64,000 bases of DNA from Stegostoma tigrinum (taxonomy: Eukaryota), in contig NC_081355.1 of assembly GCF_030684315.1 (NCBI RefSeq), positions 29,723,316-29,787,315 of the forward strand. Reading direction: 5' to 3'. Below are positions 1 to 64,000 of this stretch, in pieces. The notes beneath the pieces are model-generated. The model was not told where the DNA came from. It made no database searches and saw only the letters and a program-made list of their open reading frames with translations. The translations under genes and the position numbers were made by a program. How positions within the stretch are numbered: the first letter of the stretch is position 1; each line of letters begins with the position of its first letter.

Positions 1-272
1 TTCCCTGACCAGACACAACCTGTCCATTTTCCTTCTCACCCATCTGCCCCACCCTTCGCACTGACCAAACCCATCCACTCCCTACATGCATCCACTTCTT
101 ACCATCCCACCCACTTCTTCACAGCCCGAACCCCCTCCCTCAATTTATTTCAGAGCTCCTTTTCCTCACCACTGTCCTGATGAAGGGTCCTGACCCGAAA
201 CACCGATTTTCCTGCTCCTCTGATGCTGCCTGACCTGCTGTGTTTCTTTAGCTCCACACTGTATCACATCTG
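1..272 (+). mobile_element. Penelope-like pseudo-LTR (pLTR) 3' fragment, older subfamily, with hammerhead-like motif at 177-204
   Basis: Similar to 10660-10925: C-rich tract, ctgatgaagggtcctgacccgaaac, then ...gctcctctgatgctgcctgacctgctgtgttt. Confidence 0.8.
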
Positions 273-3200
273 AAAAGCAACCGTGCTGGGCCTCCCCACC
301 AACGCCCAAAGCCATGAAACAACAACATGGCTAGATATGTCTTCATGCAGAGATCATTTCAATGAGCAAGCCGTATGTTCCACATGGTGATCATATTAGG
401 GTGTATGAGATTTGGAAATCTGGAAAATTACTTGAAATCACATTGCAAAAGCAAAACAAAGGTGCCTAGTTTCAATCTAGAGAAAGGTCAGTTTCAGGGC
501 TAATATGCAGGAAATTGAAGTACTGTACTTGGAATACAAGTCCTGAAGTTGTTTCGGAGCCAATTGAATGTTGGAATAGGCCTTTCTACAGAATAAATCC
601 AGATAAACTGTACATCTTCCCCGCCCAAAATTGCCTCGGGAGTACAGGAACTGGAGTAGGCCATTCAGCTCCTCGAGCCTGTTTAGTCAATTAGATCACG
701 ACTATTATATAATTTAACTCTATTTATTGGTCCTGATTTCGTATTGTTTGATACATCTTGTAATTATTGACATCATCAGGAATTCATTAATTCCTCCAGC
801 CATGATTCCGAACAGAAACAACACTAGGAATCTTGCAAATGAGCAATACGATATTATGACTTGGAATATATTCCTTGCAGACTGAAGTAACTTCCAAGAT
901 GAGACAAACTAACATCTGTGAGGAATCTCAGGCCCTTGAATGATGATTATTTTCCCATAGGTTTATAAAACACTATCAAGTTCTGCTTTCTCTTTCATTT
1001 ACGTCCCGTGGCCTGGAATATGTCAGACAGACCAAGAATAAAGTGCAAAAAAACAAATTCTGTTGACAATGCAATGCTTAGCATGTCAAGTAATTCAGAG
1101 ACCAAACAGGCTCAGGAAGGCGAATAATACAGGATCTCCGACAGACACAATAGAATGACCTTCACTTCAACTTCTTTGGTAACCACATCATTAACCATAG
1201 GTCTTTCAAACAAGAAGGAAACGCACAGGGCTGTCAGTGACTTAGTGTACAGTCAGCAGCAAGTCTCCACTGTGAGCTTGTTTGTCTTTCACACCATAGA
1301 ACTGCAAGGAAGATTTATACTTATAGCATTGACCCCAGGTCATACACCCTTTGCCCCACTTGTTAGCTTGTGCCTCCTTTCATAAGATGTCACATTTCAA
1401 TTGCCCCATTGTGCCAAATTTAAAGCTCTACAAATGTTTTACTTTGAACATAGTTGTGCAATCGAGATTCTCTGGAAACAAACTGGTGCATAACTATTTT
1501 ACCCAGAAGATAACAATTAATTTTATATAAATCATGCTATCTTATGGATTATTTTGTGTGAGTTTATGTATAAAATGAGTGTGAAAAATAGAATATTTCT
1601 CTACAGCAATCGGCCGCTCTGTAATCCTGATCCTATAAATCCACACGCCAGTACGCCCTGGGGCAAATTTACATTTACAGAGTTGGTGATCTGGCTACAT
1701 GCATTCCAGAAGGTTTTGTTGCACAATCTCACAATTCCAATTGTTCCAACCAGTCACATAGTAAGAAAGCACATTCTCTAACATTTATACAACATGTAAA
1801 CAAAGAAAGACCAAAGGCAATAGAAACTAAAGCTTACAATTCTTACTAATGTCTCCATGATTTTTATTACAGTTTAGAACTTATGAAAAATGTTGATCTA
1901 TTTAGTAGATAAATGAAAAATTGCCATTGCTCCTTAGCTAAAGCTGATTAATTTTCATCAATCTTGACATTAAGGGCTAGAAAATATCTCATGACGATTC
2001 ATTCCCTACTTCAAGCCTCTCTTCTGCTGGGTCTACAAATCAGAGATCTTTCTATCTAAGGTTCCTCCAATCACTGTGCCTTTGCCTTCACTCTTCAAGA
2101 ACCAGGGTGGTATTTTAACACTCGGGTGAGAAAACATCTTAGTGCAAGGCCTGTTCATCCAGGAGCAGTCACTGAGGCCTGGTCAAGCAATCACTGAGGC
2201 TTACACCTCATTAATGCACCACCTACTGACTCCTTCAGGAAAGCTAGCAGGAAGTCAGAAGGAAATGAGGGTCGGTAGGGGAATCAGAGGAAAATAGGGG
2301 GAATTTGGGTCTGCAGGCCCTAAAATTAGCCAAGGGAAAGAGGGAGGAGGATGGGATAGAAATTAAGATGGAACTGAGTTTCAGGATTTGCAGCTCTTTA
2401 TGAAGAGGGTTGGAGATAGTGCAAACAGGGAGGCTTATGCATCATTTATTGGACCCAGGGAACCGCTCTCATTGCCACAAAGGAAAGCTTAGAGATTGAG
2501 TATCTTAATCACAGCCTGCAAAAGCAGTGTTTGCTTAGAGTTCCATGGATATAATAGGACCCCAATTCGCGCCAATGTATGAGGTTCTTGACAGTTCATT
2601 TTTCAAGTTTAGCTGAATGGGATCAGCCCAACTCCATTTAAAATTGCCTCTCCGTGCTGGATTTATGTGGGGTTGAGGATAAGACAGGGGTGTTACCAAA
2701 ATGTTGTTTGTGCATTACAAGGTGCACCACCAACACCATGTTTCACGCATTCCATTTTCGTTCTACAATCGCTAGTTAATTTAACGTTCCCATTAGCTCC
2801 TTCCCTAGATCTTCAGTGGCTTGTGTGTATGAAGGTACCCAAACCTCATGATAGGAAGTTAATATTATAAGCTGTTATTTCTGCCTGGTTAGAAATTCAC
2901 ATGGCCACTTCCACCCTTCAGCATAATGTGTTTTGAATGCTTCTTCCGTTAATTCTTGCAGCAAAAGAAAATGATGCCAGTTGGTTATCATGTCGAACAT
3001 TCATGCATGACCTTTTGAAAAGGGATATTGTGGCTTTTCAAACATAAACCTTAGAAACCGTGAACCACAGCCAAGACTGCATCTGCTAACTGTGGCACAT
3101 TATCTTCAAGAAGGATAATTTTACATTAACAGACACCAGAATCCCTCTTTGTGTAATTGCCATGATGTCAGCCTCCTCTTCAATGCTAAAGCCTCATCCT

Positions 3201-3569
3201 AAGGAAAGTAATTACAAGAGATTCAGAGTCCTGTTGTTGATTAGGAGGCAGAGCATAAAGTTTCCTTTCAGCCACAAAGGGCGTGGAAAGGCAACTCAGT
3301 ACATAATGCATGTAGCTGAGTCATCCCCACTGGGTACAAATAACAGGGCTGCTTCTTTTCGGTGGTGCTGGATCACTCAGGTTGCCTGCAAAGATTCTAG
3401 CCGTGACCTTTGACACTTGTGGACACAGCTAAGCTCACAAACTGGAGATCAGTTATTAACTGTGAGTAATATGAATCCAAGAACAAATTGTTGCGTAAAT
3501 TCCAGAACATCAGTTATATGAGCTGTGTGTTTTGTATTATCAATAGCACCAGACGAGCACAAAAGGAAG

Positions 3570-3905
3570 GCATGTTTGTACCGCCAGGCAACCTCCCAAA
3601 ACGCCTCGCGGCCTATGATGTACTTTTTGACGTGCAGGCACTGTTGCAACATGGCAGCCAATGTATGTGTAGCAAGAATCCACAACTACAATGTGGTAAT
3701 GGCCACATCATCTGTTTAGGTGTTTAGCTACAGGATGAATATTAACCACAATATTGTGGAGAGCTTGCCTGCTTGTCTCTGAAATAATGTTTCTCAATAA
3801 CTTGTGTCCAAATGAGATGGCACTTTAAAGAAGGTGCTAGTTTAATGCCACTCCTCATCATTTCCTCAAGACTGTACTGAGACATCAGCCTATATCATGT
3901 GACTA
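3570..3905 (-). mobile_element. Ancient Deu-domain SINE (AmnSINE/SacSINE/LF-SINE-like), degenerate
   Basis: Resembles recalled Deu-SINE consensus (gtacttttga..gtg..g.cactgttg...ggcagccaat...); similar copy at 42120-42610. Confidence 0.5.
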
Positions 3906-3914
3906 AACTGAGAA

Positions 3915-4264
3915 GGCAATGGCCTTGTGGTATCATCACTAGACTATTAACCCAGAAACTCAGCTTACATCCTGGGCAGCCAGGTTTGAATCCTGCCATG
4001 GCAGATGGTGGCGTTTGAATTCAATAAAGAATCCCGAATAAAGAGCCTACTGACGACCATTGAACCATTGTCGATTGTCAGAATAATCCAACTGGTTCGC
4101 TAATGCCCTTTAGGGAAAGAAATCTGTCATTCTTACCTGGTCTGAGCTACATGTGACTCCAGATCCACACCAATGTGATTGATACTTAATTGTTCTCTGG
4201 GAAATTAGGCGATAAATGCTGGCCTAGCCAGAGAAGCTCACATCTGTGAGTGAATAAAAAAAAA
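3915..4264 (+). mobile_element. tRNA-headed SINE with LINE-derived 3' tail
   Basis: A-box-like tggccttgtgg, B-box-like ggtttgaatcc, ends gaataaaaaaaaa; homologous to 50098-50449 (-). Confidence 0.75.
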
Positions 4265-4349
4265 TCTCAGGAGCAGGCATGAAACCAGGAACCTGTATTT
4301 TTCCCAGATTTCCAGATTTGAAACTAGGATAGAGAGCTAATGTCACCAT

Positions 4350-4555
4350 ACTCCTGCTGGACCACTGTTCTGCTCTCTCATAAGAGACAGACAACTGATG
4401 ATGAGTTTAGCATAAGGTGACCCACATCTGAGGCAAGGGGAGAGGTTGAGAAGGGATATAGACAGTAAGCTCAGTCAGTACGGGAATTTAACCCACCCTC
4501 CTCCCTCACTCTGCATTGCAAACCAGCTGTCAAGCCACCTGAGCTAACTGACCCA
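4350..4555 (-). mobile_element. tRNA-derived SINE, different family
   Basis: Reverse strand begins gggtcagttagctcaggtgg (A box) and has gggttaaattcccg (B-box-like). Confidence 0.55.
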
Positions 4556-4851
4556 ATGTCAGTTTAAACATTATTCAGTGTGCGCTTGGAAATTGTCATT
4601 TTAGCCAGGTATTAGCAGAACTACTGGGAGAAAGTGTAAATTCAATATTCAACCTCAAAAAATCCCTAAAAACCAATTTGTTCACAGTTTTGTTCCTTTC
4701 CTATAAGTTCTCCTGAATCCTACTCACTATCTGACTTCTACCCTTCAAATTAAACAGTGCTTCATTTGAATTCAGTTTGAACAAGAGACTAGGACAAAAA
4801 TATATCTTTAACTGTAAGAAGGGCCTAAATGGCTCTGTGTTCTTCAGGAGT

Positions 4852-5990
4852 TTTAAAATTCACTTGTGGGATATTGTTGTCATTGGCTGGGTGGCATTTT
4901 CTGCAAGTCCCTCGTTGCCTTTGAGAAGGTGGTGGTGAGCTGCTTTCCTGAACCACTGCAGTCGATTTGTTCTAGGTTTACCCACAATGCCCTTAGGGAG
5001 GGAATTCCAGGATTGTGATCCAGTGGCAATGAAGGAACGGCAAGAAATTTCAGAATGGTGAGCATCTTGGAGGGGAACTCGAAGGTGGTGGTGTTCCCAT
5101 GTATCTGCTGCCCTTATCCTTCTAAATGGAAGTGGTTGCGGGTTTGGAAGTTGCTATCTAAGGAGCCTTGGTGAATTTTTGCAGAGCATCTTCTAGATAG
5201 TATACAGTATTGCAACTGAAGGTCAGCGGTGGAGGAAATTGAATTTTTATGAATGTGGTATAAATCAAGCTAACCAGTAACAAGCTTCTTGAGTGCTGTT
5301 GGATCTGTACTCATCCAGGCAAGTGGGGAGTATTCCATTACACATTGTAGATGACAGACAGTACTTGAAGAGTCAGGAGATGAATTACTGACCATAGTTT
5401 TCCTAGCTCCTGACCTACTTGTGTAGCCAGTGTTTATGTGGTGAGTCCAGTGAGTTTCTGGTCAATGGAAATCCCAAGGATGTTGATAGTAAGGTATTCA
5501 ACGATAGTAACACCATGAATGCCAAGGGATGGTGATTTGACTGCTTCTTATTGGAGATGGTCATAGCCTGGCATTCGTGTTGTGTGAATGTTACTTGCTA
5601 CTTATCATCCCAAGCCGGGACATTGTCCAGATCTCGTTGCATTTGAACATGGATTTCTTCAGGACCTGAGGAGTCACAAAATGTTGCTGAATATTTTGTG
5701 ATCGTCGGTGAACATCCCTACTTTGGACCTTATGATGGAGGGAAGGTAATTAACAAAGCAGCTGAAGACGGCTGGGCCTAGTATACTACCCTGAGGAGCT
5801 CCTGCAGAGAGGTCCTGGAGCTGAGATGACTGACCTCCAACAACCACAACCATCTTCCTTTGTGCCAGGTATGATTCTAACCAGCAGTGAGTTTGTCCCC
5901 TGATTGGCATTGAATCCAGTTTTGTGTGGGATCCTTGATGCCACACTTGGTTGAATGCAGCCTTGATGTCAAGGGCTATCACTCTCACCT
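4852..5990 (-). mobile_element. CR1/L2-group LINE, decayed 3' RT fragment with 3' tail
   Basis: ORF 5674-5988: ALDIKAAFNQVWH, GAPQGSILGP, FTDD (RT motifs); many stops and frameshifts. Confidence 0.85.
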
Positions 5991-6198
5991 TTCCTTTGAT
6001 CAGGAAATAAGCTGTTTGGTTCCTGGCTCATGGCAGATAGAATCCTATCATCACTAGTGTTTCTTATAACAAATAAAACTCATTCACTCTCCATGCCCTC
6101 AGTGCCATGACAGAACAAAGCTTGATTTGCATCGGGTTAATCATTTTGAAGAATCCTTCTTTAGGGCAATAGAGACTACTGGGTGGCAAGATTTTCCC

Positions 6199-6391
6199 AG
6201 ATAACAAGGTGTGGAGCTGGATGAACACAGCAGGCCAAGCAGCATCAGAGGAGCAGGAAAGCTGACTTTTCAGGCCTAGACCATTCTTCAGAAAATTCCT
6301 GCTCCTAAGATGCTGCTTGGCCTGCTGTGTTCATCCAGCTCCACACCTTTGTTATCTTGGATTCTCCAGCATCTGCAGTTCCTATTATCTC
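6199..6391. mobile_element. Fold-back Penelope pLTR mini-insertion with 14-bp TSD
   Basis: Inverted arms of the pLTR end; TSD tggca(a/g)gattttcc at 6184-6197 and 6392-6405. Confidence 0.85.
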
Positions 6392-7119
6392 TGGCAGGAT
6401 TTTCCTATTCCTTACCAGTTTGCTCTGAAGAGATTTTTTTAAATGAGTGTCCAGCTCTTCTCTGGAGAGGATTACATTCCAAGATTATTGGATTGGTATC
6501 TAATGATGACAAAGGGAACAAATTTTACTTGAGCTGACATTCTTTTCGACTAAATTGGCAAGGGAGAACCAGGTGTCAGATTTTACATACACAAGGTAAA
6601 ATCTAGATTCAGTATCAGATGGTGGATTTATCTTCAAAACAAAAGCCAACTGGAATAGTGTTTTGCAGAGCATGTTTGTTGAATTCCTGCTAGTAAGATT
6701 TGCTCCTCATTAGGGAGGAAATCACCTTGTTCAAAAGAAAAATACCGCATCTACCACTGCAAGACTAAAAAGTGATCTTTGAGACTAGTTTTGCTTGCTG
6801 AAGGGAATCAATTGAGCCAATTTGCAGATTTTCTTCCCACCAATTTTCCTAGATTTTCACCTTTCTTTTTGCTTTTCCAAGGAGATCATGGCCTATATTT
6901 TGTGTTAGGCAAGACCATCGTAATCAATGGCAATAGGCTTAATAGATTGGAAGGATATTTTCTTCCACCTTGTTCATAATAGGAAAGCAGGCCATGTTGT
7001 AATAAAACTAGAGCATGTGGTGGAGGGGATGAGGGCAGGAAACAGAATAAATTATAGAATCATACGGTACAGGGAGACCCTTAGGTCCATCAAATCCATA
7101 GTGCCAAAAATATACTACG

Positions 7120-7482
7120 TACACTTCCAAATATCCCCACCTCCAACCTCATCTCAAGACCAGCACCCTCTCTCATCCCCGCCTCATTGACCTGTCCGTC
7201 CTCCCTCCCACCTATTGTCTTATCCCATGTCACTGACCAATCCCCATGATTACCTACCTACATTCACCTTTACGAGCTTCACCCCCGCCTCCTTGACCTG
7301 TCCGTCTTCTCTCCCACCCTATCCGCTGCACTATCTACCTGATATCACCACACCCCCCACCACTCTCTATTTATTTCAAAGCCCCCAACCCTCCTTCATT
7401 TCTGCAGAAGGGTCCCGACCCGAGACATCAACTTTCTTACTCCTCTGACGCTGCCTGGCCTGCTGTGTGCACACAGTATTAT
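7120..7482 (+). mobile_element. Penelope-like pLTR fragment, older, with decayed hammerhead motif at about 7402-7430
   Basis: acttccaaatatccccac... matches the ORF C-terminus/pLTR of the 10.5-10.9 kb element; ctgcagaagggtcccgacccgagacatc. Confidence 0.75.
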
Positions 7483-7605
7483 CTTCCTACACTCACCCCA
7501 CTTTTCTGCATTAGGCCCACAGCCTAGAATGTTATGGCCCTTCAAGTGCTCAATAAAGTACTTTTCAAAGATTGGAAGGTTTCTTGCCCCAACTAATGGT
7601 CATTA

Positions 7606-7720
7606 AGTTGCCTGTGGTGCAGTGGTAGCACCCCTACTTCTGGCCAGAAGACCTGAGTTCAAGTCCCACCTGCTTCGGAGAGACGTAATAAAACATGTCT
7701 GAACAGGTTGACTAGAAAAT
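7606..7720 (+). mobile_element. Short tRNA-derived repeat head (related copy at about 11868-11944, minus strand)
   Basis: gtggtgcagtggtagc A box and gagttcaagtccc B box; no complete cloverleaf. Confidence 0.5.
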
Positions 7721-8127
7721 ATTGAATAATAAAATCATCAATTAACTCACCTATCTATCGCTCTGGCTGAATCCTGGCACAATGCAGAAGTACTTGAAGC
7801 AAATATATTTAGCGACTCTGACATTGGAGCTACACTGACCAGTTACTTTCTAATCCTTCTTTCTCCAAACAAGGGTAGATTGATGGATGATCAATTGCCT
7901 TTACTTTTGCTGATGGTATCTGCTCAAGTACACTTTAAACCATCAGCAAGCAATGCTTGGGCACCATAACATTTTCCAGACCAGGCCAGCTTCAAATCCA
8001 AACAGACTAAAAGCACATCCACCATCAGTTGTAATGGGAACTGCAGATGCTAGAGAATTCCAAGATAATAAAATGTGAGGCTGGATGAACACAGCAGGCC
8101 AAACAGCATCTCAGGAGCACAAAAGCT

Positions 8128-8155
8128 GACGTTTCGGGCCTAGACCCTTCATCAG
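8128..8155 (-). ncRNA. Minimal type I hammerhead-ribozyme-like motif in the inverted pLTR
   Basis: Reverse strand CUGAUGA-A-GGGU(CUAG)GCCC-GAAACGUC. Confidence 0.7.
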
Positions 8156-8647
8156 AGAGGGGGATGGGGAGAGGGAACTGGAATAAATAGGGAGAGAGGG
8201 GGAGGCGGACCGAAGATGGAGAGTAAAGAAGATAGGTGGAGAGAGTATAGGTGGGGAGGCAGGGAGGGGATAGGTCAGTCCAGGGAAGACGGACAGGTCA
8301 AGGAGGTGGGATGAGGTTAGTAGGTAGATGGGGGTGCGGCTTGGGGTGGGAGGAAGGGATGGGTGAGAGGAAGAACCGGTTAGGGAGGCAGAGACAGGTT
8401 GGACTGGTTTTGGGATGCAGTGGGGGGGGGGGGGGGTGAAGAGCTGGGCTGGTTGTGTGGTGCAGTGGGGGGAGGGGACGAACTGGGCTGGTTTAGGGAT
8501 GCAGTAGGGGAAGGGGAGATTTTGAAACTGGTGAAGTCCACATTGATACCATATGGCTGCAGGGTTCCCAGGCGGAATATGAGTTGCTGTTCCTGCAACC
8601 TTCGGGTGGCATCATTGTGGCAGTGCAGGAGGCCCATGATGGACATG

Positions 8648-10610
8648 AACGGGCAGCCCTCCGCTCCAACCCCAACCTCACCATCAAACCCGCAGACAAG
8701 GGTGGCGCAGTGGTAGTATGGCGCACTGACCTCTACATCGCCGAGGCCAGACGCCAACTCTCCGACAACACCTCCTACCGCCTCCTCGATCATGACCCCA
8801 CACCCGAGCACCAAACCATCATCTCCAACACCATTCACGACCTCATCACCTCACGGGACCTCCCACCCACAGCCTCCAACCTCATTGTTCCCCAACCCCG
8901 CACGGCCCGTTTCTATCTCCTTCCCAAAATCCACAAACCTGCCTGCCCTGGTCGACCCATCGTCTCAGCCTGCTCCTGCCCCACCGAACTCATCTCCACC
9001 TATCTGGACTCCATTTTCTCCCCTTTGGTCCAGGAACTCCCCACCTACGTCCGTGACACCACCCACGCCCTCCACCTCCTCCAGGACTTCCAATTCCCTG
9101 GCCCCCAACACCTCATATTCACCATGGACGTCCAGTCCCTGTACACCTGCATTCCGCATGGAGATGGCCTCAAGGCACTCCGCTTCTTCCTGTCCCGCAG
9201 GCCCGACCAGTCCCCTCCACCGACACCCTCATCCGCCTAGCTGAACTCGTCCTCACACTCAACAACTTCTCTTTTGACTCCTCCCACTTCCTACAGACTA
9301 AGGGGGTGGCCATGGGCACACGCATGGGCCCCAGCTATGCCTGCCTCTTTGTAGGTTACGTGGAACAGTCCCTCTTCAGCACCTACACAGGCCCCAAACC
9401 CCACCTCTTCCTCCGGTACATTGATGACTGTATCGGCGCCGCCTCTTGCTCCCCAGAGGAGCTCGAGCAGTTCATCCACTTCACCAACACCTTCCACCCC
9501 AACCTTCAGTTTACCTGGGCCATCTCCAGCACATCCCTCACCTTCCTGGACCTTTCAGTCTCCATCTCAGGCAACCAGCTTGTAACTGATGTCCATTTCA
9601 AGCCCACCGACTCCCACAGCTACCTAGAATACACCTCCTCCCACCCACCCTCCTGCAAAAATTCCATCCCCTATTCCCAATTCCTCCGCCTTCGCCGCAT
9701 CTGCTCCCACGATAAGACATTCCACTCCCGCACATCCCAGATGTCCAAGTTCTTTAAGGACCGCAACTTTACCCCCACAGTGATCGAGAACGCCCTTGAC
9801 CGCGTCTCCCATATTTCCCGCAACACATCCCTCACACCCCGCCCCCACCACAACCGCCCCAAGAGGATCCCCCTCGTTCTCACACACCACCCTACCAACC
9901 TCCGGATACAACACATCATCCTCCGACACTTCCGCCATTTACAATCCGACCCCACCACCCAAGACATTTTTCCATTCCCTCCCCTGTCTGCTTTCCGGAG
10001 AGACCACTCTCTCCGTGACTCCCTTGTTCGCTCCACACTGCCCTCCAACCCCACCACACCCGGCACCTTCCCCTGCAACCGCAGGAAATGCTACACCTGT
10101 CCCCACACCTCCTCCCTCACCCCCATCCCAGGCCCCAAGATGACATTCCACATTAAGCAGAGGTTCACCTGCACATCTGCCAATGTGGTATACTGCATCC
10201 ACTGTACCCGGTGCGGCTTTCTCTACATTGGGGAAACCAAGCGGAGGCTTGGGGACCGCTTTGCAGAACACCTCCGCTCAGTTCGCAACAAACAACTGCA
10301 CCTCCCAGTCGCAAACCATTTCCACTCCCCCTCCCATTCTCTAGATGACATGTCCATCATGGGCCTCCTGCAGTGCCACAATGATGCCACCCAAAGGTTG
10401 CAGGAACAGCAACTCATATTCCGCCTGGGAACCCTGCAGCCTAATGGTATCAATGTGGACTTCACCAGTTTCAAAATCTCCCCTTCCCCTACTGCATCCC
10501 TAAACCAGCCCAGTTCGTCTCCTCCCCCCACTGCACCACACAACCAGCCCAGCTCTTCCCCCCCACCTACTGCATCCCAAAACCAGTCCAACCTGTCTCT
10601 GCCTCCCTAA
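8648..10610 (+). pseudogene. PLE reverse transcriptase plus GIY-YIG endonuclease polyprotein, N-truncated, single frameshift near 9212-9215
   Basis: IKPADKGG, FYLLPKIHK, GRPIVS, TMDVQSLYT (ORF 8584-9240); GVAMGTRMGP, RYIDD, CNRRKCYTC, NVVYCIHCTRCGFLYIGET-x-RFAEH (frame of ORF 9306-10610). Confidence 0.93.
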
Positions 10611-10834
10611 CCGGTTCTTCCTCTCACCCATCCCTTCCTCCCACCCCAAGCCGCACCCCCAGCTACCTACTAACCTCATCCCACCTGCTTGAACTGTCCG
10701 TCTTCCCTGGACTGACATATCCCCTCCCTGCCTCCCCACCTATACTCTCTCCACCTATCTTCTTTACTCTCCATCTTTGGTCCGCCTCCCCCTCTCTCCC
10801 TATTTATTCCAGTTCCCTCTCCCCATCCCCCTCT

Positions 10835-10862
10835 CTGATGAAGGGTCTAGGCCCGAAACGTC
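10835..10862 (+). ncRNA. Minimal type I hammerhead-ribozyme-like motif in the pLTR
   Basis: ctgatgaagggtctaggcccgaaacgtc: CUGAUGA and GAAA core boxes, 4-bp helix II, palindromic ACGU helix III; PLE pLTRs are known to carry minimal hammerheads. Confidence 0.7.
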
Positions 10863-12309
10863 AGCTTTTGAGCTCCTGAGATGCTGCTTGGCTTGCTGTG
10901 TTCATCCAGCCTCACATTTTATTATCCACCATCAGTTGGTTATCTTCAAACTTTGGCAGCAACATCATTCTGCAAAGAGAATGAGTTTGAAAGAAGTAGC
11001 TGTCGCTTCAATCACATGTGAGGGAGATAATGACTCTCTAATAGTGTAATATCTCAGATGTGTACCTTGCTACATTTTTTTCCTGTGATGATAAACAATG
11101 GATAAAACCCTTCCCCTATTTAAACCACAGACTTGATGATGCACCTTTAATTCCTGCTGTTGGACATTATCAAATGTTATCACATTTTTTCTTCTTTCAA
11201 ATGATACGCTCACACGGAATTTTTTAATGCGATTTTTATAATGCTGCTTTAGATTTCCATGCATTATATTTTGAAAGGCAACTTGACTTGATGGCTGTCT
11301 TCATTTGCATAGGTTGAAACTGTTAAAGCCACTGCTGGAAGTACCTTAGAAAATTTTAATATTTGATTTCTTTCAATTCTCACTGAGAGCAGCTGTCATA
11401 AACCAGGCACCCAATTTGGAAGCACCCCTTGGACATAATTCAGCCATGTTAGTTTAACCGTGGCAAGTAAAACAGCTGTTAAATAAATTTAAACAATAGT
11501 CACAGCTTTTGGCATTGTACATTGGTAGAGCTGCCATTTTAAGAATATGAGATATGCAATAAAACTTGCAAAAAGCAAGTTATCCAATGCCATCACATGT
11601 TTATTTTGGTTAACATCAGTTGCCTGACAGATAAATTAAAGTCAGCACCAGAGTTAAACGTCTCCAAACATAACTACTAAGAAATCCAAACCTGCAGTTT
11701 GTTCATTCTGCACTGAAATTCCCTATTGGCCCAACTCCAGAGAACTTCAGGGCAACTTGAGGGCCTGAAGGATCATGTGTACTATGGAATCAGCAAATGG
11801 GTGGGGTTACATTGTTGCCACCAATCTTCATTTCGTTATGTTTTCTAATTAATCTATGAGGCAATAATATTACACACCCCTGGAATGGGCAGGACTTGAA
11901 CCTAGTTCTCCTAGCTCAGAGGTGGGGATACTACCACAGTGCCTTTTGACAAATGACAATCAAGGATGGATCACTTGTGATGCTGAATTAGAAAAGACAC
12001 TTGTCTTAATAAGATGTAGTTGATTACATTATAACAATAGGCGTAAGTTGCTTTACTAGTTAGATATGACTAAGTAAATGCATCTGGAGACAATGATGAC
12101 ATGTCTGTCACCATCTGAATCTTGAGCTAAATGTCTCTTGTTAATCTAAAACCATGTAACATCATTGAACAGTGCTAAATATTAACTTATTAGGAATCAG
12201 TACCCTCTACAATATCATCAATATTCTATCCCCATACAACCCACTCCCTACAACTCTAAGGTTGAAAGGTTTTCCACTTGCGCATCCAATAAATACCAGA
12301 TTAATTCAG

Positions 12310-13416
12310 CAGTCCAAGCATCATCTTAGGAGCACAAAAGCTGACATTTTGGGCCTAGACCCTTCATCAGAAATGGGGGAGGGGAAGAGGGTTCTGAAAT
12401 AAATAGGGAGGGGGGGGTGCAGATCGAAGATGGATAGAGGAGAAGATAGGTGGAGAAGAGACAGACAAGTTAAAGAGGCGGGGATGGAGCCAGTAAAGGT
12501 GAGTGTAGGTGGGGAGTTAGGGAGGAGATAGGTCAGTTCAGGGAGGATGGACAGGTCAAGGGGGCAGGATGAGGTTAGTAGGTAGGAAATGGGGGCATGG
12601 CTTGAGGTGGGAGGAGGGAATAGGTGGGAAGGAGGATAGGTTAGGGAGGCAGGGACAAGCTGGGCTTGGTTTGGGGTGTGGTAGGGGAGGGGAGATTTTG
12701 AAACTTGTGAAATCCACATTGATACCATGGGGCTACAGGGTTCCAAAGTGGAATATGACCTTCAAGTGGCATCGTTGTGGCACTGCAGAAGGCCCAGGAT
12801 GGACATGTCATCTGAGGAATGGGAGGGGGAGTTGAAGTGGTTCGTGACTGGGAGGTGCAGTTGTTTATTGCAAACCAAGCGTAGGTGTTCTGCAAAGCGG
12901 TCCCCAAGCCTCCGCTTGGTTTCCCCGATGTAGAGGAGGCCACAATGGCTACAGCGGATGTAGTATACCACATTAGCAGATGTGCAGGTGAACATCTCCT
13001 TGACATGGAAAGTCTTTCTGGGGCCTGGGATGGGGGTGAGGGAGGAGGTGTGAGGGCAAGTGTAGTACTTACTGCGGTTGCAGGCAAAAGTGCCGGGTGT
13101 GGTGGGGTTGGAGGGGAGTGTGGAGTGGACAAGGGAGTCCCGGAGAGAGTAGTCCTTCCGGAAAGCAGACAACGGTGGAGAGGGAAAAATGTCTTTGGTG
13201 GTGGGGTCGGATTGTAGATGGCGGAAGTGTTGGAAGATGATGCTTTGGATCCAGAGGTTCGTGGGGTGGTTCGTGAAAATGAGGGGGATTCTTTTTTGGT
13301 GGTTATTGCGGAGACAGGATGTGAGGGATGAGATGCAGGAAATGCGGGAGACAAGGTCGAAGGCGTTCTCGACCACTGCTGGGGGAGAAGTTGCGGTCCT
13401 TGATAAACGAGGACAT
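12310..13416 (-). mobile_element. Second Penelope-like copy, 5'-truncated (linker, GIY-YIG, pLTR), decayed
   Basis: ORF 12762-13376 NVVYYIRCSHCGLLYIGETKRRLGDRFAEH, homologous to ORF 9306-10610; small deletion near 12760; hammerhead motif at 12343-12370 with CpG decay. Confidence 0.92.
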
Positions 13417-16400
13417 ATATGGAAAAAATTGTAGAGAATGTGAGTATGATGAATAATGTCAGTTGTACAATTTAATATTGAATGATTTATTTAATAAAAA
13501 TTTGCATTTGTGTTATAACACCTTAAACAATCTTACATACCTTGAATTATTTAAGGTGCAATGGCTGTGATAGAGACAAATATGCAATTGTTCAGCTTGG
13601 AGCTCAGTCATCTACAGAAGGTTACGGCTTTCTATATATTGAATTGTGAGCTAGATGTTTTAGAAAAAGCATTTATTTCACATCTGCTAATAGACATGTG
13701 TCTATTTAAATACTGTAATGTGCAGAAAAATAATATTTTCCTGTTGTATAATGGCTTTAAGCTTAATGGAGTGGTGATGATTATTGGGGGCATTGATGAA
13801 TTTGGTTTATTTTACTTCTGCAATGTCCATATACCTCATATCAACACAAACACAGACAGCAACACTTAATGAAGGGTTAAGTGAGATAGAAAAAAAAGGA
13901 GACCTTATGATCCAAAAAGTAGCCAACAAAAAGTCACCTCCTGAAATCTCAAGAGGAGGCCTTGGGACAAGGAGAATTGAGCCCTAGATCCAGAGTAGAT
14001 GTAAATAGCAGAATATAGGTCTGAAAACAAACAGGCATTGGGAGGGTTAGTCAAAATGGAAAAGAGTTCAGGGTCTGCAACTGTTGAAGTAAATGCCAGG
14101 CCCAGAAAACTATAATGTCCTGAAAATGTTGTTGCTCCAACTTTTTCTGAGCTTCACTGGGACACTGTAGAAGGCGGAGGACAGAAAGGTGAGCATGCTT
14201 AGACCAGATACCAGAGTAGTCAACCACTTAGTGTAATCCAATGTCTTAAATTATAGAGGGTAGAAAATTTGGATGAAATGGCCCAGTTAAATCATGTTGC
14301 AATAGTTTGTGCTCTAACAGGAATCAGCCCATTCACTTTTCTAGCAAGCGATAGAAATTGCGAACCTGTTGATGACTAATGAACACACCACTGCCTGAAG
14401 AAACAACATTTGGGACAGTGAGGGAATGTTAATTTATGTAGACTTAGTAATGGGATCAGAAAGGTACTTTTCTTAAAAAAAGAGGAATTGAATTGGTGAA
14501 GAATAAGTGTAGGTTTTTTTATTGGGAGCTCTTTTGAGCTCAAAGCATGCTTAACAAATGAAGTAAGTTAGGTCAACTGAATGGATCAAATACAAATGAC
14601 ATCCCAACCTGTGTTTGCTACAACCCACTGACAACTTCCAGTAAAACCATCACTTTGCAGAACACATTATATCAAGCTGATGCCAATCAGTTAAAGCGAC
14701 ATTTGTTGACTACAATTTCTTCTCATTTTAACAAAAAGATTCCAGTGGAGCAGCAGATAGGCCAGTTTCCCTGTGGGTTGTTGAAGTTGCTGTCTCACAG
14801 ATGAGATGATAAATTAATGACATTTGGCCTTGTTACATGGATTAAAAGAGCAGAGAGTGTAGGTGTAGGGTTTCCCTTCCGTATCTTGATAATATGTTTT
14901 TAATCAATACTGATAAAGAGATTATTTCGTCGTTATCATTTTGGTGTTTGTGGGACCTTGCTGTGCATGTTGGTTGCTATGTTTCCTACATTACAATAGA
15001 GGCTACAAGTAGAATTTAATGGGGGCCTCTGGGAGTGGAAAAAATACAGGTGTGTCTTTATGTGGGTGGGGTGGGGGTAGTTGAGGGAAAGGGTGTAAAA
15101 TTCCCTGTGCACCAAATGAGAATATTCTAGTTTGCCTAACTACACACTGGACCTCCATACTAGCCTGTGATTTGTGATTTAAGCACAAGGACAACCAGAT
15201 CCGCGTGTATCCCAGAACTCTGTAATCTCTCACTATTTTGATAATATGTTATTTCTTTTTCCCTGCTGAATTGGACAATTGCACATTTTCCCAAATTATA
15301 ATCCATTTGTCAGATCCTTGCCTGCTCATTTAATTGATCTATATCCATTTTGAAATAAAGTAGAAAGTGTTGAAGAAATTCAGCTGGTTTGGTAACATTT
15401 GTGGAGAGGGAAACAGAGGTAACATGGGCTTCTTTGGAACATTATTGTTCTCAATCCATCATAGTTTCATATTTGTCTCAAAATGTATTCATGTCTCAAC
15501 ATCAAGGTTGATGTCATCTTATTCTACTGGTGGGCTTCACTACGTGTAACAGAGTGACCATGCTACTCTTCATCATTTTATCTTCACATAGCTGTTAAAG
15601 CTTTCAGATTGAAAATGCTTTGTTCTATCTTGGCACTTTCCCTGGGTGTTGAAGTTCTCCAAATCCTACATGACTAAGATAAAGACTTTGTGGCATATTA
15701 AAAGATACCTAACTGCCTTGTCCCCATACAGTCCAATCTTATATATTGACAACATATTCTACCTGGTATCCAACAACTTTAAAATGCACAATTGTCACAG
15801 AGCCTGACCTCTATTGCTATGTGTTATTGAGATGACCACACATTATACAGCCTGACCTCACTCCTCACTTGTAATGTTTCCATCTCTTGCTGCCTTCATG
15901 AGAGACACTTTGATATAACACCACACAAGATGACTTGATCAATGAAACTCATTTCACTGAACTGCCAGTTTGTAATAAAGACAAAATAATTGCTAAGTCT
16001 TTTATTCCATTCCAAATATTGCTCCTTTAAGAACATCAATCTGTCAGTACAGTGAGAAATGTTGATGAATAAAAGAAAAGACTGGCAAAGATTCACAAAA
16101 TGTTTGCTTTTAATGCAAAGGGTGAAAAGAAAGGTTTGTCGCCCTTGGCCTGAGCTTTTCTCTTAGTGTTTGATGTTTGCCACCCACATTATTGACAGGC
16201 CCCTACAAGCTTTCCACAGACATGTCATTGGAGAATTCCTTAAATCCCAAGGTCTTTTCCAGCATGGCATCCTCGGTCTGAGATCTGTGACACGATGGAA
16301 ACTGGGTGAAAAATAGTGAAATTTTTCAATTAATCAGATTGAAGTATCCTGACAGAGTCACACAGAATCCAAGCCAGGAAGTCTAAAGCAGGATATAAAA

Positions 16401-19400
16401 CCTAAATTAAGAAATACAGATGGGATTAAGGGAGAAATAATAAAAGAGACGGACAGAAAATACTTTACAAAACACATTCTATTTTGATGGTCGGGTGTTT
16501 GTGGGAGGAAGACTTGAGGGAGGAGCCATGGGAAATGAAGCGGCTTTTGTGGCCATGGCAATTCTCATTTAGATGGTTTTCTTCCACCCTGACCCATGGC
16601 CTTGTGAATTTTTAAAAACTTTTTATTACTCACCTGCTGTTAGCCCAAGATTTCTCACAGCACTCAACAATAATCACCTCTTCCAGGGGGACAGCTGTTG
16701 CTTTAAAGTTGCTGGGTCTGTTATTGGACTGCCAACATGGAAAGGTCAGCACTCAACAGCCAATCAGGAGCCTACGGCCTTTTCCGCTGTCACTAAGGTC
16801 AGGCTTGGGACGCTGACACACCCTGTAATACTCAACTCTCTGTGTTGGAGACAGTGACTTATTGCACTTTTCCATGGAGCAGCCAATCACGAGCAAGAGG
16901 GTAGCCTCTTTGTCCAATTAAAGGATTCTTGGAATGCTCTGGAACCTGGAGGACTAAGTAGAGGTAAGGGAGAGGTTCTTTCAAAATGGAGGCACCACTC
17001 GCCAACTTCTTTCAACTAAAATTACATACTAGCTCTTGTAGCCTGGCCATCATCATTATCGGTTTTAGGCAGCACCCTGTCAAAGACGCAATGGTTTCTT
17101 TCAGGCCTACCATAGGTGCCTGTCCCCAGGGAGTTAGCCCAATCTCAGTACTCACTGAACAGACAATCTCTGTCAGATTCCTCCAATTAGCCTTAAGTAG
17201 GTTTTTTGGACAGCCTTAATCCGTTTCCCGCCACCTTCAAATGGTGGCCCTGCTGACCCAATGCCTTCTGACCTCTGCGAAATGACCCAGGGGTAGGTTG
17301 GAACTGGGGATGTGGCACATTGTTACTGGTGCAATTTATAGTGCCCACCTCCCTTTGATCATGCCCAAAGAATGAAACCCCTAATGTTAAAGCATCTGTG
17401 TAACGTCTCTGAAAAAAAGTCTCCCAATAATACTGATTTCGTTATGGGCTATTAATTTGTAGCTCAGCTTTGATCTCCAGCCCCTTGCTTTGAGCTATCC
17501 TACATTAATGCACTCGCTCTTGTCATAAGAAAGGCAATGATTCTGAGGAAGGGTCCAAAGTAAATAGCACAAAGGAGCCAAGGCAGCTGTAACAACTTCA
17601 CACTCTATGTTTCCAATTTCCTAAATGTCAGGATCTTTTTACCTACAAGCTGTAACATAAGTTCATGTTTGGAAGAGGAGAGAAGGCCACTTTTGCCGCA
17701 CCTGTGAACTTTAGGATTTATTTGACTTTGAAAATTGACCCATAATCTTCCCTGTCTGGTAGGTTTCCAAAACAAGCTGAGGGGCAGCCAATTTGAGCAT
17801 TTGGTGAAATGCCTGATTCCTATTACTGCTCAGACCAGGTGTCAAATTTTGTCTCTCGTAAAGCTAGCCAGTTTCAAGTTTTATTAGGAGTTGTCTTTCA
17901 TTGTAAACAAATCCTAAAAGAAAATTCATTGTAAAATACAGGAAAAAGTGTGAAATGAACATGTATGAAGCATGAGCTAATAGTCTGAGCAAGATCCAAA
18001 GTGGTGTCGTACTGTGAGGACATCATGATCTTTTTAATTATGCGTTTTTCAAACAGTCTTGAAACAGAGCTGCAGTCGTTTGTAACCTTCAACAGAAGGA
18101 TGACTGTGCTTAAACTCTTCAGAAAAGTGTCTAGCACGATAATCATCAGATCCCTCAATCTGACAGATCACTGGATAGCAGTGAGCTTGGGTTGTCCCTG
18201 TTGCCATGGATACCTGTGTGGCTTAGGATGTCCTTGTTGCCCTGAGTATGTGTTGCTTCAGATGCCTCTGGTCCTTTATCCTCAGGAACACAGCAGTAAC
18301 GTTGCAATTTGCATAGAAAGTTGGCCTATTAACTGCTTAGGGCAGAAATGGGTGATAAATATGGTTGCAGAATCATGAAGCACTTATGTGCAGTGTCATA
18401 ATTTATTTTCCTAATTTGCGCTAGGAAGAACTGTAATGTAGGACTTTTAGCTTTTTTCTTTATTTCTTTATTTTTGCACCTAACCTAGTTTAGTACCGAA
18501 GATTTCTAACTAGGTACTTTATGCCTAAGATGGCACCATGTGTGATGGCATCGTACACTTTTCAGTCTACTGCTGTACTTTTGAACTTTAAAGAGACACA
18601 CAAAGTGACAATACAAGAGACAAATATTTTGTGTAAGGAAAGCATTAGAAAAGTTTGAGAAGCACCATTCTGGCATCAGTATGGATCACAAATGTTGATG
18701 AGCTGTTTGCTTACAATTTATTTGGATTCCTTCTTACTGTTTATTAGCAATGCAAGGTGCAGAATCACTGATTCTCATTCAATGATTGAGAATCTCATCC
18801 CTGAATGAGATTTTTCTTTTTTGTCTTTTAACTGAAGTTTTTCAGAGAATAGGTATTTATTAGAGATTTTCTTAGACTTTTCCACACAGTAAGGAGAGAG
18901 AGAGAGAGGCAAAGATGATACTTTCCCTTCCTAGGGGGAATGTTTCTACTGTATTACTCTTATCTAAGGCTGTAGCTATCTGCGCAGGAACCAATCAAGG
19001 AGTCATTACGATGTTGAACTCACAACAACTGGCCCCAGTTGAAAACCTAATCAAAACACTGTCTCTGGGCAAAAGTGCTTTATACACGCACATATGCTCA
19101 TTCTGTCTGTAATCCTCCTTCGCAGCTCAACTTTGGCAAGGTTAGATGGGCTTCAGTTTGGTTTCACAGGTCAGCGCAACATCGAGGGCCAAAGGGCCTG
19201 TACTGCGCTGTAATGTTCTATAAAACCTAATTATAATTTTCAAACCTAATTCTAATAAGCAATAGATGACCTTATTCAGAAAAGCATTAACTACACAATT
19301 ATACTCTCTAGATTGTCTAAGTGGAAAGCTGTATTGATTTGATAGGCTAATTTTGATCATCAAAGCATATTGGAAAGATTTGCAAATCCAGAGAATGTAA

Positions 19401-19818
19401 ACTGCATCCTCTAACAATCCTGAAAACAATGACGGAGAAGAGCAAGTTCAGCAGAAAGTATGGATTAGACTTACATTTTTCTTAAAAAGACCTGACTGAC
19501 TAAGGAAGGATTGAGGAAAGTAAGAAGTGCCACAGTCTCAAATTCCTCACAATTAATTAAGGTTGAAGAGTGAGGGCAGGAGACAGAAACTCTCAGACAT
19601 CAGCTGACTTAATCTGTTGTTTAGGAATTTCTAGTGCTTGCTTGAGGACAGATAAGAGATAGTTACGACTAAGCATGATTTGTCACTGAGTCAGACTTTA
19701 TCAGAATATCATCGTTCTTCTCACTAATGTTGCAGCAATTCTGATCACAAAATAACACAGATTTGTAAACATCTATAAACCTGACAAAATTAAGAAAAAG
19801 ATCGAACTTTCATTTATA

Positions 19819-19938
19819 GATAACACAACGAGGACCTGGAGGAACATGGCAGGCCAGAAAGCATCAGAGGTGCAGGAAAATTGACACTTCGGGTCGAGAC
19901 CCTTCTGACTCCAGCATCTGCAGTTCTTACTATCTCTA
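19819..19938. mobile_element. Minimal fold-back Penelope pLTR insertion with 14-bp TSD
   Basis: TSD aactttcatttata at 19805-19818 and 19939-19952; reverse pLTR end joined to forward tail ctccagcatctgcagttc. Confidence 0.8.
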
Positions 19939-20049
19939 AACTTTCATTTATATAGTGCCTTTCACTTTCTTAATACATTCCAATGTGTTTCTCAGCCAAT
20001 AAGTTTACACGGTATCTGAAGGTAATCACTATACTATTTTAGTATTAGT

Positions 20050-21800
20050 TTTGGATCAGTTGGTAGTGGTCTCCCCTCTAAGTCAGGAGATTGTGTGTAC
20101 AAGTTCTGCTGCAGAATCTGAGCATATGATTTATCACCACCACTCTAATTCTGATGGCGATATGGATGCAAAGTGGTGCCAACCTCAAGCAAGTGGTGCT
20201 GATATTACCACCAAAACCGAGAACTGAATATTCTGAACCACTGCTACACAGCCATCAAAGATGCCTACTGCTCAATCCCCGATCCACACTTCAGAAAATC
20301 CGACCACAGCGCTATGTTCCTCCTCCCTGTTTACAAGCAGAAGCTGACCAGGAGAATCCTTCACAAAACGAAGCATGGTGCTGGTCCCAGGCAGCAGAAA
20401 TCTGTTTCTGGGGCTGCTAGGACTCAATGGGTTTGGACCATGTTCAAGTATTCAGTAGAAAACCTATTGGTGTATGCCAACACCTTCATGGTCTTCATTC
20501 GTAAATATGCGGAGGGCTGTGTACCAAAGAAATAAATCCAAGCGTTCCCCAACCATAAACCTTGGATGAACCAGGAAGCCCACTCCTTACTCAAGACCAG
20601 ACGTGAAGCATCCAAGTCGGGTGATCCTGATCGATACAGAAAATCCAGATCTGACCTCTGCAAAGCCATTAGAGAGGCCCAGGGGCAGTACCAGAGCAAG
20701 TTAGAGGCCCAGACCTACCAAACAGGCTCCCACCATCTATGGCAAGGCCTAAACAACATTATGCGATGTAAAATGAAACAGCGCAAGATAGCAAACAATG
20801 ACACATCCCTCCCTGACACGCTCAATGCTTTCTGAGCTCGGTTTGAGCAGAATACCATCAGTGTGACAACACGTGCCCTGAAAGCCCCAGAATCCATCTG
20901 TCACTGCTTCAGAAATCAGCAGATCGGTTTTCCTGGGAGTCAACCCAAGGAAAGCGATGGGCCTGGACGGTGTCCCCAGCTGAGCACTCAGATCCTGTGC
21001 AGACCAACTAGTGGAGGTATTCATCAACATCTTCAACCTCTCCCTCCTACAAGCCAAAGTCCCCAACTGCTTCAAGAAGACCACCATCATCCCAGTGCCC
21101 AAGAAAACACATGTGATGTGCCTTAATGACTACCACCCACTGACTCTGACTTCAATAATCATGAAGTGCTTTGAGATGCTGGTCATGGCCCATATCAACT
21201 CCAGCCTCCCAACTTGACTCAATCCCCTACAGTTTGCCTACAGATATAACAGGTCCACAGAGGATGCCATATCCTGAGCACTGCACTCAACCCTGGAACA
21301 CCTGAACAACAAAACCACCTACATCAGACTCCTGCTCGTTGACTGCAGCTCTGCCCTCAACATGATTATCCCCACCGGACTGATCTCAAAACTCTGTGAC
21401 CTTGGTCTCAGCTCCACTCTCTGCAACTGGATCCTCAGCTTTCTGCCCCACAGGCCGCAATCAGTGAGTATCGGTAACTGCACCTCCTCCACAATAACAC
21501 TCAACACTGGAACCCACGCCCGTCCCTGCCAAGGATACATCGTCAGCCCCCTATTGTATTCCTGTATTTTGGTACACGTGACAATAAATTCAATTAATGA
21601 ATCAATCTATCCATCTATCTTTTGGGGAATTGTTAAACTAAAACCTTGCCTGCCCTCTCAGTCAAACATGTAATGGCATTTTTCCAATGAGGGCAAATGG
21701 GAACTTTTTCTGCTGCTCTGGGTAATATTTATGCTTCAACAACATTACAAAAACAGATCATCTGGTCATTATCTCTTTGATTGTGGAATCTCTTTACTAA
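20050..21800 (+). mobile_element. Deu-domain SINE split by a Rex/Babar insertion (head about 20050-20130, body about 21615-21800)
   Basis: tRNA-like head ggatcagttggtag...caagttc; body ...aatatttatgcttcaacaacattacaaaaacagatcatctggtcattatc. Confidence 0.5.
20150..21610 (+). mobile_element. Rex1/Babar-type LINE, decayed, internally deleted
   Basis: [42 protein letters not shown]; jumps from the RT motif B region to the tail gtgacaataaa. Confidence 0.85.
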
Positions 21801-22249
21801 CATAACTGATTCTCTATAATGGCTCAAAGGGTGGATGTTTACGACCGTGTAAGGGGTTTCGTTTGCTGACAGGAGAAGCTGTCAGAGATTCTCTGAGGCA
21901 ACCTGCTGATATGATGTGTTTCACAGGCACTTAGATGGCCTTCCTCAGGATAAAGGACCCTGAGCTCAGGGCAGACAGAGAGCGCTGTGGGCAGCTCTCA
22001 AGAGGATTCAGAGAGCTGCTGCTTATTCTCATAGCTATGTGTCACCAGGGAGGTAGGGTCTGCTACCTGAACAATAAGCACCAGAGACCCAGGATCGAGA
22101 AGCAAACCAAAGTAGAGGGATGTCATGGTGGAAGGGCTTTCTGTTGGGGAAGACGTCAAGATGAAGGAGGAGGAAAGATAATGTCAGCAAGGGAAAATTC
22201 ATCTCTCAGTGGTCCTTCACTTCCAAATGTAGACTTCTGTTGAACTGAC

Positions 22250-22920
22250 AGACCTAGGGATGCAAATGCATAGTCCCTTCAAAACAGCATCACAAGGAGG
22301 CAGGGGGATTAAAAGGAATTTAGAACTCTTGCCTTCATTGCTCACGCCATTAGGATGTCATGTTGTGGTTATATAGGGTAAGGCCGCTTTTGTTGTACTA
22401 TGTATAGTTCTGGTTGCCCTGCAATACAAAGGATATTATCAAATTGAAAAGCACGCAGAAAAGATTTACAAGGACTGGACGGTTTAAGTTATAAAGAGAG
22501 GCTGGAGAGGCTGGGACTCTTTTCCACTGGAGTGTTAGAGATTGAGGGGTGGCCTTACAGAGATTTATAAAATTTGAAGGGCACAGATGATTTGAATAGC
22601 AAAGATCTTTTCCCTAGAATGGGGGGAATTCAAAACTAGGGGATATATTTTTAAGGTGAGATGAGAAATATTTGAAAGGGTCCTGAGGGGCAAATCTTTC
22701 ACACAGATGGTGGTTCACATGTGGAATGAACTGCCAGAGGAAGTAGTGGATGCGGTTACAGTTAGATATTTTGAAGATATTTGGATAGATACATGAATAG
22801 AAATGGTTTAGAGAGATATGGGCCAAATGCTGACAAGTGGGATTAGCTTAGTTTGGGAAACTTGGTTAGGATGGATGAGTTCGACCAAAGAGTCTGTTTC
22901 TGTGCTGTATGACTCTATGA
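22250..22920 (+). mobile_element. CR1 LINE 3' fragment
   Basis: Decayed RT C-terminus (gagaggctggagaggctgggact, tggaatgaactgccagaggaagt) and tail tgtgctgtatgactctatga. Confidence 0.8.
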
Positions 22921-23282
22921 TGGAAGTCCTGAGAGACACTGTGTAACTACCATTTCAATGTACAGACAGAGCAGCAATTTAATCTGTAGCACGATCCAAC
23001 AAATTGTACTGAACAAATTAAGGAATATCCTGACAACCTAAATCTGACAATGTTGAATGAAATACTTATGTTGGCCAGATGGCCAAGAACACTATACTAA
23101 TCTTCAAATTAAGCCATGAGGCAGATGGTTTAATATCTCATCTAAAAGAATACACACTTGGAGATGATGCAGCTCTGAACCCATTATAACAGTCTCTTGA
23201 TCCTTTTTCCAAAAGCAAAAAATAAGTCTAAGTTTTACAGTGACCGGAAATACATGTACAATATACAGTCAATACAAATTGA

Positions 23283-24217
23283 TGTGGAGGTGCCGGAGTC
23301 AGACGGGGTGGACAAGGTCAGAAATCACACAACACCAGGTTAGAGTCCAACAGTGTTATTTGAAAACATAAGCTTTTGAAGCGTCGCCCCATTCATCAGG
23401 TCAACTGAGAAAGAAACATGCAGAGCACAGAATTTGTCAGTAAAAAGATCAAAGGATCACACAACTGATGAAATGTATTAAATTAACCTAAGATGCTGTT
23501 AGGAGGTTTTAATTGATTGATTTTATCTGTAAATCCCCAAATTTCTTTCAAGTCACTGCCCTGGGAGAACTAAAGGGTTTTTTCAGTGTAAACGAGAGGT
23601 GGCATTTTAGGTCAGACAATGTATGTTAGGTGTGAGGCCTTGTTTAGAATCTGTTTGCACTTTAGTTTGAAGTCAGAGTCGCACACACTCTTTCTCTCAC
23701 ACGCGCGCACACGCACGCACGCACACACATAAATCTGCGGGATGAATTTGTATTTACAAATACATTCTATTTTGTTCAAAAAGCACACAACTTATAGGCA
23801 GTCAGTCAATGTGGCATTTTATGGTTTCCTACTTTAGAAATAAAACCAGTCTGACTCCAAACAAAATTACAAACAGATATTAAACAAGGTCTTACACCTA
23901 ACGTGCATTGTCTGACCTAAAATGTCACCTCTTCTTTACACTGATAAAACTTTTAGTTCTCTCAGAACTATGACTTGATAGAAATTTGTGAATTTACATT
24001 TACATATCAATCAATTAAAACCTTATAACTGATTAAAGATTTAATAGCATCTTAAGATTGTTTAATACATCCTCATCAATGGTGTGACCCTTTGATCTTT
24101 TACTGATAAATTCTGCATTCTGTGTGCTTCTTTCTCACTTCACCTGATGAACGGGCAGCACTCCAAAAGCTTGTGTTTACAAATAAACCTGTTGGTCTAT
24201 AACCTGGTGTCATGTGC
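23283..24217. mobile_element. Fold-back insertion of a second PLE family: about 355-bp inverted arms, internal (CA)n, 11-bp TSD
   Basis: About 23326-23680 inverted versus 23848-24216; TSD atacaaattga at 23272-23282 and 24218-24228; hammerhead-like motifs at 23370-23399 (-) and 24144-24172 (+). Confidence 0.75.
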
Positions 24218-25419
24218 ATACAAATTGAGGTCATACAAAGAAATATTTCATTCTCTGTTCCCTGCTCTTCCCGCTAAATTACTGCAGGACAGTCAAGAAT
24301 GTATCCAATTTTTCTGACATGCTGCCTTGGAAATATTCATAACGTAAACAAGATTGGTTCTAGTTATCAGGAGAAATACCTAACAGGCTAGTTCTCTCTT
24401 CGTTAAAAGAGAGAAGGTTTCAGGAATGATGTAACAGATTCTTAAGATTGTGAATGAGTTAAATTGGGTAGACAGAAACAGATGTTTCCACATATGAACA
24501 GTCCAATTCTAGAGCTCATCAAGATAAGGTATTCCTTAGCATTTGACAATGAACTTAGTAAAGAACTGCTGTACCAATACGCTGTTTAGAATGTGGTAAT
24601 AAAGTAGTAAAGATGAATAGTATTCATGATAAATTTGAATTCGATTTGAATTCGAAGAGAAATCTGAAGAGATACCCGAATGGAAAGGCAATAAAAATGT
24701 TCACTGAAATAGAATGGGGAGGAGACTAAAGCAAAATGTTCATGCCAGTATAAATTAATTGGGCTGAATGGCCTTCATCTGTGTTGCATATTCTGTATAA
24801 CATTTGGCTCCATGTTTCCTCTCTAAATTCAAATTCTCACATTAGTTAATTGGTTAGCACATCTTGAAATCATTGTGTTACAAAAGACAGCTGAATGTTT
24901 GCAGTGTCCTGCATCAGTATTTAGCAAATGCAGTTTGGCTACTATGCTTAATTTTATGCCTGTTTCATGTATAAAACTCGTAAAGAAATCAGTGGGAGTA
25001 GAAAAAGCAATCATTTATAGGCATCGGCTACAAACGATTCACTTAATTTCCCTCACAGTACATATTACTGGCCTAGGGTACAAAATCTAAACAGAACCTT
25101 TCTTGGACAGGAGCAACAGACTTTGGGACTGCTGCACCTGTTCAAATGTTTAAGCTGCCCCCAGAAAGCAAAGCAGTCCATGTGTGAATTTCCATCCTCA
25201 TGGAAACACACATGCATGCAAACTCCCTACAGAAACACTGTACATCCCCAAAGGGGATGCTGCCCTGTGGAGGTAAAACCCATACATATCCACAAATGTG
25301 GAAATGCATATCAGTTCCACTTACTGCGTCACAGAGTTCTGTCCCTTTGCAGAAAAATAGCAATCCCATAGCCCTTTAGAAAACATATAAATACAGAAAC
25401 ATCCTTTTACTGGCACACA

Positions 25420-26412
25420 GGTACAGGAAGGCTCATGCAATGTTGGCCCTTAGTTCAAGGGGGGTTGGAGTATTAAGAGTAGGAAAGAGTAGGGAGTAGG
25501 GTGGTATGGTGGCTCAGAACTTAGTACTGCTGCCTCACAGCACCAGGGATCTAGATTCAATTCCACCCTCAGGAGATTGTCTGTGTGGAGCTTGCACATT
25601 CTCCCTGTGTCTGCGTGGGTTTTCTCCAGGTGCTCTGGTTTCCTTCAACGGCATAAAGGTGTGCAGGCTAAGTGGATTGGCCAAGCTAAATTACCCATAG
25701 TGTTTGGGGATGTGTAGATTAGGTGGGTTACGGGGAATGGGTCTGGGTGGGATGTTTTGAGGGTCAGTGTAGGCTTGTTGGGCTAAAGGGCCTGTTTCCA
25801 CATTGTAGGGATTCTATGGTTCTTACTGTAGCTGTACAAAGTGCTGGTGAATCCACATCCAGTCCTAATGTTAACAGTTTTGGTCTCCTTATTTAAGAAA
25901 TATTGTTTCATTGGAGGTAATTCAGACAAGGTTCATGAGGATGATCCCCAGAATGGAGGGATTGTCTTATGAGCAAAGGCTGAAGAAATTGGGGGCCTAC
26001 TCTCTGGAGTTTAGAAGAATGAGAGGAAAGCTCATTCAAACATATAGGCTTCTTAAGGGGCCTGAAAGGGTAAATGCTGAGAGGATATTTCACCCCATGG
26101 GAGAGTCTAGGACTGGAGGGTACAGTCTCAGAATAAAGAGATGTCAATTTAAGACTAAGATGAGGAAGAATTTGTTCTTTCAGAGGATTCATCTTTGGGT
26201 GTCCTTGTCGCACAGGGCTGTAGGGGCAGAGTCCTCGTTAATATTTAAGTCTGAGATAGATTTTTTGATCAGTAAAGGAATCAAGGGTTATGGGGAGAAA
26301 AAGCAACATAGCAGATATGAGGAGTGTCATATCAGGCATGATCCTATTGAATGGCAGCGCAGTCTCGAGAGACTGAATCACCTACTCCTGTTCCTATTTC
26401 TTCTGGTCTCAT
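25420..26412 (+). mobile_element. CR1 LINE 3' fragment interrupted by an HE1-like SINE
   Basis: ORF 25911-26414 QTRFMRMIPRMEGLSYEQRLKKLGAYSLEFRRMRG; CR1 sequence on both sides of 25499-25818. Confidence 0.8.
25499..25818 (+). mobile_element. HE1/V-SINE-like SINE
   Basis: tggtggctcag...gctgcctcacagcaccaggg head, V-domain tctccctgtgtctgcgtgggttttctcc, tail gggcctgtttccac..tgtagggattcta. Confidence 0.8.
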
Positions 26413-26414
26413 AG

Positions 26415-26630
26415 TCCCACAGAAACACATCCCCTGCCCTCACACCCACACTTGCCCAGAAAGACATCACCAACGTGCCACACTCATAGAACGACACCCC
26501 CACATTCCCAGTTAGACACCTCCCACCCTCAGAGACAACTCGCCCCATCCTCACAGAAAGATACACCCATCCTTCCAGAAAGATAGCTCCCACTCTCACG
26601 TAAATACCAACCACCCTGACTGAAATACAC
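26415..26630. repeat. Degenerate minisatellite, about 20-bp period
   Basis: Recurrent cagaaaga(c/t)a...ccca(c/t)cctc units. Confidence 0.5.
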
Positions 26631-27724
26631 AAAAAATGTGTAAAAGCATTACCAACACTGAGTCAGTTCTACCATCCAGTCAGGTCATGGGTAATCTTAA
26701 TCCCACCTGCCCAACTTTGTTCACTAAACCTCAAAACAAAATCTTTGACAAATGAAAAGAAATCTAACTAACTCAGCTTTGGAAGTTTCCACTGATGTAG
26801 CTTGAAACGTTTAGGTGAAGGGTGTTTCAGACTTCTGCTACCCTCCTGGCATGCAGCTAAAATGCTTCTTGACACCACCCCTTATTGGTGCAGCTATAAT
26901 TTTAAGATCATGATAGCTTGTTTTGGGCTCTTGCACCAGAAAGAAATAATTTTCCTCCACCTACTCTAACAAATCCTTTAATTATCTAAAATGATACAAT
27001 CAGATCACCTGTTAAGCTCCTGTATTAATAGGAAAGCTAACACAGTTTCTGCAATCTATATGCACAATGAGGTTTACTGATTACGTTTTTAATAAAAGGT
27101 TGCCCACAACTTAGCTTGATGAATTATTCAACTGTCTCTTCTCAGTGACTTGACAAAGGGAGGGCTTAACTTTTTGAACAATAGGCAACAGCAGTTAGCA
27201 GCAGTAAAAAGGGGGAAAAATGGGGTGACTCAACCTCAAAACTACAAAAAAGGCCACTACATTTTGACTTTGTGAAGCTATTTCCTCAGAGGCCTGTGAA
27301 GGGCCCTGAAAAGTCGATGCTGAAATCTGTTTTCTCCCAACTGATTGACACTTGTGGGTTTTGCCTGAGTAAATACCACAGTCCAAGACTCAGGTATTTG
27401 CTCAGACTGATACCGAAGGATTACCAAAACCATAGCTGGAGGAAAGCAATAAAGATCTTTGTGGTAAAACCCAGCTCTGTCGACTGTCCTGTGCACATAA
27501 CGAGAATTGGAGTAAAAGGAATCTTAAAATACATGTCTGCTTTAAAGGGGACATAAAGGATCTGAAAAAAGATTTATCTGAATAGATATCAGGAGTATCA
27601 ACCTCCTTTTTTTTAATAATTGATAATCTATACTATCACTTACATTCTAAGGCTTTCCCAAGACATTGTTTCCAAAGGCTGAAGAGGTTGAGTCATATCA
27701 TTAAAAGGACTCAATTATAACTTA

Positions 27725-27968
27725 GATAATAAAGTGTGAAGCTGGATGAACACAGCAGGCCAAGCAGCATCTCAGGAGCACAAAAGCTGACGTTTCGGGC
27801 CTAGACCCTTCCAGAACCCTCACCCCATCCCCCTCTCTGATGAAGGGTCTAGGCCCGAAACGTCAGCCTTTGTGCTCCTGAGATGCTGCTTGGCCTGCTG
27901 TGTTCATCCAGCTTTACACTTTATTATCTTGGATTCTCCAGCATCTGCAGTTCCCATTATCACTGATA
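27725..27968. mobile_element. Young fold-back Penelope pLTR insertion with 13-bp TSD
   Basis: Near-perfect arms 27725-27810 and about 27843-27929; TSD caa(t/c)tataactta at 27712-27724 and 27969-27981. Confidence 0.9.
27837..27864 (+). ncRNA. Minimal hammerhead-ribozyme-like motif
   Basis: Identical to 10835-10862. Confidence 0.7.
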
Positions 27969-28549
27969 CAACTATAACTTAAATGAGTTATTAAGAACAG
28001 ATACCATTTTCTTCAATGATTGGTTCTTGCAATGTAACAGCCACTGTAAGCATGTTCTCTGATGTATTTCTACTTGAAATCCTAAATCTACTCTTCCAGA
28101 CCAATGCATTCCTCACTTAGAACAGGAACACAAATTTGTATTTACATAGTGCCTTAGAACTGTAAAATGCTCCAAGGCATTTCACAAGAGCATTATGGAC
28201 AAAATTTGGCCTTGAGCTATTATTAGGGGATATTAAGGGCAGGTAACTAAAGGTTTGTCAAAGATCTAAATTTTAAGAGGCAATGAAAACTTCAGCAGGA
28301 TTTGGAGGAATGCAGAGTTCTTGGAAAACTCTGGAGACAGTTAGGTGAGATAATGAGGGATTCAAACATAAGAACAAGAAAGTTTAAATTTAACACAAAT
28401 TGGACTGAGAATCAAGTTATGCCAGTGAGTTCGATGTGAACATGCAGAAATAACTATTTTGAGAGAGTGAGCCCCCAAATTAGAGTCTGAACACAGAGGC
28501 AATGACTGAGAGGTTTACATGGGTGAAAACTTGGCCCATATTTAGTGAA

Positions 28550-29432
28550 GCTCTATTTCTGTCACGCCACTTGCTTCAGGCCCAGCCTCGCAACTATGTA
28601 CTCAAGTGCTGAACAACTCTTGGTAGTGGACATTGAAGTCTCCCTCAAGAAGTGCAGTCTGCATCCTTCCCAGCCTCAGTGTTTCCTCCAAGTGTTGTTC
28701 AACATGGGGGAGTACAGATTCATCAGCCAAGTGGTGGTGGCAAGTGGCAATCAGCAGGAGGTTTCCTTACCCATGTTTGACCCGATGCCATGTGATTTCA
28801 TGGTGTCCAAAATCAATGCTGACAACCCCTAGAGCAAGCCCTCCCGACTCCCCACTGTGCCACCACCTCTGCTGGGTCTGATCTGCTGATGAGGCAGGAT
28901 ATATCCAAGGACGGTGATGGTGGTTGTAAGGTATGATTCCATAAATATTGCTTTGTCAGACTGTTGCTTGACAGGTTCATGAGACAGCTGTCCCAATTTT
29001 GGCAGTAGCCTCTTCATGTTGTTAAGAAGGACTTTGCAGTATTGACTGGGCTTTCTTTGCTGTTATTGTTACCAGTACCTTAGTCAAAGCTAGGTGGTCT
29101 GTCCGATTTCATTCCTGCTTTTTGAGACTTTCTGGTAGTTGATCAAACTGAGTGGCCTTTTAGGGCTATTTCAGAGGGCGATTAAAAGTCAGCCATATTG
29201 CTGTGGATCTGAAGTCACATGTAGGCCAGTCCAAGTAAGTTTTCCTTCCCTCAAGGCCATTTGCGAACCAAATAGATTTTTATGGTAGTCGACTGTGGTT
29301 TCTTGGTTATCAGAAAACATTTTATTCCCTTCTTTATTGATTTCAAATTCCATGCGCTGTGATGGAATTCAAGCCCAGATCCCCAGAACAAATCTCTGCA
29401 CTAGTCATCCGCCAACAACACACCATCACCTC
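28550..29432 (-). mobile_element. 5' part of a LINE: tRNA-like head followed by an APE endonuclease N-terminus
   Basis: ORF 28829-29017 LPKLGQLSHEPVKQQSDKAIFMESYL...RPSRGGG; 29170-29432 homologous to the SINE at 50170-50449. Confidence 0.7.
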
Positions 29433-30119
29433 TCTCAAAGTTATTAATATGATCATGAGGTTTTCTGGACTAAAACCCTTTGCTGTCTCTGAGACCAAGC
29501 TTTGTGCAAATTGACTGATGTCTTCCCAATAGTGTGACAGTGATTACACTTCAACTGCTCCTCATTGGTTGTAGAAAGCCCTGAGGTAATGAAAAAGTGC
29601 TGTAGAGATAGAAATCTTTTATGATTGATATCATAATATTTTGCCTGGGTTTAATGTTGAAATTATTATTTTTAAAACAAAGACTGAGTCTCTGGGTAAA
29701 GTTTACTATCAGCTGTGTGCTTTTAATTATAAAACTCACCTAAATGGGATGTTTATGGTTCAGTGGTCATAAGAACTGGCACTGGTGCAGTGTCACATCA
29801 ACAAATTTAAGATGACAGGAAAAATGAAAGTTAAAAGGTTATGTTTTCATGAAGTAACAAGTACTTGCAAAAACAATTGAAGCAAGTTTGGGAAATAAAT
29901 GGCATGAAGGTAAATGCCAATAGTACCATGTACAAAGCAGATAAGAGTCTTGTGGAGATGGTTGAGCTGTGAGCGAACTTGTGTGCACTGCATCATCTAG
30001 ACTACACAGAGTCTGATTTACCTCCCAGTTTCTCACACAGCCTTGTGGACAAGTACAGATTGACCTTTTATCCAAGCAGTGTGATACAGCTAATTGTACA
30101 CTGGTGCACAAAATTAGGT

Positions 30120-30433
30120 TAGAATCCCTACAGTGTGGAAACAGGCCCTAACAGCCCTACAAGTCCACACTGACCCTCAGAGCATCTCGCCCAGACCCAT
30201 CCCCCTGATAACCCAACTAATCTACACATCCCTGAACACGATGGGCAATTTAGTATGGCCAATTCACCTAACCTGCACATCTTTGGACTGTGGGAGGAAA
30301 CCAGAGCACCCGGAGGAAACTTACACAGACATGGGGAGAATGTGCAAATTCCACACAGACAGTTTGAGGCTAGAATCAAAGCCGGGTCCCTGGTGCTGTG
30401 AGGCAGCAGTGCTAACCACTGAGCCACCGTGCC
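30120..30433 (-). mobile_element. HE1/V-SINE-like SINE
   Basis: Reverse strand ggcacggtggctcagtggttagcactgctgcctcacagcaccaggg...cacactgtagggattcta. Confidence 0.85.
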
Positions 30434-30439
30434 TGAAGG

Positions 30440-30820
30440 GTGAGATAATGTACAAGATAATGTATGGTTTAGAAGGGGTGGACGCTAGGAAGTTGTTTCC
30501 GTTGGGCGGGGAGATTAGGACCTGTGGGCACAGCCTTAAAATTAGAGGGGGTAAATTTAAAACGGAAATGAGACGACATTTCTTCAGCCAGAGAGTGGTG
30601 GGCTTGTGGAATTCATTGCCATGGAGTGCAGTGGAGGCCGGGATGTTGGATGCCTTCAAGGCAGAGATCGACAAATTCTTGACCTCAGAAGGAATCAAGG
30701 GCTACGGGAAGAGTCCAGGGAAGTGGTGTTGAAATGCCCATCAGCCATGATTTAAATGGCAGAGTGGACTTGATGGGCCGACTGGCCTTACTTCCACTCC
30801 TATGTCTTATGGTCTTATGG
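30440..30820 (+). mobile_element. Young CR1 3' fragment
   Basis: YKIMYGLEGVDARKLFPL..TCGHSLKIRGG; tail cttatggtcttatgg; near-identical to 43173-43545 reversed. Confidence 0.9.
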
Positions 30821-31942
30821 AAAGAAGAGAGGCCCATGTAACGTCACAAATGAACTGCAAAGGGAACTTCAAGCAACACTCTTCAAAGCATGAAGGGGCA
30901 AGTGAAAAACAGGTTGGACTGTGATGACAAAAACAATGTTTGAGTTGCTGGCACCCAACATAGGTCAATATTAAACAACCATGGAATTAATTCAGAGCAA
31001 GAAGTGAGCTGCAACTGCTGGGTGTTTGTTCTAGTTTCCCAACATCGAACTTGTTTTAGTGAGTTTAAGATGGGAGGCTGAATAATAATGAGGTACGTTG
31101 TGGTGGTAACAAAGTTTTAAACAAGTGTGAACCACTAATATCCCCCTCCCTACCCCTTAATTGGCATCTCCACTGCCTAGGGAAAAAAATCTTGCCATGT
31201 TGCTTGTGAAAAAGCATAAAAGATGGTGCGAGGTCATCTGATATCAAGATGGGCCTCACCCACACTTCTCATCTAATTCTGCCATATATCTTGTCATAAG
31301 CCATGTTATGCTGGCCCCAGTAGGTTTTGGGCAAAGTTGTCTCCCTGCTACCGTTCTTCCTCACGTCATGCCTCTTGAAATGTCATTGGCACAGATGGTG
31401 TCCTCAACAGAAAGGCATAATGCACACTCCCACAGAGATAGGCATTAGCCTGAATGATTCTACACTGCAGCTGAGCTATTTTGTCTAAAATGAGGTTACA
31501 AAGTGGACCCTTTGGGTCATTAGGAGAACACTGTGGTGTTTGATACAAATTGCACATTGAGTGTTGAAGATCCAATAACCATTGGGAAGATGAGTATTTC
31601 AGTAAAACTCACTCACTGTTGTCTCACTTTGCTGTTCCTGATCAGGAGTGAAAGGTGATACTGACCCAGCTGAACAATTCATTGGTGACCACCTTGCTGT
31701 GTCAGTGGACAGTAAACAGCCAATGTAGATATCAACATTATTAGCCTGAACAAGCTTAAGATTTCAAAAACCACATCTATAATTTGAAGAAGTGAGAGCT
31801 GTGGGTAGCCTGATATGTTTGACGCAAATTTCAAATTGATCTTCATGCAGGTATTTTTCTGTCACAGTCTCTGCTCAGGAGCCTCCATTTTCTTTTCCAC
31901 TGTCTGGTATGATCAACATATTATGTAGGAGTGCCTCCTTAC

Positions 31943-32490
31943 TAGAACATAGGAACATAGGTAGGCCACTTAGGCCCTCCAATCCAACATTCAATGAGAT
32001 CACGGCTGTTCTGTGTCCTAACTCCACATACCTGCCTTTGGCCCATATCTCTTAATAGCTTTACTTAACAAAAATTTGTCTATCTCATATATAAAACTAA
32101 TAACTGATCAAGCATCCACTGCCTTTTGTGGAAGAGCATTCCAAACATTTACCACCCTTCTCCTGAACTGTCTGGCCCTAATTCTTAGGCAATGCCCCCT
32201 GGTTCTGGAATTCCTGACCAATTGAAATAGTCTATCTATCCTGTCTTCCTGTTAACATTTCAAAGTCTTTGATTCGATCACCCCTTAACCTTCTAAAATT
32301 TAGAGAAGACAGGCCTTGTTTTGGTAATCTCTCCTCATAGCAACTCCTGAAGTCCTGGTATCGTTTGTGTAAACCTAAGTTGTAATGTCTCCAAGAGTAA
32401 GGCCTTGTTAAGGTGTGGTGCCTGGATCTGTTTGCAGGACTTAAAGTGGGGTCTGACCAGGGTTTTGTACAATTGCAACATAACTTATGC
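31943..32490 (-). mobile_element. Older CR1 3' fragment
   Basis: Tail agaacataggaacatagg; decayed RT C-terminus. Confidence 0.7.
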
Positions 32491-32524
32491 CCTGCCTGCC
32501 ACTGTAGTTAACTCAACTCAGCCA

Positions 32525-32674
32525 CATTAGGGGCATTTAAACAGTCCTTGGATAAGCAGATGGATGATGATGGGATAGTGTAGCGGGATGGGCTTAGATT
32601 AGTTCACAGGTCGGCGCAACATCGAGGGTCGAAGGGCCTGTTCTGCACTGTATTGTTCTATGTTCTATGTTCTA
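32525..32674 (+). mobile_element. CR1 3' UTR/tail fragment (related piece at about 19141-19221)
   Basis: tcacaggtcggcgcaacatcgagggtcgaagggcctg...(gttctat)n shared by both sites. Confidence 0.7.
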
Positions 32675-32739
32675 ACTTTTGAGTCCTCATACACCTATCG
32701 TCTGGAATGTAAAGGCCAGCTGATGGACTCCCTAAGGTG

Positions 32740-32970
32740 CAGAAAGAGGCCTCTCAGCCCATCAAGTCTACACCAACCCTCCAAAGAGCATTTCACCCAA
32801 ATGTAGCCCTCAGTACTATCAATCAGCCCACATTTCCCATGGCTAACCCATACATCTTTGAACTATGGGAGGAAAGCTGTGCATCCAGAGGGAAACCCAC
32901 GCAGACAATCATCTGGAATTGAACTTGGGTCCCTGGTACTGTGAGACAACAGTGCTATTCACTAAGCATC
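32740..32970 (-). mobile_element. Degenerate HE1/V-SINE-like copy
   Basis: tgggaggaaa...ggaaacccacgcagaca...ggaattgaacttgggtccctgg. Confidence 0.55.
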
Positions 32971-33389
32971 TGACATTATTGGCAACCAGTTCCTGATCTA
33001 TCTGGTCTCTTTTTTTTCCGCCTTTAAAAACCTGTTGTGCAGCACTAATTGTAGTCTCTGCACTAGCTGAAGAAACTAGGACAGGAATTTTCATCCCCTC
33101 ACCTTTAGATGAAGGTTCTGACTTTCTCAATACTGCTCCTCCCTTTATGCTTGTTTCACATGATTGAGATTAATATATTTCAGCAGTGATGTGTTATAAA
33201 TACTGGGTTAAATGATAGATCTATTCAAAGCCAGAAATTCAGATAGTTTACTGAAATAGTAAACCACCTTTAAGTACCCAATCTGATCTGTTAATTGCAT
33301 TAGAGCACTATTTGAGCACCTGAGCAGTTTAAATCCATTTTGACCCTCCAGCAGTTTCTTCAGCACTGGGAAAAGAATTTTAACATTTC

Positions 33390-35660
33390 AGTAAGGTCAC
33401 CTCTTATTCTTCTAAACACCAATGAGTATGCACCCAATATACTCAACATCTGCTCATGAGAAAATCTCTCCATACCTGGAAATGAGCTAGTGAACTTCTC
33501 CAGACTACCTCCAATATCTTTCTGCATGTAAAGGGAGCAAAGCTATTCATCGTATACTAAATAGTGCCTTGTATATTTTGACAAAGCTTCCTATTTTTAC
33601 ACTTCACTCTCTTTGAAATAAATGTCAGCATTCCATTTGTCTTCCTTACTAAGTGCTGAATATCTATGCTAGTATTTTGATGATTTGTGTTCAAGGATGC
33701 CCAAGCCCCTTTGTGTTGCAGTTTACCTCATTCTTTCTCCATTTAAATAGTACCCAGCTCTTCCTTTCTTCCTGCCAAACTGAATGACCTCATATTTTCC
33801 CACATTATATTCCACCTGGCAAGTCCTTCCCCGGTCACTGAACCTGTGTTGTCTGTTTGTGTCACCCTCACCGTTTGCTCTGCCGAATATTTTTGTGTCT
33901 TCTGAAAACTTGCCGCAGTAGAGTCACTTTCCTCATACATCTCAATAATAGAATTGGTAAATAATTGTGGCCTCAGAATGGTCCCTGCAACATTCTGCAA
34001 GTTGCAGGTTGCCATCATGAAACCCCCTTATTCCAACTCTCTGTCTCCTATTAGTTAGCCAATCCTCAATCCATGTTAATATACTACCAGAACACTATGG
34101 AATCGTCTCTAATTAAACAGCCTTATGTACATGACCTCACGCCTTCTGAAAATCCACATGTTACATTCCCTCTATTATTTTAGCTACTGTAATGTTTTAC
34201 CTCCAAAAAGAATTCTTGTAAATTTGTCAGGCATGATTTCTCCTTTATGGAGCTACAGTGACTGCTTGCTGAGAAATGTATTTTTAAATGTTTCATTGTT
34301 ACATTCTTTATAATAGAATCCAACATTTTCCTAGTGACACATGTTAAGCTAACTTGCCTAAAGTTATCTGTTTTTTGAGTCCTTTTCTTTATGAATTGGC
34401 AGTTTTCCAATCTCCTGTGACTTTTCTAGAATCTAAGGATTCTTGGAAGGTTACTACCAGCGTATCCATAATGACTGTGGCTACTTTGTTTAAGATCCAA
34501 GGGAGCAACCAATTAGATCCAGGAAATGTATCAGTTTTGAGTTCCATTAGTTTCCCTAGCAATTGTTCTCTAGCAATAATTATTGCAGTTATAGAGTCAT
34601 AGAGTCATAGAGCAGAGAAACAGACCCTTCAGTCCAACCAGTCCATGCAGAACAGAAGCCCAAACTAAACTAGTCCCACCCGCCTGCTCCTGGCCCATGT
34701 CTCTCTAAACCACTCCTATTTGTGTACTAATCCAAAGTCTTTTAAACTTTGCAATTGTACCCACATCCACCACTTCCTCACGAAGGACATTCCACATGCA
34801 AACCACCCTCTGTGTAAAAAAAAGACCCTCATGTCTTTTTTAAATCTCTCTCCTCTCACCTTAAAAATGTATCCCCTTGACTTGAAATCCCCTAACCTAG
34901 GAAAAAGACAATTACCATTATTATTTTATAAACTTCTGTAAGGTTGCCTCTCAAATTCCTATGCTCCAGTGAAAAAAGTCCCAACCTATCCAGCCTTTCT
35001 CTGTATCTCAAACCCTTCCATACCTGGCAACATGCTGGTAAATCTCTTCTGAACCCTTTCCAGCTTAATAATATCCTTCCTATAATTGGGCAACCAGTTC
35101 TGGACACAGTATTCCAGAAGAGACTTCAACAATGTCCTGTACAACCTCAACATGACCTCCCAACTCCTGTACTCAAAGGATTGAGCAATGAAGCCCAGGG
35201 TGGCAAATGCCTTTTTAACCACCTTGTGTATATGTGATGCAAACTCCAAAGAATTATGTACCTGCACCCCTAGATCCCTCTGTTCTACAATACTACCCAA
35301 GGCAGTTTCTTGCTCTCCTTCTTTTGTCTATTGAATATTTAATAATTTTGGAATGTTATTATTGTCGTCTACTGTGAAGACTGATGCAAAATAATTATTC
35401 AACTCCGGTGCCATTTCCTTGTTCCCCACTATCATTTTCTGAGCCTCATTCTCTTGGTGGCATATGTTCCCTTTAGGATTTCTCTCCTTTTATTTGACAT
35501 AAAGAAGCTCTTGCTCTTCGACATGACTTGCACTTTATCATCAAAGTTTATTTTCTGCTTCTTTATTAATTGTTCTAATCACCTTCTTTTTGTTTTTAAA
35601 AACTTTCTCATTCTTCTGGCTAATCTTCGGCATATTGTGCGTTTTCTCTTTCAATTTGAT
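33390..35660 (-). mobile_element. Old CR1 ORF2 remnant containing a nested younger CR1
   Basis: ORF 34180-34410 NFRQVSLTCVTRKMLDSIIK...KSCLTNLQEFF; continues past 35302. Confidence 0.75.
34590..35302 (-). mobile_element. Nested CR1 3' fragment
   Basis: ORF 34986-35300 EQRDLGVQVH...LEYCVQNW...LERVQKRFT; tail (atagagtc)n at 34591-34612. Confidence 0.85.
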
Positions 35661-38377
35661 GCTGTCCACAACTTGTCTACACAACACCAACCTCCTCCCT
35701 CTGCAGACAGCTATCCTGATATGATCTCTGGGCTTCCTAGTCACTCATTTGGGACACCTCACCACCTTTCTTTTACCTTCACCAGCACTTCCATTTGATT
35801 CAGTTCCTCCTTTCTCTCACTCCAGGAGAAAACGCCCCGTAATAGAGACTGAAAGAGCCAGCATTCAGCTCCTCAAATCCCTTGAAGAAAGAATTTGCCC
35901 TTGCCAGCATAACTAGGACCAGTCCTACAGAACTGGTGAAATATCCTCGTTCCAGCATCCATTTAAGGGGCACACTTCATTGTTGTTCTAGTCTCCCAAT
36001 ACTCCCACTGTGAATCTATTGTTAACATGCCAACTTCTACCCAACTTCTTGTCCTGCAGGTACAAGTGGGAGTTCCACAGTTTCTGCAGTCAGGATAATG
36101 GTTCCACAAGACGTCACCTCCTCCACATCTGAAGAAGAGAGGATAGCTGCTTCAGGCAGTAGACCAACAAGGAAGCCCCTTGCTCCTCCATTCCTGCAGA
36201 TTTGTCAGGGTCACTGGACAACTGCCTTCAATCTATGTACCAGCCTCAGCCCCATGGCAGTTCCTGCTGTGGTGGTGTTCCTGTCTCAGGGCAGAGCACA
36301 CTCAGAATATCTGAGCTCTCAAGACACGAAAGTCCCTGGGGCTGCCTGACCAAACTTACAATGCCAACAGGTTCTACTGTAGGTCAGGCCCCTTCTACTC
36401 TAGCTGCAGGATCCAGGATTCCACTAAGATGGAGTGAGAGGGAAAGGAATAAGGTCTACTCAGGACACATTAATGGAACAGGTAACGTGACTATAAATAA
36501 ATTCTCACATTTGTAAATGCATGTTCACATTTCATCAGCTGCATGAATGAATGTCAGCCCAGCAGCAACTACAACACTGAAGGCACAAAGCCCAGCATCC
36601 TTAGTGCTAACCATTGTTTGAAGAATTGAAGTGGAGAATGAATAGCTGTTACCTTGGGTGGTAAGTCGCAGCAATTGCTATGTTGACAATGAGGGGAATT
36701 CTTTCCAGGTTTCCAAACATTGCTTCTGCATCACAGCCATTAATGGGGCTGATTCCTGACACTGCATGATGGGATCAAGAGAGCTTGTGGCAAGCAACAG
36801 GAGATTCACAAAGCACAGAGTGCTCTCAGGTGTGTTTCAGCTTCAGTATGCATGTGTGTGTGTGCCTGTATCAGGCTATTCCCCTTTCACTCAAATTTGA
36901 AACCCCCTCCTTCATAGAATGAAGCCTTTCCCCACACACCCTGGATGTGTTCACAGCCATTTTCATCTCCATTGCACACTTGTCATTTACAGCATGATAG
37001 AAGGTCAGTCACTTACCATTAGCCAACTCCACCACCCAAACCCCCCCACCCCCGCAATGAAATATTTCTTTCTTGGTATCCCTCCCTGTCAACCCTGTAT
37101 ACTTTGAACTTCCCAAAGTCCCAAACCAAACTATCTATCTAAATTTTCATCTGCTCATTTTATCCCTTCACCCTCTGTCTGAGCCCAGACTTACTAAGTA
37201 AACCTGTCAAATCTCATTGTGCATTGTCTCCCTATGAAAGTCAAGGTCCTATCTGGTGTCAATGACTTCCTCTTTTCCCCTTCAATCCTCTACCATCACC
37301 ATACCTTACACATTGATTTGCCTTTCTTCATAATTATATGTCCTTTTGCATCCCAGCTTTCTGCCTCCAACACCCACAACAAAATTCCTCAGCTTCCCTC
37401 TTGCATCATTTGATAATTCAAGTGAGACTATGAGTGGGTAAATCTCCATGGCTTAAGGTGGTCCACTGTCTTGAACAACTAAGCCAGACTTCCCCCAAAA
37501 ATAAGTGACCTTACACCTGACTGATATCTGTCCAGCTTCCCAATTGTCTTCCTGTGACTCCCCAGATTAATTCCACTGAACCAAGAGGCTGGCAGTGGGG
37601 GGCCCATTCCACACAGGGTAGAGATACGGAACCCACAATGACCCCACCCCACATTGACCGTAACTCCCTTGAGCAGCCAACTGGTCATGTCCAAGGGACT
37701 GGACTTATTCTGGAGACTGACCTTGACTTGTTGTGCTAGGAGTCCTGACTGAAAGATAGCTTCCTGGCCTTGATTGAGGAAGGCTCCCTTTGGATTTTAA
37801 GACATTGCCATCTGCTTGAAGTACATGCTGTTTGATTGGGACATATGCACTAGAACACAGCGTATGTGTCACACTGATACGGCACTTTGCTGTACAGCAG
37901 TATGTCCATTCCCTTGACTGATTACTGCTGACAATCATAACAAGCAAGATGGCTTTGTGGTCGAGTGCTACGAGTCTTTAGGCGATGAGAGGGCAAAATG
38001 CCAAGCAGGCAAGTCACTAAGAGGACAAGTGAGGAGCCCTGAGATGCAGCCTGGTCCAATTCATGACGTGGGTACCCATCCCCTTGCTCACACCATCCTT
38101 GCAGTAGCATTGCCAAGTAAAATGCTGGTGTGCAGCACTGAAGTGCAGAACTGCCAAGTAAGTGAATTGGAGATGTGCCAGGAGAATACAGTGAGGCTGG
38201 CACATATCAGAGGCCAAGGCAATTCAATGTGGGGTTTTCCGCCCATGAACCATGCCATGCCCTGAGATGTTGGTGCTGAGCAGATGGTGAACTCTGAAGT
38301 TCACATTGGAAATGCTCAGCGAGTTTCCATCCTATGGGTGGTAGAATGGGAGATTGCATATTAATGAAGCAAAATTA

Positions 38378-38840
38378 GACCATAAGATATAGGAGCAGAA
38401 TTAGGGCATTCAGCCCATCAAGTTTGCTCTGGCATTCGATCATGGCTGTTATATTTCTCAACCCAATTGTCCTGCCTTCTCCGCGTAATTCTTGATCTCC
38501 TCATGGATCAAGAGCTGTGCATCTCTGTCTTAATTATACTCAATGACTTGACCTCCGCAGCCTTCTCTGGCAGTAAGTTCCACGGAATCACCACCTTCCG
38601 GCTGAACAAATTCATCCACATCTCAGTTCTAAAGGGTCACCCCTTTACTCTGAGGCTGTGCCCTTGGGTCCTCATCTCTACTAGTTGTGGAAACATCTTC
38701 TCCACATCCATTCTATCCAGGTCTGTCTGTATCCTATAAATTTCAATCCCCAACATCCTTATAAGCTCCATCAAGTACTGTCCCAAAGTTCTCAACAACT
38801 CCTTGTATAGCAAGCCCTTCAACCCCAGGATCATCTTCGT
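38378..38840 (-). mobile_element. CR1 3' fragment
   Basis: ORF 38637-38834 LDRMDVEKMFP..TQGHSLRVKG; tail gaccataagatatagg. Confidence 0.8.
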
Positions 38841-41800
38841 AAATACTAGGAAATCATTAATAATTAAGTAGCAATGAGGCGGTGAAAGAGCTATAATCCA
38901 TGCTAATAGGCCTCTTAGCAGTTCACTGGCGGGAGTCTTAGTTTAATGTCCAACACTTGGTTGGAAAATGGGACTCTTTGGTGTCAAGGCTAAGAAGCAC
39001 ATCAGTGGACATCTCACTCAATTTGCCTAAATTTCTAGTATAGTCCACTTCACTCAGGGGCTGGGAGAATTCTGCCAATAGTAACGCAACAATGTTCAAT
39101 TTTGGAGATTAATCTTCATGAAGACACATTAACTTAAATTACATTATTCAAGGTCTTTATTATAGCACATGAAAACTGAACCACATTCTAAATGGCTTTC
39201 TAAAATTATTGCAGCTGTTGCCCATCTTTTATTTTGCGCTACAAACTCAATTAACAATTATTGTAGAAGAGAATTTTCAATAAAATTTCTGAAATCAAAA
39301 CATATTTCCAAATCAGCAAGCTTAAATACATGAAAGATAGTCACTCAAAGCAAAAAGAACAGATTCATTTAAAGCTTTTACATTTCTTGGCTAGTTTATT
39401 AACAAACCACTGACATTGAATAACTGACCTTCTGCATTTATGTAACAGAATTACTTATCACCTTGCTTGAAATGAAAAAAAATGCATTACTTATCTTGTA
39501 AATTTTAAATTCAACTAACTTTACTTTCTTTGAGGAAGATTGCCCAGAAATTTCTTCATTCCCAATTTGTAGCACCTCCATATTTCTGAGCCATCCTCTC
39601 TTACAATGCAACGATCACTGACTCACTTTATTTCAATGTAATATTTACAAAGATGTCCACATAAAGATGTCTTCTGATTACCACATGTTTGTCAGACATC
39701 CTTACAATAGTAAAATAATCTTCCCATTAAGAAAGGCTGACCATCTTCAGGGAACCTAAAATTTGTATGCAATTTACAATTTCTCATTGCATTTTGCAAT
39801 TTAAAAGTGTTATCTGTATTCACATTGTTATATTACTATCTTACAGAAAGTATTTGAATGGTGGCCCTAAAGTGATGGGCACTAAATAAATACAAGTGTT
39901 TACTTGAAGTTTTTTTTCTGTTATTAAGTCAACCTTAAGATTTTTTAAAACATTTATCATTTATTACTCAAAATGGTTTCAAAAGGATAAATCAATACCG
40001 ATCTTTTTGCCGCAATTTATGCTGTTTAATTAAAGATTAATTTTAAGGTTAGCAGTATTGTATTCAAATGTTTAAAATTGCCTGCTTTTGCAGATTTGAA
40101 ATCTGTGTGATGTTCAGATGCAGAAACAATTTGGAATGTAATGATCATATCATATTTGAACTCATATCGCAGCGGTCTGTGATTATGAACTGACCAGCAA
40201 TATGATTGTTACAAATGACCTCCCTATCCCTAAATGTAGGAGGGAAAAGAGCCAAGAAAATCACAATACTGTTCCAACTCATGTCTGCTTTCTGGTGACC
40301 TCATGGGAAAGTGTACACAGACAATCAGTCTCTCCCTCCAACTCAAATTGACTGCAAGCATTCTCTTACAGATGTAGATAAGAAGATTTCAGCAAGGTAT
40401 CAGAAACTCCTTGGCCCTATTGATACATATTCCAGCTGTGGATCACATTGTCAAAGTAAGAGAGAAATTAGTGTCGATATGATGAAATCAGAGCAGAGAA
40501 AAATAATAGAGCGTGCAGCAGTGTAGAAGAAGAAAAGAGTAGGAACAAGGGAGAGGAAAAGTTAAAGGACTCAAATCCAATTATGCCTGATGTCTGTCTT
40601 GAACAGGTAAGTAATTACAATTATTACTTCAGGTTTTTCTGCCCTCTGGCAGTCTGCCCATGAATTCAGAACTTGTCTTTTATTTGAAACTTCAATAGTT
40701 ATTAAAGCTTTTGAAGAATTCACGCTCTTTGCCCTTCTGGAATGAAAAGAATAAGTAGTGACCTCGAATGTATCTGCCAGTGTTTTTCAGGGAGTGAAGC
40801 TCAATTTATACTTTAATCTTCCACTCTATTTTCATACATTATAACTTAAATAACTGACAGTAAAGCAAGCAGAAAGAAAGCCAAGCATTGGCCAAAAAGC
40901 CGAATGTTGTCTGGCAGCTAAGGCTGGTTGGCTGGAGCCTGCTATGCTACTGTAAGTGCTCAAATCGCTTAGAAAACTGTTTATAAATGCTTCTTGCTGG
41001 GATTCTCCATGGAGCTTAATTGGCAGTGATCTGAGACATTTCATTTGGTGCCAGATTGTGCAGGCTATGTGCCAATCAATGCAACTTTTAAGAATAGTTA
41101 AAATAAAACAATTAAAATGAACCGGTTCACAAGCAAAAGACCACTTTATTTTCTGGACTGCACTTTAACTGGTCACATTTCTCTGGCTTGAGCTCCAGAC
41201 ATCTGAGAAGAAATATTTTAAGCTCTGATGAAAGCTGTTATACATGGTGGAATGAGACCAGGACTAACAAGAGGAATTCACCAAAGCTGTGAGAAACCAA
41301 GCACGAAATAATAAGTTTCTTCTCCCAATAATTTGTTATTGGTAGAATGAAATCTCACCATCCTCAACCCAGAATATTATTTAAACTGACTGGAGACTTC
41401 CATCGAGAGGCACAATGGCTGCCTGATGTCACTTTATCTGCGTTCAGACAAAAACTGACACTGAGTCTCATAAGGAGAGATCGGGGCAAATAGACAAAAG
41501 CTTGAATAAAGTGGCAGGATTTAAGATGCAAATCAAAATGGAGAGATGGAGATAGAGTGTGTTTGGCTCAGAAGCTGGGCGGGGATGCAGATGTTTATTG
41601 AGGGAAGTCTAAATCCTTAAACCTGGACAGGACTATCTGCATTTTCTACAGTCTAAGGGCAAACCTCTGTATGTAAGCATTGGAGTTAAACATTGGTTCC
41701 TTTCACTTACCAACATCATTTGTGTTTTTCAATGTGCAGACCTTGTATGCTTTGTGTTCAATCTAATTCTTCAGTTTTCACAACAGCTGCTGCAGTTTCC

Positions 41801-42119
41801 TCTTGCTGCTAAAAGTGTTGAAATCAAGTCCTCTGATTGGCAGATGTTGAAGAATAAATTGTCTAGCTCTGCATTTCCCTTTTCTGAAATGACTTCAGCA
41901 GAAAACATGACATTTTCCAAAGTCACATTGCAAAGATTTCTCCTTGCCTGCTTTGGCCCTATGCATTCTAAGATGTTTTCATGCTATAAATCTGGGATCT
42001 TGAAACATTTATAAGTAATTTGCTGTGTCTTGTGATCCAGTCAGCTTGAAAATGTTCTGTTCTTGTTTAAATGTGCTGTGGTAGCCATTATAACCCACTC
42101 AAACTTTGTTAGGAAAGAG

Positions 42120-42610
42120 AAAAGCTTATTTGTGCCTTTCACAACCTCAACTTATCCCAAAGTGGTTTACAGTCAATGACATACTTTTGAAGTGATGGAG
42201 GAAATATGGCAGCCAATCTGTGTAGAACAAAGAGCTATAAGGTGCAGTGATCAAATTACCCATTCTATATTATCTATACCAAAAGCACAATACTGCGGAT
42301 GCTGGAGAACTGGAATTGAATTAGAAAATACTAAAAATATGTAGCAGGTTAGATAGCAAATGTAAAAAGAAAAATAATTGTGCAGGTCATTGATCTTTCA
42401 TCAACTTTGATAATATTTGTAGAGGGATAAATATCAGCCAGGGGAATTCCTTGTTTTTTTTCGACTTGTATATGCCCCTGATAGGGCAACTGGCACTTGG
42501 ATTAATCTCTTCCTGAGCCTAGATTTTTGTACTGAGGTCTTTGGAATAGGACTTTAACATACAAGTTTCTACCTCAAAGGCAAAAGTGTGACCAGCAATG
42601 AGTCCAAGAT
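42120..42610 (-). mobile_element. Deu-domain SINE with a probable old pLTR-end insertion at about 42280-42405
   Basis: gtgcctttcacaacctca...ggcagccaat...gagggataaatatcagccagg; insert has tactgcggatgctggaga...gatctttcatca. Confidence 0.5.
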
Positions 42611-43172
42611 GACACATTATTATAATGAAGCTTTACAGCTGTTCCTGTTCATGAGTGATCAAGGTAGAAAGTGGACATAAACATAAGAACATAGGAATTA
42701 GGAGCAAAGTAGGCAATTCAGCCCCGCTAGCCCACTGCCCATTTAACATGACTGTGGCTGATCTTATTCTGGTGTGAACTCCACAAACTACATATTCTGT
42801 TCTACCATTATATGTTAGTCTTAATTTCTCAAACAGATCAGTTACTTGTTCAATGTTCTTTATTTAGCCCTGAGTCTTGTTCTCATGATGCTTCATGTTG
42901 ACAAAAAGCATCTAGTTTAGTGTTCATGAAATTGATTTTGAATTCCACTACAATTGTGAGATTTTTACGATCATGTCTTGAAATTTTGTCTTTAAGGTAA
43001 AATGAAGGGGCCTATGTGACCTGATCTGAAGTCTCCTTGGCAACGAGCCTGTTGGGAATTTGACTGTTAGAAATTAAAAGAGGCTCCGACTGTTTTACTG
43101 GGAGGAAATGCAAGATGTTTGCATTTGAGTAGCAGCCCGTGTGTGAACAGCAGAGAGACTGTCTCCAAAGTT

Positions 43173-45706
43173 CCATAAGACCATAAGACATAGGAGTGGA
43201 AGTAAGGCCATTCGGCCCATCAAGTCCACTCTGCCATTTAAATCATGGCTAATGGGCATTTCAACTCCACTTCGCTGCACTCTCCCCGTAGCCCTTGATT
43301 CCTTCTGAGATCAAGAATTTGTCGATCTCTGCCTTGAAGGCATCTAACGTCCCGGCCTCCACTGCACTCCGTGGCAATGAATTCCACAAGCCCACCACTC
43401 TCTGGCTGAAGAAATGTCGTCTCATTTCAGTTTCAAATTTACCCCCTCTAATTTTAAGGCTGTGCCCACAGGTCCTAGTCTCCCCGCCCAACGGAAACAA
43501 CTTCCTTCGCGTCGACCCCTTCTAAGCCATACATTATCTTGTAAGCTTCTATTAGATCTCCCCTCAACCTTCTAAATGCTAATGAATACAATCCCAGGAT
43601 CCTTAGCCCTTCATCATACGTTAAACCTACCATTTCAAGGATCATCCGCGTGAATCTCTGCTGGAGACGCACCAGGGCTAGTATGTTCTTCCTGAGGTGT
43701 GGGGCCCAAAATTGGACACAGTATTCTAAATGGGGCCTAACTAGAGCCTTATAAAGTCTCAGAAGCACATCACTGCTTTTATATTCCAAACCTCTTGAGA
43801 TAAACGACAACATTACATTCGCTTTCTTAATCACGGACCTAACCTGCAAGTTAACCTTTAGAGAATCCTGGACCAACACTCCCAGATCCCTTTGTACTTC
43901 TGCTTTACGAATTTTCTCACCATTTAGAAAATAGTCCATGCCTGTATTCTTTTTTCCAAAGTGCAAAACCTCACATTTGCTCACGTTGAATTTCATCAGA
44001 TATTTCCTGGACCACTCTCCTAAACTGTCTAAATCTTTCTGCAGCTTCCCCACCTCCTCAGTACTACCTGCCTGTCCACCTATCTTCATATCATCGGCAA
44101 ACTTTGCCATGTCCCCAGTCCCTTCAACCAGATCATTAATATATAAGGTGAACAGTTGCGGCCCCAACACTGAACCCTGCATGACACCACTCGTCACCGG
44201 TCGCCATTCCAAAAAAGAGCCTTTTATCCCAACTCTCTGCCTTCTGTCAGACAACCAATCCTCAACCCAAGCCAGTAGCTCACCTCGAACACCATGGGCT
44301 TTCACCTTGCTCAGCAGCCTCCCGTGAGGCACCGTATCAAAAGCCTTTTGGAAGTCTAGATAGATAACACCTACTGGATTTCCCTGGTCTAACATACTTG
44401 TTACCTCTTTAAAGAATTCTATCAGGTTTGTCAGGCACGACCTCCCCTTACTAAAACCATGCTGACTTGTTCTAATCTGACCCTGCACTTCCAGGAATTT
44501 AGAAATCTCATCCTTGACAATGGATTCTAGAATTTTACCAACAACCAAGGTTAGGCTAATTGGCTTATAATTTTCCATCTTTTGCCTTGATCCTTTCTTA
44601 AACAAGGGGGTTACAACAGCAATTTTCCAATCATCTGGGACTTTCCCTGACTCCAGTGACTTTTGAAAGATCACAATCAAAGCCTCTGCTATTTCCTCAG
44701 CCACCTCCCTCAGAACTCTAGGATGTAACCCATTGGGGCCAGGAGATTTATCAATTTTTAGACCTTTTAGCTTTTCTAGCACTTTCTCTTTTGTAATGCC
44801 TACCATACTCAACTCTGCCCCTGAATCTCCCTAATTGTTGGCAAACTACTCATGTCTTGCACTGTGAAGAATGACGTAAAGTACTTATTAAGTTCTTCAG
44901 CTATTTCCTTATCTCCCATCACTAGCCTCCCAGCATCAATTTGGAGTGGCCCAATGTCTACTTTTGTCTCTTTTTTGTTTCTTATGTATTCAAAAAAGCT
45001 TTTGCTATCATTTCTAATATTACTAGCTAGCCTACCTTCATATTTGATCCTCTCCTTCCTTATTTCTCTCTTTATTATCCTCTGTTTGTTTTTGGAGCCT
45101 TCCCAATCTTCAGATTTCCCAGTGCTCTTGGCCACTTTATAGGCTGTCTCTTTTTCTTTGATATATTTCCTGACTTCCTTTGTCAGCCATGGCTGTCTAA
45201 TCCCACCCTGGATAATCTTTCTTTTCTCTGGGATGAACCTCTGTACTGTGTCCTCAATTACACCCAGAAACTCCTGCCATTGTTGCTCTACTGTCTTCCC
45301 CGCTAGGCTCTGCATCCAGTCAATTTTCGTCAATTCCTCTCTCATGGCCCCGTAATTACCTTTATTTAACTGTAACACCATTACATCCGATTTTGCCTTC
45401 TCTCTTTCAAACTGCAGACTGAACTCTCCCATATTATGATCGCTGCCTCCTAAGTGTTCCCTTACTTTAAGGTCTTTTATAAAGTCCGGCTCATTACATA
45501 GCACTAAGCAGAATAGCCTGCTGCCTTGTGGGCTCCATCATATGCTGTTCCAAAAAGCCATCCTGAAAACATTCCATGAATTCCCTTTCTTTGTCCGGCA
45601 ACACTATTCACCCAATCCACCTGCATATTGAAGTCCCCCGTGATCACCGTGACCTTGCCTTTCTGACATGCCCTTTCTATTTCTCGGTGCATCTTGCGCC
45701 CCTGGT
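43173..45706 (-). mobile_element. Young 5'-truncated CR1 LINE (partial endonuclease, RT, 3' UTR)
   Basis: Consecutive ORFs 45504-45731 (ITGDFN), 44809-45504 (LGGSDHN), 43475-44812; tail ccataagaccataagac. Confidence 0.95.
43475..44812 (-). pseudogene. CR1 ORF2 reverse transcriptase segment (445 aa open, frameshifted at both ends)
   Basis: KSPGPNG, NYKPISLT, QHGF, YLDFQKAFD, QGSVLGP, KFADD, RPHLEYCVQFW. Confidence 0.92.
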
Positions 45707-45958
45707 TCCAAAGAAGTCTTGAGAATGTCAAGTTGTAAACAGCAATGCTTTGAATTGCCCACTTATTTCCAAGTTAAAAATGATTAGGAGTCTTAAAGAT
45801 ATCAAATCAACATTTCCATCTAGATACAAGGCCCATGTGATTCACATTATCATTAAATGTTTTCTCAATGATGTTCCTGTGGTTCGCAGACAAAGTTAAT
45901 CTGCCAGGAACAATAGGAGACAGAGAGGGAGCAGTTAAAGGAAATGTCTCTGTGATGT

Positions 45959-46042
45959 GAGAAGAGGGTCTAGGCCCGAAATGTTAGCTTTTGTGGTCCT
46001 AAGATGCTGCTTGGCCTGCTGTGTTCAGCCAGCTCCACACTT
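45959..46042 (+). mobile_element. Short pLTR-end insertion with 14-bp TSD
   Basis: TSD tgtctctgtga(t/c)gt at 45945-45958 and 46043-46056; gggtctaggcccgaaatgttagc. Confidence 0.75.
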
Positions 46043-46056
46043 TGTCTCTGTGACGT

Positions 46057-46176
46057 CCCCATTTCTGAAGAAGGATCCAACCCGATTCGTCAGCTATCCT
46101 GCTCCTCTGATGCTGCCTGGCCTGCTCCACACTGTGTTATCTTTTGCTCCAGCATTGGCAGTTCTATCTAGCTCTG
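46057..46176 (+). mobile_element. Older pLTR end with tail
   Basis: ctgaagaaggatccaacccgattcgtcagc...ctccagcattggcagttc. Confidence 0.7.
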
Positions 46177-46554
46177 TTTCTATGATCTGCCATGCAGAGA
46201 TATATGCAGAAGCTCATGTTTAAGCTGGTAAGAGCAAAATCATGAGGATATGAAAAGGAAGCTGGTAGATTTTCCTCTTTTGTGCTAGAGGAAAGACTGC
46301 CAGCAGAAACTCTCACCAGGAAAGACCATTCTGGATTTAAAATTTCCAGACTGAAGAAGGAAAGGAATGAAAGCAAACACTTGGGGGTTAAAAATCACTT
46401 TGACTTTTCTCAAGAAAATTTAAACAACTACTTCCAAAGTAGTGTAATGTGAAGTGGACTTTACAGTTGTATTGAAAGTAAAAGAGGATGTCTGTTCTAT
46501 TGTTTATAGTATAAATGTCTATAACAACAGTGTTTAGTCAACAGTGTTGTTAGT

Positions 46555-46638
46555 TTATAAAATGTGAGGCTGGATGAACACAGCAGGCCAAGCAGCATCT
46601 CAGGAGCACAAAAGCTGACGTTTCGGGCCGAGACCCTT
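46555..46638 (-). mobile_element. Young pLTR-end fragment
   Basis: Nearly identical to 8066-8149; no convincing TSD. Confidence 0.85.
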
Positions 46639-46845
46639 GTTTGTTTGTTACAACAAAATTCTTAAAATATGAAATTTTGTCAGGAACCCATTCAGTATTC
46701 AACTTGAAGCTGAATTTCTTTTTTTTAAGTTTTTGGGGCTTGCAACAATTCAAAAAGTGAATTTTGCTTGGAGAGAAGTTATGTTATCCTAGTATTTCTA
46801 TGAAAATAGAGCTCAGTCAGATCTTAATAAGATCCTCTGACAAAG

Positions 46846-46846
<1 letters not shown>

Positions 46847-46912
<66 letters not shown>
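46847..46912. repeat. (TG)33 microsatellite
   Basis: Perfect dinucleotide run. Confidence 0.98.
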
Positions 46913-46916
<4 letters not shown>

Positions 46917-48989
46917 ACATGCATGCATGCGAGGAGCCTCACACTGCTATAGAGTGTTAAATGATGGTATGGCGTAACTATGGCAGACTTGCCATGTAGA
47001 AAAATAAGAGATTTCTTAAGTAAATTGCTCCATAATGCTGTAGGATCAGTAATGTGCTCCTCTCTCTTCAATCACATTGCCTTTTTGCATCATCAGGCAG
47101 ATCAATATGGTCTCATAATCCTTGCGCATTACGCACCCTGCATTCTTATTTGTTAGACTGGATTCGAGAGCTTTAATAAGCAATCTGATTAAGAAAAGAT
47201 TAGATAAGCTTCATGCATTTTCATGCCTTGCACAATTGAATTGCAAATGTGAAACTCATGAAGATTAAGGAACAGCACACGATTTTGAATTCAAAGATTA
47301 GAGTCGACTGACATCACATTATACAACAAGTATTGGTTCCAATGTAGCCCTATTGGAAAACAAGGGAAGGAAAACAAAACAGTAGCTGTTCACACTAAAT
47401 TCTGTACAGCCATTCTGGTGTACCAGGGACTTGGTGCTGATATATGTTTACACCCAAACTTTAACCCAATGGCCTTGTTTAGTTGCCAAATCAATTGACT
47501 GTATATTTTCCATTCCTATTTACGTTGGTATATGGGAAGATTCAGTACAAGGTCTGGGAAAAAGATCAATTTTCTTTTCAGAGTTTTTGTGATTTTCACT
47601 TTAAATTGCTACTTTGTTCTTTCTAACTAACTTATTCACATCAAGATTTTAGAACCGATAGGGTCTCATTTATGTTGAAGGTTGCTAACACTGGCGTATA
47701 CTTCAATCAAATATTTACACATTGTCTGAATTAATTTGCAAATCAATTCATCGTGCATGGTTCAATGCTTCATTGAGTTTGTTTGGTTGTCAACTTGTTA
47801 TCTTATTGCTTGTTTCCTAAAAGGATATTTCTGGATTCCAATCCTAGCAATGCCTGTCATGGACAGAATGGATTATGTCTGTTCTCCATCAGCCTGTTAA
47901 GGCAATACATTTGTGTTGATGGAATGTTTCATCTCAAGTTAGAGGGAAAATGTGAACATTGTCCATCTTGCCTGTTAGACGTACATCACTGTCAGATGAT
48001 GGCAAATGGCACATTTGGTAGCTGACCTGTTGAAACATACAGCGTTTCAGCTAAATGAGGTTGTGTAAAGGCTGAAAGCTGGTTCCTAAGACAAATACTA
48101 TACTGTTAGAGACAATTTAAGCCACACAATCTTTTTTTCCCTTTTAAGCTTCATTGTTGGGTAACTGAAAGCATTGTTCTGCCAGCAGCTTTTCTTGTGA
48201 AGATCATTGTGTCATTTCTACCGTGCAGTGAAGCATGGCAATGCACTTTACATCAATGTGATTCTGCCACTTGCTGTAAACATTTTGAAGACAATGTTAT
48301 CCTTCAGATATTTGTACAATTCATGTGGTCTTTATTGTTTTCAAACAGGAACAGTTTTGAAGCTGATAAAGAAAGGGGTAAAATCTCACACTGGGAGAGT
48401 TGCAAAAGGGTTTAAAGCTGAAGTTAAAAAAAGGAAATGATAACGGTATCTCTAAAAAATGATCTTGGAGACTAATCCAATTAAAGATTTTAACTGTAGA
48501 TTAATTTGCACTCAAATAGTCATTAATGTTTAGAGCATAGCAATTCAAATTAATGTCCAGAGTCACTGGGTTCCTATGTGGGCGATTTTTAACCAAGGCT
48601 GGTTAAGGATTCAGGGTAACCCAAGACAGAGGATGAGAAAAAATTGTAGCTGTAAGACCTGCTCCTTTTTTGAGGTACTCTGTGTTGGAGCTGATTTCCT
48701 TGAATTCTAGGAGCAGTAAGAACTGTTTGATAAGCTGCTGCGTTCTTTTGTAACTTTGGGGGAAAATAGATCAAAACAATGACACTTTAAAAAGGAGGAA
48801 GGCAGACAAAGGTAGTGACCACATGTGAAGTGAATCAAATGGGGAAAGAAACCTACACTGCTGTCTGACCCAGCAGTGAATCTACATTGCTACAGCCTCT
48901 GCTGTTTGATTTTCAAGTATCTTTGGAGTTTGTCTAAGAAAAATTAACAAACAGCGAAAGTCATAGCTAACCTTGGAGAAACTTGAATG

Positions 48990-51900
48990 GGAGAGTTCAC
49001 AGCAGGGAAGCGGCTAAGTGACCTTTTAAAATGTAACCTTACTCTTTACTTTGCAAAGCTATACTAGTGAGTACTGTGTGTTTCTTTTTGATTATATGTG
49101 TTATTGAGATCAGTCTCTTGATTAAACATTACAAATATAAAACATAAGTAGTAAGCTAGCCTGGAGCAAAGATTTTTAAAGCAATAATACTGCGCTATTT
49201 TCTGGATCTGTGATTGTTAAGGTATGAAGTTGGCCTTCGGAGGAGTGATGTATTCCCCCTCTCTGATGTGGGAGATTAGGAAGAGTTTCCATGTTACTGA
49301 TGATTATGTCTGCAGGAAGTGTATTTGGTTGCAAATCCTATTGGATCACATGAATTGGTTGGATTGGCAGTTAGAGGCAATGAGGAATTTACAGGGAGCT
49401 AGGGATGGTAGTTGTAGGAAGGGACAAAACCAAAACAGATACAATCAGGTAAATGGGCTACCTCCAAGAAAGGTGGGAGAAGGAGATAGGTTGTGTAGGA
49501 GTTTCCTGTGGCTATCCCCTTCTCAAACAAGTGTGCTGTTTTGGAGAACAAAGAGGATGATGAATTTTCACAGGAATGTAGCACTGACAGCCAGGTTTCT
49601 GGTACCAAGATTGGCTCTAATGTAGCAAGGGGTATGGTAGGTTCCATACAATTGATTGTGAAAAGGGACTCTCTAGTCAGAGGCACAGACAGACATTTCT
49701 GTGGCCGACAGTGAGAAATTAGAACGGTATGTTCCTTCCCTGGTACCAGGATCAAAGATATCTCGGAGAAGGTGCAGAATAGTCTCAAAGGGGAGACTGA
49801 CCAGCAGGAGGTCATTGTACACATTGGAACTAATGACATAGGAAGATAAAAGGATGAGATTCTGAGGAGAAAATATAAGAAGTTAAGCAGGAATTTAAGT
49901 AGAAGGTCCCCGAAGGTAATAGTATCTAGATTACTTCTGGTGCTACGAGCTAGTGAGAGTAGGAATAGGAGGATGGAGCAGATCAATGTGTGGCTGAGGA
50001 GCTGGTGCAGGGGAGAAGGATTCATATTTTTGGATCATTGGAATCTCTTCTGCAGTAGGAGTGACCTGTATAAGGAGGATGGATTATACCGGAATGTCTT
50101 TTTTTAAATTCATTCCGGGGATGACGGCATCACTGGTAGGACCAGCATTTAGTGCCTATCCCTAGTTGCCCAGAGGGCAGTTCAGAGTCAACCACATTGC
50201 TGTGGGTCTGGAGTCACATGTAGGCTGGACCAGGTCAGGATGGCAGTTTCCTTCCCCAAAGGAAATCAGTAAACTGGATGTATTTTTAACAACAGTTGAT
50301 TCACAGTCATCATTATACTCTTAATTCAAGATATTTATTGAATTCAAATTCCAGCATCTGCTGTAGCAGGATTCGAGCACAGTCTCCAGGACATTACTGG
50401 GGTTTCTGGATTAACTGCTGATTGATAATACCACTAGGCCATTGCCTCCTGCATTAGAAAGGGGACTAATATACTGCCAGGGAGATTTGCGAGAGCAGTT
50501 CGGGAGGATTTAAGCTAATTTTGCCACGTGGAGATAGGAGAGATACTAAACGAGTGTTTTGCATAAGTGTTTCCCGTGGAGAAGGAAATGAAAGTATAGA
50601 ATGTGGGGAAATAAATAGAAACATCTTGAAAAATGTCCATATTATAGAGGATGAGGTGCTGGATGGCTTAAAATGCACAAAGGTGGATAAATCTCTGAGA
50701 CTCAATCAGGTGAACACTAGAACTCCATGGGAATCTGGGGAAGAGATTGCTGGGCCCCTTGCTGAGATATTTGTGTCATTGATAGCCACAGGTGGGGTGT
50801 CAAAAGACTAGACACTGGCTAATGTAGTGCCACTATTTAAGAAAGGTGGTAAGGAAAAGCCAGGGAGCTATGGACCAGTGAGCCTGACATCGGTGGGCAA
50901 GTTGTTGGAGGGAATCCTGAGGGATAGGATTTACATGTATTTGGAAAGGCAAGGACTGATTAGGGATAATCAGCATGGCTTTGTGTGGGAAATCATATCT
51001 TGCAAACTTAACTGAGTTCTATTTTGAAGAAGTAACGAAGGGGTTTCATAAGGACAGAATGGTGGGTGTGATCCATATGGACTTCATATAGGCATTTGAC
51101 AAGGTTCCTCTTTGTAGACTGGTTAGCAAGGTTAGATCATATGGAATACAGGGAGATTTGGATACAGAAGTGGCCTGAAGGTAGAAGACAGAGGGTAGTG
51201 GTGGAGGGTTGTTTTTCAGACTGGAGACCACAAGGATCAGTGCTGGGTCCACTGTCTTTCGTCATTTATAGAAATAATTTGGATGTAAACATAGGAGGTA
51301 CAGTTAGTAAGTTTGCAGATGGCACTAAAATCGGAGGTGTCGTGAATAGCGAAGAACGTTACCTCAGAGAACAAAGGGATCTTGTTCAGTTTGGCCAATT
51401 GGCCAAGGAGTGGCAGATGGAGTTTAATTTAGATAAATGTCAGGTGTTGCATTTTGGAAAGGCAAAACAGGGCAGTTCTTATACACTTAATGGTAAGATC
51501 CTGGGGACTGTTACTAAAAAATGAGACTTGGAGTACAGGTTCATGGTTCCTGAAATTGGAATCACAGATAGATAGGATAGTGAAGAAGGCATTTGTTATG
51601 CTTGCCATTAATGATCAGTGCATTGAGTATAGGAGTTAGAAGGTCATGAGGCAGCTGTAGAGCACATTGGTTAGGACGCTTTTGGAATACAGTGAGCAAT
51701 TCTAATCTCCCTGCTTTAGGAGGGACGTTGTGAAACTTGAAAAGGTTCAGAAAAGATTTACAAGGATGTCACCAGGTTTGGAGGGTTTGAAATGTAATAA
51801 GAGGCTGAATAGGCTGGGGCTATTTTCCTTAGAGCGTTGGAGGCTGAGGGGTGACCTTATTGAGGTTTATAAAATCATGACAGGCATGGATAGGGTAAAT

Positions 51901-52228
51901 AGCCAAGGTGTTTTCCCTGGGGTAGGGAGAGTCCAAAACAACAGGGCAAAGGTCTAAGGTGTAAGGGGAAAGATTTAAAAAGTACCTAAGGACAACATTT
52001 TCACTCAGAGGGTTGTGCGTGTACGGAATGAGCTGCCAAAGGAAGTGGTGGAGGCTGGTACAATTGCAACATTTAAAAGGCATCTGGATTGTTACATGAA
52101 TAGGAAGGGCTTAGAGGGAAGTGGGCCAAATGCTGGCAAATGGGACTAGATTTATCTGGGATATCTGATCGGCATGGACGGGTTGGGCCAAAGGGTTTGT
52201 TTCTGAGCTGTACATCTATATGATTCTA
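48990..52228 (+). mobile_element. Decayed CR1 with 5' UTR, ORF1 (Zn-finger/leucine zipper plus SGNH esterase-like), RT and tail; endonuclease region missing
   Basis: MWE..DDYVCRKC..LQ; DSLVRGTDRHFCG; VIVHIGTND; then YGPVSLTS, QHGF, PQGSVLGP, KFADG. Confidence 0.88.
50098..50449 (-). mobile_element. tRNA-headed SINE nested in CR1 ORF1
   Basis: Reverse strand ggaggcaatggcctagtggtattatc...ctcgaatcctgc; homologous to 3915-4264. Confidence 0.8.
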
Positions 52229-54185
52229 ATTCAAAGTACCTGATAATTCACATTCTTTGCACTAATTCTACTATACTGTAGCTTGGAATTAAATAGCACT
52301 TTTAAAACTTCCACAAATACTTCACCTTACTGCCAGGTTAGCAGGGATGCCCCGTTGCGTCTGGGTGCTTCTCTTCAGGTGCTGCTGCTGTGGTCAATGT
52401 CTACTTAACCCCTTCTGCTAGTGACACCAGTGCCTTGACGTGACATCAGAGGGTGCTTCTGTACCTGCCAAGGTCCACTCAGACAGCAAGGTCAGCATCC
52501 TGCCTCCTTTAAAGGTGGTAGCGAATAGAGAGCACAACATACAAGCATTTGTAGCTTCTACAATCAAAAGAAATACAAGCATAAATAGACCATTTGACTC
52601 CTCACAAAAGGATCATATCTGAACTCTTTATGTTTTGAATTCCACATTTCCATCTTCCAATGTCTGAACATGGATCAATCTAATCTTACTTACAAATGTA
52701 CAATGAATCCACCTCCACCATTTTCTGAGGCAGAGTTTTCCAAAATCACATAACAATCTGAGAGAAAAACATTCTCCTCATCTCAGCCTAAAAAAGCCAA
52801 CTTCTAACCTTAAAACAGTGTCCCCCATTTCTGGACTTAGAAACGGAAACATCCTTTCCACGGAGTGAAGTCGTGTTAAGAAGACATATTAGATATATCT
52901 GGGTTGTGCAAAGTGAGTAGATCATTAGTTAGCATGGCAATGCTTGTGGATGCCAACCTCTATACTAAGGTGTTATTAGTTTCTTCTACATTTCCATTTA
53001 TTCTGATCTATATTATCCAGATAAACCCCTTCTAAAAATGGAAATGTGCTGAACTTAAGATGGCTGCTGCAATCACACAACTGGATTGAGCATGAATCCT
53101 TGAAAGCCTGCAGTAAATCAAAACATGTGCCAGGCCATTAACACCTTATTTAACTCTCAAGAGAATTAACTGGATACCTATCATGATATCAGGCACTCGA
53201 GTGAAGACCATATCATAGAAGAATTGCAAGTGATTGCTGTCTGACATTAAGCTGGAATAGCATTCCAATTAGCCACTGCGATGGCCTTCAGAACCCTTCA
53301 CCACCCCACACCATGTGCCCCCCCCCCACCCCGCCTCCCTCCAACCCCAGCAGCCACTTTTTGAGGACATCAAAGTCCTTCATTTCTCTGAAATGGTTTT
53401 TCAGAAACCATCTTGTTACATGATTGAGACTGGGCTGTTGGATTCGAAATGCAGTTTCAGGTCTTTGCAGCTTGCTGTTCACCTCTCTATCATTCAATAG
53501 TCTCACCTCCAGAACAAATCTTTAACATTGCCTACCAACTGGACTAATACTCCAATTACAAAAGTTAATGCTGGACCTTTGATTGTCATCACTCTATCTT
53601 ACAGCTCCCCAAAAAAGAACTGCTACAAAATGAAAAGCCCCCAGTTGTAGACTGACTCACTTTGACTCTTAGTTGTATTAACATTTTTGACTTTTTTGAA
53701 GAAATTCATAAGTGCTAACTTCCTTTCTTCCTTTTCTCAGTCATTCTACAATCTATGCATGTGTGTATGAACAAGGCAGTTAAGCAATCTATCTGCGTTT
53801 TGTATGCCATGTCAGTAAACCCTACCTTTGATTTCATCTTAAAGGATTTTTGCTGTGGGTTTAATTTTAAGACTGAAACTCAAAAACCTAAGCCAGGGAT
53901 TGTTTACATGAGTAGGCAAGAGCAAAGCTGGGAACCACAAACACAAGAGAGTCATCAAGAAATCAAATAGGAAACATCTTTATAAATAGAATGGTGAGAA
54001 TGTGAAACTCGCTACTATAGGAAGCTGTCATAGAGAACTGTATAACTGTAGAAGAAGTATATGAAGAAGAATAAGATAAAGGACTGAGGCATTGATGATA
54101 AAGTTTGTTGAAAAAGAAGTGGAGGAATTTTAAGGTAAGTATAAAAATAGACTGGTTCAGTGACATGGCCAATTTCTGGGTTCCA

Positions 54186-54345
54186 TTTTTTTGTTATTCA
54201 CTCCTGGGATGTGGGCATGACTAGCTGGGCCAGCATTTCTTATCCATCCCTTGTTGCCCTCGAGAAGGTAGTGAACTGCCTTTTTGAACTATTGTTGTCC
54301 ATTGTGCTGTAGGTAGATCCACCACACCTTTAGGGAGGGAATGTC
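54186..54345 (-). mobile_element. 3' tail fragment of the CR1/L2-group LINE
   Basis: Matches 4855-5010. Confidence 0.7.
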
Positions 54346-55127
54346 CTCTGCAATTCATTTAAAAACTTGGTCCATTTGATCCAGCTTAAAGCATAAGTCA
54401 TAATTTTACTTCAAGCCTCTGATGCTGGAAGATAGAACTGAGATATCAGGACATCTAATGTGTTTTAACTGATATTTGGAAATTTTGGAATAGAAGTAAC
54501 ATGGTCAGATTATGAGAAAACAATTTAGCTTTATAAAAGTTTCTTCAGTTCAGAAGCCCTTCCACCATTATCTCATAGAATCAACTTCTAAAATCTTGCT
54601 CATCCTGACCTGATGAGTTCCAGTTTTTTATTTCTTAACATTCAAACTTTACCATGCAAACCCAGTGTTTCACACCCATCACCCTAAACTTGCCAACCCT
54701 TTATTTTCCTCTGCATTTCGAGGCTTCAAATTCAAAGTACCTCCATTATCCTCACTAATAAACCCAACCATGATCTTACCCTACTTTGCATCCTCCAACA
54801 TCACCAGTCCTAAATCATTACCCTAAGTCATTTGGTCCTCTGACTCTGGTCTTCTGTCCAATCCACTCTCTGCACGCTGAAACTTAGCAACACATACTTC
54901 GCTGACCCAACCCTGAACTTCTTGAACTTTCTAAAACCCCATGGCCTTCCAACTCATAGTACATCTTTAAAATCCTCGGTAAAGCATCAGGGTGCTGAGC
55001 GTTCATGCTGCTGTTTGGCATCTGCTTCTGCTTCATGAAGTGCTTTGAGATGTTTTCTAAACTTCATGTTGAAAAATGTTGAACTACTCATCAGCAGAGT
55101 GGATGTTCCACACCCTCTTTATCCCTC

Positions 55128-55309
55128 CACTGAACACCCTTGATTGGCTGTAATATTTTGGAAGCATTGTCCTGCATGTCAACATGAGACTCCCCAAGCA
55201 GGCACTCTATTCCCAGCTCTGAAACAGCAGGTAAGCCCAAATGGACACAGGAAGCACTTTGGTGATACTGGAAAAGTGTGGCATTACAGCCGACACCTGC
55301 GAATCACTT
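55128..55309 (+). repeat. 182-bp direct duplicate of 56411-56592
   Basis: Manual alignment: no gaps, 8 mismatches. Confidence 0.9.
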
Positions 55310-56199
55310 AGCAGATGTTGCCATTGCCAAAGTTCTGGGGGTCTGTCTCAAAACCCAGGAAAAGGGGTCATGCTCCTGGGTCTGCTGCTCAATTTGAAAC
55401 ATGTTTAAACAGAGCCTTGTCTCTCCTTATTATATGAATTTGAATCCCATTTTCCAAACAAGATCATAAGGCAGTCTTTACTTTGCCATTCATACTTCAG
55501 AGCTTGTTGCCGTGGTATGTGAACACACAAAGTCTGCAGTGTATCTTATGGTATTTCTTGCAGATAAGCTTATTTCCTCTGCTGCTTTGCACTATTGCAA
55601 AGCAGGCGCTGCAATCTTTTTCTAAGGTCATAAACAGAGGGAGATGTAGAAATAAATCATTCCACAGTATCAACCCTCACTTTTTCTGTATACTTTCCCC
55701 AGGCCCTCTTCCCAAATCTTCCATTCTTCCAGTTCTCTCCTCCCACTCTTGGAATTGCTGCCCAAATCTCAGCAATGGAGATTTTACCTTTAGGTTAAGG
55801 AATCCCCTCAATCAACCATTTGATTCATTCACTATTCTTTAAGATCCTCTGAAGATTTATCTCATAACAAGTTATTTACTACCCCAAACAATATTTTTAT
55901 TTTCATTTAATGTTTGTGAAAATCTTTGGGACATTTTCTCCATTGTAGGTCTCCACTGTAAACGAGAATTGTTGCTGATATTGAGAGGACAGCATTTTTT
56001 TTTTCCACGAAACAGCTCCATATTGCAGATACAGTACATAATTTCCTGAATGATTCAGCCTGTTTTAAGTCTAATGCAGGGTTTCTTTAACATATTTGTA
56101 CATCTTGGATGAATAAAATCGCATTGCTAATTTGAAGTGCATCTTTGTTTTTAAAGGTGAGCAGATGAGAGAAAGTAGTCACAGATCCAGCTATCTCGA

Positions 56200-56866
56200 G
56201 GATGTTCGAGGGCAACAACAGATCTGACACCAAGATCATGGTTCACAGAGCTGTGGTGGTTCCCACCCTTCTATATGGCTCTGAGATGTGGACTGTCAAT
56301 AACAGGCACCTCAAGGCATGGGAGCAGTACCATCTATTGCTGACATACCAACACCAGCGTTGTCAAGCAGGCCAACATCATCAACCAGGCCAATATCCCC
56401 AGCACTGGGGCACTGACTACCCTTGATTGGCTGTAATAGGTTGGAAACATTGTCCTGCATGTCAACATGAGACTCCCCAAGCAGGCACTCTATTCCCAGC
56501 TCTGAAACAGCAGGTAAGCCCAAATGGACACAGGATGCACTTTGGTAATACTGGAAAAGTGTGGCATTACAGCCGACACCTGTGAATCACTTGCCCAAGA
56601 CTGTCTGAAGTGCCAGAGGAGCACCCAGGAAGGCACTGAGCACCATGAGGGCTGCCATCGGGAAAAAGTGGAAGCTATGCAAAAATGGTGAAAGGAGCAC
56701 ACTGCCATACCAATGTCCCACACACCCTTTCCCGCAACTATCTTCAGCCCCAAATGTGGCAGGGTCTGTGGAAGCCCCATTGGACTAGACAGCCACCTAC
56801 TGACTCACTCTGAGAATGGAAGAGAGCCATCCTCATTTGTGAGAGGCCATCAGTGATAATGATGAT
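56200..56866 (+). mobile_element. RTE-clade LINE 3' fragment, decayed
   Basis: DTKIMVHRAVVVPTLLYGSEMWT; C-terminal C-x2-C...H-x3-H remnant; (tga)n-like tail. Confidence 0.8.
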
Positions 56867-58011
56867 ATCCCAAGCTGAATGAAAGCTTGGGGTGGTGAGC
56901 TGAGGTTATCTCCTTGTCAAGTTTTAAGATTCTGTTCTGGAACCCCAGATATCAGATTCACAAGGTATCATGGATTTACCAGAGTGGCTTGTTGCTGAGG
57001 TGTTCTCCTCTTAATTATATCCTGACTCCATTTTGGAGCACGAGTCTTATTTATGCACCTAAGTGATACCAAGAGTACAATATTTTTTGGCTGATTACTT
57101 TTACTGTGGCTGAGATAGCTACGTCAGCCAGCTCACAACCAACAATCAACATGATGCTGCCACCACTGACAATTTGTGAGACGGATGAATACAACAGGGG
57201 CTGTAGTGTCAAACATGCTAGCACTTCATGTTATGAATGCTATACATGTTTAGTGTCATAGGCTATTTGGTATATATGATGAGGGCTACGTATTGTTTGT
57301 TCTATATGAGTAGTGCAAGGTATTGTTATTGTTATACATAGTTATTACCATACATTGAAAAGGGCATATATCGCAAGTGATATGTATTGTCTTTCCCCTT
57401 TTGGAATCCTTACAACTATTGTAAGTACTTCCTAGGGAACATCCATCTTTCTTCAGCTCGAGCAGCAGTCCAAAGACAAAGTAAAGCCAGAACACATCAT
57501 CCATCGTTTAAAACTCAGGCTCAAGAGCCAAAATAAATTCACTTGTCTGTTCACTTGTTTGAACTTCAGTTTTACAAATGACTGCAAGGGCAGACATCCT
57601 TCTTGGTCACACTAGCTAGGTTTGAAGGAGTTTTCCCAAACCCTGGTCTGGTGATTGTGGTTTGTGTCAGTTGATAGATTGGCCAGCTGCACCGTGTGAG
57701 CAGAGCTGTGAGACTCAGAGGCCATTGCTTGAGGTTAGATATACTTTTGAGCCAGGAATTTTAAAAATAGAATTTGTTGTGCTTATGGTGGAGGAAAACC
57801 ATTGCTGGCCTGATGAGATGTTCATGTAGTTTATTGTTTGTTATCAATGTAATTGTTTCTTAAACATTGTTACAAAGATTTCTTTGAGGTACTAGACCCT
57901 TCTCCCACCACATTCTTTTAATATCACTATAGTGGGTGGTGTTTAACATGCCTCAGTATTCACCCCCTCAGACATTTTAAAAACATGATACAATAATCTG
58001 CTGTGCAAATA

Positions 58012-60410
58012 TTGATTTATTTATTGTCACCTGTACAATACAGTGAAAAGCTTTGTTTATGAGTGTTACAGGCAGATCACAGTAAGCAAAGAACGTACAG
58101 ATCAAAAAGACTTAGAGACATACAGGTTACATTGCATAGCGCATGCACTACACAAGATCAATGTTAGCAAGATCAGTGTTATTTGAGGCTAGAGAGTCGA
58201 ATCATCGGTCTGATAATGTCAGGGAAGAAGCTATTCCTGAACCTGCTGGTGCGTATGTTCAGGCTTCTGTATCTTCTGCCTGATGGAAGAGGTTGTAGGA
58301 GGGCATCAACAGGGTGTGATGGGTACTTGATGATGTTGGCAGCCTTTCTGCAGCAGTGCACCAATTAAACAGAGTCCGTGGATGGAAGGTTGGCTTCCGT
58401 GATGGTGTGGGCTGTGCACACCACCTTCTGTGGTTTCTTACAGTCCTGGGCAGAGCAGTTGCCTTACCAGGCTGTTGCGCACCCGGACAGTATGGTTTCT
58501 ATGGTGCATCTGCAGAAGTTGGTGAGGGACCTTATGGACATGCCAAATTACCTGAGCTGCCTGAGGAGGAAGAAGAAGCGTTCTTGTGCCTTCTTGACTG
58601 TCGCATCTACATGGCAAGTCCAGAATGGGTTGTCAGTTATCGCCACTCTAAGGAATGTGATGCTTTTCACCCTATTAAACTCAGTTCCATTGATGTAGAT
58701 GGGGCATGTTCTCCTACTTTCTTTCTGAGGTCAATGATCAAATCTTTAGTTCTGCCAATGTTGAGAAAGAGGTTGTTTTCATTGTATCACTTCACCAAGC
58801 CCTCTATCTCCCTTCTGTAGTTTGATTTGTTGTTAGATATCCGTCCCATCACGGTGTTGTCGTCAGCGAACTTATAAATGGTGTTCATTCAGAATTTGAC
58901 ATCAAAATGGTAGGTGTGCAGGGAATACAGTAAGGGATTGAGGACGTATCCTTGTGGTGGGTTCCAGTGTTGAGTGTTATTGTGGAGGAGGTGCAGTTAC
59001 TGATACTCACTGATTGCGGCCTGTGGGGCAGAAAGCTGAGGATCCAGTTGCAGAGAGTGGAGCTGAGACCAAGGTCACAGACTTTTGAGATCAGTCCGGT
59101 GGGGATAATCATGTTGAGGGCAGAGCTGTAGTTAACGAGCAGGAGTCTGATGTAGGTGGTTTTGTTGTTCAGATGTTCCAGGGATGAGTACAGGGTTAGG
59201 GGTATGGCATCCTTTGTGGACCTGTTATGTCTGTAGGCAAACTGTAAAGGATCGAGTCAGACTGGAAGGCTGGAGTTGATATGGGCCATGACCAGCATCT
59301 CAAAGCACTTCATGATTATTGAAGTCAGAGTCACTGGGTGGTAGTCATTAAGGCACATCACATGTGTTTTCTTGGGCACAGGGATGATGGTGGTCTTCTT
59401 GAAGCTGTTAGGGGCTTCGGCTTGTAGGAGGAAGAGATTGAAGATGTTGACGAATACCTCCACTAGTTGGTCTGCACAGGATCTGAGTGCTCAGCTGGGG
59501 AGACCGTCCAGGCCCTTGGGTTGACTCCCAGGAAAACCAATCTGATTTCTGAAGCAGTGACAGGGGGAACAGGTGTGATGGGGCTGTCAGGGCATGTGTT
59601 GTCACACTGATGGTATTCTGCTCAAACCGAGCTCAAAGCATTGAGCATGTCAGGGAGTGATGTGTCATTGTTTGCTATCTTGCGTTGTTTCATTTTACAT
59701 CCCATAATGTTGTTTAGGCTTTGCCATAGATGGTGGGAGCCTGTTTGGTAGGTCTGGGCCTCTAACTTGCTCTGGTACTGCCCCTGGGCCTCTCTGATGG
59801 CTTTGCGGAGGTCAGACCTGGATTTTCTATATCGATGCAGGTCATCCAACCTGAATGCTGCCTGGTCTGGTCTTCAGGAGGGAGTCGGCTTCCCGGTTCA
59901 TCCAAGGTTTACGGTTGGGGAACACTCGGATTGGCTTCCTTGGTACACGGTCCTCCACACATTTCCTAATGAAGTCCATGGGCATACACGTCTCTGTTTT
60001 CTACTGAACACTTGAACATGGTCCGGACCTTTTGAGTTCTAGCAGTCCCAGAAACAGTTTTCTGCTGCCTGGGACCAGCACCATCCTTCGTGCTGTGAAG
60101 GATTCTCCTGTTTCAGCTTCTGCTTGTAAACAGGCAGGAGGAACACAGCTATGACACAGTGAGGAGCTGTAGGAACACACAGGTCAGGCAACATCAGAGG
60201 AACAGGAAAGTTGACATTTTGGGTTGGGACCCTTCTTCAGAAAATAGGGTCCGGACCCAAAACATCAACTTTCTCGCTCCTCTGATGCTGCCCGGCCTGC
60301 TGTGTTTCTCCAGCTCCTCATTGTATTATCTCAGACTCCAGCATTGGCAGCTCTTGCTATTCCCCAGGAGGAACACAGCACTGTGATCTGATTTTCCGAA
60401 ATGTGGCAGA
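58012..60410 (-). mobile_element. Rex1/Babar-type LINE, decayed, with complete 3' end
   Basis: ORFs 59257-59463, 58885-59112, 58179-58364 (LPSGRRYRSL..RTSRFRNSFFP); KFADD at about 58858-58872; tail gtgacaataaataaatcaat. Confidence 0.88.
60150..60364. mobile_element. Fold-back Penelope pLTR insertion nested in the Rex/Babar copy, 15-bp TSD
   Basis: TSD caggaggaacacagc at 60135-60149 and 60365-60379; inverted pLTR arms. Confidence 0.88.
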
Positions 60411-60499
60411 GTCAGAGGTTGGGAATTTTGTAGCAATGAATTCACCTTCTGATTCCTCAAGTCCAAATTGTTATCTAAATCTGTTGGAATACTCTCCAC

Positions 60500-60915
60500 T
60501 TAACTGGTTGGCTGCAGCTGTAACAACAGTCAAGAAGTTCAGCATCATCCAGGGCAGAGCAACTTATCTGATTAGCACCCTATCCAACATCTTAAAAATA
60601 CAATCGCTCCATCACCAACGTACCATGAAACAACACCATGATCAAGTGCAACAACTTACCAACACTCCTTCATCAGCACTTTCCAGAGCCATAGCCCCTC
60701 CGAAGGACCACAGCAACGGATACATGGGAACACCACCATATGCAAGTTCCCAGTCAAGCCACATGACACTCTCTGGCTTGGAAATGTACATCCATTCCTT
60801 CATTATTGCTGAGACAAAATGGTGTAACTCCCTTCCAAACAGAACTGTGAACTTCGATGGACTGTGGCAGCAGACGGAAGCTCAATACCACATTCTCCAG
60901 GGTATTCTGGGGTGG
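60500..60915 (+). mobile_element. Old 3' fragment of the CR1/L2-group LINE
   Basis: Reverse-complement similarity to 4900-5320 (gggaacaccacc, aactcccttcc, caccacattctc). Confidence 0.6.
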
Positions 60916-60994
60916 GCTGTTTCTCGTGTAGTTTTGAAAGAAGTTGGGATTGTGGGAGGCGGAGTGTTAATTTGGGGCAGACACCTGACAATTG

Positions 60995-61290
60995 GGATGG
61001 TGCGAGCCTCAGTGGTGAGTTGTGCTGCCTCACAGTATCATGGATCCGGGTTTGATTCCACCATTGGGTGACTGTCTGTGTGGAATTTGCATGTTCTCCT
61101 CTTGTCTGCATGGCTTTCCTCCAGGCACTCCGGTTTCCTCCCACAGTCCAAAGATGTGCAGGCTGGGTGGATTAGCCATGAGAAATGCAGGGTTATAGGG
61201 TAGGAGGGTGGTCCTGGGTAGTATGCTCTTCAGAGGGCTGGTGTGGGCTAGATGGGCTGAATGTCCTGTTTGTACACTGTAGGGATTCTA
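60995..61290 (+). mobile_element. HE1/V-SINE-like SINE
   Basis: ctcagtgg...tgctgcctcacag, ggtttcctcccacagtccaaagatgtgcagg, tail acactgtagggattcta. Confidence 0.8.
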
Positions 61291-64000
61291 ATTAGCCTTT
61301 GGTTTTATTAAATTTTGATTTAGTGTTAATTGCTCATAATATTTTCAGCAAACTCTGAAATTGAAAAAGGTACTTGTTCACAGTTACAATGTCCTATTAA
61401 TGTTATTTAGTTTACTAATCAGTGACAGGATTCTTCGTTAACAAAGTCACAGGCCAGTTGCCTTTTTGTTTTTGGCAAAAGCAAACTTCACTAAAGATCT
61501 TTGCTGCATGATGTACTCAGATCCCTTAATAAAATTAATATTTAACAAAATGTATCTTGTCATGGTTATTTTTTAATGTGGAGAATTTAAGCATTTTTCT
61601 TACTAAAGGCAATTATTTCCATTTTCACTGCAATAGAAAATAGTGCCTCTTGAATATTCAATTTTCTCTGTTACATCTTTTCTTCATGGTCATTCCAAAC
61701 CTGCCTGGTCCTCTGTTGCTGCATGAACTGTGAAATGTCCAGACAGGGCAAATAGACAGATAATTGGAAGACTGATCACACTGGGCCATACATTGTGCTT
61801 CTTAGTTGCTGGTAACTGCCTAACACTTGATTGGCATTTTTAAAGACTACTGCAATGCGCTGCAGAGCCAATGAATTGAAGTCACCTGCTGTGATGCAGG
61901 GTTGAGATGGGGTACAGAATGGTTGGAGTTCGGGAGATCTGGAGAGCAGAGGAGATGAGTGGAAACTCCAGCAGGTCAATAACAACTACTTGCAGTTATA
62001 CAGTATCATTAACAAAATAAAGAAGAAGCACTATGTAAGCTTCTATCAGACAAATTTGCCAGAGAGCAGGGGCAAAAGGAAGTTTGTTTCTGTTTGTGTT
62101 TCCTTGAGATATTTGAACTGTCTAGCCAAGTGCAGTACCTCAACTAGACATCCCTGGCTATATATCCTTCTGTCCCTCTAAGGAAGATCCTCACTTGCCA
62201 CTTTAAGGCAGCAACAGCTTCCAATATATCTGCCACCTGCCTTTGCCACTCCTACTTTCTGGAGGCACTAATTAGGGGCACAAAAGTCACCAAACATCCA
62301 TGGCGTCAGGATATGGAATTTGACCAGATGTCGGACTCCTATGTCCACTTTGAAAATCAGACTTTGTCATCTCCCTCTGGGGAAATGAATCAGCCCGGAA
62401 TGAAGCCTGTTTCAATGTGTGTCATTGGGACATCAAGCATTAGATGTGAATATAAGAAGAGCAGAATAACATTTACCAAGACAAACTATTGTTCATCTGT
62501 CCCATGGAGTTTGAAACCATGAAGAACTATTTTTGATATCCTTCCAGCTTTTGCTCAGGCAGGTTTTTCAATTATCTGAACATTGAAAGATCACATCAAA
62601 TCGGATGGAGATATTTAGCCATCCCACTTTCTAATAGCAAATTAGTTTCAGGAACAGTCCTTGTACAGCAATAATCCTTGAACCAAATCATTCATTTGAC
62701 AGTGCAGATTTGTGTTAGCTATCATGGATTGAGGGGTAGATTTTTGCTGGTCACAGGTATGGAAAGCTGCAGGATAAGCCCAGCCAAGATGGACCAAAAG
62801 GCTTCCTTTAGTACTATAAATCTTTCCGAGGAGTTCAGATCAGATTAGTTTCTCTGTTAAGCTGTGCACCTGCAACACTGCATGGCAGCATAGGAAGTGC
62901 CATGCAAACTTGTTAAAGATTGCAAGTAAACTTTCATAAAGAAATTTAAAGGTATTGAATATTGAGAAATCCAGTTGCATACAAGTAAATTTTAAAGGGA
63001 AAAGCCGCAATTCAAATTTAATCTAACTGACTGGTGGAACAGGTTTGAAGGGCTGAATAGTCAATTTTTGATGTTAATGCAAATCAGTCTTTACTAAAAT
63101 TTTATGGTTTGTGAGGAGAATCTTAAGAATTCACGTGCCCTCATCCTGCACAAAGAAATGGAAAACACATTAAGCAATACATCTTCATCTTCCTTTGTTA
63201 CTGATTACAGGTTCTCAGCAGAATAAAAATTCTCAACCTCATCCGGCAAGTTTTCTGAAATAGTTCCAGAAAAGTGGGTGTCCATTACTTCTTCCTTTGA
63301 AATCGATGACACATGTTAGGTAAAACTTTGAAGTCAACTGTTGGGAGCTTTGACTGACTGTGATATTATTGATTCCCCTGAAGCATTGCTGGACTGCAGT
63401 GACAGTAGTAATTTATTGAGCACTTTCAAGAAGTTTTTGATCGGAGATGTCGTGGTACAGTACTGTCCACGGATTATACAACGAGTTGACAAGTTGAACA
63501 GTTCTGATGCTATGTATAAAGAAAACAACAATCAGTCTCATCTCAAAGCAGTAACAACACTCTGCAAAAGGCTCTTGGCTTCTAATAGCCAAAACAGTTT
63601 GAGGCCTAGGAGGTGAAAGGTCACCAACTGTCAAAACAAAAAGCACAGTCTGGAGGTTGAATTCCTGTTTGAAAATTTAGCAGCAAAAGAGAGAGCATGA
63701 GGAGTGAGGATCGAGCTTGGAATATATGTTAAAGAAAATCCAGCTCAAAAAGGACCTTCAATAAAATTTCAGGTCATTCCTTTGATAACATAAATTTCAA
63801 CAGTCATGGAATTTAGAGAATCCTCTCACAAAAGTCAGATAAACATTTGGTGGGGAACTGCACTGTTTGAAGCTGGGGGCAGGGTTTAACTTTATGCTTC
63901 ATGGCTTCATAAATCTGAACATTTCCAACGCTGGCTTTAGATTTGCTGCTTTGAAAGAGCTCTTCACTTGGATTTTTTCTTAAATTGCTGCTTAGAGCTT

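Follow-up and report, generated by a model that had tools for sequence, protein, structure and literature searches.

Regularity of fold-back Penelope-like insertions in Stegostoma tigrinum points to copying of one RNA by both cut strands from two fixed starts

The 64,000-nucleotide stretch of the Stegostoma tigrinum genome analysed here (contig NC_081355.1, positions 29,723,316 to 29,787,315; hereafter the window) holds five insertions of a Penelope-like element (PLE), each with two outward-facing arms enclosed by a TSD. This shape was known already; it is the regularity found here that points to a single RNA being copied by both cut strands, from a pair of fixed starts. We consider it probable (about 0.65) that the window insertions are products of the ordinary insertion reaction of this family, a coupled twin priming in which one RNA would serve both nicked strands as template, with priming at two ATTATC-ended sites, and the cDNAs would be end-joined. 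Priming of both strands of a staggered cut at two RNA positions had been proposed in the initial annotation of the window and is supported by our results, though most of its ingredients are already published. The inverted pLTRs with a TSD and the tail on one arm are described in passages of PMC3846280 and PMC8557442, and two internal start sites for reverse transcription (RT), extension of both strands and a predicted dimer in PMC11167929. The origin of the inverted pLTRs and one-sided tails of PLEs is stated as open in passages of PMC8557442 and PMC11167929.

All five insertions were recovered where the initial annotation had placed them, with TSDs of 12–15 bp; in a swapped-flank control, an equal TSD score was reached in 3/400. 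We call the tail-less arm S and the tailed arm L, and give positions relative to the S end. Insertion 1 consists of an S arm (6198..6292, minus strand, 5' end at −92) with a degenerate hammerhead core (6264–6291) and an L arm (6300..6391, plus strand) whose start, at −55, lies downstream of the ribozyme cut and whose end is at +35. Its 14-bp TSD copies (6184..6197 and 6392..6405, plus strand) differ by one mismatch. In insertion 2 the L arm comes first (8032..8646, minus strand), with the endonuclease end, the pLTR, a hammerhead core (8128–8155) and the tail (8032–8063). The S arm (8647..10926, plus strand) carries a 5'-truncated frameshifted ORF and the pLTR up to the S end at 10926; on this strand, position −95, the putative RNA 5' end, is 10831, and a minimal hammerhead core occupies 10835–10862 with a predicted cut at 10862/10863, i.e. 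position −63. A TSD of 13–15 bp, as annotated, is present in four insertions; that of insertion 2 (8020..8031 and 10927..10938, plus strand) has 12 bp, or 15 bp (left copy 8017–8031) when 3 nt shared with the element end are included. Insertion 3 has an S arm of an older subfamily (19819..19905, minus strand, with its 5' end at −86 and 73% to the reference) and an L micro-arm (19906..19938, plus strand) that is tail only and does not overlap the S arm, between exact 14-bp TSD copies (19805..19818 and 19939..19952, plus strand). The S arm of insertion 4 (27725..27811, minus strand, 5' end at −86) overlaps by 3 nt the L arm (27809..27968, plus strand, 5' end at −119, 3' end at +40), which contains a hammerhead core (27837–27864) and ATTATC hexamers at 27923–27928 and 27956–27961; the 13-bp TSD (27712..27724 and 27969..27981, plus strand) has one mismatch. 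Insertion 5 lies inside a LINE, with an S arm of an older subfamily (60150..60241, minus strand), an L arm ending at +36 (60246..60364, plus strand) and a 15-bp TSD (60135..60149 and 60365..60379, plus strand).

The first description of each insertion as two pLTR 3' ends needs correction for insertion 3, the right arm of which is the tail alone. The description as ribozyme-bearing applies to three of the five, one of them with the degenerate core, and no core was matched in the other two. An empty site for insertion 5 exists in a paralogous LINE copy (20284..20444, minus strand), which has the TSD sequence once and no PLE and matches at 88% over 162 nt spanning the rebuilt empty site; this single site agrees with the check that the annotation had suggested, and no empty site for insertions 1–4 was found among the window and the fetched loci. 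Beyond the two-armed insertions, the window contains six further single arms, which the initial annotation had not listed. One of these, an S-type arm at 45956..46042 (plus strand) with an 11-bp TSD, is a one-armed product of the same family; it adjoins an older arm, and PLE copies cluster and nest.

Judged from its reading frame, the family is an endonuclease-bearing PLE. The ORF of insertion 2 encodes DKG (8695), YIDD (9417) and then VVY-YIG (10182–10238), in the order expected for an RT followed by a GIY-YIG endonuclease at the C terminus; Pfam RVT_1 and GIY-YIG were matched in that order, both below cut-offs, and the observed ORFs are frameshifted. Two Cys lie between the GIY-YIG half-motifs (CIHCTRC) and His residues at 10269 and in HFH (10317–10325), which gives the CCHH set. 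The RT-EN linker CNRRKCYTC (10074–10100, CX4CxxC) conforms to the CX2-5CxxC motif that is characteristic of Neptune, common to Nematis, and absent from Penelope/Poseidon. Together with Neptune and Poseidon being widespread vertebrate groups, this linker suggests the label Neptune-type. The full natural arrangement is seen at locus L083, with a unit of 3,528 bp (pLTR partial tandem, inverted 5'-truncated copy, 30–40 nt tail). In homologues the ORF begins at an ATG at +75, and both the S and L sites are thus in the 5' UTR. The minimal hammerhead motif of the pLTR was recognised by pattern match to a description in part of PMC4209133, its cleavage being predicted; a search of Rfam (E<=0.1) returned no hammerhead, and a PDB sequence search found no PLE structure. 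A genome-wide pattern count returned more than 100,000 exact arm ends of the family in the 3.2-Gb genome. Above one half are tailed (61,988/101,176), a share that we set aside as a test of pairing because trimmed S ends probably miss the exact pattern and internal pLTRs are probably counted as tailed.

Among sampled loci, mostly in the first 13 Mb of one contig, joined outward-facing pairs consist of one S and one L arm in 142/145 cases (97/98 in the main set and 45/47 in a set selected on 5' junctions), which bears out the claim that tails are not randomly distributed between arms. The same holds for 12/12 older pairs. The exceptions are L012 (L+L, composite, without TSD), L162 (S+S, with TSD) and L228 (a complex S+S call). 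S ends fall at −2..+1 in 59/87 pairs and L ends at +33..+36 in 53/87 (range +29..+53), so that the ends, initially called invariant and asymmetric, are asymmetric and tightly placed but not invariant. S and L both terminate in the hexamer ATTATC, the two sites being 33 nt apart. The anticipated peak of TSD length was recovered, with 13–16 bp in 77/87 pairs and 9–15 bp in single arms (full range 9–21 bp), and one TSD encloses both arms in 84/98 joined pairs. These calls come from end-anchored searches, which replaced an unrestricted upstream search that had picked element-internal repeats. Among single arms away from a locus edge, 37/95 have their own TSD. S is an insertion end in its own right, as seen from 15 single S arms with a TSD and from the non-overlapping arms of insertion 3, and the two-armed form is not the sole product, since single-arm insertions also occur. 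An A-rich target motif is mirrored outside both nicks: on either side, the base at −7 beyond the TSD is A in 119/174 flanks, and in 39/78 of a second set, against an overall A content of 28%. The signal of primer-template pairing at arm ends is weak, an overlap of 1.4–1.5 nt versus 0.44–0.57 in a one-sided null being inflated by maximal TSD calling. Folding of the RNA from −95 to +78 gave no stable structure (z +1.16), and therefore no stem-loop can be claimed at the start sites.

Internal junctions are of 54 kinds among 59 short elements, and element sizes run from about 100 bp to 5 kb, many short ones clustering at 180–250 bp. Arm length classes are strongly coupled, with 59 short/short, 29 long/long and 6 mixed pairs (59/6/0/29; Fisher 1e-18; n=94), and so are the cut and uncut classes of paired arms (17/1/5/36). 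L is the longer arm in 12/29 long pairs; in the window it measures 571 nt versus 2,249 nt for S. The arms of four long young pairs differ by 0–0.3%, versus about 3% to other copies, and paired arms are closer than the median stranger in 50/62 pairs, and not closer in 12/62. At L016, L032 and L120 the same private fusion is present on both arms, and in 4/5 window insertions, as in all scored pairs, the same pLTR end is part of each of the two arms. Gene conversion could be a partial source of arm identity.

The 5' breakpoints show a sharp limit 95 nt upstream of S, where 26/251 arms end at −96/−95 versus 4 at −97..−99. A G precedes −95 in 28/38 junctions unexplained by the partner arm. Such an extra G at retroelement junctions is read as cap-derived; it could also have come from the element, as G is at −96 in 5/9 read-through copies of a selected set, or from a partner remnant. 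A second step occurs at the hammerhead cleavage site, −63, with an estimated ~4,300 ends genome-wide versus 2,687 and 1,695 at two control positions, a modest peak that is inflated by a 4-nt palindrome at that position. Among the first 100 matches listed, 12 perfect palindromic centres lie on the ribozyme cut. We infer that the RNAs begin either at a capped start (−95) or at the hammerhead cut (−63).

The reaction may proceed as follows. The GIY-YIG endonuclease, probably as a dimer, would nick both strands ~13–15 nt apart, each nick falling a few bases inside the A-rich motif, as the observed TSD and mirrored motif suggest. RT would then be primed from each 3'-OH on a shared RNA, at either of its two internal sites, one strand using S and the other L; the pairing rule is observed, and the priming is proposed on the model of the anole element in vitro. 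Both RTs would proceed towards the RNA 5' end, and the downstream RT would therefore have to displace the upstream cDNA. With sites near the RNA 5' end, both arms would reach no further than −95 (the capped start) or −63 (the hammerhead cut), yielding a fold-back of 100–250 bp, consistent with the observed breakpoints, while priming on the 3' pLTR would give long arms. Finally, the two cDNA ends would be joined through microhomology, blunt ends or short insertions, and a very short or resected cDNA may leave a one-armed insertion with a shorter TSD.

Two other readings also explain why arms are near-identical. A single strand could prime, at L, and the cDNA could fold back and copy itself, the copy being cut or stopping at S and the tail remaining as a resolution scar. 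Self-priming at palindromic junctions is outlined in a passage of PMC3846280, and passages of PMC8557442 derive the tail from EN-mediated resolution. This also accounts for coupled lengths and for the perfect palindromic centres (12 among the first 100 matches listed). However, a copy cannot exceed the length of the template, and just 12 of the 29 long pairs have L as the longer arm; single S arms with their own TSD, the non-overlapping arms of insertion 3 and the hexamer common to both ends also stand against it. Later deletions would be needed to fit these three observations and the long S arms, and we regard this weakened model as unlikely. Alternatively, each subunit of a dimer could prime on its own RNA from the same locus, the RNAs perhaps linked by a dimeric hammerhead. 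The minimal type found here folds only as a dimer according to part of PMC4209133, mutual cleavage would couple the cut and uncut classes, and same-locus RNAs would yield arms that are nearly identical. We think it rather unlikely, as it leaves unexplained why each event pairs an S with an L (142/145), and an independent choice of 5' or 3' pLTR predicts ~42 mixed pairs in 94, against the 6 observed.

That pairs arose from two independent insertions at one site, or from later rearrangement or gene conversion, appears very unlikely. PLE copies do cluster and nest, as in the arm at 45956 beside an older one and in the composite L012, but 84 of 98 joined pairs have a single TSD around the two arms, the arms have private variants and fusions in common, and the S+L rule would not follow. 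Finally, a fixed non-autonomous MITE-like element of ~220 bp amplified as a unit would fit the many short elements of 180–250 bp and the more than 100,000 exact arm ends. It is extremely improbable given the variety of junctions (54 kinds in 59) and sizes, the asymmetric ends (S+L in 142/145) and a TSD length variable between 9 and 21 bp; the size cluster is due to the −95 limit. The TSD peak at 13–16 bp and the differing junctions therefore argue against a MITE, as the initial annotation had held, and this reading is refuted for the sample, which has no fixed internal sequence or size, no symmetric TIRs and no fixed TSD length.

Coupled twin priming on one RNA may extend further. We tentatively propose, as a plausible generalisation, that the two-arm insertion is the default reaction of PLEs in general, each event beginning with two cDNAs that overlap, and one-armed copies its trimmed versions, that a symmetric dimer on the mirrored motif loads asymmetrically on one RNA with one subunit per hexamer-ended site, and that the genome records both the capped start and the hammerhead cut. 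If true, this would provide in vivo evidence of cleavage by a minimal PLE hammerhead and of retrotransposition of the cut RNA, and a single step would account for the tail and inverted pLTRs of PLEs generally. Our counts convert the question of how PLEs form inverted pLTRs and one-sided tails into direct tests for the existing in vitro system, and supply a hexamer that is a candidate for recognition, together with a target motif and two putative 5' ends of the RNA. Tens of thousands of hairpins of 100–250 bp in the genome could be mistaken for microRNA precursors, or for MITEs; these PLE hairpins overlap three weak matches to microRNA families. A reaction in which a staggered cut is filled on its two sides from an internal position of the RNA is also relevant to RNA-templated gene insertion.

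Our literature searches found no report of a near-strict one-site-per-strand rule, of an A-rich target motif that is mirrored beyond either nick, of coupled arm lengths, of 5' ends bounded sharply at 95 nt upstream of S and often accompanied by an additional G, or of a second breakpoint step where the hammerhead is predicted to cleave. In LINE-1 twin priming, both target 3' ends prime on one RNA and microhomology joins the cDNAs inside one TSD; its two segments are consecutive, with a random second site. Here, in contrast, each segment starts at a fixed site, the two overlap, and insertions with two arms are very common. A LINE-1-type process was therefore rejected on the overlapping arms: the working is similar, the process not identical.

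Passages of PMC8557442 on Neptune/Nematis-type PLEs ascribe the tail to resolution of an intermediate, and do not include the counts of tail pairing, TSD length and 5' breakpoints given here. The Adineta vaga Penelope, as described in part of PMC3846280, likewise has inverted pLTRs with a TSD around the insert and palindromic inverted junctions, a 31-bp tail being optional on one inverted pLTR and the empty allele confirmed. Its TSDs are of 8–10 bp in a few copies, versus 13–16 here, and its inverted structure is explained there by self-priming on an antisense template. As in the minimal hammerheads of PMC4209133, in the passages describing them, our motif has one additional base between positions 9 and 10.1, lacks loop 3 and has a palindromic stem III; unlike these, only 2 bp are possible in helix I. 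The same passages place metazoan PLE hammerhead motifs also 100–700 bp apart on opposite strands, and contain no in vivo evidence of cleavage. The closest parallel to our proposal is Poseidon PAc of Anolis carolinensis in vitro (PMC11167929), in which both strands are nicked and extended, two internal RT starts bound the tail and a dimer is predicted. Start sites did not differ between strands in that study, which neither predicts nor excludes coupling per molecule; inverted products, TSDs and strand coupling are not described. The PAc starts lie 111–118 nt inside the ORF at an AC-rich stem-loop, whereas here they are ATTATC-ended and in the 5' UTR. The main PAc template is uncleaved RNA, with no RNA reads at the ribozyme cut, whereas the insertions of S. 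tigrinum step at that very cut.

The two-armed insertions are real. All five of them (~6198-6391, 8032-10926, 19819-19938, 27725-27968 and 60150-60364, here insertions 1-5) have the locations, arms and TSDs proposed in the initial annotation, and with swapped flanks an equal TSD score was reached in 3 of 400 trials. Coordinates are given relative to S, position 0, which is the last base of TTATTATC at the pLTR 3' end (window 10926); an S arm ends there without a tail, and an L arm carries the tail after S and reaches about +33 or further. The ends had been described as near-invariant and are indeed tightly placed, but their positions shift by a few bases. Insertion 3 was seen as two pLTR 3' ends, which holds for its left arm but not for the right, which consists solely of tail. 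The hammerhead core attributed to the insertions is matched in three of the five, the other two being without a match, and the earlier list of copies lacked six single arms present in the window. The target of insertion 5 is a LINE with a second copy in the window, where the TSD sequence occurs once and without the Penelope-like element (PLE), i.e. an empty site; none was found for insertions 1-4 in the window and the fetched loci.

Other repeats surround these insertions. Inverted copies of a decayed LINE, presumably Rex1/Babar-like, with RT-like reading frames lie at 20311-21562 and 58922-60149 (89% over 1,262 nt). A LINE that we take to be CR1-like, with an RT domain (Pfam RVT_1, E 2.5e-30), occupies 43475-45537 on the minus strand, and similar LINEs have left many decayed 3' ends throughout the window. 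Fragments of another LINE-like sequence contain a 182-nt direct repeat (55128-55309 and 56411-56592, 96% identical, 1,283 nt apart). Older one-armed PLE copies without recognisable TSD (131-268, 7134-7493 and 12279-13416) show 72-77% identity, and the last, on the minus strand, retains 1.1 kb including the endonuclease region. At 45956-46176 an S-type single arm with an 11-bp TSD directly adjoins an older tailed arm (46056-46176); with a third arm at 46553-46638 they form a local cluster of PLE ends. Short fold-backs at 6213-6342 and 60166-60314 give weak Rfam microRNA-precursor matches, far under the gathering scores.

The pairing of arms follows a one-tail rule. A first sample of 124 merged segments (594,169 bases in total, with the window among them) contained 306 arm ends and 107 adjacent outward-facing pairs, nine of which were excluded because over 60 bases separating the arms were unexplained (7 S+L and 2 L+L; three with TSD). 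The remaining 98 comprised 97 S+L, one L+L without TSD and no S+S. Part of these loci had been picked by the tailed end, a choice that can give S+L no advantage over L+L. In another set, picked by 5' junctions (L155-L230), 45 of 47 pairs were S+L; the other two were S+S, of which one had a TSD and one was a complex element. The rule was kept in 12/12 pairs having an arm below 85% identity. Most loci lie on contig C1, within its first 13 Mb, and 30 are spread genome-wide. Among 100 single arms, five reached the locus edge and 37 of the other 95 had a TSD (22 L, 15 S), which was shorter than in pairs and frequently accompanied by microhomology on the 5' side; some carried a few-base remnant of a second arm.

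Pair TSDs measured 13-16 bp in 77/87 cases of the first sample and 13-17 bp in 31/39 of the second. An A-rich motif peaking at -7 (A in 119/174 and 39/78 flanks, respectively, against a background of 28%) lies outside the TSD and is mirrored on both sides, so both nicks show the same preference, which would fit a two-fold symmetric nuclease. S ends fell at -2 to +1 in 59/87 and L ends at +33 to +36 in 53/87. Since a second ATTATC closes at +33, the S and L sites end in an identical hexamer; of 156 tailed arms, 107 had a loose ATTATC close to S and 137 had one close to L. In folding predictions the RNA around the two sites showed no stable structure. The nearest homologues start at the ATG at +75, which puts both sites in the 5' UTR.

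Coupled twin priming on a single RNA is the simplest explanation, and we give it a probability of about 0.65. The mechanism suggested initially, priming of both strands at two RNA positions followed by joining of the cDNAs, is well supported by the pairing, TSD and junction counts. In 94 simple pairs both arms were at most 105 nt (59) or both longer (29); in six a long L arm was paired with a short S arm, and the reverse was not seen. In four long young pairs the arms differ from each other by 0-0.3% and from other copies by ~3%, and in 50/62 pairs the partner was closer than the median stranger, being the nearest arm in only 12/62. Three loci (L016, L032 and L120) have a private fusion common to both arms, which joins the 5' region of the element with the 3' pLTR; their sources were internally deleted and non-autonomous, and were apparently mobilised in trans. 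Arm identity would also be accounted for by two RNAs serving as templates, an unlikely arrangement that explains neither the S+L rule nor the rarity of mixed-length pairs. A fold-back origin, which we consider slightly less probable still, accommodates both arm identity and length coupling, but L is the longer arm in only 12/29 long pairs, and S-only insertions and insertion 3 are left unexplained. The arm-arm junctions (n=94) showed insertions (41), blunt ends or 1-nt overlap (25) and microhomology (28). The 59 short elements have 54 kinds of junction, which excludes a fixed MITE, as had been argued initially. Telomere-like filler (AACCCT units) occurs at one junction (L049, 2319-2331), and L058 and L135 hold 126-150 nt of captured non-element DNA between arms, within one TSD.

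The arms also appear to record RNA 5' ends. Of the 251 arms whose identity is 85% or more, 26 start at -96/-95 and another 14 start at -92, compared with four between -97 and -99. Across the genome, the base preceding -95 departs from the reference in 11,730 arms; a hand count of the first 100 matches gave G 70, T 24 and A 6. In 70 of these loci, G preceded -95 in 13/19 non-inverted junctions and in 15/19 inverted junctions with added bases. Reverse transcriptases copy the cap, and the -95 edge with its extra G is read as run-off at a capped RNA 5' end. Against this, G stands at -96 in 5/9 read-through copies (a selected set), and partner-arm remnants can also provide it. In locus L083 the inferred start falls within a pyrimidine run (-96 to -90) that would resemble the TCT initiator. 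There is another step where the hammerhead is predicted to cut, with 33 arms starting at -64 to -46 versus 5 at -83 to -65, in windows set around that cut and with paired arms not independent; partner arms share the cut or uncut class (17/1/5/36). The genome-wide peak there is only modest and is inflated by a 4-nt palindrome at the predicted cut: 5,943 matches (purines in 72 of the first 100 listed, by hand count; ~4,300 estimated) compared with 2,687 and 1,695 at control positions.

This genome (3.2 Gb, 835 contigs) has 101,176 exact 26-nt arm ends, and 61,988 of them continue into the tail. L083 holds the natural full arrangement inside a 14-bp TSD, with a 3,528-bp unit: inverted S arm, partial 5' pLTR, tail, frameshifted ORF, 3' pLTR and tail. 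The protein matches Pfam weakly and has DKG, YIDD, a CX4CxxC linker and a GIY-YIG domain with CCHH residues. Such a linker is given as a mark of Neptune or Nematis in the available part of PMC8557442, and this description would place the element in one of the two. Three relatives were found for its N-terminal domain, all from carpet sharks. The domain occurs in shark proteins with the annotations prostatic acid phosphatase-like and mucin-2-like (P0001 and P0002); these are probably gene models that have taken in sequence of the element.

Both the element and its architecture belong to a known kind. In the portions available, PMC3846280 and PMC8557442 describe inverted pLTRs, TSDs and a tail on one side, and PMC4209133 a minimal hammerhead; those of PMC9977147, PMC8969392, PMC11371274, PMC2718515 and bioRxiv 10.64898/2026.07.22.740005 add nothing further on two-armed insertion. 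Literature searches turned up no paper stating the strand-coupling rule, the mirrored target motif or the two 5' breakpoints; the 2004-2006 Penelope studies and the L1 twin-priming paper, under subscription, may hold part of the model. The available text supplements of PMC11167929 gave no match, and its supplementary figures S1-S2 may bear on inverted products. What gives the pattern its value is its regularity: it constrains a step described in the field as unresolved, and an existing assay can test it. The target symmetry, together with the dimer predicted for the anole element in PMC11167929, suggests that a dimer may act here too. In that element, according to the part of the paper available, both strands are extended and two start sites bound the tail.
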